Shown here: one piece after another, positions 1-63,181 of the stretch
How the letters are laid out: each line of letters opens with the position of its first letter
Numbering within the stretch: position 1 is the first letter of the stretch
From: Nitrospiraceae bacterium
Lineage (GTDB): Bacteria; Nitrospirota; Thermodesulfovibrionia; Thermodesulfovibrionales; UBA1546
Length of the DNA stretch: 63,181 bases
Reading direction: 5' to 3'
Assembly: GCA_003599795.1 (NCBI GenBank)
Contig: QZJQ01000037.1
Location: 1 to 63,181, forward strand
Program-made: the position numbers and the translations under genes
Notes under the pieces: model-generated
Databases searched by the model: none
What the model was told of the DNA's origin: nothing
What the model saw: only the letters and a program-made list of their open reading frames with translations

Positions 1-103
1 AGAGATGATAGCTCCGATAGCAATGGAGAAGGAACTGAGGTTTGCCATAAGAGAGGGCGGCCGCACAGTGGGAGCAGGAGTTGTGACTGAGGTAATAGCG
101 TGA
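1..103 (+). CDS. tuf: Elongation factor Tu, C-terminal end (partial; gene starts upstream of window)
   Basis: Frame 2 reads ...[33 protein letters not shown] (TGA 101-103). This is a canonical EF-Tu C-terminus directly upstream of rpsJ. Confidence 0.9.
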
Positions 104-134
104 AAGTTAAAAGTTTAATGTTGAAAGTGAAAAG
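103..134. repeat. AT-rich word array in the tuf-rpsJ spacer
   Basis: AAAGTTAAAAGTTTAATGTTGAAAGTGAAAAG. Confidence 0.8.
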
Positions 135-137
135 ATA

Positions 138-443
138 ATGAACCAGAAAATAAGAATAAAATTAAAAGCGTACGACCACAGGGTTCTTGATAATTCCGTT
201 AAGGAAATAGTTGACACTGCACAGAGGACAGGTGCAAGGATATCGGGGCCCATTCCTCTTCCTACGCGGATAAGCAAGTTTACTGTTTTAAGGTCGCCTC
301 ATGTGGACAAAAAGTCAAGGGAGCAGTTTGAGATAAGAACGCATAAAAGACTTATAGACATATATGACCCGACACCGCAGACAGTAGATGCATTGATGAA
401 GCTGGAACTGGCTGCAGGCGTTGATGTGGAGATAAAGCTGTGA
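138..443 (+). CDS. rpsJ: 30S ribosomal protein S10
   Basis: 101 aa, [18 protein letters not shown]... It is the first gene of the S10 operon after tuf. Confidence 0.97.
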
Positions 444-1054
444 TAGGTATTTTAGGCAAGAAATTAGGCATGACACAGATATTTGCTGAAGGCGGGAAGA
501 TTGTTCCCGTTACAGTGATAGAGGCAGGGCCTTGCTGTGTTGTTCAGATTAAGACTCTTGAAAAAGACGGATACGAAGCGGTTAAGGTCGGATTCAATGA
601 AATAAAAAAAGAGAAAAAGGTCAATAAGGCATTAAGCGGAGTATTTAAAAAAGCAGGTGTCAAGCCGTACAAAATGCTTAAGGAATTTCCTATGGGAGAC
701 CTTAAGGTCGGAGACCTTGTCACTGTTGAAAAGTTTAACAAGGGAGACAATGTTTCAGTAACAGGAGTCTCCAAGGGTAAGGGTTTTCAGGGTGTTATTA
801 AGAGGCATAAATTTGCAGGCGGGCCTGCTTCTCACGGCTCTATGTTCTACCGGGCGCCGGGCTCCATAGGAGCAAGTTCGTATCCTTCAAGGGTATGGAA
901 AAACCAGAGGATGCCGGGACATATGGGCTCCGAACGCGTAACGGCAAAAAATCTTACAGTAGTGGAAATCAAACCTGACCAGAATATTCTGATGATAAGA
1001 GGCGCAGTTCCCGGGGCCTCCGGCACCTATGTGATGATAAGGAAGGAAAGCTGA
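440..1054 (+). CDS. rplC: 50S ribosomal protein L3
   Basis: GTG start overlaps the rpsJ stop. [15 protein letters not shown] is an L3 N-terminus. Confidence 0.97.
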
Positions 1055-1055
1055 T

Positions 1056-1685
1056 ATGCCTGAGATTGAGATAAAAGATATAAATAATAAAAAAGCGGGC
1101 AAGATTAATCTGCCCGAGGAAATCTTCGGACTTAAAGCAAACAGCGCTGTTATGCATGATTCCGTCATAAACTTCCTTGCCAATCAGAGGCAGGGGACTC
1201 ATGCCACAAAGACCAAAGGGCTGGTAAGCGGCGGAGGCAAGAAACCATGGAAGCAAAAGCATACAGGCAGGGCGCGTGCCGGCAGCAGCAGGTCTCCTCT
1301 GTGGAGGAGCGGCGGAACGGCATTCGGGCCGCAGCCAAGGGATTACTCTTACAGCATTCCCCGCAAGGCAAAAAATCTGGCATTGAAAAATGCGCTTTCC
1401 GCAAAACTTGCAGATGGAGAAATTACATTTATAAATGACCTTTCAATTAATAAGCCTTCAACAAAAGATATGGCGGCTATAATAAAAACCCTTGGGTTTG
1501 CGGGGCAAAGCGTGCTTATAGTGATACCTGAAAATAATAATAATATAAAGCTTTCAGCAAGAAATATTGCAGGCGTTCATGTGGCGTGCGCATCAGACCT
1601 GAATGCTTACGCAGTAATTGCTCATGACAGGCTGCTTATTACAAAGGGAGCAGTTGCAGGGATTAAGGGGGCTGAGACAGCATGA
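1056..1685 (+). CDS. rplD: 50S ribosomal protein L4
   Basis: 209 aa with KPWKQKHTGRARAGS motif; operon order fits. Confidence 0.95.
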   Translation: MPEIEIKDINNKKAGKINLPEEIFGLKANSAVMHDSVINFLANQRQGTHATKTKGLVSGGGKKPWKQKHTGRARAGSSRSPLWRSGGTAFGPQPRDYSYSIPRKAKNLALKNALSAKLADGEITFINDLSINKPSTKDMAAIIKTLGFAGQSVLIVIPENNNNIKLSARNIAGVHVACASDLNAYAVIAHDRLLITKGAVAGIKGAETA

Positions 1686-1972
1686 TAAGCCTTTATTCTG
1701 TTATTAAAAAACCGCTTTTCACTGAAAAGGGCAGCAATCTTAAGGAGTCACAAAATAAGATTCTTGTTGAGGTTGCAAAGGATGCAAATAAACTTGAGGT
1801 GAGGAAGGCTGTAGAGGAGATTTTTAAGGTTAAGGTAGAGAAGGTTGCCACTATAAATACCGCGGGAAAAATTAAGCGGCACGGCAAATCAATCGGCAGA
1901 AGGTCTGACAGGAAAAAGGCAGTAGTTACCCTTAAAAAGGGTGAAAAACTTGATTTTATAGAGGGTTCATAA
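1682..1972 (+). CDS. rplW: 50S ribosomal protein L23
   Basis: 96 aa; 4-nt overlap with rplD; position between L4 and L2. Confidence 0.93.
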
Positions 1973-2790
1973 TGGGAATAAAAAAATATAATCCGACTTC
2001 ACCCGGCAGAAGATTTCAGACAGTTTCTGATTTCAGCGAATTAACTGCGGGCAAGCCGTACGAGCCGCTGGTCAGGTCTTTAAGAAAGACGGGCGGCAGA
2101 AATAACACCGGCCGCGTGACTGTATGGCAGAGGGGCGGAGGAAATAAAAGGGCGTACAGGCTGATTGATTTCAAAAGGGACAAGTCAGGCGTTCCGGCAA
2201 TTGTTGAAACCATTGAATATGATCCAAACAGGTCGGCAAGGATTGCTTTGCTTAAATACAGAGACGGCGACAGAAGATACATCATTGCTCCTGTTTCGCT
2301 TCAGGTAGGAGACGAAGTGGTTTCAGGCAAGGGAGCTGAGATTAAGGTAGGCAATGCACTGCCTTTAAGCGATATACCGCTGGGTTCGTTCATGCATAAT
2401 GTTGAGATCAGGGCAGGACAGGGAGCAAGGCTTGCGCGGAGCGCAGGAGCATCTGTTCAGCTTGTTGCAAAGGATGAAAAATACGCGCAGGTAAGACTTT
2501 CTTCAGGCGAAGTCAGGCTTATCCCTTCAGAGTGCATGGCAACAATCGGACAGGTCAGCAATGTTGAGCATGAGAACATCTCTTACGGCAAGGCAGGCAG
2601 GATAAGATGGTTTGGTAAAAGGCCTAATGTAAGGGGCGTTGCAATGAACCCGATAGACCATCCGCTGGGCGGCGGAGAAGGAAGAAGCTCGGGCGGCAGG
2701 CCTCCGTGCTCGCCATGGGGCAAGCCTGAAGGCGTCAAGACAAGGCATAATAAGAGAACAAATAAGTTTATTGTGAAGAGGAGGAAATAA
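1972..2790 (+). CDS. rplB: 50S ribosomal protein L2
   Basis: 272 aa with the [14 protein letters not shown] motif typical of L2. Confidence 0.97.
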
Positions 2791-2791
2791 A

Positions 2792-3076
2792 TTGCCGCGT
2801 TCATTAAAAAAAGGGCCGTTTGTTGATGAGAAGCTGATGAAAAAAGTCAGGACTATGATGGAAAGCGGAGATAAGAAGATTATAAAAACATGGTCAAGGC
2901 GTTCTACGGTAGTGCCTGACTTTATAGGATATACATTTGCCGTTCATAACGGCAAGAAATTCATACCTGTTTATGTGACTGAAAATATGGTGGGGCATAA
3001 GCTTGGCGAGTTTTCGCCAACGCGCACTTTCAAAGGGCATTCAAAGTCTGAAAAGGCAGCGCCCGCTAAGGCATAG
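2792..3076 (+). CDS. rpsS: 30S ribosomal protein S19
   Basis: TTG start; [13 protein letters not shown]-terminus. Confidence 0.97.
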
Positions 3077-3093
3077 GGAGAAAAAAGGTTAAT

Positions 3094-3432
3094 ATGGAAG
3101 CAAAGGCAATATTAAAGTTTGCAAGGGTAACTCCGAGAAAAGTTCGCAGGGTTGTGGACCTTATCAAGGGGAAAAAGGCTGGAGACGCGCTAATTGCCCT
3201 GAGGTTTATGCCTTACAGGGGCGCGGATATAGTGGAGAAGATTTTAAAGTCTGCCATGGCAAATGCAGAGCAGAAGAAGGCTGTTAATCCTGAGGAGATG
3301 AGCGTTAAGGCATTTGTAAATCAAGGGCCTTCATTGAAGAGGGTTGAGCAAAGGTCAATGGGAAGGGCGAATATTATCAGGAAAAGAATGAGCCATATAA
3401 CGATCCTCTTATCAGAGGAGAATTCAAAATGA
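3094..3432 (+). CDS. rplV: 50S ribosomal protein L22
   Basis: 112 aa, MEAKAILKFARVTPRKVRRVVDLIKGK. Confidence 0.95.
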   Translation: MEAKAILKFARVTPRKVRRVVDLIKGKKAGDALIALRFMPYRGADIVEKILKSAMANAEQKKAVNPEEMSVKAFVNQGPSLKRVEQRSMGRANIIRKRMSHITILLSEENSK

Positions 3433-3473
3433 AAAATGCAAAGTTAAAACTTGCATTCCGTAGGGGGTAAATT

Positions 3474-4121
3474 TTGGGCCAGAAGACGCATCCGATAGGA
3501 ATCAGGCTTGGGATAACGAGAACGTGGGATTCGCGTTGGTACACTAAGCGTGGATATGCTGATCAGTTAAATGAAGATATCTCCATAAGAAAGGTGATCA
3601 AGGACAAGTTGTTCCACGCAGGCGTTTCACGTGTTGAGATTGAAAGGGCAGGACAGAAGGCAAGGATAATTATTCACACGGCAAGGCCCGGAATTATTAT
3701 AGGGAAAAAAGGCGCTGAGGTTGAGAAGCTCAGGAAAGATCTTGAAGTGATGACAGGAAAGCAGGTTGCTATAGATATAAAGGAAGTAAGAAAGCCTGAG
3801 GTTGACGCACAGCTTGTTGCGGAGAATGTAGCTCTTCAGCTTGAAAAAAGAATTGCGTTCAGAAGGGCAATGAAAAAGGCAGTTATCTCGGCTCAGAGAT
3901 TCGGGGCTCTTGGCGTTAAGGTGGCATGTAACGGCCGTCTCGCAGGCGCTGAAATCGCAAGAAGCGAGTGGTATAGGGAAGGCAGGGTTCCCCTTCACAC
4001 CTTCAGGGCTGACATAGATTATGGATTTTCAGAGGCAAAGACAACTTACGGGAAAATAGGAGTTAAGGTTTGGATATATAACGGAGAGGTGCTTCCGGAA
4101 GTGCATAAGGGGGTAGAGTAA
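3474..4121 (+). CDS. rpsC: 30S ribosomal protein S3
   Basis: TTG start; [13 protein letters not shown]; KH-domain S3. Confidence 0.97.
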
Positions 4122-4124
4122 GCA

Positions 4125-4544
4125 ATGCTGATGCCGAAGAAAGTCAAATTCAGAAAGATGCAGAAAGGCAACATGAACGGCAAGGCATACACCGGAGCCA
4201 AAGTTTCTTTCGGAGAATTCGGGCTTAAGGCCATGGAGCCGGGCTGGGTGTCAAGCAGGCAGATTGAGGCGGCAAGGATAGCAATAACAAGACACGCCAA
4301 GAGGGGCTGTAAGCTATGGATAAGAATATTTCCTGATAAGCCTATAACTAAAAAACCCGCAGAAACAAGAATGGGTAAGGGGAAAGGGAATCCGGAATAC
4401 TGGGTTGCTGTTGTCAGGCCGGGCAGAGTTCTGTATGAAGTTGCCGGCGTTACAGAGGAGATAGCGAAGGAAGCGTTTAGCCTCGCGTCTTATAAGCTTC
4501 CGATTGCTACAAGGTTTGTAAAGAGGGGGGAGACAGTAGCATGA
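4125..4544 (+). CDS. rplP: 50S ribosomal protein L16
   Basis: [15 protein letters not shown]...; 139 aa. Confidence 0.97.
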
Positions 4545-4768
4545 AACCCTCAGAATTAAGGGCGTTGACAGTTGAAGAATTAAAACAAAAGGAGCAGGAT
4601 GTCAGAAAAGAGCTTTTTAACCTGAAGTTCAGGCTTGCCACAGGTGAAGTAGAAAATCCTAAGCGTATAAATGCGCTTAGAAAAGATATAGCCAAGATAC
4701 TGACAATAACAACTGAGAAGTTATCAGCCTCGGCTGATTCGCCTGAGGCGAAAAAAGTTAAAAGTTAA
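4541..4768 (+). CDS. rpmC: 50S ribosomal protein L29 with repeat-encoded C-terminal tail
   Basis: L29 core [18 protein letters not shown]... The last ~14 aa ([15 protein letters not shown]) are encoded by two GC hairpins plus AAAGTTA words. Confidence 0.9.
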
Positions 4769-4772
4769 AAAA
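4722..4772. repeat. Two GC mini-hairpins plus AAAGTTA words forming the rpmC 3' end
   Basis: ATCAGCC-tc-GGCTGAT; TCGCC-TGA-GGCGA; AAAAAGTTAAAAGTTAAAAAAG. Confidence 0.88.
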
Positions 4773-4782
4773 GAGGTTCAGG

Positions 4783-5025
4783 ATGGCAGAAAAAACTTAT
4801 ACAGGCAAAGTCGTTAGCGATAAGATGGACAAAACCGTTGTGGTTACTGTTACAAGGCATGTTCAGCACCCTGAATATAAAAAGGTGATTAAGAAGATAA
4901 CCAGGTTTAAAGCCCATGACGAAGAAAACAAGTGCAAGGTGGGAGATACGGTTTCTGTAACTGAGACACGGCCGCGCAGCAAAGATAAAAGGTGGACCGT
5001 TTTAAGCATACTTGAAAAGGCATAA
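4783..5025 (+). CDS. rpsQ: 30S ribosomal protein S17
   Basis: 80 aa, GKVVSDKMDKTVVV... Confidence 0.95.
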   Translation: MAEKTYTGKVVSDKMDKTVVVTVTRHVQHPEYKKVIKKITRFKAHDEENKCKVGDTVSVTETRPRSKDKRWTVLSILEKA

Positions 5026-5038
5026 GGAGCAATAGGGA

Positions 5039-5407
5039 ATGATTCAGGACAGGAGCATACTGGAAGTAGCGGACAATTCAGGCGCCAAGAGAGCCAGGTG
5101 CATAAAAGTGCTTGGCGGCATGCGCAGGAGATATGCGCGGCTCGGAGATGTAATAGTCGTCAGCGTTCAGGAAGCCATACCTGAATCCAATGTCAAAAAA
5201 GGCGCAAAGGCAAGGGCTGTTGTTGTAAGGACAAAAAAGGAACAGAGGAGATCCGACGGTTCATACATAAGGTTTGACCAGAACGCCGTAGTTCTGATAA
5301 ATCCGCAGGGAGAGCCTGTAGGCACAAGGATATTCGGGCCTGTCGCGAGAGAACTTAGGTGGAAAGAGTTTATGAAGATAATATCGCTGGCGCCGGAGGT
5401 ACTGTAA
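5039..5407 (+). CDS. rplN: 50S ribosomal protein L14
   Basis: [17 protein letters not shown]...; 122 aa. Confidence 0.97.
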
Positions 5408-5410
5408 ATA

Positions 5411-5731
5411 ATGGGATTCAATATTAAGAAGAACGATACGGTTTTAGTTATAACCGGCAAGGAAAAGGGCAAGAAAGGGCGCGTACTTTCAGTTATGCCT
5501 TCTAAAGATGAGCTTTTAATAGAGAGGGTAAACATTATTAAAAAACATATGAAACCGAACAAGAAGTATACACAGGGCGGGATTATAGAGAAAGAGTCTC
5601 CGCTTCAGAGATCTAATGTTATGCTTGTCTGCCCCAGGTGCAGTAAACCTGCGAGGATTGCAAGCGCGGTTTTTGGAGACGGAAAAAAAACACGGGTGTG
5701 TAAAAAATGCAAAGAAGCGATAGACCAGTAA
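5411..5731 (+). CDS. rplX: 50S ribosomal protein L24
   Basis: 106 aa; KOW-like N-terminus; position between L14 and L5. Confidence 0.93.
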
Positions 5732-6306
5732 AGATTCCAAGATTAAAGGCGAAATATTCAAAAGAGATAATTCCATCTCTGAAGAAGGAGTTTGCATACA
5801 AGAACGTTATGCAGGTTCCGAAAGTTGAGAAGGTAGTTCTTAATGTGGGGCTTGGCGAGGCAATCCAGAACATTAAATTGCTTGAGGCAGCTCAGAAAGA
5901 GCTTGGCATTATTACGGGGCAAAAGGCAGTTATCACTAAGGCTAAGAAGTCAATTGCTACCTTTAAGCTCAGGCAGGGCATGCCCATAGGATGTAAGGTT
6001 ACGTTAAGGGGCAATATTATGTATGAATTTCTTGACAGGTTCATAAACCTTGCGCTGCCGAGGGTCAGGGATTTTAAAGGTGTTTCGGCAAAGTCTTTTG
6101 ACGGAAAAGGCAACTACTCGGTTGGAATAAAAGAGCAGTTTATCTTTCCTGAGATACAATATGATAAGGTTGAATCCGTGCACGGGCTTGATATTACAAT
6201 ATGCACCACCGCGAAAACAAATAAGGAAAGCAGGGCCTTGCTGGCTCATATGGGAATGCCGTTCAGGAAAGAAAAAGTAAAAAGCGAAGTCGGGAAGAAG
6301 GAGTAA
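5707..6306 (+). CDS. rplE: 50S ribosomal protein L5
   Basis: [38 protein letters not shown] 5707 overlaps rplX by 25 nt, so the start is uncertain. Confidence 0.93.
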
Positions 6307-6309
6307 CTG

Positions 6310-6495
6310 ATGGCTAAGACGTGTATGATGGAAAAGGTGAAAAAGGCGCCTAAATTTAAAGTAAGGGCATATAACAGGTGCAGAATCTGCGGCCGGCCGA
6401 GGGCATTTATGAGAGATTTCGGAATATGCAGGATATGTTTCAGAAATCTTGCCCTTAAAGGGCAGTTGCCCGGCGTAACAAAATCAAGCTGGTAA
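6310..6495 (+). CDS. rpsN: 30S ribosomal protein S14, zinc-binding type Z
   Basis: 61 aa with CRICGRP...CRIC zinc ribbon. Confidence 0.93.
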
Positions 6496-6506
6496 AGAGG
6501 TGACAA

Positions 6507-6899
6507 ATGATAACTGATCCAATAGCAGACATGCTTACGCGCATTAGAAATGCGATTACTATCCGCGCGGAAAAAGTTGATATTCCCGCTTCAAAACTTA
6601 AGCTTGAAATAGTGAAGATTCTTAAGGAAGAGGGTTTCATAAAAGCATATAAAATCTTAAAAGATGACAAGCAGGGCATTTTGAGGATTACGCTTAAATA
6701 CGTTGACGGCAATAATGTCGTATCAGGGCTGAAAAGAATAAGCAAGCCCGGACGCAGGGTTTATGTCAGCGGTAAGAAGATACCGAGGGTAATGGGAGGC
6801 GTGGGCATGGCTGTGCTGACAACGCCCAAGGGTGTCGCGAGTGACAGCACTTGCCGGCGTGAAGGTGTCGGCGGCGAGATTCTTTGTTATGTGTGGTAA
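6507..6899 (+). CDS. rpsH: 30S ribosomal protein S8
   Basis: MITDPIADMLTRIRNA... ending GGEILCYVW. Confidence 0.96.
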   Translation: MITDPIADMLTRIRNAITIRAEKVDIPASKLKLEIVKILKEEGFIKAYKILKDDKQGILRITLKYVDGNNVVSGLKRISKPGRRVYVSGKKIPRVMGGVGMAVLTTPKGVASDSTCRREGVGGEILCYVW

Positions 6900-6983
6900 A
6901 AATAAATTTAAAATGCAAAATGCAAAGTTAAAAATTAATGAATTCCATATCTTTGAATTTTTAATTTTAAACTTTAAATTTTC
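6900..6983. repeat. AT-rich inverted word arrays in the rpsH-rplF spacer
   Basis: AAAATGCAAAATGCAAAGTTAAAAATTAATGAATTC...GAATTTTTAATTTTAAACTTTAAATTTTC. Confidence 0.85.
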
Positions 6984-6995
6984 ACGGAGTGAATT

Positions 6996-7538
6996 ATGTC
7001 GCGGATAGGGAAAAAACCGATAGATATACCAAAAGGTGTAGATGTAAAAATTGAGGGGGCAGCTTTGAGCGTCAAAGGGCCTAAAGGCGAGCTTTCGTCC
7101 GGATTCCCCGCCGGAGTGCAGATTGAGGTTAAAGAAGGGAAGGTTGTTGTTGGAAGAACAGAGGAAACCAAGAACGTTAGGGCATTGCACGGGCTTGTAA
7201 GAAATCTTATAGCAAATATGGTATCAGGAGTCTCATCAGGTTACCAGAGAGTGCTTGAAATTACCGGCACGGGTTATAGGGCTCAGGTTCAGGGCAATAA
7301 GCTTGTGCTGGCGCTTGGATACTCTCATCCTGTAGAATTCATTCTGCCTTCCGGCATTAAGGCTGCCGTAGATCAGAAGCAGACGCAGATTACATTGACA
7401 GGCATTGACAAACAGCAGATGGGACAGATTGCAGCAGACTTAAGGGCGCTGAGGTCTCCTGATATCTATAAAGGCAAAGGGGTAAGATACGCGGGTCAGA
7501 GATTAAAGCTCAAAGTAGGCAAGGCAGGGAAAAAGTAG
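6996..7538 (+). CDS. rplF: 50S ribosomal protein L6
   Basis: MSRIGKKPIDIPKGV...; 180 aa. Confidence 0.96.
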   Translation: MSRIGKKPIDIPKGVDVKIEGAALSVKGPKGELSSGFPAGVQIEVKEGKVVVGRTEETKNVRALHGLVRNLIANMVSGVSSGYQRVLEITGTGYRAQVQGNKLVLALGYSHPVEFILPSGIKAAVDQKQTQITLTGIDKQQMGQIAADLRALRSPDIYKGKGVRYAGQRLKLKVGKAGKK

Positions 7539-7570
7539 CTGTTAGCTATAGGCTATGAGCTCATAGCTAA
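7536..7570. repeat. Degenerate heptamer array containing an 18-nt perfect palindrome (rplF-rplR spacer)
   Basis: TAGCTGT TAGCTAT AGGCTAT GAGCTCA TAGCTAA. AGCTATGAGCTCATAGCT is palindromic. Confidence 0.85.
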
Positions 7571-7603
7571 AAACTAATTTTGGAGGATACGTTGGCAGCG
7601 GAA

Positions 7604-7960
7604 ATGAAAGACGCAAGAACAAGAAGGCACGAAAGAATAAGGAAAAAAGTTGCAGGCACAACTGATAGGCCGAGGCTTTCAGTTTACAGGAGCCTGTCAC
7701 ACATGTATGCCCAGATAATAGATGATTTTAAGGGCGGCACAATTGTTGCCGCATCAAGCATTGATAAAGAGCTGAAAGGCAAAGATAAGAAGTCAGGCAA
7801 GGGAAACATTGCAGCGGCAAAGCAAGTAGGCGAACTTATAGCAAAAAAGGCATTGAAAAAAGGAATAAAAAAGGTTGTTTTTGACAGGGGCGGCTATCTT
7901 TATCATGGCAGGGTCAAGGCATTGGCAGATGCCGCCAGAGAAAACGGGCTTGAGTTCTAA
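7604..7960 (+). CDS. rplR: 50S ribosomal protein L18
   Basis: [22 protein letters not shown]. The ORF is open from TTG 7580; ATG 7604 (or TTG 7592) is more likely given the GGAGGA at 7582-7587. Confidence 0.92.
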
Positions 7961-7993
7961 CATGCGAAATACAAATATAAAAATCATGGGACT

Positions 7994-8034
7994 TATTGGC
8001 TGTCAGCTATTGGCTGAGAGCTATCAGCTATAAC
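7994..8034. repeat. Heptamer word array (rplR-rpsE spacer)
   Basis: TATTGGC TGTCAGC TATTGGC TGAGAGC TATCAGC TATAACA. Confidence 0.85.
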
Positions 8035-8041
8035 AGGGGGC

Positions 8042-8569
8042 ATGGTGAAAAGAATTGATCCGGATGGGCTGACTCTGAAAGATAAGGTTGTATTTATAAA
8101 CAGGGTTGCGAAGGTTGTGAAGGGCGGAAGAAGATTTTCTTTTGCTGCGCTGGTTGCTGTCGGAAACGGGGACGGCATAGTGGGCATAGGTAAAGGCAAG
8201 GCAAAGGAAGTTCCAGAGGCAATAAGAAAGGCCGTTGAACAGGCAAAGAAATCATTGGTTAAATTCCCCCTGAAAGATGGAACAATTCCCCATAGGATAA
8301 CAGGCAGATTCGGTTCCGGTTATATTGTTATGAATCCTGCAGTCAAGGGAACAGGGCTTATTGCAGGCGGCGCTGTAAGGGCGGTGCTGGATGTTGCCGG
8401 AATTCAGGATATTGTTGCCAAGGCAATCGGCAGCCATAATCCTTATAATACCGCAGAGGCTACAATTGACGGCTTGCTGAAGCTTAAAGATCCTGATTCG
8501 GTTCGCAAGTTGAGAGGAAGGACAGAGGAAGAAGCGCAGGAAACAAACTCGCCGCAGGCGAGTAAATAG
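8042..8569 (+). CDS. rpsE: 30S ribosomal protein S5 with short hairpin-encoded tail
   Basis: [10 protein letters not shown] motif. The C-terminal ..ETNSPQASK overlaps the hairpin ACTCGCC-GCA-GGCGAGT. Confidence 0.95.
8547..8563. repeat. GC mini-hairpin at the rpsE 3' end
   Basis: ACTCGCC-GCA-GGCGAGT, encoding NSPQAS. Confidence 0.8.
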
Positions 8570-8581
8570 CGGAGGAGTTAA

Positions 8582-9022
8582 ATGAGGATAGAGGATTTAA
8601 AGCCCGCAGACGGCTGCAGAAAAAGAAATAAGAGGGTAGGCCGCGGAATAGGCTCCGGCCATGGCAAGACGTCATGCAAGGGGCATAAAGGGCAGAAAGC
8701 GCGCGCAGGCAGCGGAAAAGGCGCAGGTTTTGAAGGCGGACAGATGCCATTGCAGAGGAGAATCCCCAAGAGAGGGTTTAAAAATCATTTTGCTAAGGAA
8801 TACACAACAGTCAACCTGAAAGATATTGCAGGGATTGAGGGTATTGACGTTATCACGACTGAGGTTCTCTTTGAAATAGGGATGATAAAGAAAATAAGAG
8901 ACGGCATAAAGATTCTCGGTGATGGAGATCTGAAAAGGCCTATGACAATAAAGGCTGATTTTTTCAGCGAATCAGCTCTGGCAAAGATTGCTGCTGCAGG
9001 CGGCAAGGCAGAAAAAATCTAA
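8582..9022 (+). CDS. rplO: 50S ribosomal protein L15
   Basis: 146 aa, [11 protein letters not shown]. It follows rpsE after 12 nt, leaving no room for rpmD. Confidence 0.95.
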
Positions 9023-9024
9023 CA

Positions 9025-9120
9025 TAAAAATGCAAAATCATATAAGCCATATAAGGCCTGCCTGATATATGATAATCAAATTCATTAAATTTGCATTTAT
9101 AACTTTTAACTTTTAATTTC
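9025..9120. repeat. AT-rich inverted word arrays in the rplO-secY spacer
   Basis: AAAAATGCAAAATCATATAAGCCATATAAGG...ATTAAATTTGCATTTATAACTTTTAACTTTTAATTTC. Confidence 0.8.
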
Positions 9121-9124
9121 TACA

Positions 9125-10432
9125 ATGAGAATCCTTTCAAACTTACAGAATATCTTTAGAGTCCCTGAGTTAAAAAACAGGGTAATCTTTACGCTCTCGC
9201 TTCTTATTGTATACAGGATAGGAGGCCATATACCGACTCCGGGCATAAACGGCGAGGAGCTGAGTAAATTCCTTGCCGAAAGCGGCGCGGGCGCTCTCAT
9301 GGGGTTCTTTGATATGTTTTCAGGCGGAGCGCTTTCAAGGGTTACCATATTTGCCCTTGGGATTATGCCTTATATAAGCGCCTCAATTATTTTTCAGCTC
9401 CTGACAGTTGTTATCCCCGCAATCGGCAAGCTTGCCAAAGAAGGAGAAGCAGGCAGAAAGAAGATTACCAGATATACAAGATATGCAACAGTTGTTATAA
9501 GCGCAATCCAGTCATTAGGCATTGCCGTTGGACTTGAGAGCATGGCAGGCGGCGCTTTTATACAGAGCCCGGGCTGGTCATTCAGGCTGATGACAATGAT
9601 AACGCTTACATCAGGCACGGCGTTTATAATGTGGCTTGGGGAACAGATAACGGAAAGGGGAATAGGCAACGGTATATCGCTTATAATCTTTGCCGGAATT
9701 GTGGCAAGATTCCCTAACGCCGTAATAAGCACCTATCAATTGTTGAGAGCAGGAGAGCTTTCAATATTCCTTGTTATCTTTCTTGTTACGATGATGGTTG
9801 CCGTTATAGGCGTGATTATATTTATTGAAAGAGGGCAGAGAAAGATACCGGTTCAGTATGCAAAGCGGCTTGTCGGCCGCAAGATATACGGAGGCCAGAG
9901 CACTCACCTGCCTTTGAAGGTCAACACATCAGGCGTTATCCCGCCAATATTTGCGTCTTCAATAATAATGTTTCCTGCAACTATAGCAGGGTTTATAGCA
10001 ATCCCGTGGGTTCAGGGCGTTGCAAAGCAGCTTTCTCCGGGCACTATTCTTTATACAACTCTATATGTCGGCATGATATTTTTCTTTGCTTATTTTTACA
10101 CCGCAATCGTGTTTAACCCTGTGGATATAGCGGACAATCTGAAAAAATACGGGGGATATATCCCAGGCGTCAGGCCGGGCCAGAAGACATCGGAATACAT
10201 TTACAGGGTCATGTCAAGATTGACTTTTGTCGGCGCAGTGTACCTTGGAGTTGTGTGTATTATTCCCGAGATTCTTATAAGCAAGTTCAATGTGCCTTTT
10301 TATTTTGGAGGGACTTCTCTTCTGATTGTTGTAGGGGTTGCCCTTGACACAGTGTCTCAGATTGAGTCGCATCTCGTTACCCGCTCATATGAGGGCTTTT
10401 TAAAGAAGGGCAGGATAAAAGGCAGGAGGTAA
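9125..10432 (+). CDS. secY: Preprotein translocase subunit SecY
   Basis: 435 aa polytopic membrane protein; spc operon position. Confidence 0.97.
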   Translation: MRILSNLQNIFRVPELKNRVIFTLSLLIVYRIGGHIPTPGINGEELSKFLAESGAGALMGFFDMFSGGALSRVTIFALGIMPYISASIIFQLLTVVIPAIGKLAKEGEAGRKKITRYTRYATVVISAIQSLGIAVGLESMAGGAFIQSPGWSFRLMTMITLTSGTAFIMWLGEQITERGIGNGISLIIFAGIVARFPNAVISTYQLLRAGELSIFLVIFLVTMMVAVIGVIIFIERGQRKIPVQYAKRLVGRKIYGGQSTHLPLKVNTSGVIPPIFASSIIMFPATIAGFIAIPWVQGVAKQLSPGTILYTTLYVGMIFFFAYFYTAIVFNPVDIADNLKKYGGYIPGVRPGQKTSEYIYRVMSRLTFVGAVYLGVVCIIPEILISKFNVPFYFGGTSLLIVVGVALDTVSQIESHLVTRSYEGFLKKGRIKGRR

Positions 10433-11178
10433 TGATTGTCATAAAGACTCCTGGGGAAATTGAGCGGATGGCTCATGCCTGTAAAATAGTTGCTGAGATT
10501 CTGGAAGACCTGAGGGAATTTGTGAAACCGGGCATTACAACAAAAGAGATAGAGATGTTTGCAGAAGAAAAAATAATTTCAAAGGGCGCGACCCCGGCAT
10601 TTAAGGGATACAGGGGATACCCTGCGAGCATTTGTACATCTGTAAATGACCAGGTTGTTCACGGGATTCCGTCCCGTTTGAGGATTAACGAAGGGGATGT
10701 GTTAAGTATAGACCTTGGAGTTTACAGGGATGGTTTTTATGGTGATGGGGCAGTTACCCTGCCTGTCGGCGAGGTAAGCCCGCTTGCAAAAAAACTTTTA
10801 AGGGTAACAGAAGAAGCCCTTTATAAAGGGATAGAAAAAGCGACGCCCCGCAACAGGGTGTCGGATATATCGTCTGCGATTCAGAATTATGTTGAGGCGA
10901 ACGGTTTTTCAGTGGTGAAGGCATTTGTCGGGCATGGAATCGGCATGTCGCTTCATGAAGAACCTCAGGTTCCGAATTTCGGCATCTCAGGGCAGGGACC
11001 AAGACTGAAAGAAGGCATGACCTTAGCAATTGAGCCGATGGTTAATACAGGCGGGCATGAGGTCAGCATACTTGACGATGGGTGGACGGCAGTAACTATG
11101 GACAGCGGGCTCTCGGCGCATTTTGAGCATACGATTGCCGTTACTGACGGAGACGCAAGAATCTTGACGAAAATGTAG
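10432..11178 (+). CDS. map: Methionine aminopeptidase type I
   Basis: 248 aa M24A fold. The start shares 1 nt with the secY stop (TAATG). No adk lies between them. Confidence 0.95.
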   Translation: MIVIKTPGEIERMAHACKIVAEILEDLREFVKPGITTKEIEMFAEEKIISKGATPAFKGYRGYPASICTSVNDQVVHGIPSRLRINEGDVLSIDLGVYRDGFYGDGAVTLPVGEVSPLAKKLLRVTEEALYKGIEKATPRNRVSDISSAIQNYVEANGFSVVKAFVGHGIGMSLHEEPQVPNFGISGQGPRLKEGMTLAIEPMVNTGGHEVSILDDGWTAVTMDSGLSAHFEHTIAVTDGDARILTKM

Positions 11179-11202
11179 CGTAGATGTTATACTCTTCAGC
11201 TA

Positions 11203-11421
11203 ATGCCTAAAGAGGAAAACATAGAGGTAGAGGGTACTATTGTAGAAACGCTGCCGAATGCGATGTTTAGAGTAAAGCTTGAAAACGGGCAGATAATCCT
11301 CGCATATATTTCCGGCAAGATGAGGATGCATTTTATAAAGATATTGCCTGGCGATAAGGTTACGGTGGAACTCTCGCCGTATGACCTTACAAGAGGCAGG
11401 ATAACATATAGGTTTAAATAA
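11203..11421 (+). CDS. infA: Translation initiation factor IF-1
   Basis: 72 aa, [29 protein letters not shown]. Confidence 0.96.
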
Positions 11422-11452
11422 AAGTTAAAGGTTAGAAAGAGCAGAGGTAGAT

Positions 11453-11566
11453 ATGAAAGTTCGTTCGTCAGTAAAACCGATATGCGCTAAGTGCAAGGTT
11501 ATAAAAAGAAAAGGCGTTAGAAGAATAATATGCGAAAATCCCCGTCATAAGCAGAGGCAGGGGTAA
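11453..11566 (+). CDS. rpmJ: 50S ribosomal protein L36
   Basis: Hand-translated because it is below the ORF-track cutoff: [37 protein letters not shown]. Confidence 0.9.
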
Positions 11567-11624
11567 TGAAAACAATTAAAAGTTCAGGGTGGACAAAGTT
11601 AAAAATTAAAAGGCAGGAGTTATA

Positions 11625-11999
11625 ATGGCGAGAATCGCTGGCGTTGATTTACCAAAAAATGAACGGATTGAGATAGGGCTGACAAGGATATTCGGGATAG
11701 GCAGGTCTTTGTCAAAGAAAATACTTGACGAGAATAAGGTGAATCCCAACATAAGAGTAAAGGACATCACTGACGAAGATATTGTAAAGATAAGATCCGC
11801 CATTGACAAGGAGTTTAAAGTAGAGGGCGACCTCAGGCGTGAGATTACCATGGGCATCAAAAGGCTTATGGAAATCGGCTGTTACAGGGGCGTAAGGCAT
11901 AAGACAGGGCTTCCTGTGAGGGGACAGAGAACAAAGACAAATGCCCGCACCCGCAGAGGGCCAAGGAAAACTATCATGGGCAAAAAGAAGGAGGCATAG
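11625..11999 (+). CDS. rpsM: 30S ribosomal protein S13
   Basis: [20 protein letters not shown]. Confidence 0.97.
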
Positions 12000-12002
12000 C
12001 GG

Positions 12003-12389
12003 ATGGCTCAGCGGAAAAAGAGCGCGCGAAAAGACAGAAAACATGTAAATGTCGGAGCCGCACATATTCAGGCGACATTTAATAATACGATAGTATCCAT
12101 AACAGACCCTAACGGGAATGTTGTTGCATGGGCAAGCGCAGGCAGCCTTGGATTTAAGGGTTCCAGAAAGGGAACGCCTTATGCCGCTCAGATGGCAGGA
12201 GAATCAGCGGCTAAAAAGGCCATGGACGTAGGCATGAAACAATTGGATGTTTTTGTGAAAGGGCCGGGCGCAGGCAGAGAATCAGCTATCAGGGCATTGC
12301 AGATAGCCGGACTTGAGGTCAACCTTATAAAGGACGTTACTCCTGTTCCTCATAATGGATGTAAGCCTCCAAAAAGAAGGAGAGTTTAA
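12003..12389 (+). CDS. rpsK: 30S ribosomal protein S11
   Basis: 128 aa, ...[19 protein letters not shown]... Confidence 0.97.
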
Positions 12390-12391
12390 AA

Positions 12392-13018
12392 GTGGCAAGA
12401 TATACAGGGCCTTTATGCAGAGTGTGCCGTAGAGAAGGTGACAAGCTGTTTCTAAAAGGAGACAGGTGCTTCACCGAGAAATGTTCGGTGGAGAGGAGGA
12501 AATATCCGCCGGGCCAGCACGGACAGAGACGCACGAAAATCTCGGATTACGGTATCCAGCTCAGGGAAAAACAGAAGACGAGAAAAAGTTACGGGCTTTT
12601 TGAGAAGCAGTTTAGAATATGTTTTCATGAGGCAGAAAGAAGAAAAGGCGCAACAGGGGAATTACTGCTCCAGCTTCTTGAGCGCCGCATGGACAGCGCG
12701 GTGTTCAGAATGGGTTTTGCGATAAACAGGAGAGAGGCGAGACAACTGATAACGCACGGGCATTTTACCGTGAATGGCAGGGCAGTCAGCATACCTTCGT
12801 ATCTTGTTAAGGCTGGAGATGTAATCGAGGTTAAGGAGAAGAGCAGAAAAATTCCGGCTCTTGCTGATAACATGACAAGGCTTGAGAACAGGGGAATTCC
12901 TGCATGGGTTGAAGTTGACAGCGCAAGCTTCAAAGGGAAGGTGCTGCATATTCCGTCAAGGGAAGAGATGCAGTTGCCTGTTCAGGAACAATTAATAGTT
13001 GAACTTTATTCAAAGTAA
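12392..13018 (+). CDS. rpsD: 30S ribosomal protein S4
   Basis: GTG start; MARYTGPLCRVCRREG. Confidence 0.97.
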   Translation: MARYTGPLCRVCRREGDKLFLKGDRCFTEKCSVERRKYPPGQHGQRRTKISDYGIQLREKQKTRKSYGLFEKQFRICFHEAERRKGATGELLLQLLERRMDSAVFRMGFAINRREARQLITHGHFTVNGRAVSIPSYLVKAGDVIEVKEKSRKIPALADNMTRLENRGIPAWVEVDSASFKGKVLHIPSREEMQLPVQEQLIVELYSK

Positions 13019-13054
13019 ATTTTTAAAAAATAAAAGAGGCGTGGGAGGCCTTAT

Positions 13055-14092
13055 ATGGATTTAAAGAAAAAAGGCTTTCAGTTACCTGACAACAGCCAGT
13101 TTGACGAAGAGACCTTAACGAGCACCTACGGCAGGCTCGTGGCGGAGCCGTTAGAGCGCGGTTTCGGGACAACACTCGGGAACTCCATAAGGAGAGTTCT
13201 ATTGTCGTCTCTGGAAGGCGCGGCAGTAACAGCAGTAAAAATAACAGGCGCTGTTCATGAGCTTTCATCCATCACCAGCGTCAAAGAAGATGTGGTGGAC
13301 ATCATCCTGAACATAAAAAAGCTCAGGGTCAAGATGCATACTGACGGAAAGCGGATAGCCACAATAAAAGTTAAGGGCCCCGGTGAAGTTAAAGGCTATG
13401 ACATTCAGGTTGATTCAAGCGTTGAGATACTTAATCCGGAACAGCTTATAGCCACCCTTGACAAGGGGGCTGTCTTTGAGGCTGAGATGTACATTAAGAA
13501 GGGCAGGGGATATGTGTCAGCCGAACTCAACAAGGAAGAAGAACTGCCTGTTGGCATGATTGCTGTAGACTCTGTTTTCAGCCCGGTCAGAAAAGTGAAT
13601 TTCTGGGTTGAGAAGGCAAGAGTCGGAAGGGCAACAGACTACGACAGGCTTGTGATGGAAATATGGACGGACGGAAGCGTAACGCCGAAAAAAGCAGTCT
13701 CTCAGGCTGCGGCAATAGTTACGGACCATATGCGCATCTTCATGCTTGAGCAGGATGAGGAAAACGCAGAATTTGAAATGAGCAGTTCCGAGGGGCTCGG
13801 AGGAGATGCGCCGGTGTTTAATCCTAATCTTCTCAAGAGCGTTAATGAACTGGAGCTTTCCGTAAGAGCCTATAACTGCATGAGAAATGCAGACATCAGG
13901 ATTATTGCAGACCTTGTTGAAAGAACAGAGTCAGAGATGCTGAAGACAAAAAATTTCGGTAGGAAGTCTCTTAATGAAATCAAAGAAATGCTTCAGAATA
14001 TGGGGCTTAATTTCGGCATGAAGATTGACAGAGAAATGGTAAATAAAATGGCAACTTCACAGGTCAGGAGCGTAGGACAAGATGCGTCATAA
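13055..14092 (+). CDS. rpoA: DNA-directed RNA polymerase subunit alpha
   Basis: 345 aa, ...EPLERGFGTTLGNSIRRVLLSS...; C-terminal HhH domain. Confidence 0.97.
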   Translation: MDLKKKGFQLPDNSQFDEETLTSTYGRLVAEPLERGFGTTLGNSIRRVLLSSLEGAAVTAVKITGAVHELSSITSVKEDVVDIILNIKKLRVKMHTDGKRIATIKVKGPGEVKGYDIQVDSSVEILNPEQLIATLDKGAVFEAEMYIKKGRGYVSAELNKEEELPVGMIAVDSVFSPVRKVNFWVEKARVGRATDYDRLVMEIWTDGSVTPKKAVSQAAAIVTDHMRIFMLEQDEENAEFEMSSSEGLGGDAPVFNPNLLKSVNELELSVRAYNCMRNADIRIIADLVERTESEMLKTKNFGRKSLNEIKEMLQNMGLNFGMKIDREMVNKMATSQVRSVGQDAS

Positions 14093-14504
14093 ATCAAGCG
14101 GAAGATTATTCGGAAGAACGGCAAACCAGAGGAAGGCGCTTCTGAAAGGAATCGTTTCTTCGTTGTTAGAGTATCAGAGGATAGAGACAACACTTGCAAA
14201 GGCGAAAGCCGCGAAAGCGATTGCCGAGAGAATTGTCACCATGGGGATAAAAGGCGACCTCCATTCAAAACGCCTTGTGCTTTCATATGTTCCGAACAGG
14301 GCTGTTGTGGCAAAGCTGTTCAGCGAGATAGCGCCGAGGTTTAGCAACAGAAACGGCGGTTATCTGAGGCTGGTGCAGACAAGGAACAGGGTTAAAGACG
14401 GAGCACCTATGGCTGTTCTTGAGTTCATAGACTACGAGAGCATAAAGAAGCCTAAAGAGGAAAAGAAGGCAAAGGCAGAGAAGAAAACCGAAGAGAAGAA
14501 GTAA
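14082..14504 (+). CDS. rplQ: 50S ribosomal protein L17
   Basis: MRHKSSGRLFGRT...; overlaps rpoA by 11 nt. Confidence 0.95.
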   Translation: MRHKSSGRLFGRTANQRKALLKGIVSSLLEYQRIETTLAKAKAAKAIAERIVTMGIKGDLHSKRLVLSYVPNRAVVAKLFSEIAPRFSNRNGGYLRLVQTRNRVKDGAPMAVLEFIDYESIKKPKEEKKAKAEKKTEEKK

Positions 14505-14530
14505 TTTTCAGTTTTAAATAAAATTAATTG

Positions 14531-14561
14531 AAAGCCCCGCCTTAAGAGCGGGGCTTTTTTG
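14531..14561. terminator. Bidirectional intrinsic terminator between rplQ and the convergent lipoprotein gene
   Basis: AAAGCCCCGC-cttaaga-GCGGGGCTTTTTT: a perfect GC stem with flanking A and T tracts. Confidence 0.8.
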
Positions 14562-14894
14562 TTACCGGCATACCTCATCGTAAAGCAATTGGTCTCCTGA
14601 ATTACTCAGGACATCAAACCATTTGTCAGGGTCAGCGCCGTGCCCCTCAAGAATGCGCATCTTTTTGTTCTTGCAGTCTATATCGTAAAGATACCTTGAA
14701 CCGTTGGAACTCGCCCAAGCTTTGAGTGTGCCCGCAGGTGTGCGCTCCACGCTCTTTGTGTCGTAAGAGAACCTGTTGTGATAGGCGTCTTCCTGAAGCA
14801 CCTTCCAATCCGTCTTATCCGAAGTTGCACAGCCGGACAAAAAAGCAGCGAGACAGACAATCGCCGGAGTTATAAATGATAAATAGGTTTTCAT
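14562..14894 (-). CDS. Small lipoprotein, unknown function
   Basis: Signal peptide with lipobox LSGC (MKTYLSFITPAIVCLAAFLSGC). Confidence 0.6.
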   Translation of the reverse strand: MKTYLSFITPAIVCLAAFLSGCATSDKTDWKVLQEDAYHNRFSYDTKSVERTPAGTLKAWASSNGSRYLYDIDCKNKKMRILEGHGADPDKWFDVLSNSGDQLLYDEVCR

Positions 14895-15034
14895 TTTTCA
14901 AGCTCCTTGTTGTCAGGAAATACAGGAAGTGTCCCCAGTATTCCGTGATTTAAATCACTATACCACAAAAAGGCTAAAAGCAAAAGGCAGGGGAAAGGCC
15001 AGTACAGAGCAAGGCTTTTAAACAAGCGGCGAAA

Positions 15035-15823
15035 CTACTTTTTTGCCTTTATCGCCTCGGGCTTAACCTTAAGGCTCTCTTCTATCATGAGGAGATATTT
15101 GAGGTAGTTAAACCCGAACTTCATGAGGGCAACTTCGTCGTTGCGCATTTTTTCTACTTCTTTTTTATCTATATCAAAAACATCAAGAAATCTGCTTTCA
15201 AAGACAAACCGCCTGAATGCATGAATGTCATAGCTTGCAATATAAAACTGAGACTGTTTTTGAGGGTCAAGTGGCTCTTTGCCGGGAAGGTCTCTTCTCA
15301 TAAGAATGCTCTTCCATTCCCTGTTCATCTCATCGTAAAGATTTACCTCCTGATCAGCCCTCCACGACGCTATGGTCCACGGTGTATCTTCTTTGTAGCC
15401 GAGGCAATGCTCTTCCCTGACAAAGAAGTAAAACTCCTCATGCACTATCTCGTCGTCTTTTTGTTTTTTGAGTGTTGCCTGGCCAATAGGATAGTATCTG
15501 CAGCTTGCAGGCCGGTCAGTATATATCTCACAGCCGCCGGGGAAGGTTACAAACGGACAGCTTTGTTTTTCATCTTTTGACATTTTAAGATAGAGATAAG
15601 GGTGCGAAGACTTCTCGTCAATCTTTGAAAATGTATATTTTCCAAGAAACTCCTCTGATGACATTTTGAGCCTGTTTTTCAGGCGCAGAATATCGTATGG
15701 GGTGAGCATTATGTTAATGTTGCTGCAGCATGCCGTGAAGCACTTTATGCCCTTATGACATCTGAATTTGAATTTTGTTTCAGGGTCAAGCCTTGTAGGC
15801 TCTACGGCTTTCATATTAAACAT
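15035..15823 (-). CDS. YkgJ-family (UPF0153) cysteine-cluster protein
   Basis: N-terminal CHKGIKCFTACC cysteine motif typical of the YkgJ zinc/iron-chelating domain. Confidence 0.6.
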   Translation of the reverse strand: MFNMKAVEPTRLDPETKFKFRCHKGIKCFTACCSNINIMLTPYDILRLKNRLKMSSEEFLGKYTFSKIDEKSSHPYLYLKMSKDEKQSCPFVTFPGGCEIYTDRPASCRYYPIGQATLKKQKDDEIVHEEFYFFVREEHCLGYKEDTPWTIASWRADQEVNLYDEMNREWKSILMRRDLPGKEPLDPQKQSQFYIASYDIHAFRRFVFESRFLDVFDIDKKEVEKMRNDEVALMKFGFNYLKYLLMIEESLKVKPEAIKAKK

Positions 15824-15886
15824 AGTGTGAGGCCTTTCTTGATTTATGGGATTTTATATTTTAACATAATTTTGCTTCTGACAGCA

Positions 15887-15895
15887 TGATATAAT
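15887..15895 (+). promoter_or_regulatory. Candidate extended -10 promoter (TGaTATAAT) for the PPC/nitroreductase genes
   Basis: TGATATAAT lies ~55 nt upstream of the GTG start at 15950. The -35 element is weak. Confidence 0.3.
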
Positions 15896-15949
15896 AGCCC
15901 TTAAAGAACCTTAAAAGGAGAAATAGAAGGAGAGGGGGACGAAAGGACT

Positions 15950-16384
15950 GTGAAATATCAGGTCGGCAGGACAGGAAGGGTTGTGGTTGCGCGGTTTGAA
16001 GATAAAGAGGATGTGCTTTCCAATCTCACCGGCATAGCAAAGAAGGAAAACATAAAGGCAGCTGTTGTGTATCTTGTTGGAGGGATGCGCGAAGGGAAAA
16101 TTGTTGTGGGCCCGGAAAAAGATGTCATGCCTCCTGTTCCAATGTGGAGGGAACTCGGAGAAAGCCATGAGATTGTAGGCGTGGGCACAATATTTTATCA
16201 AGGTGATGAGCCCAAGGTGCATCTTCACGGCGCATTCGGGAAGAGGGACAGTGTCAAGGTTGGATGCCTGAGAGAAAAATCCGAGACATTTCTTGTGCTG
16301 GAGGCGGTTATTGTGGAGATAGAAGGGGTGAATGCTGTCAGGGAGCTTGATCCTGCATCGGGACTTGCGCTGTTAAAGCTTTAA
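15950..16384 (+). CDS. PPC-domain (DUF296) protein
   Basis: 144 aa. The pattern GRVVVARFEDKEDVLSNL..VYLVGGMREGKIVVGPE resembles PCC/DUF296 proteins. Confidence 0.55.
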   Translation: MKYQVGRTGRVVVARFEDKEDVLSNLTGIAKKENIKAAVVYLVGGMREGKIVVGPEKDVMPPVPMWRELGESHEIVGVGTIFYQGDEPKVHLHGAFGKRDSVKVGCLREKSETFLVLEAVIVEIEGVNAVRELDPASGLALLKL

Positions 16385-16394
16385 GAGGTGACGC

Positions 16395-16907
16395 ATGAAT
16401 ATTCTGGAGGCAGTTAAGAACAGAAGAAGTATCCGCAATTTTCAAAAGAAAGATATACCTGAAGACTTAATTGATAAGCTTACGGAATCATTAATATGGG
16501 CGCCGAGCGCCGGGAACCTTCAATCAAGAAAATTCTACTTTATCAGGGATGAGGCAGTAAAAATAAAGATAGCGGAGGCTGCTTTGAATCAGGGGTTTAT
16601 TGCACAGGCTCCGCTGGTTATAGTGGGCTGCACTGACAGTCATGTTGCAGGCAAATACGGAGAGAGGGGAGTTACTCTTTATTCTATTCAGGATGTTGCA
16701 TGCAGTATTATGGCTATGATGCTTGTTGCCTTTGACAATAAACTCGGGACATGCTGGGTTGGCGCATTTCGTGAAAATGAACTAACAAGGATTCTTAATC
16801 TCCCGATGAACTTAAAGCCTGTTGTAATAATTCCTGTTGGTTATCCTTCAAAAAATCCCTCTCCTCCTCAAAGGGTATCAAGGGAAGAAGCGGTTGAGTT
16901 TATATAG
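16395..16907 (+). CDS. Nitroreductase family protein
   Basis: [12 protein letters not shown]-terminal signature; 170 aa. Confidence 0.8.
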
Positions 16908-16954
16908 GTAAAACTGATAAAATAACTCTCAGCTTAAAGCTGAAGGGAGGATAT

Positions 16955-17383
16955 TTGAAGGTTTTAGTCATACACGGGCCTAATCTTAATATGCTCGGGA
17001 AAAGAGAGCCTGAAATTTACGGGACTTTTTCCCTTGATGACGTGAACAATAAATTAACAGCCCTGGCCTCTGAGCTTGGCATAAAGCTTACTATAATGCA
17101 GTCAAACAGCGAGGCTGAAATGATAGACGCCATTCAGAAGAGAGATTACGATGCGCTTATAATAAATCCGGCTGCATACACGCATACGAGCATTGCGATA
17201 AGGGATGCCATATCAGCAGTGGGCAAACCTGCTGTTGAGGTGCATATATCTAATATTCATAAACGTGAAGAATTCAGAAGAAAATCCTATATTGCTGAGG
17301 TCGCAACAGGCCAGATAAGCGGTTTTGGCGGAGACAGCTATCTTCTGGCCCTCCGGGCCGTAAAAACCATTCTTTCCAACTAA
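16955..17383 (+). CDS. aroQ: 3-dehydroquinate dehydratase, type II
   Basis: TTG start; [23 protein letters not shown]...[12 protein letters not shown]. Confidence 0.93.
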
Positions 17384-17388
17384 GCTTG

Positions 17389-18444
17389 ATGAACTCACGG
17401 CTTGCCGGCATAAGAACGTCCTTTAAAGGCATTGACGGGTTTCTTGTAACTGATATAAATAATGTCAGATATTTTACTGGATTCAGCGGCTCTTCAGGAT
17501 TTCTGCTGATAACGAGGACAGCCAATTTTTTTGTTACTGACTTCAGGTATAAAGAGCAGGCCGGGTGCGAGGTAAAGGGATGGGATATTGTTATTGAGAA
17601 AGAAAAAAGAGCCAAAACCGTGTCTGCGCTTGCAAAAAAACTCGGCATAAAAAAGGTCGGGTTTGAATCATCTGTTTCTTACGGATTTTTTGATGCGCTT
17701 TCAAAAAAAGGCATTGTGCTCAAACCCTTTAAGGATTTTATTGAAAGGCTCAGGGCGGTAAAAGAAGAAAGGGAAAAGGCACTGATTAAAGAGGCCGTAA
17801 GACGCGCTGAATCAGCATTCCTTGCAGTGAAGCCTTATATCAGAACAGGCGCAAAAGAGAAAAGGCTGGCAGTGATGCTTGAGGAGAATCTCAAAAGAGA
17901 GGGATGTAAATGTGTCCCATTTGATATAATAATTGCTTCCGGCAGGAATTCGTCAATGCCTCATGCAAGGCCGTCAGAGAAAAAGCTGGAGGCAGGAGAC
18001 CTTGTTGTTATAGACTGGGGAGGAGAGGCCGGAGGTTATTTTTCCGATATGACGCGGACCCTGCTTATCAGAGGCTCTGATACCTGGGAAAAAAGAAAAA
18101 TATACAAGACAGTGCTGGAAGCAAACAGAAAGGCTGTGTCCGCAATATCAGCCGGCATAGACAGCAGGGAGATTGACAATTCTGCGCGGGATGTTATAAA
18201 ACAGGCAGGATATGCCGGATGTTTCGGGCATGGCACAGGGCATGGCGTCGGGCTTCAGGTTCATGAATCACCGTATATAACCTGGAACAGGAAAGAGACT
18301 ATTAAGGAAAACATGGTATTTACAGTAGAGCCCGGAATTTATGTCCCCGGGACAGGCGGAGTAAGGATAGAGGATATGGTGCTTGTGAGGCCGAAAGGTG
18401 CTGAAGTGCTGACAAAACTGCCGAGGGAATTGGAGGTTATTTAA
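17389..18444 (+). CDS. Xaa-Pro aminopeptidase (M24B)
   Basis: HGTGHGVGLQVHE and VEPGIY motifs. ATG 17389 lies one codon after TTG 17386. Confidence 0.88.
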   Translation: MNSRLAGIRTSFKGIDGFLVTDINNVRYFTGFSGSSGFLLITRTANFFVTDFRYKEQAGCEVKGWDIVIEKEKRAKTVSALAKKLGIKKVGFESSVSYGFFDALSKKGIVLKPFKDFIERLRAVKEEREKALIKEAVRRAESAFLAVKPYIRTGAKEKRLAVMLEENLKREGCKCVPFDIIIASGRNSSMPHARPSEKKLEAGDLVVIDWGGEAGGYFSDMTRTLLIRGSDTWEKRKIYKTVLEANRKAVSAISAGIDSREIDNSARDVIKQAGYAGCFGHGTGHGVGLQVHESPYITWNRKETIKENMVFTVEPGIYVPGTGGVRIEDMVLVRPKGAEVLTKLPRELEVI

Positions 18445-18445
18445 A

Positions 18446-19009
18446 TTGATTTCTACAAGTGATTTCAGAAAAGGCCTTAAGGTTGAATTTAAAGGCGAGC
18501 CATGCGAAATAGTGGAATTTCAGCATGTTAAGATGGGAAGGGGCGGCGCTATTGTCAGAACAAAAATGAGGAATATTAAAACCGGCGCAGTTCTTGAAGA
18601 AACGTTCAGGTCAGGCGAGAAACTTGAAACCCCGGGGCTTGAGGAAAAGAGCATGCAGTACCTGTATGCTCAGGGTGACCTGTGCTATTTTATGGACTCG
18701 GAAACCTATGAGCAGATTCCGCTTACCCGTGAACAGCTTGGCGAAGCAATTAACTTTCTTAAAGAAAATAACACAGTAAAAATCCTGTATCATAAAGGCA
18801 TGCCAATAAGCGTGGAGATTCCGACATTCGTTGAACTCAAAGTTGCAAAGACAGACCCTGCGGGATTTAAAGGCGATACAGCTTCCGGAGGCGGGAAGCC
18901 CGCAACCTTGGAAACAGGGGCCGTGGTCAGGGTGCCCTTTCATATAAATGAGGGAGATACGATAAGAGTTGATACAAGGACATCCGTATATATAGAAAGA
19001 GTAAAGTAG
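18446..19009 (+). CDS. efp: Elongation factor P (Arg at loop-tip position 32)
   Basis: TTG start; MISTSDFRKGLKVEFKGEPCEIVEFQHVKMGRGGAIVRTK. Confidence 0.95.
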   Translation: MISTSDFRKGLKVEFKGEPCEIVEFQHVKMGRGGAIVRTKMRNIKTGAVLEETFRSGEKLETPGLEEKSMQYLYAQGDLCYFMDSETYEQIPLTREQLGEAINFLKENNTVKILYHKGMPISVEIPTFVELKVAKTDPAGFKGDTASGGGKPATLETGAVVRVPFHINEGDTIRVDTRTSVYIERVK

Positions 19010-19110
19010 TGACAGTGTCAGAGTATCAAAGTATCATTCGCCTCAGGCGAACCCGCCGAGGCGGGGAGCAACTTTGACCCTATGACACTTTGACTCTTTG
19101 ACACTTTAAC
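19009..19110. repeat. Composite element: 23-nt inverted word arms flanking two GC mini-hairpins
   Basis: Arm 19014-19036 (AGTGTCAGAGTATCAAAGTATCA) matches the reverse complement of 19083-19105 at 19 of 23 positions. The centre holds TTCGCC-TCA-GGCGAA and CCCGC-CGAG-GCGGG. Confidence 0.85.
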
Positions 19111-19124
19111 GTGGGGGGGGTAAA

Positions 19125-19553
19125 ATGGAACTTGATGATTTAAAAGGGCTTATAGAACTGCTTAAGGACACGGACATCACAGAGCTCCAGATAGAGAAAG
19201 ACGGCAATAAGGTTAAGATACGGAGAGAGAAACGGCTGTCTTCCATTGAACTGACAAGGCCTGTGGTTGCGCATGAAAAACCGGCAGTTGAACCTGCTGA
19301 GGATACTCAAAGGCTTATTACGGTGACTTCGCCAATAGTAGGGACCTTCTACAGGTCGTCATCCCCGGAGACAGAACCATTCGTGCAAACGGGCGCAAGG
19401 GTAAAAAAGGGGCAGGTATTGTGCATTGTAGAGGCGATGAAACTTATGAACGAGATAGAATCTGAGGTGGAAGGCGTTATCGTGAGAATTCTTGTTGAAA
19501 ACGGGCATTCTGTGGAATACGGAGAACCGCTTTTCCTGATAGAGCCGGTTTAA
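19125..19553 (+). CDS. accB: Acetyl-CoA carboxylase biotin carboxyl carrier protein
   Basis: C-terminal biotinyl motif [13 protein letters not shown]. Confidence 0.93.
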
Positions 19554-19566
19554 AGAGTTAAAAGAC

Positions 19567-20949
19567 ATGGAACTTTTTAAAAAGATACTTATAGCAAACC
19601 GCGGAGAGATTGCAGTAAGGGTAATACACGCCTGCAAGGAACTCGGCATAAAGACAGTAGCCGTATATTCAGATGTGGAAAAAGAAGCCTTGCATGTGAG
19701 GCTTGCGGATGAGGCTGTCTGCATCGGGCCTGCAAATTCTGCCCAGAGCTATCTTAATATTCCCGGAATACTCAGCGCCGCTGAAATAACGGATTCAGAG
19801 GCAGTGCATCCCGGTTATGGTTTTCTATCTGAAAATCCCCATTTTGCAGAGGCGTGCGCCACATCAGGTATAACATTTATCGGCCCTACGCCTGAGAATA
19901 TAAGAGTCGGCGGCGATAAGGCAAAGGCAAGGCAGATGATGAAAAGGCGCGGCATCCCTGTTGTGCCGGGAAGCGACGGCCCTGTTATTTCAGAAGAGCT
20001 TGCCATGAAGGTGGCAAAGAAAATAGGCTTTCCCGTAATTATCAAGGCATCCGCAGGCGGCGGAGGCAGGGGGATGAGAATCGTAAATGAAGAAAGCGCC
20101 CTTGAACAGGCATTTTATATGGCACAAAGAGAAGCTCTTGCCGCATTCGGTAACGGCGAGCTTTATGTTGAACAGTATATCCCTGAGATACGGCACATAG
20201 AAGTTCAGATAGCTGCTGACAGCAAAGGCAACACAGTGCATTTCGGGGAGAGAGACTGTTCAATACAAAGAAGGCATCAGAAACTTATAGAAGAAGCGCC
20301 ATCCCCTGTGTCAACAGAGAAGTTCAGAAAAAAAATCGGAGAGCTTGCTGTAAGGGCGGCAAAGGCCATTAAGTACAGGAACATAGGGACCATGGAATTT
20401 ATCGTGGATATGGAAGGCAATATATATTTCATGGAGATGAATACAAGGATTCAGGTTGAGCATCCTGTCACTGAGATGATCAGCGGCATGGACCTGGTAA
20501 AAGAACAGATAAAACTTGCCGCAGGTTCTTTGATTGAATATAAACAGCACCAGATAAAATTTTACGGCCATGCCATAGAGTGCAGGATAAATGCCGAGGA
20601 CCCGGAGCGCTTTATCCCGAATCCCGGCAAGATTACATTCCTCTCTCTTCCCGGCGGCCCGGGTGTGCGCGTAGACACATCTGTTTACAGCGGATGGACA
20701 GTGCCTTCATATTACGACTCGCTTATAGCAAAGGTTATTGTGCACGGCAGAAACAGGGAAGAGGCCATCTCAAGAATGAAGCGCGCCCTTGATGAATTTA
20801 TTATTGAAGGGATAAAGACAACTATACCTTTTCATAAGAAGGTTTTTTTACAAGCTGACTTTGTGAACGGCGAGTTCAATACAGGGTTTGTTGACAGCAT
20901 TAACGGCTCAGGGCGGCCAGGCCCGGCTCGCAGCGAGGATACGCAATGA
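19567..20949 (+). CDS. accC: Biotin carboxylase
   Basis: 460 aa; [23 protein letters not shown]; ATP-grasp fold. Confidence 0.96.
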
Positions 20950-21239
20950 GCAGTAAAGATGACAGGAGAACAAAAAGGGCGCTGGTAACCAAAGATGTGG
21001 TGATAAACGGCGTGATAAGGGCCGAGGCGCTGGATATAAGCATTGACGGCATGTATGTCTATACGCAGTTCAGTTTTATTGCGGGAACGATTTTTGAGAT
21101 AAGTTTTAAAATCGGCGAGGAGAATATCACTGCAATGGCGCGTGTTCAGCATGCCCAGCCCAATGTCGGCATAGGCGTTAAATTTGTTGAGCTTTCTGCT
21201 GAAAACAGCGAGAAGATAAGAAAGTATGTAGAAGGCTGA
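20946..21239 (+). CDS. PilZ domain protein (c-di-GMP effector)
   Basis: RRTKR (RxxxR) and DISIDG (DxSxxG) motifs. The start overlaps the accC stop (ATGA). Confidence 0.8.
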
Positions 21240-21319
21240 TGGTTTTGGCCCCTGAAAACCCAGTTGCTAAAATCACCTGATATTTTTTATAATAATAAAA
21301 CGCTTTAAGGAGGATTAAG

Positions 21320-21529
21320 TTGAAGGAAGGGATACATCCTGAATATAAAGAGGTGAAGACGGTTTGTGCCTGCGGTGAGAGTTTTATCACAAGGTCCACG
21401 AACCCTAAGATTCACGTTGATATCTGCTCGGTGTGCCACCCGTTTTTTACCGGAAAGCAGAAGATTCTTGATGCTGAAGGAAGGGTGGAGAAGTTTAAGA
21501 AGAAATACGCAAAAAAGACCAAGAAGTAG
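21320..21529 (+). CDS. rpmE: 50S ribosomal protein L31
   Basis: TTG start after AAGGAGG; [12 protein letters not shown]...CHPFFTGKQ. Confidence 0.94.
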
Positions 21530-21550
21530 ATAGGTTTTAAGGGAATAAAG

Positions 21551-21584
21551 GTCGTCCCGGCAATGTGTCTGGACGGCTTTTTTA
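21551..21584 (+). terminator. Probable intrinsic terminator after rpmE
   Basis: GTCGTCC-(loop)-GGACGGC followed by TTTTTT. Confidence 0.55.
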
Positions 21585-21602
21585 TTGGCAGAAAAAACTA
21601 TT

Positions 21603-21724
21603 GAGGCAGCATTTACTTTCGCTTTTTGCCGAGATTTTTCGACAGTTCTAAGCTCTTTGCGCTATCCCGAACTGTTCGGGATTACCGAAAAATCCCGAAT
21701 GTCGCTCAAGCAAATGCTGCTCTC
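21603..21724. repeat. ~120-nt imperfect long inverted repeat (MITE-like or structured leader)
   Basis: GAGGCAGCATTT...CGAGATTTTTCGACAGTTC pairs with GAACTGTTCGGGATT..CGAAAAATCCCG...AAATGCTGCTCTC. Confidence 0.6.
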
Positions 21725-21748
21725 ATAATAGACATAAGGTGGATTAGA

Positions 21749-22627
21749 ATGAAAAACATAGGCGGGCAGGCGGTAATAGAGGGAGTGATGATGAAGTCCC
21801 CGAAAGGCTGGACAGTGGCTGTAAGAGATACAAAGGGGGATATTCATGTAAAAAGGGAAACACTCTCTGAGTTCCCTAAACTGCTGAAGGTTCCGATGCT
21901 CAGGGGAGTTGCGGCATTGTTCCATGCTCTTTTCCTCGGAGTGAAGGCAATAGAATTCTCTGCAAGCAAGGCATATGATGAAGACGAAAAACCCATGAGC
22001 CCTTTCACTATCAGCCTGACAATGGGCTTTGCCTTTATAATAGGGATTGCGCTTTTTGTGCTGCTTCCGCTGTATGCAACGAAGCTTATCGGCATTGCAA
22101 TTACCCCTGTTTCTGAGAATTCATTTTTATTTAACATTGTTGACGGGATAATAAGAGTTCTTATATTCATGGGTTATGTTGTCGCAATCGGGCTCTGGAA
22201 GGAGATGCGAAGGATATTTGAATATCACGGCGCAGAGCACAAGGTAATACACGCATACGAGGACGGCAAAGAGCTTACTGTGGAAAATGTGAGGCGTTTC
22301 AGCCCTCATCACCCAAGGTGCGGCACGAGTTTTCTTTTGATAGTCATGATAACAAGCATCTTTGTATTTTCTTTTATTCCGCAGTCATGGCTTTTTATTT
22401 ATAAGTTTCTATCAAGGCTTATTCTTATTCCGCTGGTGGCAGGGCTTTCGTATGAGGTTTTAAAGCTTTCTGCGAAGATGAAAGATAATCCGGTTATAAA
22501 CCTTATGATTATGCCGGGGCTTCTTTTGCAGAGGCTCACGGCGCATGACCCTGATGACAGGCAGATAGAAGTTGCCATCACAGCATTAAAAGAGGTTCTT
22601 AAGTTAGAGGCTGAAAATGCTGCTTGA
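21749..22627 (+). CDS. DUF1385 (YqhQ-like) membrane protein
   Basis: [43 protein letters not shown] 21749 follows AAGGTGG. The upstream 41 codons of the ORF cover the inverted repeat. Confidence 0.85.
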
Positions 22628-23681
22628 AAAACTCCAGACAATAGAAGACAGGTACGAAAAACTGACAGCCCAGATGGCAGACCCGAAGGTCCTGTCTGTG
22701 CCGCAGGAATATCAGAAGTATACAAAGGAGCAGTCTGAACTCCAGTCCCTTGTTGAGAAGATCCGCGAGTATAAAAAACTTTTGACTGATATGGAAGGAG
22801 CTGAAGAAATTCTTAAGGGCGGAGATAACGAGTTCAGGGAGCTTGCGCAGGCAGAGCTTAATGAACTGAAAGAGAAAAAGCCCAAGATAGAAGAAGAACT
22901 TAAAGTAATGCTTCTGCCTAAAGACCCGAGGGATGAAAAAAGCGTAATACTTGAGATACGGGCAGGCACAGGCGGAGAAGAGGCGTCTCTTTTCGCGGCA
23001 AACCTTTTCAGGATGTATTCAAGATACGCTGAGATGAGGAGATGGAAGGTAGAGGTAATTGATTCCAGCCCCACAGGCCTCGGCGGGCTAAAAGAGATAA
23101 TTGCAAATATCGCTGGCAAGGGCGCATACAGCAGGCTGAAATATGAAAGCGGGGTTCACAGAGTGCAGAGGGTGCCTGTGACTGAAGGCTCCGGAAGGAT
23201 TCACACCTCAGCAGCAACAGTTGCGGTTTTGCCTGAGGCTGAAGATGTTGATATAAAGGTGGAAGAAAAAGACCTCAGAATTGATACATTCTGTTCATCA
23301 GGCGCAGGCGGACAGAGCGTAAATACGACCTATTCTGCTGTGAGGATTACCCATGTGCCTACAGGGCTTGTTGTGCAGTGTCAGGATGAGAGGTCTCAGT
23401 TAAAAAACAGGGAAAAGGCAATGAAGGTTTTGCGTTCAAGGCTTCTTGAACTTGAGATAGAGAAGAAAGATAAAGAACGCGCTGCGGACAGAAAGACTCA
23501 GGTCGGCACAGGCGACCGGAGCGAGAGGATACGGACGTACAATTTTCCGCAGAACAGGATGACGGACCACAGGATTGGGCTGACCCTTCACAGGCTGGAG
23601 AGCGTGCTTGAAGGCAATATTGACGAGATAATAGATAACCTTATTGCCCACTATCAGGCAGAGAAGCTGAAGGAGTTATAA
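22617..23681 (+). CDS. prfA: Peptide chain release factor 1
   Basis: PVT tripeptide and SGAGGQSVN (GGQ) motif. Confidence 0.96.
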
Positions 23682-23690
23682 CTCCGGAAA

Positions 23691-23804
23691 TCACGTGCGG
23701 ACGATTGCCCGTTCCGTGCACTGATTTATTAGACGTTCCTTAAATTTATTTTCATTTAAATGGTCGCTGTCCCCATTTTTCTGCATTTTTCCATTTTGAT
23801 TCAT
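23691..23804 (-). CDS. Possible 37-aa small protein
   Basis: Hand-found: GAAGGAG RBS, 6 nt, then ATG. MNQNGKMQKNGDSDHLNENKFKERLINQCTERAIVRT*. No recognisable family. Confidence 0.25.
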   Translation of the reverse strand: MNQNGKMQKNGDSDHLNENKFKERLINQCTERAIVRT

Positions 23805-23828
23805 GATTGTCTCCTTCGGCGTATTAAT

Positions 23829-24083
23829 TTATTGAATTGTTTTTTCGCTAAATGGACAAGCGACTGTTACATACCGCGAATCAAATGTATCAGATGGCAG
23901 CCCCTTAACAGCATAGCCCCATTTCCCGGCATACCAACCTTGAGCAGTATATTTTGTGAAATGGACTTCGGTAATGCGCCAAATAGTGCCATCAGAAATA
24001 TTTTGAATGCATTCCCCCTCTTTAAATTTGGCGCATCCGAAAAGAGATATGAGAACAATTAAACTCAATAGCGGTATTCGCAT
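23829..24083 (-). CDS. Small lipoprotein, unknown function
   Basis: MRIPLLSLIVLISLFGC lipobox. Confidence 0.55.
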   Translation of the reverse strand: MRIPLLSLIVLISLFGCAKFKEGECIQNISDGTIWRITEVHFTKYTAQGWYAGKWGYAVKGLPSDTFDSRYVTVACPFSEKTIQ

Positions 24084-24220
24084 TTTATTGTCTCCTATTT
24101 ATTTGATGTGTAACAATTACTATGCGAACTGTCGTATTTTCCCCTAAATGCCTAAACTATAGCATATCAGGAGGATTTTAAAAATAGTAAAATCGTACAA
24201 AAACATATTAAAATCACTAA

Positions 24221-25141
24221 ATGACTGCACTCGATAAGATGAAAGAAATAACGGAATTCCTGAAAGGGCTTGGCATTGAGGATGTGCATAAGGAATCGGA
24301 GATTGTCGTGACCCATTGTCTCGGCATAGATAAGACTGTCCTTTACAGGGATAATCCCGTTCTTTCTGAAAAAAATGTAAAAGACATTGACGCTGTTCTT
24401 CAAAGGCGCGCGAAGAGGGAGCCGCTGCAATATATTATTGGCAATGTGGAATTTTGCGGCTTGAAGATAAAGGTTGGGCGGGGCGTTCTTATTCCAAGGC
24501 CTGAGACAGAATTGCTGGCAGAAGAAGTGATAAAGGCAGTTGAGAGTTATAAGTTAAAAGTTAAAAGTGAAAAAGAAATACACAACTCCAAACTCCAAAC
24601 TCCAAACTCCAAACTGCGAGTCCTTGACCTTTGCACAGGAAGCGGGTGCCTTGCGCTTGCAATAGCAAAGAACTTTCCTGATGCCAAGGTATACGGAACT
24701 GACATATCAAAAGATGCAATAAGGTATGCAAATGAGAACGCAGAGCTTAACGCAATAACGAATGTGACATTTCTTAAAGGCTCGCTGTTTGAGCCCTTAA
24801 AACAAATCATCTTTTCCGGCACTCTGTCCTTTAAGTTCGATGTGATTGTCTCAAACCCTCCGTATATCAGAAGCTGCGACATGCCGAATCTTCAGCCTGA
24901 GATAAATAAGTGGGAGCCAAGGAATGCTCTTGACGGCGGCGAGGACGGGCTCAGCTATTACAGGACGATACTTTCAGAGGCGCGCGCATACCTGATGCTC
25001 AGCGGAGTTATCTTTCTTGAAATCGGAGAAGGACAGGCAGAGGAAGTCTCGGAAATCGCCGTGCGGAATTGTTTCCGGAATATCTCTGTTATTAAGGACT
25101 ATTCAGGCATAGAGAGAATAATAGCGGCAAGAGCATTATAG
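24221..25141 (+). CDS. prmC: Release factor glutamine methyltransferase with in-frame repeat insertion
   Basis: IPRPETE, VLDLCTGSGCLALAIA and NPPY motifs. About 20 extra aa sit between the PRPETE helix and the SAM motif. Confidence 0.92.
   Translation: MTALDKMKEITEFLKGLGIEDVHKESEIVVTHCLGIDKTVLYRDNPVLSEKNVKDIDAVLQRRAKREPLQYIIGNVEFCGLKIKVGRGVLIPRPETELLAEEVIKAVESYKLKVKSEKEIHNSKLQTPNSKLRVLDLCTGSGCLALAIAKNFPDAKVYGTDISKDAIRYANENAELNAITNVTFLKGSLFEPLKQIIFSGTLSFKFDVIVSNPPYIRSCDMPNLQPEINKWEPRNALDGGEDGLSYYRTILSEARAYLMLSGVIFLEIGEGQAEEVSEIAVRNCFRNISVIKDYSGIERIIAARAL
24548..24615. repeat. In-frame tandem word array inside prmC: AAGTTAAAAGTTAAAAGTGAAAAAG plus (AACTCCA)x4.6
   Basis: Four perfect AACTCCA copies at 24584-24611. 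The 16-mer AAGTTAAAAGTTAAAA is identical to 4755-4770. Confidence 0.9.
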
Positions 25142-25180
25142 ATTCATAAATTTTTTATATGACAATTCTCTGTGAAATCC

Positions 25181-25210
25181 TTGACTTTGGATTTGGATTT
25201 TAATTAATAT
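25181..25210 (+). promoter_or_regulatory. Candidate sigma70-type promoter for atpB-atpE
   Basis: TTGACT-N18-TAATAT ~30 nt upstream of atpB. Confidence 0.35.
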
Positions 25211-25239
25211 AGCAACGATTTTTTCCACAGGAGGCTTTT

Positions 25240-25935
25240 ATGGCAGCTGGCATGCACGAAGTTCTTTTAATGGATGCAATTATTGATCCCAACAAGATTC
25301 CGCATAATGTTACTTATGCAGTCCTTGCGTCTGTCATACTCATAACATCTGCGCTTGTCATCAGGCGTTCGCTCAGAATGGTGCCGACAGGCTTTCAGAA
25401 TTTCATTGAGGTTGTTGTTGAGGCATTTCTGAAACTATCAGAGGAAAACATAGGCCATCACTGGGGGAAGACCCTGTTCCCTATAATAGGCACTTTGTTT
25501 ATGTTCATACTCGTTTGTAATTTTATGGGGCTTATTCCCGGGTTTGCATCTCCGACAAGCAACATAAACACAAATGCGGCAATGGCAGTCCCCGTGTTTT
25601 TAGCAACACATTATTACGGAATCAAAGTTCATGGGGTTAAATATATAAATCATTTCCTCGGCCCTATCCGTTCCATATTCGCACTGCCGTTGATGATATT
25701 GATGTTTTTTATAGAATTCATAGGACATCTTGTCAGGCCGGTCACCCTCTCTGTCAGGCTTTTCGGGAATATGGTTGCAAAGCATATTATATTAGGCGTT
25801 CTCGCAATGCTTGTCCCGTTGTTTGTTCCGATTCTCATACTCGGACTCGGGACACTGGTCAGCCTTATACAGGCATTTGTCTTTGCCCTTCTGGCTACTT
25901 TATATCTTGCCGGCGCTGTTGAAGAAGGGCATTAA
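25240..25935 (+). CDS. atpB: F0F1 ATP synthase subunit a
   Basis: 231 aa polytopic; conserved LSVRLFGNM with the essential Arg. Confidence 0.93.
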   Translation: MAAGMHEVLLMDAIIDPNKIPHNVTYAVLASVILITSALVIRRSLRMVPTGFQNFIEVVVEAFLKLSEENIGHHWGKTLFPIIGTLFMFILVCNFMGLIPGFASPTSNINTNAAMAVPVFLATHYYGIKVHGVKYINHFLGPIRSIFALPLMILMFFIEFIGHLVRPVTLSVRLFGNMVAKHIILGVLAMLVPLFVPILILGLGTLVSLIQAFVFALLATLYLAGAVEEGH

Positions 25936-25966
25936 ATACGAGTTTCAAAGAAAGGAGGAATAAGCA

Positions 25967-26311
25967 ATGAAAAAAATTATCTCTGTAATTTTAATGACAC
26001 TTGCTCTTGTCTGTTTATTGGCCCCGTTTGTATTTGCAGAAGAGGCGAAGGCAGCGGCTCCGTCAGATTCCAATGTTAAGGCAATGGCTGCTCTTGCCGC
26101 CGGGCTTGCAATAGGCATTGCAGCATTAGGCACAGGCATTGGCCAGGGCATCGGCCTTAGCAAGGCATGTGAAGGCGCAGCAAGAAATCCCGGCGCAGCC
26201 GGAAAGATTCAGCTCCTTCTGATTATCGGCCTTGCAATGATTGAGTCTCTGGCAATCTATGCGCTGCTTGTATCACTCGGCATTCTGATTAACCAGAAAC
26301 TCTTCTTCTAA
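25967..26311 (+). CDS. atpE: F0F1 ATP synthase subunit c with N-terminal signal-like extension
   Basis: GIGQGIG...ARNPG...MIESLAIYALL hairpin core, preceded by ~35 extra aa (MKKIISVILMTLALVCLLAPFVFA...). Confidence 0.9.
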   Translation: MKKIISVILMTLALVCLLAPFVFAEEAKAAAPSDSNVKAMAALAAGLAIGIAALGTGIGQGIGLSKACEGAARNPGAAGKIQLLLIIGLAMIESLAIYALLVSLGILINQKLFF

Positions 26312-26331
26312 AAAAGAAAACTGATTAGCTT

Positions 26332-26359
26332 AAAAGGGGTCGGCTCGACCCCTTTTTTT
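26332..26359. terminator. Bidirectional intrinsic terminator after atpE
   Basis: AAAAGGGGTCG-gct-CGACCCCTTTTTTT. Confidence 0.8.
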
Positions 26360-26765
26360 ATTTTATCTTTGCCCTGTAAAAAGACGACTTGTATTTATCG
26401 GGCTTAAACGGCTTAAGGCGGACGACCTTGCATCCCGGGAGCCTCTCCTGGATTTTTTCCTCTGAAACCCTCTGGTCATAACCGAGGGCAATGACATCAG
26501 GTTTTAAATCTTCAAGTATTTTAAAAATATCTTTATCTGTGTATCCGAGCGAGACCGTGTCAGGAATACCTGTTTTTTCAACGCTTTCCCTGCGCTCATT
26601 TTCATTATGCTCCGGAGGCATGTTCTTTATGCGCCTGACGTTCTCATCGCGGGCAACAATGACGACAAGTTCATCTCCCAGAGCCTTTGCCTGTTTTAAA
26701 AAGTCGGCATGCCCCAGATGAAGATGGTCAAAAGTCCCGGCGCATACTACGCGTTTTTTTTTCAT
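26358..26765 (-). CDS. Cytidylyl/adenylyltransferase-fold protein (RibL/TagD-like)
   Basis: GTFDHLHLGHADFL nucleotidyltransferase HxGH motif; 135 aa. Confidence 0.75.
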   Translation of the reverse strand: MKKKRVVCAGTFDHLHLGHADFLKQAKALGDELVVIVARDENVRRIKNMPPEHNENERRESVEKTGIPDTVSLGYTDKDIFKILEDLKPDVIALGYDQRVSEEKIQERLPGCKVVRLKPFKPDKYKSSFYRAKIK

Positions 26766-26790
26766 AAATATGGCATGGCTTTAATTGACG

Positions 26791-26970
26791 CTATTCAATA
26801 TTAAACGTTGCCACTTCCTTCATGCCCGGAAGATACTGTCCCACAGGAACAAGCTTTTTGTTTTCTTTAACGCAGTCTATGAGGATAACCCAGAGCTGGT
26901 TGAGTTCATTTTTCTCCCGGTCGTTTTCAGGTGTCATCTTTATCAGTGTGCCTTCAAGTTCTATTTTCAT
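26791..26970 (-). CDS. Hypothetical 59-aa protein
   Basis: Hand-found: GGAGGAGCTT then ATG. MKIELEGTLIKMTPENDREKNELNQLWVILIDCVKENKKLVPVGQYLPGMKEVATFNIE*. It lies within the minus-strand operon. Confidence 0.4.
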   Translation of the reverse strand: MKIELEGTLIKMTPENDREKNELNQLWVILIDCVKENKKLVPVGQYLPGMKEVATFNIE

Positions 26971-27034
26971 AAGCTCCTCCTTTTATATTTATGATTTTAC
27001 AATAACGGGTTTGAGGCATTGTGTCAATGCGCAG

Positions 27035-27691
27035 TTACAAAATATCCGGCTTATCGCTTGCGATTCCGTCAACGCCTTTTGCGCGGTATTCCTCAGCCTC
27101 TTCTTTTGTATTGATTGTCCATACTATTACCCTGAGATTTTTCTTATGCGCATCTTCAATGTTTTTTGTATGAGTAAACTTATAAAGGGCCACAAGATAC
27201 TGCGCCTTTAATTTTAAGGCTGAAGCAATGGGGTTTTTGTGCCTTGCATAGATGAGCCCGGTCTCTATCCTGCTGTCCAGTTTTCTGATTTCAGAGAGAG
27301 CCTCTTCATGGAACGAAACAATAATTGCGCGGCCCATGAGTTTTTCTTTTTTTATAATTGCGAGGACTTTTTTTTCATAACCTGTTTCTTTCAACTCAAT
27401 GAGAATCCTCTCAACCTTTGTACCGATGAATTGCAGTGCCTCTTCAAGGGTCGGGATTCTGTTTTCCGTGAGTTGTTTTAGTTCTTTTAATGTTGTTGCA
27501 TTTAACTCAACATCTTTTCCAAAGACCCTTTTCAGGTTATCGTCATGAAAAACAATAAGTTTTTTGTCCTTTGATGCCCTAATGTCAAATTCAATGGCAT
27601 TTACGCCAAGCTCAATAGCCTTCTTAAAGCTCTCAATGGTATTTTCAGTCTCATAAGCCCTTGCTCCTCTATGCCCGACTTTCAGAAGCAT
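27035..27691 (-). CDS. Glycerophosphodiester phosphodiesterase
   Basis: HRGARAYETENTIESFKKAIELGVNAIEFDIR (GDPD). Confidence 0.85.
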   Translation of the reverse strand: MLLKVGHRGARAYETENTIESFKKAIELGVNAIEFDIRASKDKKLIVFHDDNLKRVFGKDVELNATTLKELKQLTENRIPTLEEALQFIGTKVERILIELKETGYEKKVLAIIKKEKLMGRAIIVSFHEEALSEIRKLDSRIETGLIYARHKNPIASALKLKAQYLVALYKFTHTKNIEDAHKKNLRVIVWTINTKEEAEEYRAKGVDGIASDKPDIL

Positions 27692-28670
27692 AATCCTCCT
27701 CCCTTTCTCGCAGAGTTGAGTCTGCGGCTTCTATAAGACCCTGCATTTCTTCTTTTGTTGCCGCATGGAATGCCCTTGTTTTCAGCTTTTTTACCGGCAT
27801 CCCCCTCGTGTACCATCCAAAGAATTTTCTGAAACGCAAGACTCCTCTTTCCTCACCGTGGAATGAGATATTCAGAGCAAGATGTTTTTTCATTGTCTGT
27901 GTTATTTCATAAACATCGGGCCTTAAAGGAGCTGAACCTTTTTTCAGAAGCTCTTCTGTTTCCCTGAATATCCATGGATTGCCGAGAGCGCCTCGCGCTA
28001 CGGCCACGCCGTCACAGCCTGTCTCATCAAAAAGTTTTCTGATTAATTCCGGCGAAAGCGCATCACCACTGGCTATTACAGGTATCTGAACGGACTCTTT
28101 TACCCCTCTTATTATGCCGTAATCTACTTTTCCGCTGTATGCCTGCTGCCTGGTCCTGCCGTGTATAATGACGGCTTTAACTCCGGCATCCTGTGCGCGC
28201 AGCGCATTCTCGGATGCGTTGACAGATAATTCATCCCAGCCGGAGCGTATCTTTACGGTGACAGGCTTATTCGTATTTTCCACGATTATCTTCAGGATTT
28301 TTTGCAGCCTCAGCGGTTCCATAAGAAGCCCTGCGCCTTCGCCCCTTGATATAACCTTGTTTACGGGACACGCTGCGTTGAAATCTATTATATCAAACGC
28401 ATATCCGGATACAATATCAACAGCCCTTCTGATAACATCCGGATCGGCGCCGAGCAACTGGACTCCCAACGGCCTGTCATCAGCTGTCGCAGAAAGGTTT
28501 TTCAGCGTGGCTGCATTTTTTCTTACAAGTGCGCCTGCGCTTATCATCTCCGTAAACGCGAGTTCGCACCCAAACGACCTGTTAGTCATGCGGAAAGGCA
28601 GGTCGCTTATCCCTGCCATTGGAGCAAGCACTAAAGGAGAATTTACCCTTATGTGTCCGATGGAAAGCAT
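27669..28670 (-). CDS. dusB: tRNA-dihydrouridine synthase
   Basis: 333 aa; LAPMAGISDLPFR; Dus TIM barrel. Confidence 0.9.
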   Translation of the reverse strand: MLSIGHIRVNSPLVLAPMAGISDLPFRMTNRSFGCELAFTEMISAGALVRKNAATLKNLSATADDRPLGVQLLGADPDVIRRAVDIVSGYAFDIIDFNAACPVNKVISRGEGAGLLMEPLRLQKILKIIVENTNKPVTVKIRSGWDELSVNASENALRAQDAGVKAVIIHGRTRQQAYSGKVDYGIIRGVKESVQIPVIASGDALSPELIRKLFDETGCDGVAVARGALGNPWIFRETEELLKKGSAPLRPDVYEITQTMKKHLALNISFHGEERGVLRFRKFFGWYTRGMPVKKLKTRAFHAATKEEMQGLIEAADSTLREREEDYASESRA

Positions 28671-28695
28671 GGCTGTTTATTATACATCATACAGA

Positions 28696-29844
28696 TTAGG
28701 CCTTCCTGCTTCCTTCATATAACTCGTATTTCAGCAGCCTGCATTCAATACTGCCGTTAAAGAACTGTATACGCTTCTTTGCCTTAAGCCCCACCTTTTT
28801 TGCGAGGTTAAGACTTCCAGTGAATATGCAGCCTGTATAGCCCTTGCATCTCTGCTTAAAAAAATCGCCTATTCCCTTGTAGGTATCTTCAAGGGCTTTT
28901 TCCTCTCCCATCCTCTCTCCATATTCAGGATTCAGGATGACTATTTCTCCCCCTTCAGGAACCGGTGTTTCTCTGAAATCGCAGACATAAAACTCAATGA
29001 GGTGTGCAACGCCTGCTGTTTCCGCATTATTTTTCGCGGTTTCTATGGCCTTACTGCTTATGTCAGATGCTATTATCCTGAAGTCAAGCCGCTTTTTTAT
29101 TGAGGACTTTGCGTTTTCCCTTAAGCGTTCCCACGATTCCTCTTTAAATCCTCTAATGTGCATGAAGCCGAAGTTGTCTCTGAGAAGGCCTGGCGGCCTG
29201 TTCAGAGCAATGCTGGCTGCCTCTATGGCAAGTGTTCCGCTTCCGCACATTGGGTTTATGAAATTCCCCTCCCCGCTCCATTCCGTTGCCATGATAACAG
29301 CGGCTGCGAGAGTCTCCTGCATCGGAGCCCCAAGTGGAATTTTTCTGTATCTTCTTTTGGACAGGGGCTCGCCGGAAGTATCTATGTATATGCTGCAATC
29401 TTTATCTTCCCAGTAGAGGTGGATGACGGCTCTGTCCCTCAGAGGGCCCGAGTCAGGCCTCCTTCCAAACTTCTCTGACATCCTGTCCGCTATTGCATCC
29501 TTACATTTAAGGTTCGGATATCTTGTATCGCTTATCGTTGGGTTTTTAACTGATGATGTAATGCACACATATCCATCCTCATGAAGATAATCCTCCCATG
29601 GGATTTTTTTGACCTCAGCGTAAAGTTCTTCGGGATTAGATGCATTGAAATCCCTGATGTGATAGAGGACCCTGTGACCTGTTCTTAAAAAAAGGTTGAG
29701 CCTCATTGCATCTTCCATAAAACCTTTGGTCTCAACCCATGAAACAGAATCGGATTTGACAGGGAATTCAAGCCTTAGGATTTCTTCCTTAAGGTATGGA
29801 GAAATTCCTTTGGGGCATGTTATGAGAATCTTTGTTTTTCCCAT
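28696..29844 (-). CDS. THUMP-domain class I SAM-dependent RNA methyltransferase (RlmL N-half-like)
   Basis: PMCGSGTLAIEA SAM motif and NPEYGER catalytic motif. Confidence 0.82.
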   Translation of the reverse strand: MGKTKILITCPKGISPYLKEEILRLEFPVKSDSVSWVETKGFMEDAMRLNLFLRTGHRVLYHIRDFNASNPEELYAEVKKIPWEDYLHEDGYVCITSSVKNPTISDTRYPNLKCKDAIADRMSEKFGRRPDSGPLRDRAVIHLYWEDKDCSIYIDTSGEPLSKRRYRKIPLGAPMQETLAAAVIMATEWSGEGNFINPMCGSGTLAIEAASIALNRPPGLLRDNFGFMHIRGFKEESWERLRENAKSSIKKRLDFRIIASDISSKAIETAKNNAETAGVAHLIEFYVCDFRETPVPEGGEIVILNPEYGERMGEEKALEDTYKGIGDFFKQRCKGYTGCIFTGSLNLAKKVGLKAKKRIQFFNGSIECRLLKYELYEGSRKA

Positions 29845-29936
29845 CTTAAATCACGAAGTTTTAAAAAAAGATGGCGCTTTGTGTAAAAGTTCAAAAGGAA
29901 ATGCCTGCTTCCGAGCCCTGAAACTCTGTGCTTGTT

Positions 29937-30617
29937 TCACGGGCTTTTTTTAGTTATAAATTTCTCTATTGCTGAAATGAGGCCGTTGTCAGGGTCTGTA
30001 AAAGATATTCCGTAGAGGTTCTGTTTGTTTTGAGATTCTTTTTCTATAATGCGAACAATCTCTGCCTCGGCTGTTATGCTTCCTGAACCCGGAAGAGAAA
30101 ATGAGCATGCTATCGTATCTCCCTCAAAAAGCTCTGCGCCTGAACTGAACAGCATGCCTGATGCGCTTATGTTCTCTATGCTGCCTGAAAATGAGGACTC
30201 TGTTTTTTTACCCTCCAGTTTTATTCTAAGGGGGACCCTGCAAAAGCCCCTTGCTGCGATATTAAGCAGCCTGTGCATCTCCTGAAGAAGGATAGCCGAA
30301 CTTACAGCTCTTGGGAGAAATGCGTTTGCCTTGCAAGCCATGCACCTGTCTGAATCTGACTCTGAAGAGCAGACAATGATGATTGAGACAGCGCACATCT
30401 CAGGGTCTTCACGTATGATGGAACAGAGCTTTTCTCCTGAGACGCCCTTGGTTGAATCAAGGCTTGCCACAATGAGGTCTGCCTTTTCTTTTTTATGGAT
30501 GGCAAGGACGTCCTCGTTCGAGCCGGCAGGCAGCAGCATGAAGCCTGTTCTGTCAAGGAAACTCTGCTCTTTTTTCAGTATCCTGATAATATCTTCTGTG
30601 ACAATGACTTTTTTCAT
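29937..30617 (-). CDS. Receiver-like domain plus PilZ domain protein
   Basis: MKKVIVTED..ADLIVASLD receiver-like N-terminus. C-terminal RVPLR and NISASG are PilZ motifs. ATG 30617 is preferred over the ORF start 30692. Confidence 0.7.
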   Translation of the reverse strand: MKKVIVTEDIIRILKKEQSFLDRTGFMLLPAGSNEDVLAIHKKEKADLIVASLDSTKGVSGEKLCSIIREDPEMCAVSIIIVCSSESDSDRCMACKANAFLPRAVSSAILLQEMHRLLNIAARGFCRVPLRIKLEGKKTESSFSGSIENISASGMLFSSGAELFEGDTIACSFSLPGSGSITAEAEIVRIIEKESQNKQNLYGISFTDPDNGLISAIEKFITKKSP

Positions 30618-30760
30618 AACAGTTGCCGTAAGAGTATTTTGTAAAAAGATTTCAAAAAATGCAATATAGCTTGAAGCCTGACGTGCTATCAATCTATAAT
30701 ATCAAGCCGTCGTATAAGAGAAATAAGAAGTAGAAGTTTAATAATGCCCTGGGGGAGTCA

Positions 30761-31093
30761 ATGGAGATAAGCGTTGGCGTCGGAAATGATTCAATAGCCA
30801 TTGTTGTTCAAAATCCATTTCATATTGACATGGATTCTGTTGCAGGGCAGATAGATGCCTTTTGTTCTTTAAAAGGCGCTGCTCTTAACGGCGTTGATAT
30901 AAGAGGGCTGATTTCTCAAATGGTGAGGGGCATCGCAGGGTGCGAGAGGGGATGCCCGGCTGATGCAAAGGAGTTTGTCCACAGAGGTTTTAAGGGCTTC
31001 AGCCTGGCCTATGTTGAAGGCGGCATTCTCACTGCAAAAGCAGTGATTGGCAATAATAAAGAGCTTTCAATAAAGATGTTTCCTGATTTTTAG
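30761..31093 (+). CDS. Hypothetical protein, 110 aa
   Basis: ORF only; no family recognised. Confidence 0.35.
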   Translation: MEISVGVGNDSIAIVVQNPFHIDMDSVAGQIDAFCSLKGAALNGVDIRGLISQMVRGIAGCERGCPADAKEFVHRGFKGFSLAYVEGGILTAKAVIGNNKELSIKMFPDF

Positions 31094-31142
31094 GGCAGTG
31101 CTTTTTCTGGCAGGCGGCCTGAAAATCTTTAAGGGTGCGGAT

Positions 31143-31733
31143 ATGAACATTGTCCTTGCAACAAGAAACAAGAAAAAGGTTGAAGAGATAAAGAGGATTG
31201 TGAAGGATATGCCTGTCACTATCTACACGCTTGATGATTTTCCCGAATGCCCTGAAGTTGAAGAAGACGGCAAGACCTTTGAAGAAAATGCTGTGAAGAA
31301 GGCAAAGGCTGTTTCAAAATATACGAAGATGCCTGCCCTTGCTGATGATTCGGGGCTTGAGGTTTATGCCTTGGACGGGGCGCCAGGGGTTTTTTCTGCA
31401 AGGTATGCCGGCGGGGATGCGGATGACAAAAGAAATTGCGAGAAGCTCTTAAATGAGATGAAATCCGTCAGCAGTGAAAACAGAGGCGCGCGTTTTGTCT
31501 GCTGCATTGCCTTTGCATTCCCTGACAGCAGGGTGGAGACTTTTTCAGGATATGCAGAAGGGCGGATAGGGACAGAGCCAAAAGGGGCTAACGGATTCGG
31601 ATATGACCCTGTTTTTTATCCAAAAGGGCATGAAAGGACCTTTGCCGAGATGTCCGATAAGGAAAAAGACCGTCTCAGCCACAGAGGCGCGGCGCTGGGC
31701 AGGGTTTATGATTTTCTTAAAAGAGGTTTATAA
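31143..31733 (+). CDS. rdgB: Non-canonical purine NTP pyrophosphatase (dITP/XTP)
   Basis: MNIVLATRNKKKVEEI...ADDSGLEV..GFGYDPVF..LSHRG. Confidence 0.92.
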   Translation: MNIVLATRNKKKVEEIKRIVKDMPVTIYTLDDFPECPEVEEDGKTFEENAVKKAKAVSKYTKMPALADDSGLEVYALDGAPGVFSARYAGGDADDKRNCEKLLNEMKSVSSENRGARFVCCIAFAFPDSRVETFSGYAEGRIGTEPKGANGFGYDPVFYPKGHERTFAEMSDKEKDRLSHRGAALGRVYDFLKRGL

Positions 31734-31765
31734 GAAAAACTAATAGAATAATTTTTATTTTTTTC

Positions 31766-31794
31766 TTGAAAAAACATAATATTTAGAATAGTAT
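31766..31794 (+). promoter_or_regulatory. Candidate promoter upstream of adk
   Basis: TTGAAA-N17-TAGTAT. Confidence 0.3.
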
Positions 31795-31915
31795 GTAACG
31801 CTTACAAAGACTGCGTAGATTTTTAAAAAATCCTGCAGTAAATACAAGCAACTGCTTTAATCGGTTTTTTATTTTTAATTTAGCGGACAGCAGAGGGAAA
31901 TAAAGGGGGTAAGGT

Positions 31916-32560
31916 ATGAGGATAGTATTGTTAGGTGCGCCTGGCGCTGGCAAAGGAACTCAGGCTAAAAAGCTTATTGACAAATACGGGATTCCGCAGA
32001 TATCTACAGGCGATATCTTAAGACAAAATGTAGCGGAAGGCACTCCGCTCGGCAAAGAGGCAAAGTCCTTTATGGACAAGGGAGAACTTGTGCCTGACAG
32101 GGTGGTTTTGGGCCTTGTAGAGGACAGGCTTAAGAAGGATGACTGCAAGAAAGGTTATATCCTTGACGGTTTCCCGAGAAACACCGCGCAGGCAGAGGCT
32201 CTGGACAAGATATTGGCGTCGCTTAATATGTCATTAACAGGAGCATTGAGCGTGGATGTCCCGAAGGACGACCTTATGAAGAGGCTTACCGGCAGAAGAA
32301 CCTGCAAGGGCTGCGGGCAGATGTACAATATATACTTTTCAGCTCCCAAAAAAGAAGGGCTATGCGACAAATGCGGGGGAGCGCTTTTTCATAGAGATGA
32401 CGATAAAGAGGAGACGATTAAAAGAAGGCTTGATGTTTATGACGCACAGACAGCGCCGCTCATAGACTATTACAAGAAAAGCGGAATTTTAAAGTCTGTT
32501 ACAGGCGTCGGAAGCATTGATGAGATATTCAGCAAGGTTTGCGCAGAAATAACTAAATAG
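31916..32560 (+). CDS. adk: Adenylate kinase (zinc-lid type)
   Basis: MRIVLLGAPGAGKGTQA P-loop; lid CKGCG...CDKCGG. Confidence 0.96.
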   Translation: MRIVLLGAPGAGKGTQAKKLIDKYGIPQISTGDILRQNVAEGTPLGKEAKSFMDKGELVPDRVVLGLVEDRLKKDDCKKGYILDGFPRNTAQAEALDKILASLNMSLTGALSVDVPKDDLMKRLTGRRTCKGCGQMYNIYFSAPKKEGLCDKCGGALFHRDDDKEETIKRRLDVYDAQTAPLIDYYKKSGILKSVTGVGSIDEIFSKVCAEITK

Positions 32561-32564
32561 GTCA

Positions 32565-32597
32565 TATAGGTCATATAAGACCTATACTTTTAATTTT
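32565..32597 (+). terminator. Hairpin/partial terminator between adk and sat
   Basis: TATAGGTC-atataa-GACCTATA (8-bp perfect stem) followed by CTTTTAATTTT. Confidence 0.5.
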
Positions 32598-32610
32598 CAA
32601 GGAGGAAAGA

Positions 32611-33810
32611 ATGGCATTGATTCAACCACATGGTTCAGACAAACTAAATCCACTGTTTGTGTATGACACGGCTGCAAATGAAGCTCTGCAGAAAGAGGCT
32701 AAAGGTCTGCCTTCTATTGTTGTGAGCTCAGCTACTGCAGCTAATGCAGTTATGATGGGCGGCGGGTACTTCAACCCTTTAACAGGCTACATGAATAAAG
32801 CTGATGCACTATCTGTTGCTAACAATATGAAGACGACATCAGGGTTGTTCTGGCCTACTCCAATTTTGAACCTGGTTAAAAATGCAGGCTCAATCAAGGC
32901 GGGCGATCGCATTGCGCTGAAAGATCCAAATGTCGAAGGCAATCCTGTGCTGGCTGTTATGGATGTAAAAGCTGTAGAAGAATTCAGCGATGCAGATATG
33001 GCGCTGATGTCTGAAAAAGTTTACCGTCCAAAACCGCCTGAAGCACATCCAGGGGTTGAAGCATTCAATGCACAGGGTAAGGTTTGTCTTTCCGGACCAA
33101 TCAAAGTATTAAACTTCTCTTACTTTCAGGATGAATTCCCGGACACCTTCCGTACTGCGGTTGAAATTCGTAACGAAATCACTGAGCGCGGCTGGAAGAA
33201 AGTTGTTGCTTTTCAGACTCGTAACCCGATGCATCTGGCTCACGAAGAACTTTGCCATATGGCAATGAAGCGTTTAGGCTGTGACGGCCTGGTTATTCAC
33301 ATGTTGCTTGGTAAATTGAAGGCAGGAGATATCCCGGCGCCTGTTCGTGATGCTGCGATACGTAAAATGGTTGAGTTGTACTTTCCAAAAAACAGCGCAA
33401 TGATTACCGGTTACGGTTTCGATATGCTTTATGCCGGCCCGCGTGAAGGTGTATTGCATGCCATATTCCGTCAGAACATGGGCGCAACTCATTTCATCGT
33501 TGGCCGTGACCATGCGGGTGTAGGTGACCACTACGGTGCATTTGATGCACAAACTATTTTTGATAATGAGGTTCCTGCCGGCGCGCTTAAAATTGAGATA
33601 TTCAAAGCTGACCACACTGCTTACTCTAAGAAACTGAACAAGGTTGTGATGATGTGCGAAGCGCCTGATCACCAAAAAGAAGACTTTGTTCTGCTTTCAG
33701 GCACAAAGGTCCGTGAAATGTTAGGCAAAGGCATTGCGCCGCCTAAAGAATTCTCACGCCCTGAAGTGGCTGAAATTCTGATTAAGTATTATCAGAGTCT
33801 TGAAAAATAA
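32611..33810 (+). CDS. sat: Sulfate adenylyltransferase (ATP sulfurylase)
   Basis: 399 aa; FQTRNPMHLAHEEL (HxxH) and GRDHAGVG motifs. Confidence 0.95.
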   Translation: MALIQPHGSDKLNPLFVYDTAANEALQKEAKGLPSIVVSSATAANAVMMGGGYFNPLTGYMNKADALSVANNMKTTSGLFWPTPILNLVKNAGSIKAGDRIALKDPNVEGNPVLAVMDVKAVEEFSDADMALMSEKVYRPKPPEAHPGVEAFNAQGKVCLSGPIKVLNFSYFQDEFPDTFRTAVEIRNEITERGWKKVVAFQTRNPMHLAHEELCHMAMKRLGCDGLVIHMLLGKLKAGDIPAPVRDAAIRKMVELYFPKNSAMITGYGFDMLYAGPREGVLHAIFRQNMGATHFIVGRDHAGVGDHYGAFDAQTIFDNEVPAGALKIEIFKADHTAYSKKLNKVVMMCEAPDHQKEDFVLLSGTKVREMLGKGIAPPKEFSRPEVAEILIKYYQSLEK

Positions 33811-33819
33811 AAATACAGA

Positions 33820-33865
33820 GGTTAGGGGTTGGTTTCCAATCCCTAACCCCTAACCGCTAATCCCA
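33820..33865. repeat. GGTTAGGG/CCCTAACC inverted word hairpin in the sat-aprB spacer
   Basis: GGTTAGGGG (33820-33828) pairs with CCCCTAACC (33847-33855). The 13-mer CCAATCCCTAACC is the exact reverse complement of 49815-49827 inside leuS. Confidence 0.85.
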
Positions 33866-33964
33866 AATTTTGTGAGAGGGGGTGAAGGAACAAGTTAGCG
33901 CTTTACGGCTTTAGACTAAAGCCGATTTTGTATTTTAAAAACAATATTACTGAAGGAGGTAAAA

Positions 33965-34384
33965 ATGCCGAGTTTTGTTATTACAGAGAAGTGTGACGGT
34001 TGCAAGGCGCAGGACAAGACAGCATGTCAGTATATCTGTCCTCATGATTTGATGACGCTTGACAGGGAAAAGATGAAGGCATACAATCAGGAGCCCGAGC
34101 AGTGCTGGGAGTGCTTTAATTGTGTGAAGATATGCCCTCAGCAGGCAATAGAGGTAAGGGGTTATTCGGACTTTGTTCCCCTGGGTTCCAGCACCATCCC
34201 TTTGAGAGGCACTGATTCAATAATGTGGACTATCAAATTCAGAAATGGGATTCTGAAGAGATTCAAATTCCCCATCAGAACAACAACGGAAGGCTCCGTT
34301 GATCCGTATGCAGGCAAGCCGGCTCCGGATTTTGCAAATCTTAAAAAGTCCGGGTTCTTTAACGGTCCGGCAAGAACAGAATAG
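33965..34384 (+). CDS. aprB: Adenylylsulfate reductase beta subunit
   Basis: MPSFVITEKCDGCKAQDKTACQYICPHDLM; two ferredoxin-type clusters. Confidence 0.95.
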   Translation: MPSFVITEKCDGCKAQDKTACQYICPHDLMTLDREKMKAYNQEPEQCWECFNCVKICPQQAIEVRGYSDFVPLGSSTIPLRGTDSIMWTIKFRNGILKRFKFPIRTTTEGSVDPYAGKPAPDFANLKKSGFFNGPARTE

Positions 34385-34397
34385 GAGGTGGATATAA

Positions 34398-36401
34398 ATG
34401 GAAAAAGAAACTTGTACATTTTCATATTGTAAAAGACCTGAAGTAACCGAAGTTGAATGCGATCTCCTGATTATGGGCGGTGGCATGGCAGGATGCGGCG
34501 CAGCTTATGAGGCATGCCGCTGGGCCAATGAAAAGGGGCTGAAGGTTGTCATGGTTGATAAAGCAGCAACAGACAGAAGCGGCGCGGTTGCAATGGGCCT
34601 GTCTGCAATCAACACTTATGTCGGCGAAAACAAGGTTGAGGATTATGTCAAATACGTGAGAAATGACCTGATGGGTATCATCAGGGAAGACCTTGTGTTT
34701 GACCTCGGCAGGCACGTTGATAATTCTGTTGAACTGTTTGAGGAATGGGGACTTCCGATATGGAAGAAAGGCGATGACGGTTTTTCACTTGACGGTTTTC
34801 AGGCAGCTGAGGCCGGAAAGAAGTCATTAAAAGATGGCGGCACGCCGGTCAGATCCGGCAAATGGCAGATAATGATTAATGGCGAATCCTACAAAGTGAT
34901 TGTTGCAGAGGCTGCAAAGAAGGCGCTCCAGACCAACCGTGAAAAAACCGGCATGGCGCAGAACCACTTTGAGAGAGTATTCATAGTGAAGGCAGTAAAG
35001 GATACAAACGGCAAAAACGTGGCAGCAGCCATCGGATTCAGCACAAGAGAAAACAAAATTTATTCCTTTAAGGCAAAGGCAATGATCTGCGCAACTGCCG
35101 GAGCAGTTAACTGCTTCAGGCCGAGATCAGTAGGCGAAGGCATGGGAAGGACCTGGTATCCTGTGTTTAGCAGCGGTTCAGGTTATGCCTTTGGAATGCA
35201 AGCCGGAGCAGAGTTGACCTTAATGGAAAACAGGTTCGTGCCAGCAAGATTTAAGGACGGATATGGTCCTGTCGGCGCATGGTTCCTGTTCTTTAAGGCT
35301 AAAGCAACAGACAGCTTTGGCAACGATTACTGCGCGGATAAGGAATATTTTGATGACGCAGTAGCCAGATACGGAGATTATGCAAAAGGCCTTGGCACCG
35401 CTATCAGAAACCATCTTATGATGAGGGCAATGAAGGACGGCAGAGGCCCGATACTCATGAGAACACATGAGGCGATGGCAGCGCTGGGAGCAGCCTTCAC
35501 AGAGAAGCTTGGTGAAAAAGAAGGCAAAAAGAAGATGAAACACCTTGAGGCAGAGGCGTGGGAAGACTTCCTTGATATGGCTATTGGACAGGCATCCATA
35601 TGGGCGGCAAATAACATTGAGCCTGATAAAACTCCTTCTGAAATTATGCCGACAGAGCCGTATCTCTTGGGCTCGCATGCAGGCTGCGCAGGGTTCTGGG
35701 TAAGCGGTCCAGGCGATATTGCCGGCACACCGGAGCATTACAGCTGGGGATATAACAGGATGTCTACTGTACCCGGTCTCTTCATGGCAGGCGACGTTGT
35801 GGGCGCATCAGGCCACAAGTTCTCATCAGGCTCACACGCAGAGGGCAGGATAGCTGCAAAGGCTGCATTAGCATACATCCTTGACCATGCAGACTACAAG
35901 CCTTCACCAAAAATGTCCCTTGATGAGATTGCGGCTGAACTTTATCTGCCGTTTGAGATTTACGAGAAACACAAAACCTATACAACCGAACCGGGCGTTA
36001 ACCCGAACTATATCGGGCCCAAAGCGCTTCAGCTTAGACTGATGAAGATATCTGATGAGTACTTTGGCGGAGTAGCCACATGGTATATGACCTCAAAGAC
36101 CATGCTTGAAACAGGCTTACAGAAGCTTGAGATGCTCAAAGAGGATGCAGGTAAAATGGCAGCAAAAGACCTCCACGAGCTATTAAGGTGCTTTGAAAAC
36201 TATCACAGAATTCTGTCGGTAGAGGCGCATGCAAGGCATATCCTCTTCAGGGAGGAGTCCAGGTACCCTGGTTACTATTACAGGGGCGATTTCAACAAGA
36301 TTGATGATGCAGAATGGAAGTGCTTTACAAACTCCAAGTATGATGTAGAAACCAATAAATGGGAGTTAAAGAAAGTACCGTACGTTCAAATGGTTAAGTA
36401 G
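34398..36401 (+). CDS. aprA: Adenylylsulfate reductase alpha subunit
   Basis: 667 aa flavoprotein; DLLIMGGGMAGCGAA FAD fold; follows aprB. Confidence 0.95.
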   Translation: MEKETCTFSYCKRPEVTEVECDLLIMGGGMAGCGAAYEACRWANEKGLKVVMVDKAATDRSGAVAMGLSAINTYVGENKVEDYVKYVRNDLMGIIREDLVFDLGRHVDNSVELFEEWGLPIWKKGDDGFSLDGFQAAEAGKKSLKDGGTPVRSGKWQIMINGESYKVIVAEAAKKALQTNREKTGMAQNHFERVFIVKAVKDTNGKNVAAAIGFSTRENKIYSFKAKAMICATAGAVNCFRPRSVGEGMGRTWYPVFSSGSGYAFGMQAGAELTLMENRFVPARFKDGYGPVGAWFLFFKAKATDSFGNDYCADKEYFDDAVARYGDYAKGLGTAIRNHLMMRAMKDGRGPILMRTHEAMAALGAAFTEKLGEKEGKKKMKHLEAEAWEDFLDMAIGQASIWAANNIEPDKTPSEIMPTEPYLLGSHAGCAGFWVSGPGDIAGTPEHYSWGYNRMSTVPGLFMAGDVVGASGHKFSSGSHAEGRIAAKAALAYILDHADYKPSPKMSLDEIAAELYLPFEIYEKHKTYTTEPGVNPNYIGPKALQLRLMKISDEYFGGVATWYMTSKTMLETGLQKLEMLKEDAGKMAAKDLHELLRCFENYHRILSVEAHARHILFREESRYPGYYYRGDFNKIDDAEWKCFTNSKYDVETNKWELKKVPYVQMVK

Positions 36402-36410
36402 TTGACGTTT

Positions 36411-36439
36411 TATTGGGGAGGGCTCGGCCCTCCCCAATA
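36411..36439 (+). terminator. Perfect 13-bp hairpin after aprA (attenuator or mRNA-stabilising stem)
   Basis: TATTGGGGAGGGC-tcg-GCCCTCCCCAATA, with a weak T tract after it. Confidence 0.6.
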
Positions 36440-36450
36440 TTCTATTGGTA

Positions 36451-36520
36451 GTTGAAAGTCAGAAGTTAGAAGTTAAGAGTTTTTTAATTTTTAACTTTTA
36501 ATTTTTCACTTTCAACTTTA
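36451..36520. repeat. AT-rich word array as inverted arms (aprA-qmoA spacer)
   Basis: GTTGAAAGTCAGAAGTTAGAAGTTAAGAG...TTTTTAACTTTTAATTTTTCACTTTCAAC. Confidence 0.85.
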
Positions 36521-36543
36521 AACTGTGCTTTTTGGAGGATAAG

Positions 36544-37803
36544 ATGGCAGAGAATAAAAAAATTTTAATAATCGGCGGAGGCATGAGCGGGTTGACTGCT
36601 GCAGTAGAAACGGCAGAGGCCGGCAACGACGCCGTCATAGTTGAAAAAACGCCATTTCTTGGCGGCAGGGTTGCGCAGCTTAACAAGTACTTTCCAAAGC
36701 TGTGTCCGCCAAACTGCGGGCTTGAGATAAATTTCAAGAGGATAAAAAACAATGCTGATGTGACTTTTTACACTCTTGCTGAAGTTGAAAAGATCTCAGG
36801 CGAGGAAGGGAATTACAATGTCGCCGTAAAACTTCAACCGCGGTTCATAAATGACAATTGCACGGGATGCAATGCCTGCGCAGAGGCCTGTCCCGTTGAA
36901 ATGCCGAATGAGTTTAATTTCGGCCTTGATAAAACGAAGACTGCTTATATCGCGCATAATCAGGCCTTTCCGTTTAAGTACGCCATTGACGCCAGATACT
37001 GCAAAGGGAAGGCGTGCGCAAAATGCGTTGATGCCTGCAAATACAATGCGATTGACCTTGACATGAAAGCGGAAACTGTTAACCTGAATGTTGCTTCAGT
37101 TGTTATCGCAACAGGCTGGGATCCGTATGACGCGGGGAATCTGGATATTCTCGGCGGCGGGAAGATAAAAAACGTAATTACCAATATGCAGATGGAAAGA
37201 CTTGCCTCGCCGAACGGCCCAACCTCAGGCAAAATTCTCAGGCCGTCTGACAATAAAGAGGTAAAGAATATAGCGTTTGTTCAGTGCGCAGGGAGCAGAG
37301 ATGAAAACCACCTGCCGTACTGCTCATATATCTGCTGTATGGCATCATTGAAACAGGCAACTTATTTAAGAGAGCAGTATCCGGATTCAAAGGTGAGGAT
37401 ATTCTATATAGACATAAGGACGCCAGGCAGGTATGAACAGTTTTACTGGAAGGTTAAAGAAGACCCTAATGTAACGCTTACAAAAGGCAAGGTCGCCAAG
37501 GTTGCGGAGGACACTGCAACCGGCGATGTTGAATTAGTTGTTGAAGATGTATTAGCCGGCAAGAAGATTACTGAGAAATATGAAATGGTTGTGCTTGCAA
37601 CAGGTATGGTGCCGTCAACAAAGAACTTTAAAATACCGGGAGACATTTCATACACAAATGACGGTTTTGTAGCAATGTCAAGCTTAAAGAAGGGCATATA
37701 TGCGGTAGGCACGGCAAAGAACCCTGTTGATGTGGCTAAGTCCGTTCAGGAGGCGACTGGCGTTGCGATTAAGAGCATTCAGAGCGCAAGGAGGTCAAAA
37801 TAG
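36544..37803 (+). CDS. qmoA: Quinone-interacting membrane-bound oxidoreductase subunit A (HdrA-like)
   Basis: KILIIGGGMSGLTAA FAD fold; Cys clusters. ATG 36544 follows GGAGGA (the ORF track starts at TTG 36532). Confidence 0.9.
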   Translation: MAENKKILIIGGGMSGLTAAVETAEAGNDAVIVEKTPFLGGRVAQLNKYFPKLCPPNCGLEINFKRIKNNADVTFYTLAEVEKISGEEGNYNVAVKLQPRFINDNCTGCNACAEACPVEMPNEFNFGLDKTKTAYIAHNQAFPFKYAIDARYCKGKACAKCVDACKYNAIDLDMKAETVNLNVASVVIATGWDPYDAGNLDILGGGKIKNVITNMQMERLASPNGPTSGKILRPSDNKEVKNIAFVQCAGSRDENHLPYCSYICCMASLKQATYLREQYPDSKVRIFYIDIRTPGRYEQFYWKVKEDPNVTLTKGKVAKVAEDTATGDVELVVEDVLAGKKITEKYEMVVLATGMVPSTKNFKIPGDISYTNDGFVAMSSLKKGIYAVGTAKNPVDVAKSVQEATGVAIKSIQSARRSK

Positions 37804-37805
37804 CA

Positions 37806-40031
37806 ATGGAGAAGAAATTCGGTGTATATATATGCAAGGGCTGCGGTATCGGAGAAGCGGTTGATATAGCAAAGCTGAGAACAAGGGCCGCATTAAAGGG
37901 CAAGGTGCCAGCAGATATTATAAAGGAGCACCAGGTCTTGTGCAGCTCTGAAGGGCTTGAGCTTATTAAGAACGATATAAAAGAAGGCGTAAATACGTTA
38001 ATCATCGGCGCATGTTCGCCTCGCGTAAAAACTGACGAGTTTGATTTCCCGGGCACCATAACAGAGAGGGTCAACCTGAGGGAATTTGTTGCCTGGACTG
38101 CGGAGCCGATGACTGCAGATGCACAGAGCCTTGCAGACGACTATGTGGTAATGGGGATAATCAAGGCGCAGAAAGGCGATCTTCCTGAGCCCAATATTCT
38201 TCCGGACTTGAGCAATAAGATATTGGTAATCGGCGGCGGCACAGCAGGCCTGTCATCAGCGCTTGAGGCTGCAAATGCAGGTTACCAGGTTGTCCTTGTT
38301 GAAAAAGAGGCGGAACTTGGAGGCTGGGCGGCAAAGCTTTACAAAGAGACGCCGAGGCAGCAGCCGTTTGACAAACTGGAAGAGCCGAAAATATTTGACA
38401 AGATAAAAGAAGTTGAGGCGCATTCCAATATCAAGGTGTTTAAGTCATCAACAGTAGAAAAGACAGAAGGGCAGCCTGGGCTCCTTGATGTGACAATAAG
38501 GACTAACGGCACAAGCGAGACTATGAGGGTCGGCGCTGTTATTATGGCCGCAGGATGGAAGCCCTATGACGCTTCAAAACTCGGACATCTCGGATACGGC
38601 AAGCCCAATGTTATTACAAGCGTGCAGATGGAGGAGATGGCAAAGAAGGGAAAGATTATCCGTCCTTCTGACGGCAAAGAGGCAAAGAAGGTCGCATTCA
38701 TTCAATGCGCAGGCTCAAGGGACGCAAACCATCTTCCATACTGTTCGTCATTCTGCTGCGGCACATCGCTTAAGCAGGCGAAATACGTGAGAGAGAAAAA
38801 CAGCGATGCTATGGCGATGATATTTTATAAAGACATCAGGACTCCAGGACAGACGGAGATTTTTTACAAGAACATGCAGAATGACCCCGGAGTTTTATTA
38901 ACAAAGGCAGAGGTAACAGGCATAAGCGATGCCGGAAACGGCAGCTTGTTTGTTGAGGCGGATGACACGCTCCTCGGAGAGAAAATAAAGGTTGAGGCGG
39001 ATCTTGTTGTTCTTGCAATAGGCGTAGTGCCTGCAACACGCGCCCCGCAGGAATACCTTGACGGGCTTACAGAGGCCGGGAAGAAGGGTGATGCAGCAAA
39101 GAAGGAATATCTTGATAACACACCGAAGCCAGACTTCATCTTAAACCTAACATACAGGCAGGGGCCTGAAATCCCTGCGCTTGAAGGCGCATACGGTTTT
39201 GCTGATTCTAATTTTATATGTTTCCAGTACGAAACAAGAAGAACAGGCATTTACGCCGCAGGCTGTGTGAGACAGCCGATGACTATGGCGGATGCGGCTG
39301 AAGACGCGGCAGGTGCTGCTTTGAAGGCAATACAGTGCGTTGAGCATGTTGCAAAAGGCATTGCTGTTCATCCGAGGGCATGGGATACCACGTTCCCGGA
39401 CCCTCTGATGATAAAATGCACTTCCTGCAAGAGATGCACAGAAGAATGCCCCTTCGGCGCAATTGATGAAGATGAAAAAGGCACGCCGTTTTACAGGCTC
39501 AACCGCTGCCGCAGATGCGGCACATGCATGGGCGCATGTCCTGAGAGGATTGTATCGTTCAAAGACTTCAGCGTTGACTTGGTCGGCACCATGATTAAGT
39601 CCATAGAAGTGGATGAAGACGAGTTCAGGATTATTATACTGGCATGTGAGAATGACGCGTATCCTGCATTGGACAGCGCTGCCATAAAGCGCATTAAAAT
39701 AAACCCCAAGGTAAGGATTATCCCTGTCAGGTGTCTTGGTTCAACCAACCTGGTCTGGGTGTCGGATGCATTCTCAAGAGGCATTGACGGACTGATGCTG
39801 CTCGGCTGCAAGTACGGCGAAAACTATCAGTGCCACTTTGTAAAAGGCAGCGAGCTTGCAAATTACCGTTTCAGCAAGGTCAAGGAGACGCTTGATAAGC
39901 TTCAGCTTGAATCAGACAGGTGCCAGCTTGTCCAGGTTTCAATATCGGAGTATGACAAGCTCCCTCAGATGATAAATGACTTTGTTGAGAGAATAGAAGA
40001 AATCGGACCAAACCCGTTTAAGGAATTTTAA
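37806..40031 (+). CDS. qmoB: Qmo complex subunit B (HdrA-like plus MvhD-like C-terminus)
   Basis: 741 aa; second FAD fold ILVIGGGTAGLSSA; ferredoxin CxxCxxCxxxCP motifs. Confidence 0.9.
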   Translation: MEKKFGVYICKGCGIGEAVDIAKLRTRAALKGKVPADIIKEHQVLCSSEGLELIKNDIKEGVNTLIIGACSPRVKTDEFDFPGTITERVNLREFVAWTAEPMTADAQSLADDYVVMGIIKAQKGDLPEPNILPDLSNKILVIGGGTAGLSSALEAANAGYQVVLVEKEAELGGWAAKLYKETPRQQPFDKLEEPKIFDKIKEVEAHSNIKVFKSSTVEKTEGQPGLLDVTIRTNGTSETMRVGAVIMAAGWKPYDASKLGHLGYGKPNVITSVQMEEMAKKGKIIRPSDGKEAKKVAFIQCAGSRDANHLPYCSSFCCGTSLKQAKYVREKNSDAMAMIFYKDIRTPGQTEIFYKNMQNDPGVLLTKAEVTGISDAGNGSLFVEADDTLLGEKIKVEADLVVLAIGVVPATRAPQEYLDGLTEAGKKGDAAKKEYLDNTPKPDFILNLTYRQGPEIPALEGAYGFADSNFICFQYETRRTGIYAAGCVRQPMTMADAAEDAAGAALKAIQCVEHVAKGIAVHPRAWDTTFPDPLMIKCTSCKRCTEECPFGAIDEDEKGTPFYRLNRCRRCGTCMGACPERIVSFKDFSVDLVGTMIKSIEVDEDEFRIIILACENDAYPALDSAAIKRIKINPKVRIIPVRCLGSTNLVWVSDAFSRGIDGLMLLGCKYGENYQCHFVKGSELANYRFSKVKETLDKLQLESDRCQLVQVSISEYDKLPQMINDFVERIEEIGPNPFKEF

Positions 40032-40044
40032 AGAGGAGGAGCAG

Positions 40045-41211
40045 ATGGCAGAACAAATAATTAAGCCCGATTTGAATTTTATAAACGATGTAATCAACTC
40101 AGGGGGAGAGTCTCTTAAAAAATGTTTTCAGTGCGCAACCTGTTCTGTTGTTTGCAATGTGACGCCTGATGACAAGCCTTTCCCGAGAAAAGAAATGGCG
40201 CATGCGCAATGGGGGCTGAAAGACAAGCTTTTCAGCAATCCTGACATATGGCTCTGCCACCAGTGTAGCGACTGCACTGCTTACTGTCCGAGAGGGGCCA
40301 AACCTGGCGAAGTGCTCGGAGCGATAAGAAAACTGAGCCTTCAGCATTACTCTTCGCCGAAGCTCCTTGCAAAGATGGCAGGCGACATAAAATATTTTCT
40401 GCTGCTTTTTGCAGTGCCTGTATTGATATTCCTGACATATCTTGGGATAACAGGCAAGCTTGATTTTGCGAATGTTCCCAAAGACCCGGTCAAAGGCATA
40501 GTTTTTTCCAAGTTAATTCCAACAACCTTTTTTATAGACCCTGTGTTTATGGCAGCGGCAGCCTTTGCAGTTATAGTGTTTGCAAGAGGAATAATGAGGT
40601 ACTGGAATGACATGTCCAGAAATGCAGGGACAAAAGGAGGAAGTATAATCGGGGCTGCAATATCTGCGATAACAGAGATACTGGCCCATCGCAGATTCAA
40701 TAAGTGCGAGGCCACCAAAGGGAGATCAATATCGCATATGCTTGTTTTTTACAGCTTTGCAGGCCTTGCAATAACAACAACGTGGGCGCTGATATATCTT
40801 TACGGGCCTGTTATTATGAAATTTTTAGGCATGGAGCCTTTGCAATGGTTATTGGGCGAGTCTCCATACCCGTTAACAGACCCCATGAAGATTCTGGGCA
40901 ACGTAAGCGCCGCGGGGCTTGCATTGGGAATACTGCTTGTTATATTTAACAGGATAAAAAACAGCGCTAAGGCAGGCATCGGCAGTTATTATGACTGGCT
41001 CTTTATCGGTGTTGTGTTTTTTGTAATGGCAACAGGGATTCTCTCTGAGGTGTTCAGGCTTATGAATAATGAAATGCTCGCATATCCAACTTACATAGCG
41101 CATCTTTCTTTTGTATTCTTTCTTTTTGCATATGCCCCCTTTTCAAAGATGGCGCATATGGTTTACAGGGCAACTGCAATGGTTTTCGCAAAGCAGGCTG
41201 GAAGGGAATGA
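40045..41211 (+). CDS. qmoC: Qmo complex subunit C (FeS domain plus heme-b membrane domain)
   Basis: N-terminal CFQCATCSVVC / CHQCSDCTAYCP, then ~6 TM helices. Confidence 0.9.
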   Translation: MAEQIIKPDLNFINDVINSGGESLKKCFQCATCSVVCNVTPDDKPFPRKEMAHAQWGLKDKLFSNPDIWLCHQCSDCTAYCPRGAKPGEVLGAIRKLSLQHYSSPKLLAKMAGDIKYFLLLFAVPVLIFLTYLGITGKLDFANVPKDPVKGIVFSKLIPTTFFIDPVFMAAAAFAVIVFARGIMRYWNDMSRNAGTKGGSIIGAAISAITEILAHRRFNKCEATKGRSISHMLVFYSFAGLAITTTWALIYLYGPVIMKFLGMEPLQWLLGESPYPLTDPMKILGNVSAAGLALGILLVIFNRIKNSAKAGIGSYYDWLFIGVVFFVMATGILSEVFRLMNNEMLAYPTYIAHLSFVFFLFAYAPFSKMAHMVYRATAMVFAKQAGRE

Positions 41212-41225
41212 ATATTTAGGTTAAT

Positions 41226-41285
41226 CAGTGACAGTGGACGGTGCCGGTTTTTTTGCTGACACTGACATTAAGCGCTGACACTAAA
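41226..41285. repeat. TGACAGTG/CTGACACT word array in the qmoC-CBS spacer
   Basis: CAGTGACAGTGGACGG..TTTTTTTGCTGACACTGACATTAAGCGCTGACACT. Confidence 0.75.
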
Positions 41286-41301
41286 ATAGGAGGTCTGACC
41301 G

Positions 41302-41730
41302 GTGAAAATAAAAGATGTCCTAAAAGACAGAGGCATTGAATTTATTGCAGTTGACAGCCATTCAACAGTGGATGTTGCAATTAATAAAATGGTTGAGAGA
41401 AACATTGGAGCCATCCTTGTTATGGAAGGAGGCAGGCTTGTGGGAATGTTTACAGAGAGGGATGTGCTTAGATGCTGGGTTAAAAAAGGCGAAGGCTTCA
41501 GCCGGATTCATATAAAGGATGTGATGACAAAAGATATCCTGATTGCAGAACCTGATGACGATTTGGATTATGCGATGACGGTAATGGTAAATAAAAACAT
41601 AAGGCATCTGCCGGTTATAGAAAGGGGACAGGTGATTAGTGTTATATCAATCCGTGATATGGTTAAGGCTCAGGTCAGCACCCTTCAGGCAGAGCTGCAT
41701 TATCTGAAGGATTATATTACAGGGGGATGA
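41302..41730 (+). CDS. CBS-pair domain protein
   Basis: GTG start; 142 aa; two CBS motifs (GAILVMEGGRLVGMFTERD; HLPVIERGQVISVISIRD). Confidence 0.85.
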   Translation: MKIKDVLKDRGIEFIAVDSHSTVDVAINKMVERNIGAILVMEGGRLVGMFTERDVLRCWVKKGEGFSRIHIKDVMTKDILIAEPDDDLDYAMTVMVNKNIRHLPVIERGQVISVISIRDMVKAQVSTLQAELHYLKDYITGG

Positions 41731-41880
41731 TATAAGTTCAAAGTTGAAGACTGAAAGCAGTCAACTGAAAACTAAAAACTGATTAAGGGGGTGAGAGGCG
41801 CAGAAAGAAAAAACAATTGGTTCAGTCGGAGTTTTTTATAATTTATAAATTTTTTTAAAACTTAGATAGAAGGAGGAGAG

Positions 41881-43953
41881 ATGAGTTTGACAATTCTTTT
41901 TGCCTTAGGTTGCGGATTGTTAGGCGTAATATACGCTGTGATAACCGCAATGTGGGTGTCAAAGCAGGATGCGGGAAATGCCAAGATGCAGGAGATTTCA
42001 AATGCAATTAAAGAGGGCGCATATGCGTTTCTGGCACGTGAATATAAGACTGTTGCAGTGGTGGCAGTAGTTCTCGTTGTCCTTATCGCAGCGTTCGGGC
42101 TTGGCATCTGGACATCTGCCGGTTTTATTATTGGAACATTAGGTTCAGCGCTTGCAGGTTTTGTAGGTATGTGGGTTACTGTTCGCGCCAACGTGCGTAC
42201 CACACAGGCCGCACACAAAGGGCTTCAGGCCGCGCTCAGGCTTGCGTTCATGGGCGGCTCAGTGACCGGCGTTATGGTCGTGGGCCTCGGGATTATAGGC
42301 CTTGCAGGTTTTTATTTTATCGCAAAACAGTCAGCGCCTGAGCAGGCATTTCATGCACTGATAGGCCTTGGATTCGGATGTTCGCTTATGAGCGTCTTCG
42401 CACGTATCGCAGGCGGTATCTACACAAAGGCTGCAGACGTGGGCGCAGACCTTGTCGGAAAAGTTGAAGCTGGAATCCCGGAAGATGATCCGAGGAATCC
42501 TGCTGTTATAGCAGACAACGTTGGCGACAACGTCGGCGATTGCGCAGGCATGGCAGCTGACCTTTATGAAACATATACTGTTACACTGGTTGCGGCAATG
42601 CTTCTTGCAAAGACAGTTTTCGGCGCGGGCAGCGCATGGGTGGAATTTCCGCTGCTCCTCGGCGGAATATCAATCATAGCTTCCATTATCGGAACATTTG
42701 CAGTAAAGCTTGGTAAAAAACAGTATATTATGGGCGCCTTGTACAAGGGACTTGCTGTTGCAGGCATCCTTGCGGCAATAACATTTTATTTTGTGACAGG
42801 TGAATTTTTGAAAGGCGTAGATGCGGCTTCAATGGTCTCTCACCCGTCATTTACACAGATGAACGTTTTTCTTATGTCACTTATCGGCCTTGCATTGACA
42901 GGACTGATCGTGGTTATAACTGAGTATTTTACTGCCAAGGAATACGGCCCGGTGCAGCACATTGCAAAGGCCAGCTTGACCGGCCACGGCACAAACGTTA
43001 TAGCCGGACTTGCAGTCAGCATGAAGTCAACAGGCGCGCCTGTTGTGGTTATTGTGGCCTCAATCCTCGGCGCATATGCATTGGGCGGCGGTTTTGCCGG
43101 TGATGCAGCCGGCGGTCTTTTTGCAATTGCATTGTCAGCAGTTTCCATGCTTTCAATGACAGGAATCGTTGTTGCGATTGACTCATACGGCCCGATAACA
43201 GATAATGCAGGCGGTATTGCAGAAATGTCAGGACTGCCTGAAAACATCCGTAATATCACAGACCCGTTGGATGCAGTCGGAAACACAACAAAGGCTGTTA
43301 CAAAGGGTTATGCAATCGGTTCAGCAGGCCTTGCAGCGCTGGTTCTTTTTGCGGAGTATTCAAGGTCATTTAGCACACAGCTTTATTTTGACCTTTCAAA
43401 CCCGATGGTTCTGGCAGGCCTTTTCATCGGCGGTTTGCTGCCTTATTATTTCGGCTCGCTTCTTATGGAAGCTGTTGGGAAGGCAGCAGGCAGCATTGTC
43501 GAAGAAGTAAGAAGACAGTTCAGGGAGATAAAAGGCATTATGGAAGGCACAGGCAAGCCCGAGTACGGCAAGTGCGTTGATATTGTCACAAAAGGCGCCA
43601 TAAGGCAGATGATGGTTCCTGCTCTTATACCTGTTGTTGTTCCTATTGTAGTGGGCCTTACCCTTGGGAAAGAAGCTCTCGGCGGAGTTCTTATCGGAAG
43701 CATCCTGACCGGACTCTTCCAGGCCATTGCCATGACAAGCGGCGGCGGCGCTTGGGACAACGCAAAGAAATCCTTTGAAGACGGCGTTACAGACGACAAA
43801 GGCGTAGTGCATAAGAAAGGAAGCGACGGGCACAAAGCCTCTGTCACAGGCGATACAGTCGGCGATCCTTACAAGGATACGGCAGGGCCGGCAATTAACC
43901 CTATGATTAAGGTCATCAATATTGTTGCGCTTCTTATAGTTCCGTTGCTGTAA
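41881..43953 (+). CDS. hppA: Membrane-bound pyrophosphatase, K+-independent signature
   Basis: 690 aa; DNVGDNVGD motif. GNTTKA (Lys rather than Ala) is the established K+-independent marker. Confidence 0.93.
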
Positions 43954-43977
43954 GGGGAAATTAAGACTGAAATTAAA

Positions 43978-44012
43978 GGGGATGTCCCGAAACTTCGGGA
44001 CATCCCCTTTTT
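43978..44012 (+). terminator. Strong intrinsic terminator after hppA
   Basis: GGGGATGTCCCGAA-ac-TTCGGGACATCCCC then TTTTT. Confidence 0.85.
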
Positions 44013-44049
44013 AGCTTGGAGGGTTTTGTCAGCTGATTTTGCGCAGGGC

Positions 44050-44079
44050 TTGACTATATGTCTGGTTTTATCGTATAAA
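44050..44079 (+). promoter_or_regulatory. Candidate promoter for the MinD-like/J-HTH pair
   Basis: TTGACT-N18-TATAAA, ~20 nt before ATG 44098. Confidence 0.35.
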
Positions 44080-44097
44080 AAGCTGTCAATGTAATTT

Positions 44098-45054
44098 ATG
44101 AATAACGGCGCACATGATAAGAAATGCGAAATATGGGCTATCGGCGGAGGCAAGGGCGGAACCGGTAAGAGCTTTGTCACAAGCAGCATAGGCACGCATC
44201 TGGCTTCAAAGGGCAACAAGGTTGTGCTGATTGATGCAGACCTCGGAGGCGCTAATCTTCATACCCTGCTTGGAGTAAGCAAGCCGAGAAATTCTCTCAC
44301 TGATTTTTTTGAAAAAAAAGCATCGCTGAATGACATTATAGTAAACTGCGGTATGCCTGACATCGGATTGGTGTCAGGGACTCTCAGCTCGCTTGACTCC
44401 GAGAATATAAAATATGCCCAGAAACTCAAGCTGTTCAGGCAGATAAAGGCCATTGATACGGATTACATCCTCATTGACCTTGGAGCAGGCTCTCACAACA
44501 ACACCATAGATACTTTTTTGCTGGCGGATAAGATGATAGTTGTAACATTGCCGGAAATTACAGCGCTTGAGAATATGTATCACTTCATTAAAAATGTTTT
44601 TTTCAGGAAACTTAAAATCATACTCAGCGCACACGGGCTGAAGGATATGATTCAGGATGTCTGGAAGAACAGGGATGTGCACGGTATAAAACACCTTAAG
44701 GATGTAGTTGAGCATTTGATGGGCACGTCGGCTCACGTCAGAGATATTATTGAGAATGAACTGGCATCCTTCAAGATATACATAATATTGAATCAAGTCA
44801 GAAGCGGCAGGGAAGTTATGATCGGTTCATCCGTTAAGAGCGTATGCCTGAAATTTCTTGGTTTTGACGCGCAGTATGCGGGGCACATAGAATATGATGA
44901 AAGTGTGCTGAGGTGCATAAACAAGAGACTGCCTTTTATGCTCACGCACCCGTTTTCACATGTGGCAAAAGAGATAATCAAGCTTACGGAAAACCTGAAA
45001 GACGGCAGGCAGATAACGGTAACGGCTGATAAATATGCCAATAGAAGATTATAA
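44098..45054 (+). CDS. MinD/ParA-family P-loop ATPase
   Basis: Deviant Walker A GGGKGGTGKS; 318 aa. Confidence 0.85.
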   Translation: MNNGAHDKKCEIWAIGGGKGGTGKSFVTSSIGTHLASKGNKVVLIDADLGGANLHTLLGVSKPRNSLTDFFEKKASLNDIIVNCGMPDIGLVSGTLSSLDSENIKYAQKLKLFRQIKAIDTDYILIDLGAGSHNNTIDTFLLADKMIVVTLPEITALENMYHFIKNVFFRKLKIILSAHGLKDMIQDVWKNRDVHGIKHLKDVVEHLMGTSAHVRDIIENELASFKIYIILNQVRSGREVMIGSSVKSVCLKFLGFDAQYAGHIEYDESVLRCINKRLPFMLTHPFSHVAKEIIKLTENLKDGRQITVTADKYANRRL

Positions 45055-45577
45055 GAAATACTTTGATGCGCTTGAGCTCAGTTCTGATGCACAGCTGTCA
45101 GAGGTAAGGAATTCGTATCTGCATCTGAAATCGTTATACTCAAATGACTCCATTGTAACTTCGGCCATTGCCTATGAATTATCCGAAGAAAAAAGGCATG
45201 AAATACTGGAACAGGTAGAAGAGGCGTACGCAAAACTTGCCGACTTTTTTACGAATAAGGACGCTGATACAGCGGTAAGTGAGAAACCGTCTTTTGTTGT
45301 GGATGAAGAACTGAAGCAGTATATGTCAGGCATGCAGTCATTCAGCGGCAAGATGTTAAAGGAAATAAGGGAAAAACTTGGTGTTAACCTGAAGGATATG
45401 GCGGTTTTTACAAAAATCCGCAAGCAGTATTTTGAAGATATAGAGAATGAAAGGTTTTCGGCCCTTCCGGCAGAGGTTTATCTGAGAGGGTATATCATGG
45501 AATATGCACGTTACCTCTCCCTTGACCCTGAAAAGGTTGCTAATGATTACATAGAGAGATACCGGACAGCGCGATGA
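45035..45577 (+). CDS. J-domain-like (no HPD) plus RodZ-type HTH protein
   Basis: YFDALELSSDAQLSEVRNSYLHLKSLYSND lacks HPD. The C-terminal LKEIREKLGVNLKDMAVFTKI..LPAEVYLRGYIMEYARYL resembles RodZ/HTH_25. The gene overlaps the ATPase gene by 20 nt. Confidence 0.6.
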   Translation: MPIEDYKKYFDALELSSDAQLSEVRNSYLHLKSLYSNDSIVTSAIAYELSEEKRHEILEQVEEAYAKLADFFTNKDADTAVSEKPSFVVDEELKQYMSGMQSFSGKMLKEIREKLGVNLKDMAVFTKIRKQYFEDIENERFSALPAEVYLRGYIMEYARYLSLDPEKVANDYIERYRTAR

Positions 45578-45979
45578 AGGATAAAGAAAAGCATGGTTAG
45601 AGAGAAAGGTTTAGACGCCCCTTCCCATTGTTTATAACTCCAAAGTTTTAGTTACATAGCGCCCATGCCTTGATAAATAAGGCTTTACAATTTATTTTAG
45701 AATGAAGTTGCAGCAAAGCCTATTATAAATACGTAACCTCTTGTTTTTTAAAGAAAATATGACTGCACAAAAAATAGGCAAAATGCTGGGATTGAGGACT
45801 GTAGAGGCAAGAAAAATCTTTAATTGAGGTTGCTAACAATTTTTCAACATGTATGCTTGGTAAATGCCCTGATGCTGTGTTTATTTCGTCACAGATAACC
45901 CTCTAAAAACAAAGAGAAAGAATAAAAATAGCGTAATGAAGGCGCTTTTAAAGGGCTTTGAAAAATTTGCCTAACCGAT

Positions 45980-46966
45980 TCAGATTCCCTCAATCACCGC
46001 CGCTGCCAGAAGCGGGAACATTATCTCGTGATGGCCTGTGAGGGCATATGAGCATCCTTTTTGCATGGTAGGCCTTTTAAGGACATTTTGATGAGGCCTG
46101 TAGTGCTGGACAAAATCCATATTCACTGTGGTAATGTTTTCAACTTTGCTGCCGAGGTTTCTCGCCACGGTCAATGCCTTTAAAAAAACTTCAGGCATAA
46201 TGACAGCAGATCCTAAATTTATATAAACGCCGCCCTCAAGGTCTGATATTACGGATGTCAGGAGTTTGAAATCTCTAAGGCTTCCCTCGCCGATAGCTCT
46301 GCCGTCTGCCTGCGGATGCATGTGGATTATGTCCGTGCCTACTGCAACATGGACAGTTGCAGGGATTTTAAGCTTATATGCAGAGCCGAATATGCTCATT
46401 TCCCTGTACTTGAATCTTGTCGCCTCAGGCGACTCGCCGGGGCGAGAATTCTGAATCATCCAGCCGAGTGACTTCCCAATGCCGTAACCTTTCTTTGCCC
46501 CGCTGTTTATAGCCTTGTTGATATATTCTCCTGTCTCCTTTGCCATTCCAAAAGTGCCCTTGCACAACTCCTCTGCAACGTCTTCTGAGGTCTTACCTGT
46601 GTATGACAGTTCAAAATCATGGACAATGCAGGCGCCGTTTGTTGCAATTGCGGTTATTATGCCTTTGTTCATAAGGTCCGTTATAACAGGAGATAACCCC
46701 ACTTTTATCGGATGAGCTCCCATTCCGAGGATTACGGGCCTTTTGTTCTTCCTTGCCTTTATTATTGCCTTTACAATTAATTTGAAGTTTCGTGCCGCAA
46801 GCGCATCAGGCAGGTTATTAATAAAGCCCTTGAATGAATGTCCGGCTTCATGCGGGATTGCTGAGAGTGAAACCTCTACTTTGCTCTTTCTTTTTGATAG
46901 AGAATAGGTCCTGATTTTTTTAAGCGAAATAGGAGTATATTTTTTCATCGTGCTGAATTTTAACAT
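45980..46966 (-). CDS. Deoxyhypusine synthase-like family protein
   Basis: ILGMGAHPIKVGLSPVITDLMNKGIITAIATNGACIVHDFE resembles the bacterial DHS-like (PF01916) family. It carries a 27-nt double-hairpin insert. Confidence 0.6.
   Translation of the reverse strand: MLKFSTMKKYTPISLKKIRTYSLSKRKSKVEVSLSAIPHEAGHSFKGFINNLPDALAARNFKLIVKAIIKARKNKRPVILGMGAHPIKVGLSPVITDLMNKGIITAIATNGACIVHDFELSYTGKTSEDVAEELCKGTFGMAKETGEYINKAINSGAKKGYGIGKSLGWMIQNSRPGESPEATRFKYREMSIFGSAYKLKIPATVHVAVGTDIIHMHPQADGRAIGEGSLRDFKLLTSVISDLEGGVYINLGSAVIMPEVFLKALTVARNLGSKVENITTVNMDFVQHYRPHQNVLKRPTMQKGCSYALTGHHEIMFPLLAAAVIEGI
46419..46445. repeat. Two adjacent GC mini-hairpins in-frame inside the DHS-like gene
   Basis: GTCGCC-TCA-GGCGAC plus TCGCC-GG-GGCGA; 27 nt = 9 codons, encoding RPGESPEAT. 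Confidence 0.85.
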
Positions 46967-47068
46967 AAAAAGATTGATTTTATAACTAAAATTATGTTAA
47001 AAAATATGACCAAATTTTTCGGGGTCTAAGCCTGTCAGAGACAGGTAAAACCAATAAGGAGGAAGGAA

Positions 47069-47365
47069 TTGCCGGCTAAAGCAGCAAAAAAGAAAAATCT
47101 TTCAGCAATAAAAAGGACAAGACAGGCTCAGAAACGCAATTTACGCAATGCTTCAATCCGCTCAAAGATAAAGACTGTTTCTAAGAGGATTGAGGAAGCA
47201 ATAACTGAAAAAAATCAGGAAAATGTAAAGAAGTTTCTGAAAGAAATAGTAAGGGCTGTAAACTCGGCTGTCTCAAAAGGCGTACTGCATAAAAATACAG
47301 CCTCAAGAAAAATATCAAGGCTCTCAAAACTGGCAAATACAGTTCTCAAATCTGCAGCAGCCTGA
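47069..47365 (+). CDS. rpsT: 30S ribosomal protein S20
   Basis: TTG start after GGAGGAAGGAA; basic helical 98 aa; KRTRQAQKRNLRN. Confidence 0.9.
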   Translation: MPAKAAKKKNLSAIKRTRQAQKRNLRNASIRSKIKTVSKRIEEAITEKNQENVKKFLKEIVRAVNSAVSKGVLHKNTASRKISRLSKLANTVLKSAAA

Positions 47366-48257
47366 TTAGCAGGTGTTCCATCGGATAGGCGCCGCCTGAG
47401 GTTTTTATCTGTATATCGGCTTCGTTCAGGATTTCAAATGCTTGTGAAAAGTCTTTTCGCTGCCCCGAGCGGCCCGGGGTTGCCTGCGTGGACGTCCGAC
47501 TCGCAACCGAGCTGTAGTGCCAGTTTATTGCGCCTAAAAGATTATACGGCTCAGTTGTCTCGGAGAGTTTTTTATATATCCTGAGAACTTTTTCAGCATT
47601 CCTCTCCCTCAGCGCATTTGTGAGGTCAAATACGCTGTAATCCCTGCTGCCTTCAACAATTTCTTTTATGCTGTTTATTGTAATTGACTCATTCCCGAAT
47701 GATGCAAGTTTTTCAATCTCCGAAGACAGAAGCCCTATGTCGTCTCCGGCAACTCCGATAAGATATTCTGCCGCATCATCCTTAATCGTAGCCCCCTTTT
47801 GCTTCGCCTTTTCTCTTATCCATAAAGGCAGGTCGTTTCCACGTATATCAAGGCAGATGGCCTTTAATCCCTTTACGCTTTCTTTTGCTTCTTTTTTCAA
47901 GGCGCCGGTGTTGGACATTAAAAATACTGAATTTGGAGATGGATTGGCTATGTATGACTGGAACTTTTTAAATTCCTTTGCTGAAATTTTCTGAAGATTT
48001 CTGACAACCACATACCTGCGGCTTCCAAAAAAAGAGATTGTATTTAAGGTGTCAATTATTTCCCTTGCCCCGAGTTGCTCGGGGTCGGCAGAGTCCATGT
48101 CAAATACATTGAAATTGAAAGCCATCTCTGTCTCAGGGATTATTTTTTTGACTGCAGACAGGGCTTCTTCTATGGGGTACTCGTTAGCAGCATACAATAG
48201 ATAGGCAGGAGAGGTCAGTCCTTTGTCTATTTCCTGTAAAAAGGTTTTAATGCTCAT
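47346..48257 (-). CDS. holA: DNA polymerase III delta subunit
   Basis: 303 aa. Sits in the conserved leuS-lptE-holA order. Its 3' end overlaps the convergent rpsT by 20 nt. Confidence 0.8.
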   Translation of the reverse strand: MSIKTFLQEIDKGLTSPAYLLYAANEYPIEEALSAVKKIIPETEMAFNFNVFDMDSADPEQLGAREIIDTLNTISFFGSRRYVVVRNLQKISAKEFKKFQSYIANPSPNSVFLMSNTGALKKEAKESVKGLKAICLDIRGNDLPLWIREKAKQKGATIKDDAAEYLIGVAGDDIGLLSSEIEKLASFGNESITINSIKEIVEGSRDYSVFDLTNALRERNAEKVLRIYKKLSETTEPYNLLGAINWHYSSVASRTSTQATPGRSGQRKDFSQAFEILNEADIQIKTSGGAYPMEHLLIRLLQI

Positions 48258-48791
48258 CTACATGCCATAGACTATTCCGGCGCGTATTTCAGAAGCCAGA
48301 TTTCTCATAGCAGTTTCCGTTGCCTGCTCTTTTGCCGCAACCAAACTTTCTATATTGCCTGAACCTGAAAAAGATACAATAAAAACCCCTGTATTTCTTA
48401 ACTCTTTAACCTTCCCGTCAGGGGATGTAAGAAAAAATCTGGCTTTTATAATTACCTGATATTCGGATGCTACTCCTTCTTTTTCTGCCAGTGGGTTTAG
48501 CTTCAGGTCATCTATAGTGCCGCTTATTATATGTTTCGCGCTGCTTGAGATCATCATGCCGTTTCTTATGAGTTCATCCGCAAGCGCTTTCTGAAATTTA
48601 TCTTCTAATTTCGGTTCAAATGTCTTGTTTTCAATCCTGCCTATTTTGACAGAGGTAAAGGGCAGCGTGTCTCTGCCCTGCAGGGTATAACCGCAGCCAG
48701 CTAATAGAAATGCAAAATTAAAAATTAAAAGTGCAAAATTAATGAAAAATTTTGAATTTTGGATTGAATTTTTGAATTTTGATTTTTCCAT
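48258..48791 (-). CDS. lptE: LPS-assembly lipoprotein LptE
   Basis: Lipobox LLAGC followed by GYTLQGRD. Sits between leuS and holA. The N-terminal ~33 codons lie in word-repeat DNA. Confidence 0.8.
   Translation of the reverse strand: MEKSKFKNSIQNSKFFINFALLIFNFAFLLAGCGYTLQGRDTLPFTSVKIGRIENKTFEPKLEDKFQKALADELIRNGMMISSSAKHIISGTIDDLKLNPLAEKEGVASEYQVIIKARFFLTSPDGKVKELRNTGVFIVSFSGSGNIESLVAAKEQATETAMRNLASEIRAGIVYGM
48706..48788. repeat. AT-rich word array forming the 5' end of lptE
   Basis: AAATGCAAAATTAAAAATTAAAAGTGCAAAATTAATGAAAAATTTTGAATTTTGGATTGAATTTTTGAATTTTGA. The 14-mer AATTTTGAATTTTG is shared with 49314-49327. Confidence 0.88.
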
Positions 48792-48797
48792 TTTAAT

Positions 48798-51413
48798 TTA
48801 TATTACTATATTAACAAGTTTGCCTTTAACAATAAAGACTTTTTTCAGCGCTTTCCCCTTTAAAATTTCCTGTATCTTAGGTTCGTCAAGAGCTTTCTCC
48901 CTCACATCATCGTCGGGGAGCCCGGCAGGTATCATAATCTTTGCCTTTACTTTGCCGTTAATCTGAATAACGAGCTCTATTTCTTCCTCTTGTGCGATGC
49001 TCTCATCCCATAGAGGCCATTTCTGTTCAAGTATGCTTTTTTTGTTGCCTATGGATTCCCACAGTTCTTCCGATATATGCGGAGAAAATGGAGAAAGCAA
49101 AAGCACAAGCGTCTCAATGCCGAATCTGAATGCTTTCCAGTCGCTGTCTGATTTTGGTTCAAATGAGCTTAGATCATTCACAAGCTCCATAAGCGCTGCA
49201 ATCGCTGTATTGAAGTGGTATTCGCGCTCTATGTCGTTTGTAACCCGTTTTATGGTCTGATGAGTCTTTCGTAAAAGGCTGACAGCCGACAGCTGACAGT
49301 TTGAAAGTTCTTCAATTTTGAATTTTGCATTTTGAATTTGAACTTTGTTTTTATAGACTATTCCCCATATCCTGTTCAAAAACCTGTAAGCTCCCTCAAC
49401 TCCCTGGTCAGACCATTCAAGGTCCCTTTCAGGCGGCGCTGCAAAGAGCGAGAAGAGCCTTGATGTGTCTGAGCCGTATCTGTTTATAAGATGGTCAGGG
49501 TCAATGACATTCTTCTTTGATTTTGACATCTTCTCAACCCGTCCTATGTCAACAGCCTTTCCGCATTTTATGCACTTCTCATCCTTAACATCTTCAGGCA
49601 AAAGCCAGCCGTGCTCAGGACATTTCAATGTTTCCTTGCATACCATTCCCTGCGTGAGAAGGTTTGTGAAAGGCTCCGGAGAGTTAATGATGCCAAGGTC
49701 TTTTATAACACGGGTAAAGAACCTTGAATAGAGGAGATGCAGCACTGCGTGTTCAACGCCGCCGACATACTGGTCAACAGGCATCCAGTAACTTATTGGG
49801 GATTGGGGATTGGGGGTTAGGGATTGGAAATCAATCTTACCATTGTCAACGCAATATGCAACAAAATACCATGATGAATCAACAAATGTGTCCATAGTAT
49901 CCGTCTCACGTCTTGCCTTGCCTTTGCATTTTGGACAAATTGTATTTACAAATTTTTCTGACTCTGCAAGCGGTGACCCGCCTGTGCCTGTGAATTTCAC
50001 ATCCTCGGGAAGGATTACCGGCAGTTCTTGCTCAAGGACCGGAACAACACCGCATTGCTCACAATAAATTACCGGTATAGGCGTTCCCCAGTATCTCTGC
50101 CTTGATATTCCCCAGTCACGGAGCTTGTAATTTACTACCCTTTTGCCAAGGCCTTTTTTCTCTATGTGCTTTGCTATCTCTATTCGTGCAACGTCACTTT
50201 TTAGCCTGCTGTATGAACTTGAGTCAATGAGAACCCCATCTTCTTCGAACGCAGCTTCAAGCTCGTGAGGGTTCGAGGGAAGAATTGTATTTTCACTTGA
50301 CCCCTTGACTCCTTGTCTCCTCTGCGACTCGCCTGAGGCGAGACCCCTTGACTCCTGTACTATTACTTCCCTTATCGGCAGCTTGTACTTCTTTGCAAAC
50401 TCAAAATCCCGCTGGTCATGCGCAGGAACTGACATTATAGCTCCTGTGCCGTATTCCATCAGAACAAAGTTTGCTATATAAATTGGAATCTTCTCATCAT
50501 TAGCCGGATTGACTGCATAGTGCCCTGTAAAGAGCCCAATTTTTTCATCTTCCTTGCCGTAGTGCTCTTTGATTTTTTTAATTGCTTCCTTATCAGCGAC
50601 GAGTTTTTCTGCCAGTGGATGTGTTGGCGCAAGGCACACAAAGGTCGCGCCAAAAAGCGTATCTGCCCTTGTAGTAAATATGCGGATTTTTTCGTCTCTT
50701 CCGGCAACTTTGAAATCAGCCTCAAGCCCCTCGCTTTTCCCAATCCAGTTTTTTTGCATTAAGACTACTTTTTCAGGCCAGCCCTTAAGCTCATCACACG
50801 CCTTCAGAAGGTCTTCCGCATATTGCGTGATTCTGAAGAACCACTGCTCCAACTCTTTCTTGATTACGGCTGTATCGCATCTCCAGCATCCATTGTCAAT
50901 AACCTGCTCGTTTGCAAGAACAGTCATGCATGAAGGGCACCAGTTCACAAATGACGATTTTCTGTATGCAATCCCCTTCTCATACATCTTCAGGAAGAAC
51001 CACTGATTCCACTTGTAGTAATCAGGGCTGCATGTTGTAACCTCTCTGTCCCAGTCATAGCTGAGTCCGAGCTGGTTGAGCTGTTTTTTCATGTATGCGA
51101 TATTTTCGTAGGTCCATTTTGCAGGGTGGATACCCTCTTTTATCGCGGCGTTCTCAGCAGGCATTCCGAAGGCATCCCATCCCATCGGATGAATAACGTT
51201 AAAACCGCACATTCTTTTATATCTTGCGATTACGTCGCCGATTGCATAATTCCTGACATGGCCCATGTGGATTTTCCCTGAAGGGTAGGGGAACATTTCA
51301 AGGCAGTAGAATTTCTTTTTTGAAGAGTCTGCTTCAGTTTTGAAGATATTTCTCTCAGCCCAGTACTTCTGCCACTTCTGTTCAACTTTTTGCGGATTGT
51401 ATCGTTCTTCCAA
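48798..51413 (-). CDS. leuS: Leucyl-tRNA synthetase
   Basis: HMGHVRNY and KMSKSKKN class I motifs. A TTG start at 51413 after GGAG gives [18 protein letters not shown]. The 32 upstream ORF codons are unlikely to be coding. Confidence 0.95.
49279..49345. repeat. In-frame word arrays inside leuS (CTGACAG x3; TTTTGAA/TTTTGCA words)
   Basis: CTGACAGCCGACAGCTGACAG then CAATTTTGAATTTTGCATTTTGAATTTGAACTTT. Encodes [27 protein letters not shown]. Confidence 0.88.
49795..49827. repeat. In-frame heptamer array inside leuS: (ATTGGGG)x3 GTTAGGG ATTGG
   Basis: Three perfect heptamers at 49795-49815. Encodes [11 protein letters not shown]. Confidence 0.9.
50267..50357. mobile_element. Candidate miniature element in-frame inside leuS, with the same octamers as the four-helix-bundle gene arms plus a TCGCC hairpin
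   Basis: GGGTTCGAGGG (50269-50279), 16 nt, CTTGACCCCTTGACTCCTTG (50296-50315), CTCGCC-TGA-GGCGAG (50328-50342), ACCCCTTGACTCCTG. Confidence 0.6.
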
Positions 51414-51537
51414 AATGTTTTCTCCTCTATGAAATGTAGCACTTATTATATCCGTGCAGAGCGGGGATTGACAAGGGCAGAGGAAAGTGAAGATAAACGG
51501 GCTGAACACCGAAGGTGCTGCTCATCTTTTATTCGTT

Positions 51538-51843
51538 CTATTTCGGCTGTCCGATAAGCAATCTGATTATTGCAACAACAATTAAACCGTAAATCAGATA
51601 TTGCAAGAACTGAACGGCTTTGCCGAGAGGCATTTTATCGCTGCTCCCCGCCCTTTCCAACGAAGCTTTCCTCTCTCCTTTAGACAGTTTTGTAACTGAT
51701 AATAGGGCATAAATAACCACAGCCGCGAGCAGCAGAATGCCTATTGTTTTAAGATAAAGTTTTGTAACTATAATTGCTGCGGCAAGGCATACGATTACAA
51801 CCAAGGCTTTCTTGACTGTGTTTCTGGACACGTGTTGTCCCAT
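51538..51843 (-). CDS. Small membrane protein, 3 predicted TM helices
   Basis: 101 aa; hydrophobic stretches LVVIVCLAAAIIV, IGILLLAAVVIYALL, LIYGLIVVAIIRLL. Confidence 0.5.
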   Translation of the reverse strand: MGQHVSRNTVKKALVVIVCLAAAIIVTKLYLKTIGILLLAAVVIYALLSVTKLSKGERKASLERAGSSDKMPLGKAVQFLQYLIYGLIVVAIIRLLIGQPK

Positions 51844-51852
51844 ATTGCAGGG

Positions 51853-53634
51853 CTATTCCAGAGGTACGTCTGTTTTAATGTGAAGCTCTCTGAGCTGTTT
51901 CAGCTCTACTGTTGAAGGAGCGCCTGACATCATGCAGACTGCCTTCTGTGTCTTGGGAAATGCGATAACGTCTCTTATGGATACTGCACCGACCATTATC
52001 ATCACAAGCCTGTCAAGTCCGAGGGCGATGCCTCCATGCGGCGGAGCGCCATACTGGAGCGCATCAAGAAGAAACCCGAATTTCATCTTTGCATCTTCAT
52101 CAGAGATGTCTAAAAGCTCAAACATCTTTTTCTGAACGTCCTGCCTGTGAATACGGATGCTTCCGCCTCCGATCTCATAACCGTTTAAAACAATGTCATA
52201 AGCCTTAGCCTTTAAAGATGACAGCATTTCCTTGTCATCCATATTCCCGATAAGCATTTTTTCTATATCCTCATTCATGGGTGATGTGAACGGATGGTGC
52301 ATTGCCTGAAATCTTGATTCCTCTTCATCCCATTCAAGCAAGGGGAAGTCCGTTATCCATGCAAATTTATATCCGGGCTTAATAAGGTTCAACCTCTCGC
52401 CAAGGGCAAGCCTCATCCTGCTCAGGACATCGTATGTGACCTTGGGCTTATCGGCTACGAACATCATTAAGTCGCCTTCTTCTGCTTCAAGCCTTGCAGC
52501 CATTTTTTTAAGTGTCTCTTCAGAAAAGAACTTGGCTATGGGAGATTCAAAACCGCTTTTTATCTTTATCCACGCAAGGCCCTTTGCGCCGTAAGACTGT
52601 GCTTCTGCTGTCAGCGTATCTATCTCTTTGCGTGAAAGACCTGCCATTCCTTTGCCGTTAATTGCCTTTACCATTCCCCTGTCATTGATTGCATCAAGGA
52701 AAACCTTGAACGTGCCCTTTAAGGCAAGGTCTGCCATATCCTTAAGTTCAAGCCCAAATCTTAAATCAGGTTTGTCATTCCCGAACCTTTCCATTGATTC
52801 ATGAAAGCTTAACCTCTGAAAAGGTGTTTCTATATCAATTGAAAGCACGTCTTTGAAAAGCTTTTTCATCATTTCTTCCATGAGAGAGAGAATATCTTCC
52901 CTGTCAACAAAAGACATCTCTAAATCCACCTGTGTAAATTCAGGCTGTCTGTCCGCCCTGAGGTCTTCGTCTCTGAAACACTTAACTATCTGAAAATATT
53001 TCTCCATTCCCGCAACCATCAATATCTGCTTGAATAACTGCGGTGACTGCGGAAGCGCATAAAAATGTCCGGGGTTCAGCCTGCTCGGAACAAGATAATC
53101 CCTTGCGCCTTCAGGAGTGGATTTTGTAAGCATCGGCGTTTCTATCTCAAGGAATCCCTTTTCATCGAGATAATCTCTTGTTGCCTTTGCAATTTTGTGA
53201 CGCATGATAAGGTTCTGCTGCATCTCAGGCCTTCTGAGGTCAAGATACCTGTGTTTAAGCCGTAAGGCCTCTCCTGTGTCTGCGGCCTCTTCCATGTTAT
53301 AAGGCAATGGCGCAGCCTCATTCAGGACCTCAAGTTTGTTGACATACATCTCAACTGCGCCTGTCGGCAGATTAGGGTTTTCTGTTCCTTCAGGCCTTTT
53401 TCGTATCTCGCCTGACACAGCAATGACATACTCAGCTCTCAAGTCATGCGCATTAGTATGTGAATCACCTGCGATGTCCGGACTGAATACAATCTGGCAG
53501 AGTCCGCTCCTGTCCCTGAGGTCAATGAATATGAGGCCTCCGTGGTCTCTTCTTCTGAACACCCACCCGGCAAGGCTCAGGTTTGAGCCTATGTCAGATT
53601 CCCTGAGTTCACCGCAGCTTTTGTCCCGAGTCAT
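51853..53634 (-). CDS. aspS: Aspartyl-tRNA synthetase
   Basis: 593 aa class IIb; [18 protein letters not shown] and [10 protein letters not shown] motifs. Confidence 0.95.
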
Positions 53635-54349
53635 TCATTGCCTCTTTCTTTATTTTTTTAACCTCATCAGGAGTTAAATATCTTAACTCTCCTGAGCGAA
53701 GATTTCCAATATCTATGCCGTTGATCTTTATGCGTTTGAGTTTAAGCACGGAATGCCCCACTTGCTCGCACATTCTCCTAACCTGCCTTTTTTTGCCCTC
53801 ATAAATCGTAATCTCAATCCAGCAGTTTTCCTCTGCCTTTCTGAGTTTCTTTACTTTGGCAGGCGCAGTAACTCCGTCCTTAAGCCTTATCCCTCTTCTC
53901 AGTTTCTCTATCTTTTCATCCTCAATGATGCCCTTTATTTTAACATGATATGTCTTTGGCATCTTCTTTGACGGGTGCAAAATTGAATGCGCAAAATCGC
54001 CGTCGTTTGTAATAAGCAGCAGCCCTTCTGAATCAAAGTCAAGCCTTCCAACCGGAAAAACCCTGTATCTGATGTTCTTTAAATAATCCTTTATAGTAGG
54101 GCGTTCTTCCTCTTCGGCGAGTGTTGTCAGAACATTTTTAGGTTTATTCAGCATCAGATAAACCTTTGGCTCGGGTTTTGTCAGAAGTTTGCCGTCAAGC
54201 TTTATATGGTCTTTTGAAATATCTGCCTTCATTCCGAGGGATGCAGTCTTTCCGTTTATAGTGACCCTTCCTTCAAGGATTATCTCCTCAGCGCCTCTTC
54301 TTGAGGCAATCCCCATCTTCGCAAGTATTTTCTGTAAGCGTTCTTCCAT
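53609..54349 (-). CDS. rluB: Pseudouridine synthase, RsuA/RluB family
   Basis: S4 domain ([21 protein letters not shown]) and catalytic [16 protein letters not shown] 54349 is preferred. Confidence 0.88.
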
Positions 54350-54484
54350 AGTTAATGATGATAACACAAAGATATGCATTGTTGACACAGCAGCTATGAT
54401 GAGAGAACTGAAGGGTTATCCTTTCAGTTTTTGAGTAATAATTTGCTGCAACCTGATATAATTTATGAGAAAAACGGAGCATGA

Positions 54485-56212
54485 ATGAAATTCCTGAAAC
54501 TCGTTGAATATTTTGAAAAGCTTGAGGCAACAACCAAGCGCCTTGAGATGTTTGATATCCTCTCGGGATTATTCAAAGAAGCCAAAGCCGACGACATAGA
54601 TAAAATCATCTATCTTGGCCAGGGTCAGCTTCTTCCGCCTTTTCACGGCCTTGAGATGGGCATGTCGGAAAAACTTCTTATCAGGGCATTATCAGAGGCG
54701 ACTAATACGCCTACAAAAAAAGTTGAGGATGTATTTAAACACACAGGTGACCTCGGTAAAACTGCCGGAGAATTGATAAAAAACAAAGGAGAAAATCTTA
54801 CAGTCAGAAAAGTTTATGAAGAACTTACGGTGATTGCCCGGACATCAGGCACGGGAAGCGTTGAAAAGAAGATTGGGCTTCTGAGCAGTCTTTTAAGGGG
54901 CGTATCTCCGGAAGAGGCAAAATATATTGCGCGGTTTGTAATCGGCAGGCTGAGGCTTGGAATAGGCGATCCAACTGTGCTTGAGGCATTGGCGCTTGCG
55001 CAGGGAGACAGGGCCTTGAGGCCTGAGCTTGACAGGGCTTATAACTTATGCTCAGACCTCGGGCTTGTTGCCAAAACATTACTTGAAAAGGGGATAGAAG
55101 GGGTAAATAAATTTCATGTGAGAGTCGGTTATCCGATACGGATGGCTTTATGCGAGAGGCTTCCTTCCTCAGAGGAGATTATAGAGAAAATAGGGGAGGC
55201 TGCCATAGAAGCTAAATACGACGGCTTCAGGGTGCAGATTCATAAAAATAAAAACCATATTGACATGTTCTCAAGAAACCTTGAGAGGACGACTCACATG
55301 TTTCCTGAGATAAAAGAGGCTGTAAAAAATTTTATAACTGCGGATACCGCTATTATTGAAGGGGAAGCGCTTGCATACAATGAATCAACGGGCGAGCTTT
55401 TTCCGTTTCAAGTAACCATACAGCGCAAGAGGAAACATGGAATAGAAGAGATTGCAAAAGAATATCCCCTGAAATTTTTTGCCTTTGACCTTCTTTATGC
55501 AGACGGCGAGGACTATACGCCAAAGCCTTTCAAAGAAAGGCGTGAAAAATTAAAGAAGATTATAAAGAAAAACCCTGTTATTGAACCGTCTGAATTGTTT
55601 ATCACGGACAAGCATGAAGATATTACAAAATATTTTGAAGATGCCATAGCAAGAGGACTTGAGGGGGTTGTCGCAAAAAGGCTTGATGCGCCCTATGCAG
55701 CCGGAGGAAGGAACTTTAACTGGATTAAGCTTAAGAGAAGTTACCGCGGCGAGCTTGCAGATACGATAGATGTATGCATTGTCGGATATTTCAGGGGCAA
55801 GGGAGCAAGGACAGAGTTTGGCGTGGGCGCACTTCTTGGCGCTGTATATGACCCTAAAACAGATACTTTCAGAACAGTGAGCAAGGTCGGCACAGGCTTT
55901 TCAGAGGATGAGTTTACCCAGCTTAAGAAAATTCTTGATGAAATAGCTATTTCTCACAGGCATCCGCGGGTAGATTCCGTTATGGAGGCTGATGTATGGG
56001 TAGAGCCTAAATATGTCATAGAAGTGACAGCGGATGAGATAACCCGCTCGCCGTCACATACAGCGGGACGTGATAAGGAAGGGATAGGCTATGCCTTGCG
56101 TTTCCCGCGAGCAGTCGGATTCCTCAGAGAAGACAAAAAGCCGGAGGATGCTAATTCTGTCAAGGAGATAATAGAGCTTTTTGAAATACAGAAGAAGGTG
56201 AAAGTAGGGTGA
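54485..56212 (+). CDS. ATP-dependent DNA ligase, three-domain Lig1/archaeal type
   Basis: 575 aa; adenylation motif I EAKYDGFR; motif EGVVAK; long N-terminal DNA-binding domain. Confidence 0.9.
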   Translation: MKFLKLVEYFEKLEATTKRLEMFDILSGLFKEAKADDIDKIIYLGQGQLLPPFHGLEMGMSEKLLIRALSEATNTPTKKVEDVFKHTGDLGKTAGELIKNKGENLTVRKVYEELTVIARTSGTGSVEKKIGLLSSLLRGVSPEEAKYIARFVIGRLRLGIGDPTVLEALALAQGDRALRPELDRAYNLCSDLGLVAKTLLEKGIEGVNKFHVRVGYPIRMALCERLPSSEEIIEKIGEAAIEAKYDGFRVQIHKNKNHIDMFSRNLERTTHMFPEIKEAVKNFITADTAIIEGEALAYNESTGELFPFQVTIQRKRKHGIEEIAKEYPLKFFAFDLLYADGEDYTPKPFKERREKLKKIIKKNPVIEPSELFITDKHEDITKYFEDAIARGLEGVVAKRLDAPYAAGGRNFNWIKLKRSYRGELADTIDVCIVGYFRGKGARTEFGVGALLGAVYDPKTDTFRTVSKVGTGFSEDEFTQLKKILDEIAISHRHPRVDSVMEADVWVEPKYVIEVTADEITRSPSHTAGRDKEGIGYALRFPRAVGFLREDKKPEDANSVKEIIELFEIQKKVKVG

Positions 56213-56224
56213 CAATCTCTCATT

Positions 56225-56243
56225 ACTCATTAGGCAGAATTAC
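56225..56243. repeat. Direct repeat, left copy, flanking the TA cassette
   Basis: ACTCATTAGGCAGAATTAC. The first 16 nt are identical to 56868-56883. Confidence 0.9.
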
Positions 56244-56331
56244 GGTTGACGGAAAGACTAAGTCTTACAAAATATTTTTGTCAAATAGGGTAAAATAAAA
56301 ACGAGAAGAGAAAGCGATAGGAGGTGAGGAT

Positions 56332-56580
56332 ATGAAAGCAAAGGGTCATGTCATAGACGAGGATGCTCTTGTTGAGAGACTGCTTCCCAAAATTGAGGAT
56401 AGAATAAAAACCGATGTCGTCAGGAGTCTTATATCTGCGCTGGAAGATCAGATATATCCGCCTGAAAGTGCATTCAGGGGAGAATTTGTAAGGCGGGTTG
56501 AAAAGGCGAGCAGAGGCAAAGGGAAGGTTTTTAAAACCACAATGGAGCTTGAAGCCCATCTCAAAAGCTTGAGCACATAA
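56332..56580 (+). CDS. Putative antitoxin (family not recognised)
   Basis: 82 aa ORF ending 3 nt before the RelE-like toxin gene. Confidence 0.55.
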   Translation: MKAKGHVIDEDALVERLLPKIEDRIKTDVVRSLISALEDQIYPPESAFRGEFVRRVEKASRGKGKVFKTTMELEAHLKSLST

Positions 56581-56583
56581 AAA

Positions 56584-56844
56584 ATGTATTCATTTGAAAT
56601 TAAAGATGAATTAGAAAAATCCCTGCGTAAACTTGCAAAAAGGGATAATCAGCTTTATGAGGCTGCCACAAAGAAGATTTTGCAAATAGCTGAAAATCCT
56701 GTAATCGGCAAACCCTTAAGAAATGTGCTTAAAGGCAAAAAGAGAGTCCATATCGGACATTTTGTCTTAATCTTTTCAGTTGATGACAAAGAAAGAAAAG
56801 TAACATTCCTTGAATTTGATCACCACGATAACGTCTATAAATAA
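56584..56844 (+). CDS. RelE/ParE-family type II toxin
   Basis: 86 aa; ...KKILQIAENPVIGKPLRNVLKGKKRVHIGHFVLIFSVDDKERKVTFLEFDHHDNVY fits the RelE/StbE pattern. Confidence 0.75.
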   Translation: MYSFEIKDELEKSLRKLAKRDNQLYEAATKKILQIAENPVIGKPLRNVLKGKKRVHIGHFVLIFSVDDKERKVTFLEFDHHDNVYK

Positions 56845-56867
56845 AATCAAGCGCTTACATGAAAATC

Positions 56868-56886
56868 ACTCATTAGGCAGAATCAC
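56868..56886. repeat. Direct repeat, right copy, flanking the TA cassette
   Basis: ACTCATTAGGCAGAATCAC. Confidence 0.9.
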
Positions 56887-56892
56887 AATTGT

Positions 56893-57570
56893 ATGAAGAA
56901 CAAAAAACTACTCTCAATCTGCGATAAACTCTTCAAATTCTTCGGCCCGCAGAACTGGTGGCCGGGCGATACGCCTTTTGAGATTGCCGTCGGCGCGATA
57001 CTTACGCAGAATACGAACTGGGGAAATGTAGAGAAGGCGATAAATAACCTTAAAAAAGCGAACGTCCTGAACTCAAAGGCAATCCACGATATGCCAGTAA
57101 AAAAACTTGCCTCATTAATACAGCCGTCTGGTTATTTTAATATCAAAGCAAAAAGGCTTAAGTCATTTATTAATTTCCTTATGAACGATTATCACGGAAG
57201 CATGAAGAATATGAAAAAGGAAGAAATGCATTCGCTCAGGGAAAAACTTCTCAGTGTCAATGGCATCGGGCCTGAGACAGCAGATTCAATTCTTCTCTAT
57301 GCTCTTGATAAACCCATTTTTGTTATTGACGCATATACCAAGAGGGTTCTTTCAAGGCATAATATTTTAGGGCATGATGAGGCATACGATAAATTTCAGG
57401 AGCTTTTCCATCTGTCTCTGAAAAAGGATGTAAAACTTTTTAATGAGTATCATGCGCTTTTTGTGAGAGTAGGGAAAATGTTTTGTAAGCCCAAGCCGAG
57501 ATGCGAAAAATGCCCGTTAAAAGAAAGGGTCAAAGGCTTCAAGGGTTCAAGGGTTCGAGTGAGATGCTAA
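56893..57570 (+). CDS. HhH-GPD superfamily (endonuclease III-related) DNA glycosylase
   Basis: LLSVNGIGPETADSILLY..VID HhH-GPD motif; FeS loop CKPKPRCEKC. The last 15 codons lie in the octamer array. Confidence 0.8.
   Translation: MKNKKLLSICDKLFKFFGPQNWWPGDTPFEIAVGAILTQNTNWGNVEKAINNLKKANVLNSKAIHDMPVKKLASLIQPSGYFNIKAKRLKSFINFLMNDYHGSMKNMKKEEMHSLREKLLSVNGIGPETADSILLYALDKPIFVIDAYTKRVLSRHNILGHDEAYDKFQELFHLSLKKDVKLFNEYHALFVRVGKMFCKPKPRCEKCPLKERVKGFKGSRVRVRC
57527..57559. repeat. Left arm: ~4 tandem octamers GGGKTCRA
   Basis: GGGTCAAA GGCTTCAA GGGTTCAA GGGTTCGA G. Confidence 0.9.
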
Positions 57571-57926
57571 AGAACTTTAAAGATTTAAAGGTCTGGCAAA
57601 AATCCTATGAGTTATCTTTGGAAATTTACAGGATTACAAAGAGATTTCCTTTAGAAGAAAAATATGGTCTCACGTCACAGATAAGAAGAGCGGCAGTATC
57701 TGTCACATCCAATATTGCAGAAGGATACGCAAGAAAAACAAGGCCGGAATATATTCAGTTCTTATATGTAGCTTATGGTTCTAACTGTGAGTTGGAGACT
57801 CAGATTTTGCTGTCTGGCGATTTAGGCTATATTAAAAGTGAAGAACTTAAACAACTTCAGGAGGAGATTAGTGAGATTGAAAGAATGTTAAAGGCTCTTA
57901 TTAAATCTCTGGAGGATAAAACTTGA
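57564..57926 (+). CDS. Four-helix-bundle protein (23S rRNA intervening-sequence protein / Avd-like family)
   Basis: 120 aa; FKDLKVWQKSYELSLEIYRITKRFPLEEKYGLTSQIRRAAVSVTSNIAEGYAR...YGSNCELETQ is the classic PF05635-type signature. Confidence 0.85.
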   Translation: MLKNFKDLKVWQKSYELSLEIYRITKRFPLEEKYGLTSQIRRAAVSVTSNIAEGYARKTRPEYIQFLYVAYGSNCELETQILLSGDLGYIKSEELKQLQEEISEIERMLKALIKSLEDKT

Positions 57927-57954
57927 CCCCTCGACCCCTTGACCCCTCGACCCC
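57922..57954. repeat. Right arm: ~4 tandem octamers, inverted relative to the left arm
   Basis: CTTGACCC CTCGACCC CTTGACCC CTCGACCC C. Its reverse complement is GGGGTCGA/GGGGTCAA x4. Confidence 0.9.
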
Positions 57955-58795
57955 TATTCGTGTTCTTTCCCTTGGATATTCTCCTTGCCCCAATGACACC
58001 TTTATTTTCTATGCGCTTGTACACGGGATGATAGACACCGGCGATTTGAAGTTTAATGAAATCCTCCTTGATGTTGAGACACTGAACCAAACGGCCTTGA
58101 AAGGCAAGCTTGATATAACAAAAGTTTCATATAATGCATTCGGGAATCTGAGGGATGATTACTGCCTTCTCCGCTCAGGCGGCGCGCTTGGAAGAGGATG
58201 CGGACCCTTGGTTGTGTCTTCAAAAGAATGTGAAATGAAAGATTTGAAAGGAAAGACAATAGCAATTCCCGGAGAGCTTACCACAGCGTATCTTCTTTTA
58301 CAGCTTTATGACCCTGATTTCAAAAATAATGTGCAAGCTATGCCGTTTAGTGAGATTATGGGAGCAGTGAAGAATGGAAAAGTTGATGCAGGGCTTATAA
58401 TCCATGAGAGCAGATTTACATATCCTTTGTACGGGCTAAAAAAAATAATTGACCTCGGAGAATGGTGGGAAAAAAAGACAGGGCTTCCCATCCCTCTTGG
58501 CTGCATAATCGCAAAGAGAAATCTCGGAATAGAATTAACAGAAAAGCTGGAAAGGCTGATAAGAGAGAGCGTGCAATATGCTATGAGCCGCCCTGAGATG
58601 CTGATGGCGAAATATATAAAAGAGCATTCACAGGAGCTTGATGATTCGGTTATTGAAAAACATATCAAGCTCTATGTCAATGATTATTCAATTGACATTG
58701 GCGATGACGGTATAAGGGCCGTAAGGAAACTTCTTGATATGGCAGAGGAGAGAGGGATAATAAAAAAATCAGCGATGCCTTTATTTATTGTTTAA
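57923..58795 (+). CDS. mqnD: 1,4-dihydroxy-6-naphthoate synthase (futalosine pathway), MqnD-like
   Basis: LSLGYSPCPNDTFIFYALVHG signature. The only in-frame start is TTG 57923, inside the right arm. Confidence 0.7.
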   Translation: MTPRPLDPSTPIRVLSLGYSPCPNDTFIFYALVHGMIDTGDLKFNEILLDVETLNQTALKGKLDITKVSYNAFGNLRDDYCLLRSGGALGRGCGPLVVSSKECEMKDLKGKTIAIPGELTTAYLLLQLYDPDFKNNVQAMPFSEIMGAVKNGKVDAGLIIHESRFTYPLYGLKKIIDLGEWWEKKTGLPIPLGCIIAKRNLGIELTEKLERLIRESVQYAMSRPEMLMAKYIKEHSQELDDSVIEKHIKLYVNDYSIDIGDDGIRAVRKLLDMAEERGIIKKSAMPLFIV

Positions 58796-59425
58796 ACTGA
58801 TTCTCGGCAGAAATCTCGGCACCTGCTTCATATATTCAATATATTCATCGCCGAATATTTTTATCAGCCTTTTTTCTTCCATGAATGCGCCGAAAATGAA
58901 GTAGATGTCCGCAAGGATGCTCACTGTAAGCCAGTTCCTTGTAATATTAGGCTCAAACGTGAAAATAATTATTCCCGCCAGGTAAAGCGGATGCCTGACA
59001 ATGCCATAAACGCCTGTCTTAACAAGCCTTGCCTGCGTTATCCCTTCAACATCTCCTTTAATCTCTTTTTTTGTCATATATCTCCAGACCTGCGCGATTC
59101 CCAAAAATTCATGAGAGTTTATTACTTTAAAAGAAAGAATGCCGAATATAAGGCCTGAAATCTGAATTGAATGCATTATCCACCTGAACCATGCCGGCCC
59201 CGTGAGCAGATAAATATCAGGAATCATATTTATCAGATGTGCGGCGATGGCTGCTGTAATGACGCTGAAGCAGGTATAGACGAACCTGTAGAAAACCTTC
59301 ACAAATGTCTCACCCAAAAGCCTCTGTGTTTGGGACTTGATGAAAGATGTCACGCAGAGACTGTGGATAAAGGCAAATGATAAGAATACCAGTATCACTC
59401 TGCCTGTGGCCTCATGCCATATCAT
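58781..59425 (-). CDS. ICMT/PEMT-like membrane methyltransferase family protein
   Basis: GVYGIVRHPLYLAGIIIF motif; multi-TM. Confidence 0.65.
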   Translation of the reverse strand: MIWHEATGRVILVFLSFAFIHSLCVTSFIKSQTQRLLGETFVKVFYRFVYTCFSVITAAIAAHLINMIPDIYLLTGPAWFRWIMHSIQISGLIFGILSFKVINSHEFLGIAQVWRYMTKKEIKGDVEGITQARLVKTGVYGIVRHPLYLAGIIIFTFEPNITRNWLTVSILADIYFIFGAFMEEKRLIKIFGDEYIEYMKQVPRFLPRISLNNK

Positions 59426-59579
59426 GTAAGTATTGTATACTAATCAGCTTCATTCATAAAACCGCTTAACCCGGATATTGTCCGGATTCGTCTTGCCGGC
59501 CGCTAATCTGCATTTGCTCCCTATTTTCGTATTGCTGAAACAAAAACCAGTAAGCTATACTTTATAATCAGCAGTTAAA

Positions 59580-59596
59580 TCCCGATAATATCGGGA
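59580..59596. promoter_or_regulatory. Perfect palindrome just upstream of the MgtE-sensor gene RBS
   Basis: TCCCGAT-aat-ATCGGGA ends 1 nt before AGGAGA. Confidence 0.35.
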
Positions 59597-59608
59597 CAGG
59601 AGATAGTG

Positions 59609-60871
59609 ATGCCTTTTTTCAGCGAACTTTTTGTGAGCGAGATATTAAAGAAACCGGTACTTGATCCGAGAGGCGAAGAACTCGGCAGGGTGAAGGACCT
59701 TGTTGTTGTTAAGGGAGACCCCTTGCCGAAGGTTTCAAGCCTTGTCCTTGAGAAGAAAAGAAAGCTCTTTAATCTCCCGTGGAGTGATTTGAGCATCTTT
59801 AACAAAAGGATAATCTCTGCAAATGTCTATACCGAAGCTCTCCGGCACTATGAATTCAGGGATGAAGACCTTCTTTTAGTCAGGGATATTTTTGATAAGC
59901 AGATAGTTGATGCAAACGGGGCCAAGGTTGTCAGAGTTAATGACGTAAAGCTTGAAGGGCTTAACACAGAGGCTGTGCTTGTTGCTGCTGATGTAGGCAT
60001 GAGGGGAATAATGAGAAGGATGGGCGTTGAAAGAGGCGGAGAAGATTTTATAAGGCTTTTCAGGGCGCAGCTGCCGTATAACCTTATAGGCTGGAACTAT
60101 ATACAGCCGCTTGAGCCTAAACTCACTGCAATATCCCTTACAGTGCCGCGGCAGATGGTTTCTGAACTGCATCCTGCGGATCTGGCGGCAATAATAAGCC
60201 AGGTATCCCATAAAGATGGCGCTACATTCTTTAAAGACCTTGATGTTGAGACAGCAGCGGAAGCGCTCTCAGAGCTTGAGCCTGACACGCAGGCGGCCAT
60301 AATAACTGGCATGGACACTGAAAAAGCGGCAGACATTATAGAAGAAATGCCTCCTGACGAAGCGGCTGATGTATTGAGCGATCTGTCTTCAGAAAAAGCG
60401 CAGGAAATTCTCGGCAGCCTTGAAAAGGAAGATGCAGAGGACATTCAGGAACTCTTAGAACATGAGGAGGATACCGCAGGCGGCATTATGACTAATGACT
60501 TTATAGCATACAGGCCTGAAATAACAGTGAGAGAAGCTATGGAGAAATTCAGGCATGACGCCGAAGAAGTTGAAACCGTCTATTACATATACGTTACGGA
60601 TGAAGAAGAGAAGCTTAAAGGAGTTGTTTCTCTCAGGGAACTGCTCTTGTCGGCGCCTGAGATAAAGCTGTCTGAAATTATGGAGACCAAGCTCAAGAAG
60701 GTAACACCTGAGACTGATGAGATGAGAGTTGCAGGAATCATATCAAAGTATAACCTTGTTGCTATTCCTGTGGTTGACCGCGAGGGGTTTATGCTCGGCA
60801 TTGTGGATATAGATGATATTATAGATACAATCCTGCCGCCGGCAGCAAAACGCAAGAGGAGAAGAGTATAA
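59609..60871 (+). CDS. Soluble PRC-barrel + MgtE N-domain + CBS-pair protein (MgtE cytosolic sensor without the membrane domain)
   Basis: LHPADLAAII..ETAAEALSELEPD..AADVLSDLSSEKAQEIL is an MgtE_N acidic repeat, followed by two CBS motifs. There are no TM helices. Confidence 0.8.
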   Translation: MPFFSELFVSEILKKPVLDPRGEELGRVKDLVVVKGDPLPKVSSLVLEKKRKLFNLPWSDLSIFNKRIISANVYTEALRHYEFRDEDLLLVRDIFDKQIVDANGAKVVRVNDVKLEGLNTEAVLVAADVGMRGIMRRMGVERGGEDFIRLFRAQLPYNLIGWNYIQPLEPKLTAISLTVPRQMVSELHPADLAAIISQVSHKDGATFFKDLDVETAAEALSELEPDTQAAIITGMDTEKAADIIEEMPPDEAADVLSDLSSEKAQEILGSLEKEDAEDIQELLEHEEDTAGGIMTNDFIAYRPEITVREAMEKFRHDAEEVETVYYIYVTDEEEKLKGVVSLRELLLSAPEIKLSEIMETKLKKVTPETDEMRVAGIISKYNLVAIPVVDREGFMLGIVDIDDIIDTILPPAAKRKRRRV

Positions 60872-60876
60872 GAATA

Positions 60877-60929
60877 CAAGTTAAAAGTTACGAATTAAAA
60901 GTTAGAAGTTAGAATCTAAAATCTAAAAC
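60877..60929. repeat. AT-rich word array
   Basis: CAAGTTAAAAGTTACGAATTAAAAGTTAGAAGTTAGAATCTAAAATCTAAAAC. Confidence 0.85.
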
Positions 60930-60960
60930 AGGCAATACAGATTAGCAGAGGAAAGTTCTG

Positions 60961-62202
60961 ATGAAATTCAGCAAAAAAGTTCTTCTCTTCCTGAGCGTAA
61001 TGGGGCCCGGCATCATAACTGCGAATATAGATAATGATGCAAGCGGCATAACCACTTACTCTGTGGCAGGCGCAAGATTCGGATATTCACTGCTCTGGAC
61101 CCTGATTCCTACGACTGTAGCGCTCGTCGTGATTCAGGAGATGATTGCAAGGATGGGGGTGGTCACAGGCAAGGGGCTTTCAGACCTGATAAGAGAAAAC
61201 TACGGCGTAAAATCAACATTCTATATGATGGCAGCCCTGCTCATCGCAAATTTCGGCACAACTCTCGCCAATTTTGCAGGGTGGGCGGCGTCTATGGACA
61301 TACTCGGCTTGAGCAAATATGTGATGGTTCCTGTCGGAGCGGTGTCAGTCTGGTTCCTTGTTACAAAGGGCAGTTACAGGGCAGTTGAGAGAGTTTTACT
61401 TTTTGCGTGCCTCTTATATTTCGGTTATGTTATTTCAGGATTCATGGCAAAACCTGAGTGGGGTTCTGTTTTTAAGAATACATTTCTGCCTCAGATGAAG
61501 TGGGATTCCGAATATGTGATACTCAGCGTGGCCATAATAGGCACAACAATAACGCCGTGGATGCAGTTTTACCTTCAGTCTTCCATTGCAGAAAAGGGCA
61601 TAAGAAAAGAAGATTATAAGGCGTCAAGGCTTGATGTGATACTGGGATGTTCTATAACTGACATAGTTGCATTTTTCATTATAGTCACATGCGCAGCCAC
61701 CCTTTTTCCGTCAGGCATAAGGATAAACGAGGCGTCAGAGGCTGCTATTGCACTAAAGCCTTTCGCAGGAGAATATGCGTCTTTCATCTTTGCTCTCTGC
61801 CTGGCCAACGGTTCGCTTCTGGGAGTGATAATAGTTCCGCTGGCAACAGCATATTATATATGCGAGGCCATGGGATGGGAGGCAGGCATTGATAAAACCT
61901 TCAGGGAAGCGCCGCAGTTTATGTGGATATACACTGCCCTCATAGTTGTTTCTGCCCTGGTGATATTGATTCCCGGCGCGCCGCTGGTCTTTCTTATGAT
62001 TCTGGCGTCTGTTGTAAACGGCATATTGCTCCCATTTGTGCTGATATATGCGCTGTCGCTGGTGAACAATAAAAAGATAATGGGAGAATATGTAAACCCG
62101 AAGAGTTATAATTACATATCGTGGGGCACTATAGTGGTTATAATCTGTCTCACGGTATTTTTTGTGGTTACAAGCATAATACCCGTAGGAGGAAAGATTT
62201 AA
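60961..62202 (+). CDS. NRAMP-family transporter with non-canonical metal-site motifs
   Basis: 413 aa, ~11 TM. TM1 reads GPGIITANIDNDASG (not DPGN). TM6 reads GTTITPWMQFYLQS (not AxxMPH). Confidence 0.8.
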   Translation: MKFSKKVLLFLSVMGPGIITANIDNDASGITTYSVAGARFGYSLLWTLIPTTVALVVIQEMIARMGVVTGKGLSDLIRENYGVKSTFYMMAALLIANFGTTLANFAGWAASMDILGLSKYVMVPVGAVSVWFLVTKGSYRAVERVLLFACLLYFGYVISGFMAKPEWGSVFKNTFLPQMKWDSEYVILSVAIIGTTITPWMQFYLQSSIAEKGIRKEDYKASRLDVILGCSITDIVAFFIIVTCAATLFPSGIRINEASEAAIALKPFAGEYASFIFALCLANGSLLGVIIVPLATAYYICEAMGWEAGIDKTFREAPQFMWIYTALIVVSALVILIPGAPLVFLMILASVVNGILLPFVLIYALSLVNNKKIMGEYVNPKSYNYISWGTIVVIICLTVFFVVTSIIPVGGKI

Positions 62203-63181
62203 TGGTAAAGGCAATAGAGTGGAAAGACGGCAGGGTCATAATGCTGGACCAGTCCCTGCTTCCTATAGAGGTAAAATTTATAGACTGCGCGAATTATCAT
62301 ATTGTTGCGGAGGGAATAAGAAAACTCTGGATACGGGGCGCGCCTGCTATCGGCATAGCAGCCGCAATGGGGATAGCCCTCGGCGCGCAGGACCTAAATG
62401 CAAAAAACTTCAAAGACTTCATGAAAGGGATAGATGTTATATGCAATGAGCTTCTTAGCACGCGGCCTACGGCAGTAAATATAAAATGGGCTGTTGAGAG
62501 GATTAAAAGGCTTTTAAAAGAAAGACGCGGCGAAGGGGTGAATAGGTTAAAGGAACTGCTGATTGAAGAGGCAAAAAAAATACATGAGGAAGATATTGAG
62601 GTAAATAAAGCAATAGGAAGATGGGGCGCACAGTTTATCAAAGACGGCGATACAGTCCTTACGCACTGCAATGCGGGGAGCCTTGCAACAGGCGGGTACG
62701 GCACGGCAACTGCACCGATGCTTGTAGCAATAGAGCAGGGCAAAAAAATACAGGTCATAGCTGATGAGACCAGGCCTGTCCTTCAGGGCGCAAGGCTTAC
62801 AGCATGGGAGCTTATGCAGGCAGGCGTGCCTGTTACGCTTATAACAGACAACTCAGCAGGTGCGCTTATGAAAAAAGGCGAGATAGACCTTGCGATTGTA
62901 GGCACTGACAGGACTGTAAGGAACGGAGACGTAGCAAATAAGATAGGGACCTATTCCGTTGCAGTATTATGCAAAGAGCATAAAATACCTTTCTATGTTG
63001 CAGCGCCTTTGAGCAGTATTGATTTTTCAATTTCAACAGGTGATAAGATTCCGATAGAAGAGAGAGGCGCAGAGGAAGTTACGCATATATTCGGCAGGTG
63101 CCAGATCGCGCCTGACAACGTGAAAGTGAGGAACATGGCATTTGACGTTACGCCGGCAAAATATATAACGGCAATTATTAC
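62202..63181 (+). CDS. mtnA: S-methyl-5-thioribose-1-phosphate isomerase (partial; runs off the window)
   Basis: Hand-translated: MVKAIEWKDGRVIMLDQSLLP...IRGAPAIGIAAA...HCNAGSLAT...GTDRTVRNGDVANKIGTY. The ATG shares 1 nt with the NRAMP gene stop. Confidence 0.85.
   Translation, partial: MVKAIEWKDGRVIMLDQSLLPIEVKFIDCANYHIVAEGIRKLWIRGAPAIGIAAAMGIALGAQDLNAKNFKDFMKGIDVICNELLSTRPTAVNIKWAVERIKRLLKERRGEGVNRLKELLIEEAKKIHEEDIEVNKAIGRWGAQFIKDGDTVLTHCNAGSLATGGYGTATAPMLVAIEQGKKIQVIADETRPVLQGARLTAWELMQAGVPVTLITDNSAGALMKKGEIDLAIVGTDRTVRNGDVANKIGTYSVAVLCKEHKIPFYVAAPLSSIDFSISTGDKIPIEERGAEEVTHIFGRCQIAPDNVKVRNMAFDVTPAKYITAII

Follow-up and report, generated by a model that had tools for sequence, protein, structure and literature searches.

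Tandem heptamer and octamer arrays in a Nitrospirota sulfate reducer and their association with a four-helix-bundle gene

Tandem heptamer and octamer arrays stand 7- to 40-fold above chance in the DNA of a Nitrospirota sulfate reducer, of which a stretch of 63,181 nucleotides (the window) was analysed. With modest confidence, their words are assigned to a single class of repeat elements that form hairpins, either as its arms or as remnants of one arm; the full form of the element is a cassette with a four-helix-bundle (4HB) gene. The preliminary description left the spreader unnamed and listed the 4HB gene merely as a candidate. The field is now narrower, as this gene alone follows the arrays in physical location, in phylogeny and in word.

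The window gives 25 TRF rows of period 7/14/21 (mean 1.9, maximum 4 in 20 block shuffles) and 9 of period 8/16 (mean 1.5, maximum 3). The genome, a fragmented metagenome-assembled genome of 1.40 Mb in 63 contigs and 75% complete, contains 341 arrays of period 7/14/21 against 40-55 in two composition-preserving control sets, which bears out the suggested over-representation of the words relative to shuffled sequence. Its rows number 309 for period 7 (27-47 in controls), 92 for period 14 (8-13), 23 for period 21 (0-1), and 110 for period 8 (43-48). All 22 sites tabulated in the preliminary description carry the words given there, each coordinate having been inspected, and four or so of the 22 window TRF loci (28923, 31160, 38673, and 43481) are ordinary coding sequence at chance level. 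Acidobacteriota and other phyla also have arrays of this kind at high density. The likeness drawn to the STRR of heterocystous cyanobacteria holds for the tandem heptamers and their excess, but not for the host, which is a Nitrospirota member.

The five discrete families first proposed dissolve into 98 canonical heptamers, with three large similarity groups: AAAGTTA (76 loci), GATGCAG/ATCATGC (50 loci), and the octamers GGGTTCRA/TTGACCCC (24 loci). The string AAGTTAAAAGTTAAAA is common to 4755 and 24551, and AAAATGCAAAGTTAAAA to 3433 and 6917. Such shared strings of 13-16 nt do link distant copies, but they mostly follow from the shared words and are a weak sign of copying. The 18-mer GGGGTTAGGGATTGGAAA, which includes a non-repeat end and lies at both 33833 (sat-aprB spacer) and 49813 (leuS array), is better evidence of copying. 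Inverted arms, earlier called usual, are present at about two thirds of window loci; across the genome the share falls to about half of the real loci. Two or more arrays occur at 107 of 325 genome loci, and a hidden partner array was found at 17 of 218 single-array loci. Folding energies fall under -0.2 kcal/mol per nt at most multi-array loci (90 of 106), and the median z is -5.4. Within ORFs, hairpins fold less stably in the sense strand, and spacer hairpins have no sense-strand stability bias (23 vs 29).

The full cassette of the window (57525-57955) lies between nth and mqnD, a junction of 471 nt here and 37 nt in the relative G001. Its left arm is translated as the C-terminal tail and stop codon of the HhH-GPD glycosylase (nth) and contains the 4HB ribosome-binding site, and mqnD takes its TTG start codon and roughly its first 11 codons from the right arm. 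The arms pair at -41 kcal/mol, while shuffled arms give -21.7 +/- 3.7. The closest solved homologue of the 4HB protein is Xanthomonas XCC0516 (PDB 2GSC). The closest homologues of the window protein, with 70-77% identity, are from Nitrospinota, Kuenenia, and Planctomycetota, and have the same octamer arms.

Table 1. Arrays, hairpins and cassette parts in the window, with their settings
Feature	Position	Strand	Setting
Direct (AAAGTTA)x5 array, no inverted partner	103..138	+	ends at rpsJ start codon
Small AAATGCAAAG/CTTGCATT hairpin	3433..3462	+	rplV-rpsC spacer
Twin GC hairpin TCAGCCTCGGCTGA TTCGCCTGAGGCGAA	4724..4752	+	within array encoding rpmC tail
(AAAAGTT)x2.6 array	4753..4770	+	holds rpmC stop codon
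AAAATGC/AAAGTTA vs TTTAAAT/TTTTAAT hairpin	6900..6982	+	fills rpsH-rplF spacer
TAGCTGT/TAGCTAT...CATAGCTA hairpin	7536..7569	+	begins at rplF stop codon
GGCTGTCAGCTAT/GGCTGAGAGCTAT hairpin	7994..8024	+	rplR-rpsE spacer
Arms AAAATGCAAAAT ... ATTTGCATTT plus (TAACTTT)x2.4	9025..9116	+	upstream of secY
Direct arrays AAGTTAAAGGTTAG and AAAGTTAAAAATTAAAAG	11422..11620	+	either side of rpmJ (infA-rpmJ-rpsM spacers)
Long GTGTCAG/AGTATCA hairpin, dG -47 kcal/mol, twin GC hairpin at apex	19010..19107	+	efp-accB spacer
In-frame AGTTAAA + (AACTCCA)x4.6 tract	24545..24615	+	prmC, PrmC_N / methyltransferase domain junction
GGTTAGGGGTTGG / CCCTAACCCCTAACC hairpin	33820..33864	+	sat-aprB spacer
Near-perfect 30-bp hairpin, AAGTTAG words	36451..36524	+	downstream of aprA
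Inverted words CAGTGACAGTG ... CTGACACTGACA	41226..41290	+	spacer
Twin GC hairpin copy	46420..46446	-	in ORF 45980-46966
AAATGCAAAATTAAAAATT / AATTTTGAATTTTG hairpin	48706..48799	+	leuS stop to lptE start
In-frame array pair, GACAGCC and AATTTTG words	49279..49347	-	leuS
In-frame (ATTGGGG)x4.7 array	49795..49827	-	leuS
In-frame cargo-free octamer hairpin GGGTTCGA ... CTTGACCCC plus twin-GC-hairpin half	50267..50357	-	hypervariable leuS loop
Cassette left arm GGGTCAAA GGCTTCAA GGGTTCAA GGGTTCGA	57525..57556	+	
4HB gene, PF05635 / TIGR02436, 120 aa	57564..57926	+	
Cassette right arm CTTGACCC CTCGACCC x2	57922..57955	+	
Direct AAGTTAA/AAGTTAG/AATCTAA arrays	60877..60928	+	upstream of Nramp gene

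Spacer arrays (Table 1) occupy the gap from a stop codon to the next ribosome-binding site, including those of highly expressed operons. Among congeners with 84-90% identical coding DNA, orthologous sites are empty, filled, or carry different words. The rplV-rpsC spacer has 41 nt here vs 7-8 nt in G001, G002, and G014. The rpsH-rplF spacer is empty (15 nt) in G001 and has hairpins of other words in G008, G002, and G014, and G014 and G012 have an empty rplR-rpsE spacer of 3-8 nt. Four other word families are found at the rplF stop-codon site of four relatives. Words are replaced in the infA-rpmJ-rpsM spacers of G001 and G002, and the sat-aprB spacer of G001 and G008 has GTGTCAG hairpins instead. 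Relatives have unrelated sequence downstream of aprA and other words between leuS and lptE, where G002 has a twin GC hairpin as well.

In-frame arrays occupy three sites in leuS and also occur in prmC, in the tails of rpmC and nth, and in the mqnD head. Their tolerance in essential genes, as previously described, was confirmed for leuS and prmC against orthologues, the length differences of 54 and 78 nt being divisible by three; occupancy in LeuS was checked across 26 relatives. The leuS tract at 49279 is a constant 81 nt in congeners and hypervariable across the order, the site at 49795 is occupied order-wide with different words (AACTCTC, AAATCCG, and AAATCTC), and the site at 50267 has no insert in G001. 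The prmC tract has a length of 111 nt in three congeners, G002 among them with different words, and of 57 nt in G001. In rpmC, whose stop codon lies in its array, the L29 profile stops 15 residues earlier.

The twin GC hairpin, 27-30 nt long, consists of two short GC-rich palindromes; it is nested in arrays and polymorphic among relatives. The genome has 18 copies vs 0 in controls, with one instance nested in itself. In the family, 17 of 18 genomes have it, and G012 does not. The copy in the rpmC tail is shared with G001 and missing from G008 and G002.

Both 4HB genes of this genome, and ~26 of 29 in relatives, lie in array hairpins. In a sample of 118 4HB loci from many phyla, biased towards kin of the window protein, 7/8-mer arrays border 96 loci on one side or more and 60 on both sides, with complementary left and right words in 45 of the 60. 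Gene and arms co-diverge. An arm word is shared by 93.5% of 4HB pairs with at least 70% protein identity, 50% at 55-70%, 18.5% at 45-55%, and 2.6% below 45%. The identical gene-plus-arm cassette type is found at unrelated sites in different phyla. GGGAATC/GGGATTC is a published dispersed word of Xanthomonas, Dokdonella, and Luteimonas genomes (PMC4692102); as predicted, these have a single 4HB gene between accB and accC with this word on its flanks. Gene and arrays are also co-distributed, within the limits of related genomes that are not independent data points: five complete same-order genomes without the gene are at background array density, and 6 or 7 of 8 same-order carriers have 2-5.5 arrays per 10 kb (0.4-1.0 in shuffles). 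Truncated 4HB remnants inside hairpins are decay intermediates that connect full cassettes with empty hairpins, and the loops of empty octamer hairpins are similar to cassette ends.

The excess of arrays over 4HB genes (>100 to 1) counts against the link, as does the complete genome G001, with two 4HB genes and many words. This assembly, 75% complete, contains no 4HB gene cognate to either of its two largest word groups, AAAGTTA and GATGCAG. Despite five 4HB copies, G019 shows no array excess, several phylum-level genomes carry the gene but lack arrays near secY, and the array-rich MAG042 (L001) has only a sub-threshold 4HB match. The gene is missing from nine of 50 genomes with (GGGAATC)x4. 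In Parabeggiatoa, TAACTGA arrays occur in the absence of a 4HB gene, and four other genomes showed no 4HB gene with TAACTGA arms. The reported absence of transposase, integrase, and reverse transcriptase holds for the window and for the assembled genome. Reverse transcriptase and TnpB are excluded as spreading enzymes, and a complete congener rich in arrays has no Y1 transposase. No target-site duplication, copying enzyme, or observed movement was found.

It is unlikely that the arrays are ordinary simple-sequence repeats, formed by local slippage at AT-rich spacers or palindromes and with arms kept alike by template switching in the hairpin, so that nothing is mobile and the 4HB genes are incidental. 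Concerted evolution in situ is indeed seen at one leuS site, where an old array is retained throughout the order as its word changes (AATCCCC, AACTCTC, AAATCCG, and AAATCTC). The diversity of heptamers, the copy number differences between Coxiella strains (PMC4990558), and the lack of target duplications and of an enzyme also agree with slippage. It leaves the preference for 7 and 8 nt over 5, 6, and 10 unexplained, and does not fit the lack of excess in same-order complete genomes of similar composition without 4HB, unrelated word families in the same spacer of congeners, the cassettes at unrelated sites in different phyla, or the 18-mer shared by distant loci with its non-repeat end. Selection for host regulatory or structural sites is doubtful to a slightly greater degree. 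The arrays would be multimeric protein-binding sites (possibly for a 4HB pentamer) or intercistronic stems for mRNA processing, stability, termination, or translational coupling, and a non-parasitic 4HB gene would be autoregulated by its own arms. The exact placement in stop-to-ribosome-binding-site gaps of highly expressed operons, direct AAAGTTA arrays adjoining start codons (103, 11567, and 60877), the 4HB ribosome-binding site in its own arm, the co-divergence of words and protein, and published regulatory readings of similar arrays (PMC4679880, PMC2700814, and PMC4692102) suit this reading. In contrast, presence/absence and wholesale word swaps among congeners, and the spacers left empty in G001 and G012, indicate that no individual site is needed; spacer hairpins are unbiased in strand, and the in-frame copies of leuS and prmC lack obvious regulatory logic.

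REP/REPIN-like hairpins, above all the twin GC hairpin, moved by a Y1 (HUH) RAYT/IS200-type transposase acting on single-stranded hairpins, are an improbable source. Y1_Tnp genes occur in G002 (2 copies), G008 (7), and G014 (3), and the paired, polymorphic, once self-nested palindromes fit this reading. However, Y1_Tnp was not found in this 75%-complete genome or in the complete, array-rich G001, which itself has the twin GC hairpin. Most REPs have a GTAG or CGTC tag at one end (PMC3733652), whereas aligned twin GC hairpin copies do not start with either, and heptamer periodicity is foreign to REPs. Assembly or binning artefacts, conceivable in a fragmented metagenome-assembled genome, are extremely improbable. 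The same tracts recur, often base for base, at orthologous sites in independently assembled relatives (prmC in G008; leuS arrays in G001 and G008), which argues against an artefact, and they keep long reading frames open.

In the favoured reading of hairpin-forming elements, the full-length element would be a PF05635 gene in the loop of an inverted tandem 7-/8-mer stem. Most copies are gene-free, as empty hairpins or lone arrays, and at least part of these would descend from cassettes via internal deletion. Elements are presumed to be copied to new sites, with the 4HB protein recognising its cognate words and being needed for spread or upkeep. Copies would survive where tolerated, in stop-to-ribosome-binding-site gaps and, if stop-free and a multiple of three in length, in permissive protein loops or termini. 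A resident array would change by slippage and homogenisation, with its words drifting in concert, and would also be quickly deleted or replaced. The twin GC hairpin would be a second, family-restricted element that inserts into arrays. The cassette resembles the rRNA intervening sequence (IVS) in having a 4HB gene in the loop of a stem, which here consists of inverted tandem 7-/8-mers. RNase III cleaves the heptamer-armed 4HB stem of the Coxiella IVS (PMC4990558). An RNase III gene is present in this organism, and by analogy the enzyme may cut long stems in transcripts, which would account for the weaker sense-strand hairpins in ORFs. In print, the link between arrays and a 4HB gene is confined to the Coxiella 23S intervening sequence.

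The tandem runs of 7- or 8-nt words in this DNA (arrays), some of them paired as inverted arms into hairpins, are best read as a fast-turning-over population of heptamer and octamer hairpin elements, with IVS-like cassettes that carry a PF05635 four-helix-bundle (4HB) gene as its full-length members. The same best reading also includes a second small hairpin element, nested within this population. The words named in the preliminary description are seen at all 22 of its 22 positions, and the strings said to be shared by distant copies are present as 16-18-mers. Their claimed over-representation is borne out, with period-7/8 arrays far above shuffled controls in both window and genome. The comparison with STRR is apt for tandem 7-mers at many dispersed loci and is otherwise too narrow.

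The genome (G000) is a MAG of 1.40 Mb in 63 contigs, 75% complete, with 44% G+C, and the window is its contig C1. The window contains the S10-spc-alpha ribosomal-protein operons, efp-accB-accC, prmC, sat-aprBA with Qmo/Hdr-like genes, an H+-pyrophosphatase, leuS-lptE, an HhH-GPD glycosylase, mqnD, mgtE, and an Nramp gene. The closest SecY match, at 87% identity, is a Nitrospirota MAG, and together with the sat-aprBA sulfate-reduction genes this indicates a sulfate-reducing Nitrospirota and not a cyanobacterium, so that the heterocystous-cyanobacterial setting of STRR does not apply. Purine loading is strong on the coding strand throughout window 1-63181 (GC skew about +0.15 to +0.27, AT skew up to +0.23), and the sign of the skew reverses where the genes are minus-strand (27-30 kb and 48-54 kb).

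Within the window, TRF returns 25 rows of period 7/14/21 against a mean of 1.9 (max 4) in 20 block shuffles, with 21 rows for period 7 alone, and 9 rows of period 8/16 against a mean of 1.5 (max 3). About four of the window's TRF loci are no better than chance. The rows for the whole of G000 number 309 for period 7 (27-47 in two controls), 92 for period 14 (8-13), 23 for period 21 (0-1), and 110 for period 8 (43-48). The merged heptamer-type arrays amount to 341; 130 are fully intergenic against 3 expected, and crude ORF calling places 172 within ORFs against 37-52 expected. These ORF arrays, together with in-frame copies verified in leuS and prmC, depart from the essentially intergenic location of STRR. 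The 325 loci use 98 canonical heptamers. All-against-all comparison yields three large similarity groups: an AAAGTTA group with 76 loci, a GATGCAG/ATCATGC group with 50, and an octamer group, GGGTTCRA...TTGACCCC, with 24. Words with stop codons in both orientations make up 52 of 111 intergenic arrays, well above random 7-mers (two thirds stop-free per strand), and ORF-array words are mostly stop-free on the sense strand, a count that is skewed by the crude ORF caller and is not taken as evidence. Five Acidobacteriota secY loci have 8-13 heptamer arrays per 7 kb in their ribosomal-protein operon spacers, many as perfect inverted pairs such as AAAGATG x4.3 facing TTCATCT x4.3.

The 325 loci comprise 446 period-7/8 arrays, and 107 loci hold at least two. 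Folding below -0.2 kcal/mol per nt is observed for 90 of the 106 foldable multi-array loci (median z -5.4), and a hidden inverted partner occurs at only 17 of 218 single-array loci. After allowing for about 95 chance singles, roughly half of the real loci of G000 are hairpins. The description of arrays as usually inverted arms thus suits about two thirds of the window loci and only half of the real loci genome-wide. By our reading of the sequences, each unit has one regular mismatch when the arms pair in the GATGCAG/ATCATGC and octamer groups. In spacers, hairpin stability does not differ between the strands (23 vs 29), which indicates palindromes at the DNA level; selection for sense-strand RNA stems in spacers, expected after the 36451 hairpin to show as G:U-tolerant sense stems, is rejected. 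Hairpins in ORFs fold worse on the sense than on the antisense strand (12 vs 30, p = 5e-4), and the sense RNA stem inside genes looks weakened. Directly after aprA, ahead of the 36451 array hairpin, lies a GGGGAGGGC-TCG-GCCCTCCCC stem that resembles an ordinary terminator, with a counterpart at the same place in two congeners (G001 and G008).

Positions of the features discussed (G000 is the genome of the window; the other G numbers are related or further genomes, C numbers their contigs)
Feature	Genome and contig	Position	Remark
Terminator-like stem	G000, window	36402-36450	after aprA
leuS site 3	G000, window	49279-49347	array-derived segment
leuS site 2	G000, window	49795-49827	array-derived segment
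leuS site 1	G000, window	50267-50357	array-derived segment; hypervariable hot spot
nth-mqnD junction	G000, window	57500-57970	insertion hot spot
Cassette	G000, window	57525-57955	4HB gene plus octamer arms, four octamers per side
4HB gene	G000, window	57564-57926 (+)	PF05635, 144 bits (cut-off 33.8); TIGR02436, E = 4e-41
Second 4HB copy	G000, C58	8756-9103	between TAGCTCA/TGAGCTA heptamers
RNase III gene	G000, C16	250-633	
Self-nested twin GC hairpin	G000, C27	499	
Hairpin with 4HB remnant	G002, C29	56658	first ~28 codons only, in loop
Hairpin with 4HB remnant	G011, C238	22459	first ~28 codons only, in loop
4HB 3' half beside CRISPR-like array	G024, C1	1505900-1506700	repeat GTCCCAGCGGACATCCCTGACGTCAGGGACTGAAAC

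The spacers were compared with those of three congeners (G001, G002, and G008; coding DNA 84-90% identical) and of two other genera (G014 and G012). Depending on the genome, one and the same spacer is empty, filled, or filled with unrelated words among these five relatives. At rpsH-rplF, the spacer of the window (96 nt) is close in length to that of G008 (97 nt), with shorter ones in G002 (78 nt) and G014 (59 nt); in G001 it has 15 nt and contains no array. Between rplF and rplR, the words are TAGCTAT in the window, AAAGTTG in G008, AAATTCA in G001, and AGGTGTC/ACCTAAA in G002. Spacer arrays start at the stop codon and finish short of the ribosome-binding site, and no target-site duplication is evident at the empty/filled pairs among the compared relatives. 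The nth-mqnD junction has 471 nt in the window against 37 nt in G001, where glycosylase and mqnD overlap at ATGA. This hot spot holds the 4HB cassette in G000 and is empty in G001; G008 (C21) and G002 (C30) have different, unrelated inserts of 215-250 nt each.

The in-frame copies show similar replacement. A LeuS alignment with 26 relatives contains three array-derived segments. Site 1 has no insert in G001, AACTCCG arrays in three relatives, ATTCACCG, GAGCCAC or GCAGAAG arrays in further relatives, a CCCCCCTT...AAGGGGGG palindrome in four, and in one genome (G030) an octamer hairpin resembling that of the window. Site 2 is filled across the order with differing words (AATCCCC, AACTCTC, AAATCCG, and AAATCTC), a drift that is in-place concerted evolution. 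The prmC tract is 111 nt long in three congeners, of which G002 has other words, and shorter in G001 (57 nt). All in-frame length differences are divisible by three. Array sequence also supplies the codons for the last 15 residues of L29, the glycosylase tail, and the first ~11 codons of MqnD. At five LeuS loci of relatives, the loops that match sites 1 and 2 contain another kind of palindromic insert, CCCCCCTTwCC...AAAGGGGGG, whose translation reads PPLPPFAKGGRGG / SPPFNPPLGKGGQRGG and which in some relatives is nested within a heptamer array; it resembles a further, third small mobile hairpin inserted in frame. Rickettsia palindromic elements (RPE), reportedly described by Ogata et al. in 2000, are said to lie in frame in housekeeping genes and to be translated as extra surface segments, and the present elements share with them palindromic repeats in frame in such genes. 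RPEs are conserved 100-150-nt sequences, not tandem short words, and we know of no gene linked to them.

The second element is a twin GC hairpin of 27-30 nt, with consensus CCCGCCTCGGCGGG-TTCGCCTGAGGCGAA, located inside arrays. nhmmer gives 18 matches at E <= 1 in G000 against none in two shuffled genomes, and a strict perfect-stem scan only 6 copies. The copy in the rpmC tail is present in the window and G001 and missing from G008 and G002; one in the lptE-leuS spacer occurs in G002 only, and one within the leuS AACTCTC array of one relative adds 30 nt in frame. One G000 copy is self-nested. The 13-nt core occurs 1-28 times in each of 17 of the 18 genomes of the host family; G012 lacks it, and the order's other families have almost none. 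Elhai et al. are said to have described in 2008 the small dispersed repeats (SDR) of Nostoc punctiforme as mobile 21-27-nt insertions without a coding gene, reportedly often within tandem heptamer arrays and hairpins. This behaviour is shared by the twin GC hairpin, whose sequence, however, is unrelated and confined to one Nitrospirota family.

The 4HB protein of the window has 2GSC (Xanthomonas XCC0516, E = 5e-27) as its nearest PDB entry. Inverted repeats of at least 20 bp enclose its ORF, as in IVS-type stems; the arm duplex has -41.1 kcal/mol against -21.7 +/- 3.7 for shuffled arms, and the minimum-energy structure of the whole 451-nt unit also has the arms paired. The cassette sits between nth and mqnD and not in helix 25 or 45 of 23S rRNA, and a position within rRNA is also rejected for the cassettes of relatives, as four loci gave no Rfam rRNA match. 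G000 has only one other 4HB copy, with heptamers as stem units. Among 30 relatives, the copy number ranges from 0 to 7 per genome; of the 29 copies inspected, about 26 lie between arrays on both sides, and each has a word of its own. The nearest homologues, at 70-77% identity, belong to Nitrospinota, Ca. Kuenenia, Planctomycetota, and another Nitrospirota genome, and all have GGGGTCAA/GGGTTCAA-type arms at unrelated places. In a 118-locus sample that covers many phyla and is skewed to relatives of the query protein, a 7/8-mer array lies on at least one flank at 96 loci and on both at 60; at 45 of these 60, the words of the two flanks are complements of each other with at most one mismatch. Protein pairs with at least 70% identity share the arm word in 93.5% of cases, falling to 50% at 55-70% identity, 18.5% at 45-55%, and 2.6% below 45%.

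Arm words of the cassette recur at the 24 octamer loci. The loops of the empty octamer hairpins open with GAGWGAATGA and close with TTTTAC/TTTCAC, like the two ends of the cassette, and two hairpins in other genomes retain truncated 4HB genes. From these remnants and loop ends, the octamer group, if not the others, appears to derive by deletion from the form that carries the gene. Shared ends and partly deleted genes are traits of MITE-like non-autonomous derivatives; the target-site duplication and transposase-type enzyme expected of these were not found at the compared sites and in the assembled part of G000, respectively. Another partial gene, a 3' half in G024, adjoins a CRISPR-like array and recalls a report of PF05635 genes in cas loci (PMC3936711).

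Gene and arrays largely go together within the order. Five complete genomes without PF05635, G012 among them, have array densities equal to their shuffles, and of eight genomes that carry the gene, six or seven reach 2-5.5 arrays per 10 kb vs 0.4-1.0 in shuffles; among these gene-bearing genomes, G019 has no array excess and G026 only a slight one. G012, of the same family as the array-rich genera, lacks the 4HB gene, the arrays, and the twin GC hairpin. Across phyla, the genome has a 4HB gene for 14 of 16 secY loci with at least three arrays vs 17 of 34 array-poor ones (our tally), and the gene is present in 41 of 50 genomes with (GGGAATC)x4, these co-distribution counts being non-independent through shared kinship. 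One genome labelled as a Thermoplasmata archaeon MAG has (GGGAATC)x4 arrays and 17 PF05635 matches, and represents either the system in an archaeon or a mixed bin.

If the dominant word of a genome accompanies its 4HB gene, GGGAATC flanks are expected for the one copy in Xanthomonas, and they were found. X. euroxanthea and X. arboricola have the gene between accB and accC, with GGGAATC arrays to the left and an inverted array to the right, and in Dokdonella and Luteimonas the word at this location is GGGATTC. The parallel expectation for TAACTGA failed: PF05635 is absent from Parabeggiatoa, and the 4HB genes of Microcystis, Polaribacter, Marinifilum, and Christiangramia have other words, with no TAACTGA-armed copy detected. 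The 75%-complete G000 holds a cognate 4HB copy for the octamer and TAGCTCA words and none for the AAAGTTA and GATGCAG groups, and GATGCAG-type arms flank a 4HB gene in G001. A strict rule of one word family to one cognate gene fails for TAACTGA and, in the assembled part of G000, seems to fail for AAAGTTA and GATGCAG.

The preliminary description had proposed a search for co-occurring TnpB, Y1, and four-helix-bundle genes, and only the last tracks the arrays. A reverse transcriptase acting in a DGR/Avd-type mechanism is rejected, PF00078 being absent from G000 and three complete congeners, as is TnpB, absent from all six genomes tested, G000 included; the assembled part of G000 contains no RT, TnpB, or Y1_Tnp. 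Movement of the hairpins by a Y1 (HUH) transposase, in the fashion of REP/REPIN with RAYT, is a weak alternative. Y1 genes do occur in several relatives (G002, G014, and G008, the last with 7 matches on C23, C24, and C1), but are absent from G000, from the complete and array-rich G001, and also from G012. REP/REPIN are short dispersed palindromes in spacers, sometimes in inverted pairs (PMC3116915, PMC3733652); here, the aligned copies lack the GTAG/CGTC tag, the arms are tandem-periodic, and complete array-rich genomes lack Y1. On the best reading, the array elements would spread by copying, and the 4HB protein may have a role. That PF05635 proteins are word-specific trans-acting factors of a ubiquitous, cross-phylum class of selfish hairpins, each lineage recognising its own 7-8-nt word and promoting array spread or retention, is offered tentatively and is rather unlikely.

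To our knowledge, heptamer repeats have been noted in cyanobacteria since 1990, and later in Xanthomonas, Geobacter, and Beggiatoa, with no origin or agent found, and we know of no function assigned to the 23S IVS ORF since 1993. Mazel et al. reportedly described STRR in 1990 as short tandemly repeated repetitive heptamers of Calothrix/Nostoc. Like the arrays of these cyanobacteria, those found here consist of tandem heptamers with several word families per genome at hundreds of dispersed loci, mostly between co-directional genes. In contrast to STRR, they occur in another phylum, about half of the loci are inverted pairs, and many copies are translated in frame; a linked gene family and decay intermediates are also identified. 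Nostoc PCC 7120 has GGGGA(C/T)T heptamer arrays (PMC4692102). The dispersed Xanthomonas heptamer GGGAATC forms 70-75 inverted pairs per genome, and species differ in length with the type kept; it was described as G-quadruplex-forming and under-represented in coding regions, with no gene linked (PMC4692102), whereas here this word is found on the flanks of the one PF05635 gene that Xanthomonas species have.

In Coxiella burnetii, the 23S IVS has an S23p (PF05635) gene behind three GACAGAT heptamers and a 28-bp stem cut by RNase III, and the unit number differs among strains (PMC4990558). A selfish or mobile nature, with the ORF serving mobility, was proposed long ago for the ORF-bearing 23S IVS of Coxiella and Leptospira (Ralph and McClelland 1993, as relayed in PMC4990558). 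The cassette is similar in having a PF05635 gene in the loop of an inverted-repeat stem with tandem short units, and differs in lying between and partly inside protein genes instead of rRNA, in its octamer arms, and in its more than 100 accompanying gene-less hairpins. In Beggiatoaceae, cyanobacteria, and Bacteroidetes, TAACTGA forms direct repeats that are intergenic, abut start codons, are patchy across phyla, and go with spacers longer than in close relatives (PMC4679880). The present arrays share these features, but TAACTGA repeats are almost all direct, not inverted, with no PF05635 gene found in TAACTGA arms. The GGGACCG arrays and paired triple repeats of Geobacter metallireducens, like the present elements, include tandem heptamers both between and within genes (49 places in Geobacter) and paired sites on opposite strands; they were read as regulator binding sites (PMC2700814), an account with no gene-family link or turnover analysis. 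Published arrays of Calothrix/Nostoc, Xanthomonas, Geobacter, Beggiatoaceae, and Bacteroidetes lack an agent (PMC4692102, PMC4679880, PMC2700814), and no paper generalising the gene-array link was found in the literature searched.

The arrays lengthen and diversify loops of essential proteins (LeuS, PrmC), donate stop and start codons to adjoining genes, and probably break up assemblies and misdirect gene callers. Two puzzles, the origin of the arrays and the function of the IVS ORF, are joined in a lineage with many near-complete sister genomes by the gene within the repeats, the co-divergence of words, gene-less sister genomes without repeats, and decay intermediates from cassette to empty hairpin. 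A descriptive oddity thereby becomes open to test in tractable carriers such as Xanthomonas and Pedobacter, the hypotheses being word-specific binding, processing by RNase III, and dependence of array dynamics on the gene. If the tentative role of PF05635 proteins as word-specific factors is true, cyanobacterial STRR, Xanthomonas GGGAATC, the arrays of Acidobacteria and Nitrospirota, ORF-bearing 23S IVS, and in-frame "repeat loops" of housekeeping proteins would be one phenomenon, and the orphan PF05635 family, which includes the DGR accessory protein Avd, would gain its first function outside retroelements.

Follow-up and report, generated by a model that had tools for sequence, protein, structure and literature searches.

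A heptamer-ladder hairpin in prmC of a groundwater Nitrospirota genome, probably an in-frame, stop-purged copy of a dispersed repeat family

The prmC gene of a Thermodesulfovibrionales genome carries tandem heptamers within its coding sequence, and since the loss of one 7-nt unit would shift the reading frame, the question is whether the tract is a phase switch or has some other origin. The gene (24221 to 25141, + strand, 306 aa) lies in the window, that is, the whole stretch of 63,181 nt that was analysed, which is contig 1 of a 1.40-Mb MAG from groundwater (G000, 74.7% complete). The relatives of this genome used below are labelled Thermodesulfovibrionales or Nitrospirae and were obtained from groundwater and lakes.

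The product of the gene was identified as PrmC, the release-factor N5-glutamine methyltransferase, by TIGR03534 and by its fold. The TIGR03534 score was 272.3 bits (cut-off 199.1) with residues 26 to 301 covered, the AF2 model reached a pLDDT of 93.1 and a pTM of 0.89, and Foldseek aligned this model with E. coli PrmC from its complex with RF1 (2b3t_A, TM 0.84/0.93). The two-domain HemK fold is present, the translation carries SNPPY and CTGSG, and residues N212, P214, Y215, G140 and G142 are invariant. Release factor 1 is the substrate of PrmC, and from its translation we take the gene located 540 nt upstream (22617 to 23681, + strand) to be prfA, encoding release factor 1 with its GGQ motif.

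Looking at the tract itself, Tandem Repeats Finder identified two arrays of period 7, both inside the 306-aa reading frame. The left array (24545 to 24573) has 4.1 copies with 90% matches, and the right array (24584 to 24615) has 4.6 copies of the unit AACTCCA with 100% matches, in agreement with the four perfect AACTCCA heptamers recognized in an earlier, sequence-only reading of this DNA. The same reading described the tract as pure word repeats and did not recognize the two arrays as paired arms of a single imperfect hairpin. They are in fact divided by an 11-nt non-repeat spacer, AAGAAATACAC (24573 to 24583, + strand), which makes up the hairpin loop, and the tract (24538 to 24618) is composed of (AGTTnnn)x5, the spacer and (AACTCCA)x4.6, in frame. 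The left arm (24538 to 24572, + strand) consists of the five AGT(T/G)nnn heptamers AGTTGAG, AGTTATA, AGTTAAA, AGTTAAA and AGTGAAA, and the right arm (24584 to 24618, + strand) of (AACTCCA)x4 followed by AACTGCG. The AACT of the right arm pairs with the AGTT of the left arm rung by rung, and the stem is closed by GCAGTT/AACTGC (24536 to 24541 with 24612 to 24617); with this closing stem the whole element spans 24536 to 24617 (+ strand), in-frame residues about 106 to 133. The tract translates as ...VESYKLKVKSEKEIHNSKLQTPNSKLRVLDLCTGSG..., and the peptide predicted from the insert is KSEKEIHNSKLQTPNSKLR. Folded as RNA, the hairpin has a calculated energy of -18 kcal/mol and a z of -3.38; of 200 shuffles that kept the dinucleotides, not one was as stable. 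An Rfam search of the prmC region gave no match above threshold; a sub-threshold match to SAM-III on the minus strand of the upstream spacer (20 bits against 45, E 0.21) was taken as chance.

That the repeats are inserted in frame after the IPRPETE helix and ahead of the SAM-binding motif was borne out, the reading frame being intact with 19 extra residues relative to Thermotoga maritima HemK. In the HMMER alignment to that protein, residues 114 and 134 of the query fall on chain residues 124 and 125, and since the latter are adjacent, PrmC residues 115 to 133 are extra. The linker from RPETE to DLCTGSG measures 38 aa in the window; among the 14 orthologues that belong to other families of the order, 10 have a linker of 20 to 23 aa. 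The linker is longer than in these, and the length of about 32 residues put forward earlier for it is to be corrected. In the AF2 model, a helix (residues 94 to 120) follows RPETE, the pLDDT drops below 50 at residues 122 to 128, and strand beta1 covers residues 133 to 137. The insert appears from this model to occupy a permissive spot, made of the helix end and the low-pLDDT loop before beta1, and the fold topology would place it, like the N-terminal end of beta1, on the side of the Rossmann sheet that faces away from the SAM site.

The heptamers of prmC are far from isolated in this genome. Period 7 dominates the tandem repeats of G000, with more than 40 distinct canonical units: Tandem Repeats Finder listed 236 arrays of period 7, 130 of them with a score of at least 40, compared with 31 (3) for period 6, 89 (43) for period 8, 107 (4) for period 9, 87 (83) for period 14 and 19 (19) for period 21. 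The commonest unit, AAAAGTT (equivalent to AAGTTAA), makes up 34 arrays, in line with the earlier remark that AAGTTAA words recur elsewhere in the genome. It is also the unit of the prmC left arm, which is a member of the commonest heptamer family of the genome. Within the window, the 14-mer AACTCCAAACTCCA occurs three times against 0.02 expected from shuffles, and the 16-mer AAGTTAAAAGTTAAAA is found exactly at 24551 to 24566 and, as already noticed from the sequence, at 4755 to 4770 (+ strand; Tandem Repeats Finder and word search of the window), with eight matches in the window when up to one mismatch is allowed and none expected. The supposedly near-identical copies at about 105 and about 60878 turned out to be related arrays (AAAGTTA and AAGTTAG) that differ from the 16-mer by more than one mismatch.

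The dispersal concerns the hairpin as well as its units. A 96-nt query covering the prmC tract gave 27 matches in G000, and it matched all 19 other genomes of the family (f1), whereas in the other families of the order only 4 of 21 genomes gave a match; many of these matches cover both arms, at 72 to 83% identity. When a two-arm pattern was defined as at least three AGT(T/G)nnn units, a spacer of at most 45 nt and at least three (A/C)ACTnnn units, G000 contained 20 such loci, 16 of them at the edges of reading frames or intergenic, against none in five shuffles. The G000 arrays of period 7, 14 or 21 (n=274) fell inside a crude ORF map in 139 cases and outside it in 135, and because this map spans 90.6% of the genome, the arrays have a strong intergenic preference; the genic copies are a tolerated minority. 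In the same window, leuS shows three comparable insert hot spots. As a candidate agent of spread we considered the Y1 transposase of RAYT type (PF01797), and rejected it, as its distribution does not track the elements: it was not found in G000 or in G001 (100% complete), both of which are rich in elements, but was found in six of the eight other families whose searched genomes had no element match.

A copy of this family inside a gene meets an obvious difficulty, since tandem AAGTTAA, AACTCTT and AACTTTT each generate one stop per seven codons in every frame. Intergenic copies have AACTCTT or AACTTTT as their right arm, which pairs well with AAGTTAA. In prmC the right arm is AACTCCA, a stop-free variant of this usual arm, and freedom from stops is gained at the expense of pairing, only 4 of the 7 positions per unit being paired. 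The left arm has TAT (24548 to 24550, Y110) and GAA (24569 to 24571, E117) where a pure AAGTTAA array gives TAA. These two substitutions and the stop-free right-arm unit, which are new observations, mean that the prmC copy has been moulded so as to remain open. The CA is identical in the four units of the right arm, and a related type, that of L003, is AAAACTC throughout; the presence of the same variant in every unit therefore indicates a past homogenisation of units by slippage or conversion. We also inspected the tract for programmed ribosomal frameshifting and discarded this idea, as there is no X XXY YYZ slippery heptamer and only the zero frame gives PrmC.

We then compared 38 orthologous prmC sequences, from 30 genomes and 8 metagenome or extra contigs. 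All of them read through the linker in frame. Among the 16 orthologues from genomes of the family, lag 7 gave the best repeat score in 15, and 10 reached the strict threshold. The site holds at least 13 insert types of 20 to 38 aa, and the units differ by lineage (AGTT/AACT types, CAGCAAT, GTAACAC, GTTCACN, GTTTCAA, GCAGAGA and a C7/G7 hairpin). The type present in the window was also found in two relatives at species level, L002 and L110, with proteins about 80% identical, and the inserts of L001, L002 and L110 have identical lengths and differ by point substitutions only. Each of the other shared types likewise has a single length (L003/L007/L116/L037, L010/L011/L117 and L006/L009/L111/L014). 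The long inserts of the relatives form ladder hairpins with z of -2.9 to -6.3, except in L004 and L019 (z near 0). Linkers of 20 to 22 aa with a single array have no hairpin (MFE 0 to -0.8), and several of these belong to members of the same genus. The C7/G7 type is dispersed too, with 56, 37, 47 and 19 matches in the four searched genomes that carry it or a related insert, and a search of G000 for this element gave no match. Given the dispersal of both the C7/G7 and the AGTT/AACT types, the prmC insert of each lineage thus belongs to a family that is common in its own genome.

An unexpected and new result came from comparing the insert with the remainder of the gene. When sequences of one type are compared, DNA conservation is higher in the insert than in the rest of prmC, third codon positions included: identity was 96.4% in the insert against 80.2% elsewhere for L001/L002 (P 1.5e-5), 96.4% against 76.9% for L003/L116 (P 7.6e-7), 97.2% against 71.1% for L010/L011 (P 1e-8) and 97.2% against 67.7% for L010/L117 (P 3.8e-10). 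The conserved DNA block of L001/L002 starts and stops at the stem base, but the motifs next to it are the best conserved of PrmC, and this single comparison carries less weight for that reason. Across different types the situation is reversed, the insert being much less conserved than the gene (41.7% against 79.1% for L001/L005). In a tree of PrmC from which the linker had been left out, the insert types are scattered, with C7/G7 in three separately supported clades; this tree has many short inner branches and is weak evidence alone. As a purely neutral passenger should drift at least as fast as its host gene, some constraint, homogenisation or lateral exchange must act on the insert. Its conservation may result from homogenisation of the array, from conversion with dispersed copies as donors, from exchange across species or from selection at the nucleic-acid level.

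These data bear directly on the switch that the sequence-only reading had proposed, in which slipped-strand gain or loss of one AACTCCA unit would frameshift prmC. As a switch, such toggling would vary release-factor methylation in the population. Part of its logic is sound. The coding repeat (AACTCCA)x4.6, with its four perfect units, has a unit length that is not a multiple of 3, as in SSR contingency loci, and with one or two units more or fewer PrmC is cut short at 130 to 152 aa, ahead of the methyltransferase domain; three units more or fewer leave the frame unchanged. The stop-free unit in the whole right arm and AAAACTC throughout L003 moreover point to past unit gain, loss or conversion. 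A coding heptamer switch does exist in neuO of E. coli K1 (CUS-3 prophage), where complete genomes have 3 to 53 units, the frame is lost in 65.6% of them and individual cultures contain mixtures (PMC13001214). The prmC tract resembles neuO in its 7-nt coding unit, in a frame that depends on copy number and in heptad peptides, and the neuO unit AAGACTC is even the right-arm unit of L116 and L037, where it encodes KLKTQDSRLK. However, neuO is a surface-modification gene in which the unit number varies from strain to strain and inside cultures, the commonest value being 20 (PMC13001214), whereas prmC encodes a housekeeping enzyme and its 4.6 units are fixed across species. Copy number does not differ between the species-level relatives, nor within any other shared type, and none of the 38 sequences is a frameshifted OFF allele. 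The earlier reading itself had named conservation of the same tract in related genomes as evidence against a switch, and the same tract at the same length is what L002 and L110 contain. None of 255 heptamer arrays in G000 splits a gene into halves; of 12 candidates, one was an antisense artefact at prmC and the other 11, judged from translated ends, were ordinary junctions (such as murE|murF, rplF|rplR, plsC|ispH and a NuoE|NuoF-like pair). Metagenome contigs contained no match to a pattern in which fixed flanks enclose a gap of 14 to 44 nt, and the 90% protein cluster of PrmC has a single member. Similar arrays in housekeeping genes such as leuS fit a mutational or mobile process better than a gene-specific switch, and membership in a dispersed hairpin family explains the sequence of the tract. 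A phase switch at this site is thus not supported, and we regard it as very improbable.

The strong within-type conservation could also mean that the hairpin is itself selected, as mRNA or DNA, for ribosome pausing, as a processing or stability site, or for binding of a protein. This would agree with conservation above that of the gene at all codon positions (P values of 1.5e-5 to 1e-8 among those given above), with a conserved block that ends exactly at the stem base, and with the recurrence of the same hairpin build with unrelated arms (AGTT/AACT, CAGC/GCTG and C7/G7). However, the linkers of 20 to 22 aa without hairpin in the same genus show that the structure is dispensable for prmC, L110 has uncompensated changes that break the stem (AGTT to AGCT and AGTG) and a weaker fold, the window's own copy pairs little more than half of each unit, and Rfam offered no counterpart. 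Bulge and loop are conserved like the stem, which is better accounted for by homogenisation or recent shared ancestry, and a selected nucleic-acid element is in our opinion unlikely. As regards the protein, the 19 extra residues might give PrmC a new interaction or regulation through the helix extension and loop: the AF2 helix extends to residue 120, types 1 and 2 share the peptide pattern V.SY.L.V...I..SKL.T.NS.L, and heptads encoded by repeats increase the activity of the neuO enzyme (PMC13001214). Against such an adaptive role, the peptides are unrelated between types (21% identity for L001/L005) and their length varies between 20 and 38 aa in a single genus, the segment 122 to 128 is the one modelled with a pLDDT below 50, and conservation is seen at the DNA level, third positions included, and is not specific to the protein. 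We give it hardly any weight.

In the explanation that we favour as the probable one, a permissive loop of PrmC holds a copy of a dispersed heptamer-ladder hairpin, in frame and purged of stops. This copy, of the form (AGTTnnn)n, spacer, (AACTnnn)n, would occupy the helix end and loop before beta1; such elements are abundant, and mostly intergenic, in this Thermodesulfovibrionales family. Copies in genes would persist only at sites of a protein that can accommodate additional residues, and only if they are free of stops and preserve the frame. The prmC element would be translated as a helix extension and a disordered loop, most likely with no switch function; slippage or conversion of the array over evolutionary time would have spread the stop-free unit through the right arm, and selection for an intact prmC would hold the length of the array fixed. 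We infer the neutrality, or tolerance, of the insert from these patterns, and the way in which the elements spread and are homogenised likewise. What counts against this explanation is the high conservation of the insert DNA among sequences of one type, which is not expected of a purely neutral passenger.

A bolder version, which we find possible if rather doubtful, is that the in-gene hairpins are cassettes that are actively copy-corrected or exchanged, a novel mechanism installing and maintaining translated hairpins in essential genes. The idea comes from the fact that a given site (one in prmC, three in leuS) holds the lineage's own abundant hairpin family, and that the types are mosaic on the PrmC tree and the insert evolves more slowly than the synonymous sites of its host. 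Candidate mechanisms would be conversion from dispersed masters, homing to existing arrays, or interspecies recombination through the conserved flanking motifs.

Several known repeat systems can be compared with the tolerated hairpin copy that we propose. In Rickettsia, palindromic elements (RPEs) form several dispersed families, many of them in frame in housekeeping genes, translated, and at positions compatible with the fold (PMC10969869). The prmC element is likewise a dispersed hairpin, translated in frame at a permissive site, and RPEs are the nearest analogue in behaviour: dispersed copies, an inverted-repeat structure and a frame kept at a permissive site were all found here. However, RPEs are about 150 bp long with a conserved peptide per family and without heptamer tandem arrays, whereas the prmC element has about 80 nt, arms built as a 7-nt ladder, units that differ between species and a free-living Nitrospirota host. 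By this comparison it would be an analogue of the RPEs, set apart by size and build, and not a member. Nearest in build are the STRR sequences of cyanobacteria, which are genome-wide tandem heptamers of several unit sequences, mostly intergenic, and the heptamers of Beggiatoaceae; G000 shares with both a genome-wide excess of heptamers of several units. In Beggiatoaceae, TAACTGA forms abundant tandem heptamers, mostly intergenic and of sporadic phylogenetic distribution, and heptamers are the commonest class of long SSR in many genomes (PMC4679880, the latter citing Mrazek 2007). Read in the forward direction, the TAACTGA arrays have stops, and they are direct repeats located almost entirely between genes, whereas in G000 hairpins are formed by inverted arrays in pairs and about half of all arrays are found in reading frames. 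REP elements and MITEs are also short dispersed hairpin repeats, mainly intergenic and with many copies per genome; in the prmC family, however, we identified neither terminal inverted repeats nor target-site duplications, and the Y1 transposase does not follow the elements. Our literature search returned no paper linking 'heptanucleotide repeats' with Nitrospirae.

For prmC itself the consequences are small: the gene is ordinary and intact, its insert is tolerated and nothing points to a phase switch in translation termination. What matters more is that heptamer-ladder hairpins, different from lineage to lineage, appear to fill permissive loops of essential genes in a family of free-living Nitrospirota. 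Such inserts would show, as a map made by nature, where conserved enzymes tolerate insertions, and would offer a second independent system, beside the Rickettsia RPEs, to see how selfish or structural DNA repeats turn into protein sequence. They also raise a mechanistic question, namely what measures 7 nt and what homogenises the copies, and they call for caution in annotation and in SSR-based prediction of phase variation in such genomes.

The shortest linkers may have a simpler history. We considered that the arrays arose in situ from a native GTTCAC motif encoding FTV; this fails for the two-armed types, because these match dispersed families, and was rejected as a general origin, but is possible for the 20-aa single-array linkers of L006, L009, L014 and L111. 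In L021, the linker has TTCAC three times.

Repeat insertion was also seen in leuS, which lies at 48801-51509 on the minus strand of the window and was compared with the loci L193-L197 of relatives. Among the window's own genome and the five genus relatives, three separate sites of the gene carry differing heptamer or hairpin families; for example, relative G002 has an insert of the C7/G7 hairpin family, translated as PPLTKGGIKGG, and relatives G008 and G006 have AACTCCG/AACTCCA arrays. Wherever genomes had an insert type in common, its length was equal in every case.

In region 4503-6302 of contig C40 in genus relative G009, the two-armed AGTT/AACT element occurs three times inside a single open frame of 1427 codons. 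Heptamer arrays also lie at gene junctions of the window's genome (C3:34386-34415, C51:8598-8636 and C20:13557-13588), where they are translated as C-terminal tails or N-terminal leaders of the adjoining genes; for example, the end of murE reads ...DTRYRMQDKKHES, and ...QDTRYRIQDTR follows an NnrD-like protein.

In the prmC linker insert of relatives L116 and L037, the right arm is (AAGACTC)n. This heptamer is identical to that of the VNTR of neuO, the phase-variable gene of E. coli K1, and it also encodes the RLKTQDS-type heptad (KLKTQDSRLK) of neuO. The resemblance probably reflects nothing more than a chance match of a stop-free unit.

Gene order around prmC differs between the window and L002, the locus of the closest relative (G008), since positions 28-168 of the latter, upstream of prmC, code for a tyrosine-recombinase-like C-terminus (...LLGHKNVETTMIYTHV...) where the window has the prfA-side spacer. 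Within the 540-nt prfA-prmC gap of the window lies a small antisense ORF of 84 aa (23829-24083, minus strand) with a lipoprotein-like start (MRIPLLSLIVLISLFGC...). A sub-threshold Rfam match to the SAM-III riboswitch (24081-24186, minus strand; 20 bits versus 45, E 0.21) stands upstream of prmC, a SAM-dependent enzyme gene, on the opposite strand, and is probably due to chance. On the other side, the prmC-atpB spacer contains (TTTGGA)x2.5 at 25186-25200; reverse-complementing TTTGGAG gives the prmC right-arm unit in register (CTCCAAA). The corresponding spacers of L002 and L110, relatives with the same prmC insert type, are unrelated to that of the window.

Follow-up and report, generated by a model that had tools for sequence, protein, structure and literature searches.

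A tract at positions 50267-50357 of the 63,181-nt stretch of Nitrospiraceae DNA analyzed here (the window) probably represents a degenerate, cargo-less hairpin element that consists of inverted 8-nt arrays of the GGNNTCAAGG family and is lodged in frame in a tolerant surface loop of the CP1 editing domain of leucyl-tRNA synthetase (LeuRS). The host open reading frame (ORF), leuS, was delineated on the minus strand (48798..51509) from the ORF list and its translation, with the true start probably located near 51416, and its closest relatives are leucine--tRNA ligases of Thermodesulfovibrionales (at most 88% identity). Re-reading of the sequence reproduced exactly the plus-strand letters given for 50267-50357 in the initial annotation, and the translation bore out its claim that the tract is in frame and stop-free within the minus-strand ORF, between the HDQRDFEFA motif and a downstream 17-residue motif. 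In-frame colonization of an essential housekeeping enzyme by repeats is best documented in Rickettsia, and the leuS tract would provide a clear case in a free-living lineage of Nitrospirota.

Anatomy of the leuS insert

The insert is a composite of four parts, namely, an octamer array, a 16-nt core, a short inverted arm and a nested 27-nt double-hairpin module. On the sense strand, (AGGRGTCA)x4 is followed by the core and then by CCCTCGAACCC, an order that conforms to the inverted-array plan of two arrays with one shared 7-8-nt unit, inverted around a loop. The array comprises four units (sense strand AGGAGTCA/AGGGGTCA) and is divided into a distal part at 50343..50357 on the minus strand (plus strand ACCCCTTGACTCCTG, that is, ACCC CTTGACTC CTG), which on the sense strand includes the Q-E-S codons that form the 5' edge of the insert, and a proximal part at 50296..50315 on the same strand (plus strand CTTGACCCCTTGACTCCTTG, that is, CTTGACCC CTTGACTC CTTG), for which Tandem Repeats Finder reports a period of 8. 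The core, or loop (50280..50295, minus strand; plus strand AAGAATTGTATTTTCA, sense TGAAAATACAATTCTT), encodes (S)ENTIL, and the short inverted arm (50269..50279, minus strand; plus strand GGGTTCGAGGG), made of a TCGA-type unit, encodes P-S-N-P. No ORF for a four-helix-bundle or 23S rRNA intervening-sequence (IVS) protein is present in the tract. Reading-frame analysis of idealized arrays showed that all three frames of the G-rich array are free of stops and that the TCGA type is the only variant of the complementary arm that is open in all reading frames. In the mechanism we propose, an essential gene would retain only those versions that lack stops, preserve the frame and lie in a tolerant loop, and the complementary arm would be kept short and of the TCGA type, avoiding TGA.

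The 27-nt module (50316..50342, minus strand; sense CTCGCCTCAGGCGAG TCGCAGAGGAGA) encodes LASGESQRR and contains the CTCGCC-TGA-GGCGAG hairpin at 50328-50342. The initial annotation assigned this hairpin to the octamer element, an assignment that has to be abandoned because the hairpin belongs to a separate, second module nested there: the module splits the array exactly and in frame, its deletion lets the distal part run on into 50296-50315 and restores a perfect four-unit array with AGGAGTCAAGGGGTCA occurring twice, and the 11-nt palindrome CGCCTSAGGCG recurs in the window (4 occurrences against 0.01 expected). One copy of the palindrome lies in the loop of a different inverted-array hairpin (19014-19107), and the module is 83% complementary to 46420-46448 over 29 nt; the 12-nt direct repeat flanking the module is mere array periodicity. 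This second, unrelated repeat would have landed inside the array later, again in frame. Elhai and colleagues are said to have described, in 2008, small dispersed repeats (SDR) of Nostoc of ~21-27 nt that have hairpin potential and are nested in short-unit arrays without target duplication. The module resembles SDR not only in size (21-27 nt), hairpin potential and the presence of several copies, but also in being nested in a tandem short-unit array without target duplication; unlike SDR, it comes from another phylum, has another sequence and is represented by just four copies in 63 kb.

Relationship to the arms of a four-helix-bundle gene

About 7 kb away, the window encodes a four-helix-bundle protein of the 23S rRNA IVS-protein family (57565..57926, plus strand; NCBIfam TIGR02436, E = 4e-41; NF008911, E = 1e-44), hereafter the cargo, located between a left arm (57518..57562, plus strand; GGGTCAAA GGCTTCAA GGGTTCAA GGGTTCGAG) and a right arm (57921..57955, plus strand; (A)CTTGACCC CTCGACCC CTTGACCC CTCGACCC C). 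Translation of the left arm yields the C-terminal tail of the HhH-GPD glycosylase ORF located upstream, and the right arm contains both the stop codon of the cargo gene and the only in-frame start codon of the downstream ORF (TTG at 57923). The counterpart of the latter ORF in locus L005 belongs to the Pfam family VitK2_biosynth, and we accordingly take it to be MqnA-like. Locus L005 itself was considered as an empty site for the cargo element and rejected: its HhH-GPD/VitK2_biosynth interval is a different intergenic sequence in which no excision footprint is readable.

All the nearest relatives of the cargo gene (67-88% identity; loci L025-L031 and L077) have inverted arms of the GGNNTCAAGG type and share the junction arm-GAGTGAAA-ATG. 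Among 75 four-helix-bundle loci from many phyla, the flanks are mutually inverted beyond shuffles in 53, and tandem periods of 7 or 8 fit these flanks best in most cases. Between such arms, no cargo other than the four-helix-bundle protein (TIGR02436) was encountered, and no transposase, and our literature search found no paper that links genes for four-helix-bundle or IVS proteins to tandem-array arms. A duplicated cargo copy in L031 was also rejected as a guide to the element ends: the second copy arose by segmental duplication, is truncated and reaches past the arms, so neither clean ends nor a target duplication can be derived from it.

That the arms of the leuS tract belong to the same octamer family as those of the cargo gene, as initially proposed, is supported by both the distribution of words and the best local alignment. 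In the window, CCYYGAMYCC and its complement occur in the leuS tract and both cargo arms, with an isolated reverse-complement word, GGGTTCAGGG at 10008, as the sole exception, and CCTTGACYCC with one mismatch allowed yields 22 matches compared with 6.3 +/- 2.4 in shuffles. Aligned locally against the rest of the window, the tract matches the right arm of the cargo gene best (score 18, 24 of 28 bases identical); this score was reached by none of the 2713 background windows (maximum 16.5) and none of the 2000 shuffles (maximum 11). The octamer similarity, for which a comparison with a shuffled background had been suggested, is therefore above every shuffle, and chance k-mer similarity is ruled out by the word counts, one-mismatch shuffles and alignment controls. 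Furthermore, repeat family D1 is common to the proximal array (50296-50315) and 57921-57964, and GGNNTCAAGG units are shared by the tract, the arms at 57518-57955, L025-L031 and L077.

The initial description of the tract as a miniature of the same element thus stands with respect to the arm family; derivation by cargo loss was not confirmed, the sole further link being a short junction match. The insert junction CAAGTGAAAAT resembles the arm-GAGTGAAA-ATG junction of the cargo copies, and array-AGTGAAAAT in the insert matches array-GAGTGAAA-ATG over only 8-9 nt. We infer that the tract may descend from a cargo-bearing copy. The junction match favors the leuS sense strand as the orientation of the element, opposite to the plus-strand reading adopted initially, although arms that are inverted repeats leave the orientation ambiguous.

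Kinship with cargo-bearing copies, which share the plan of rRNA intervening sequences with an S23p ORF in the loop of a stem cleaved by RNase III (PMC4990558), also brings up an RNA-level function, whereby the inverted arrays would pair into a double-stranded stem in the leuS mRNA, and cleavage of this stem by RNase III would tune expression. This function appears very unlikely for the window copy: its sense strand folds no better than shuffles (z = -0.07; for the plus strand, z = -1.46), and the only hairpin left in the sense-strand fold is 6 bp long and comes from the nested module. A fuller copy in another leuS gene (L004, see below) does fold significantly (z = -3.8), but cutting inside an essential single-copy coding sequence would be costly. 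In the reading that we prefer, the tract would stay in the leuS mRNA and be translated as a low-complexity peptide of ~29 residues.

Turnover of the insert among LeuRS orthologues

The segment from HDQRDFEFA to VNYKLRDW spans 77 to 103 residues in 114 of the 115 relatives, the exception being P0015 (64 residues), in which part of the segment is absent. With 103 residues, the window segment is the longest among the 115 relatives, equaled by P0073, whereas the shortest close alleles, P0003 (88% identity) and P0005 (86%), have 77 residues, 26 fewer. The ortholog alignment recommended in the initial annotation accordingly identifies an in-frame insertion relative to the orthologues rather than a conserved LeuRS segment (115 relatives). 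The length of LeuRS ranges from 802 to 914 residues among the 120 relatives listed (a few flagged as partial); cassettes of this kind inflate and diversify LeuRS lengths and are a potential source of error when MAGs are used for alignment, phylogeny and gene calling.

The octamer element is found at the identical leuS site in L001, L003 and L004, in fuller or shorter versions, and the LeuRS proteins of these hosts are 88%, 77% and 69% identical to that of the window. Four independent assemblies have this element at this position, which rules out an assembly artefact, and the sharing of the site at such levels of identity contradicts a recent colonization of this genome. The L003 and L004 copies have a fuller core, and folding of the L004 copy yields a genuine hairpin (z = -3.78). 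The core, initially called unique, turned out to recur: its sense form GTGAAAATACAATT appears unchanged in the L004 leuS insert, from another lineage, and matches at 12 of 14 positions in L003, from a third lineage, so that, on comparison of the sequences, the window core appears to be a shortened form of the ~30-nt core of L003 and L004. The unit sequence and copy number differ among the leuS copies, and ENT(I/V) together with flanking residues recurs in the fuller copies (window, L003 and L004). Other lineages contain unrelated array hairpins at the same leuS site, and the short allele of L002, with CAGAAGTCAGAACTT, looks like the remnant of a different array; a truly empty site was not encountered in the clade, where even the 'short' alleles look like array remnants.

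The leuS genes of L004 and L105 differ in 85 of the 2529 aligned columns, 73 of these within 1004-1169, and are ~99.5% identical outside the cassette. Where L004 has the octamer element, L105 has a different octamer hairpin, (GCAGAAGT)n/(CTTCCGAA)n. Eleven further substitutions are located in the 54 nt immediately 5' of the cassette and point to a recombination patch. Where it is visible, turnover resembles an exchange of cassettes by recombination and not transposition. The flank-identity profiles of the window against L003 and L004 carry no signal on lateral cassette transfer, the 5' flank being conserved anyway. The turnover would involve array slippage, hairpin decay and nested insertions, as well as homologous recombination exchanging whole loop cassettes among leuS alleles. 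The natural allele series, which includes short, full-hairpin, decayed, nested and swapped forms, illustrates both the tolerance and the turnover of the inserts.

Location in the LeuRS structure

Mapping onto LeuRS structures, as suggested initially, placed the insert in a loop, between residues 365 and 370 of the Thermus LeuRS. The site does lie between the named motifs, but it belongs to a loop within the CP1 editing domain itself and not to a linker that follows this domain. The corresponding region comprises 4 residues in LeuRS of Thermus thermophilus (1h3n) compared with 27 in the window, and 15 in a 6q89-type LeuRS compared with 35, so the difference of ~20 residues given initially was about right. 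In the structure model, residues 362-383 have pLDDT < 50 and no secondary structure; the model is weak overall (mean pLDDT 67.7), and hence the low confidence at the insert is modest evidence for disorder. The insert peptide, ~29 residues long and of low complexity, is probably disordered according to this model and, as we infer, is translated and harmless.

Could the segment instead be a functional appendage of LeuRS, an addition to the editing domain that is peculiar to this lineage and under selection (say, a loop that binds a partner or contacts the tRNA), with only incidental likeness to the cargo arms? The reading frame is kept in all aligned LeuRS relatives, and the ENT(I/V) residues and their flanks are shared by the window, L003 and L004. 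Nevertheless, we consider such a role highly improbable: the segment is missing or swapped for unrelated sequence in the closest relatives and within a nearly identical backbone, it is of low complexity and predicted as coil at low confidence, it has no genuine relative among 1.84 billion representative proteins, and its likeness to the arms at the DNA level is significant. The protein comparison is that of a phmmer search with the 33-residue insert peptide, in which the sole match was an unrelated repetitive protein.

Search for dispersed copies and the probable origin of the insert

A junction scan of 185,579 species-representative genomes with the array-core pattern GGNNTCAAGNGAAAATACWRTT produced 19 matches, compared with ~17 estimated by chance for such information content; one match was clear, in leuS of MAG042 (GCA_040757475.1), and the array of one Nitrospinota match is possibly related. 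A dispersed family of the core-bearing form was not found in these genomes, nor was another cargo-less copy found in the 63-kb window. A word-index search with array plus core detected only very small ORFs that lack Pfam domains and translate (GGGTTCAA)n, none with the SSENTI core; this search missed the positive control P0078 and hence cannot exclude copies in other long proteins. Comparison with L001 and L002 showed no direct repeat flanking the insert that could be a target-site duplication, no transposase or other mobilizing gene was evident, and neither terminal inverted repeats of the insertion sequence (IS) type nor a RAYT gene was seen.

The failure to find a target duplication or dispersed core-bearing copies would be compatible with growth in place, in which tandem units of a low-constraint loop expand by replication slippage and are homogenized by gene conversion from arrays elsewhere, with no insertion and no cargo loss. 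The four-helix-bundle genes would then be secondary lodgers in pre-existing array hairpins, and the leuS tract an unloaded hairpin. The window indeed contains many 7-8-nt arrays and inverted-array hairpins of other units with no four-helix-bundle gene nearby (6910-6982, 19014-19107, 36456-36524 and 48714-48799), the variation of units and copy number among leuS copies fits slippage, and cargo-free convergent heptamer pairs are described for Xanthomonas and Nostoc (PMC4692102). However, slippage produces neither an inverted partner arm nor a conserved non-repetitive core, and leuS genes with only ~73% DNA identity share the 14-nt core without a single difference. Moreover, the type of arm follows the subfamily of the four-helix-bundle protein across differing genomic contexts, and sister lineages have unrelated hairpin families at the same leuS site. 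Growth in place thus seems unlikely, and the element would have arrived by insertion.

Comparison with known repeat systems

Rickettsia palindromic elements (RPEs) are ~100-150 bp long and form defined sequence families with dozens of copies per genome and a conserved encoded peptide. These short palindromic repeats reside in frame in unrelated, often essential genes, where translation turns them into additional peptide segments at positions that the fold of the host protein can accommodate (PMC10969869). The parallel with RPEs drawn in the initial annotation fits as a way of working (PMC10969869), while the tract itself falls outside the RPE family. Judging from the sequence, the leuS tract resembles RPEs as an apparent in-frame insertion in a protein-coding gene with the frame open throughout. 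It differs in being built of tandem 8-nt units, which are not known to be related in sequence to RPEs, and in belonging to a free-living Nitrospirota lineage (Thermodesulfovibrionales); whereas RPEs have many dispersed copies per genome, the core-bearing form was found only in leuS across the 185,579 species genomes. With respect to the long hairpin typical of RPEs, folding gave z = -0.07 and -1.46 for the sense and plus strands of the window copy, respectively, and z = -3.78 for the L004 copy.

The S23p-type rRNA intervening sequences of Coxiella and Leptospira consist of a stem of terminal inverted repeats, cleaved by RNase III, with an ORF in its loop (PMC4990558). The cargo-bearing relative in the window likewise has a TIGR02436-family ORF in the loop of such a stem, and both kinds of elements occupy positions at which the product of the host gene tolerates interruption (PMC4990558). 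However, rRNA intervening sequences are located in rRNA helices 9, 25 and 45 and are cut out by RNase III, whereas the present elements lie between or inside protein-coding genes and have stems made of tandem 8-nt arrays, and the leuS copy is ORF-free and must stay in the mRNA. As small, non-autonomous, hairpin-forming repeats, the elements are also reminiscent of MITEs, REP and REPIN, and some MITEs are known to form in-frame fusions within genes (PMC10969869). In contrast to MITEs and REPINs, the arms of which are unique inverted repeats, the leuS element has tandem arrays as arms, with no IS-type terminal repeats, target-site duplication, transposase or RAYT gene seen.

It is conceivable, if rather doubtful, that the four-helix-bundle genes and the cargo-less derivatives make up a single widespread, undescribed class of hairpin elements with stems of inverted 7-8-nt arrays. 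If so, these elements would settle where a transcript or product tolerates an extra stem or loop, namely, at the tips of rRNA helices, at junctions between genes and in loops on the surface of essential proteins; three hypervariable LeuRS loops of Thermodesulfovibrionales would be landing pads in which gain, replacement and decay could be traced allele by allele; and experiments could begin to address how rRNA intervening sequences and STRR-type arrays spread, which has long lacked an explanation.

According to PMC4692102, the short tandemly repeated repetitive (STRR) heptamer arrays of Calothrix/Anabaena, Xanthomonas and Nostoc consist of tandem 7-nt units, usually about four, that are scattered over the genome, often in close convergent pairs; they are mainly intergenic, under-represented in coding regions and interpreted as G-quadruplex formers. 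In the passages of that source consulted, no link of heptamer arrays to four-helix-bundle genes or to in-frame occupation of essential genes was found. The leuS insert ties such STRR-like short-unit arrays to the genes of four-helix-bundle 'IVS proteins'. The leuS array differs from STRR in having a period of 8 rather than 7, comprises four units once the nested module is removed, and is accompanied by many other 7-8-nt arrays in the window. One of these, the ATTGGGG array inside leuS, matches the cyanobacterial STRR1 unit CCCCAAT.

The leuS insert and its relation to the octamer family

The leuS ORF (48798..51509, minus strand, 903 codons), whose translation is a bacterial leucyl-tRNA synthetase (LeuRS) most closely related, at no more than 88% identity, to proteins from Thermodesulfovibrionales (Nitrospirota) MAGs among public sequences, contains the repeat tract 50267-50357. 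The plus-strand sequence reported for this tract in the initial annotation matches the window exactly, and the in-frame placement is borne out, with the reading frame running across the tract without a stop codon. Within the 63-kb window, the motif CCYYGAMYCC and its complement are confined to the tract and to both arms of gene 57565-57926, save for a single word at 10008; the product of this gene is a genuine member of TIGR02436 (E = 4e-41), the four-helix-bundle family of 23S rRNA IVS proteins. A search allowing one mismatch yielded 22 matches versus 6.3 +/- 2.4 in shuffled sequences. Furthermore, the best local alignment partner of the tract elsewhere in the window is the right arm of the same gene (24 of 28 bases identical), with a score of 18 that was reached by none of the 2713 background windows and none of the 2000 shuffles, so that the octamer similarity cannot be attributed to the k-mer background, an objection anticipated in the initial annotation. 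The next-best background windows all carry another motif, the CGCCTSAGGCG hairpin.

The tract is thus real and non-random, and its first description, as an insert that derives from a repeat of the octamer family and keeps the frame, was correct. To this description we add a nested second element, a conserved core, same-site copies in distant alleles, hotspot behaviour, a recombinational cassette swap and a location in the editing domain. The mobility of the leuS element, the loss of its cargo, its orientation and its translation are what we infer.

Distribution among LeuRS orthologues

The segment between HDQRDFEFA and VNYKLRDW was compared across 115 LeuRS relatives. Its length is 77 to 103 residues in 114 of these; in the remaining protein, P0015, it spans 64 residues and part of the segment is missing. 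The window segment, at 103 residues, is the joint longest with that of P0073. The close relatives P0003 (88% identity) and P0005 (86%) have the 77-residue form (...EPEQKSELTEAYEDEG...), P0002 (88%) carries a shorter version of the window insert, SRVQRFKGSSENKM, and longer versions are found in P0031 (77%), SRDQGIKGSRENTVTHPVTGSLEPSAPS, and P0078 (69%), SGVQGFKDSSENTISHSVTTPLESSTPHE. Comparison with solved structures shows that Thermus LeuRS has 4 residues (366-369) in place of the 27 of the window protein. Given this variation, the insert cannot be dismissed as a homologous segment of equal length common to all orthologues.

On the leuS sense strand, all four copies of the insert share a plan in which a G-rich octamer array of GGNNTCAAGG units is followed by a core starting with (G)TGAAAATAC. 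Three copies continue beyond the core with an inverted array (CCCTCGAACCC...), and the copy in the metagenome locus L001 has lost its distal arm. The core is about 30 nt long in loci L003 and L004 (GTGAAAATACWRTTWCTCACYCGGTCACT), of which the window retains a 16-nt remnant. The window and L004 share a 14-nt core stretch without a mismatch despite only about 73% identity of the leuS DNA, which suggests that the element copies are younger than the divergence of the host genes or else that the core is constrained.

A nested 27-nt module

The CTCGCC-TGA-GGCGAG hairpin, originally considered a part of the octamer element, turns out to belong to a second, nested element. Removal of 27 nt of the sense strand, CTCGCCTCAGGCGAGTCGCAGAGGAGA (window 50316-50342, coding for LASGESQRR), restores a perfect four-unit array, AGGAGTCA AGGGGTCA AGGAGTCA AGGGGTCA, and keeps the frame. 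The sister allele in L001 lacks the module, which therefore entered later than the octamer element. Four copies of the 11-nt palindrome CGCCTSAGGCG are present in the window, compared with 0.01 expected. Small GC hairpins directly adjoin the copies at 4740-4750, at 19039-19049, which falls within the loop of a further hairpin made of inverted arrays, and at 46421-46431, which lies in frame in the GSU2086-family ORF 45980..46966 (minus strand) and is read as ...SRPGESPEATR...; next to the copy within the leuS tract (50330-50340), there is a decayed, non-palindromic remnant of the GC hairpin. Over 29 nt, the copy at 46420-46448 shows 83% complementarity to that in leuS. By back-translation, FASGEP-type peptides in other variable LeuRS loops of the relatives match the translation of TTCGCCTCAGGCGAACC, the form seen at 19039. 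The module resembles small dispersed repeats that Elhai reportedly described in Nostoc in 2008 (work cited in PMC3116915). A further GC hairpin similar to the module, ACTCGCCGCAGGCGAGT, is located at 8534-8560, at the end of ORF 8042..8569, and could be either a terminator or another copy.

Structural tolerance and translatability

Structure mapping, as proposed in the initial annotation, places the insertion site between Thermus LeuRS residues 365 and 370, a C-terminal position within the CP1 editing domain; constructs that consist of the editing domain alone also align as far as the insertion point. In an AlphaFold2 model built from 59 sequences, which is of moderate overall quality (mean pLDDT only 67.7), the editing-domain blocks flanking the insert on both sides have pLDDT of 80-89, and the insert itself (residues 362-383) has pLDDT below 50 and no secondary structure.

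The G-rich arrays of the octamer family have no stop in any of the three frames, each of which codes for the same 8-residue period. Among the complementary arrays, TGA interrupts every frame of the TTGA type, so that TCGA-type units are the only open ones. The leuS sense strand combines a long G-rich array with a short distal arm of TCGA-type sequence, an arrangement that is what a translatability filter would leave. The RNA hairpin of the window copy is decayed (z = -0.07); the L004 copy folds well (z = -3.8).

Hotspot behaviour and cassette turnover

Neighbour-joining analysis of 66 LeuRS sequences shows a patchy distribution of the insert types, and sister lineages carry unrelated inserts such as PPLPPFAKGGRGGI, GAGLVPAQESGQPQGLPL, SELQTSNSEL, QKSEVRSQKSE and STEVTSELPNFRTSEL. 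The proteins P0078 and P0106 are identical beyond the loop and its immediate flanks, save for two single substitutions. Their genes (in L004 and L105, respectively) differ in 85 of the 2529 aligned columns, 73 of which fall within columns 1004-1169. Beyond this 166-column stretch, which holds the swapped loop cassette (L004 11004-11170, L105 11004-11158), the DNA is about 99.5% identical. The L004 cassette is the octamer element, with its GGATTCAAGG hairpin; in L105, an octamer hairpin of another kind, (GCAGAAGT)n/(CTTCCGAA)n, takes its place. Another 11 substitutions are clustered in the 54 nt directly 5' of the cassette, a pattern that we read as the probable signature of an imported recombination patch. 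Collectively, these observations indicate that the leuS loop is a hotspot whose turnover is partly recombinational.

Across the Thermodesulfovibrionales, two more LeuRS loops (window residues ~522-540 and 694-712) are filled with repeats and just as hypervariable. In the window, they contain in-frame arrays of ATTGGGG (49795-49827; 4.7 units, coding for TPNPQSPIS) and AATTTTG (five units, 49314-49347). ATTGGGG is complementary to CCCCAAT, the unit of cyanobacterial STRR1. In L005, the closest relative on a long contig, yet another hairpin, CCCCCCCTTACCAAAGGGGGG, coding for QPPLTKGGIKGG, occupies the insert site (~11060-11140), and many relatives have similar peptides of the PPFAKGGRGG type both here and in their second variable loop.

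Four-helix-bundle genes with inverted-array arms

Scanning metagenomes with the four-helix-bundle protein as query yielded 80 loci. The closest ones (L025-L031 and L077, 67-88% identity) all have GGNNTCAAGG-type arms and share the inner junction arm-GAGTGAAA-ATG; the arms of distant relatives consist of very different 7- or 8-nt units, e.g., AGCTAGA, GAGATGT, AGTGAAT and GATTCAA. In 53 of the 75 loci with enough flanking sequence, the upstream flank matches the downstream one as an inverted copy better than in any of 30 shuffles, and the best tandem period is mostly 7, sometimes 8. Across many phyla in this set (L025-L104), TIGR02436-like genes are bracketed by inverted 7- or 8-nt arrays with a unit that varies between lineages. 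Therefore, the octamer element of the window is one family in a broad class in which a four-helix-bundle ORF lies in the loop of an inverted short-unit-array stem. The same plan is seen in S23p-bearing rRNA intervening sequences, in which terminal inverted repeats pair into a stem for RNase III cleavage (PMC4990558); the elements described here lie outside rRNA. Within the limited literature covered, we found no description linking four-helix-bundle/IVS-protein genes to tandem-array arms or to in-frame occupation of LeuRS.

At window 57518-57958, the HhH-GPD glycosylase ORF upstream takes its C-terminal tail (KGFKGSRVRVRC) from the left arm, and the right arm contains both the stop codon of the four-helix-bundle gene and, with TTG at 57923, the sole in-frame start of the ORF downstream. 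The counterpart of this last ORF in L005 has a Pfam VitK2_biosynth domain. At this locus, L005, the closest relative, has a different intergenic sequence of ~170 nt without a four-helix-bundle gene. L031 contains a truncated second gene copy on the same contig (3940-4160 and 7870-8100), which spans the left arm and the upstream AACGGATG-type array; it diverges ~160 nt into the ORF and is therefore a segmental duplicate, not a clean transposition.

Origin of the leuS insert and comparison with known repeats

In the initial annotation, the tract was described as a cargo-less miniature of the element around the four-helix-bundle gene. The arms indeed belong to the same octamer family; the orientation assigned, however, is on balance opposite to that favoured by the core, which would place the element on the leuS sense strand. 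The inner junction of the insert, CAAGTGAAAAT, resembles the arm-to-start-codon junction of the cargo copies, GAGTGAAAATG or GAGTAAAATG, over 8-9 nt only, and since each arm is an inverted repeat of the other, these bases can also be taken as the right-hand junction. A scan for the array-core junction in one genome per species produced a sole clear match, to leuS of MAG042 (GCA_040757475.1), and two peptide searches detected no other host protein, the second having missed its positive control and being uninformative for long proteins. Descent of the tract from a cargo-bearing copy is therefore plausible but unproven. A hairpin that never carried cargo is a live alternative, and several cargo-less inverted-array hairpins with other units are present in the window.

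Rickettsia palindromic elements are in frame, translated and located at tolerant positions (PMC10969869), so that the parallel drawn in the initial annotation holds for functional behaviour; it does not extend to construction, which differs, or to copy number because, as far as testable, the leuS insert is not multi-copy. Identification as a MITE was rejected because both a target duplication and a transposase partner are absent. STRR-type heptamer arrays have units similar to those of the leuS octamer element. These arrays form convergent pairs in Xanthomonas and Nostoc, were reported to be under-represented within coding sequences and were interpreted as G-quadruplex formers (PMC4692102).

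The cargo-less inverted 7-8-nt array hairpins between genes of the window are located at 19014-19107, 36456-36524, 48714-48799 and 6910-6982, with units AGTATCAA/ACTTTGAC, AAGTTAG/TTTTAAC and AAAATTA/AATTTTG. That at 48714-48799 takes in the stop codon of leuS together with the initial codons of ORF 48258..48791; in L001-L005, the counterparts of this ORF have a Pfam LptE domain.
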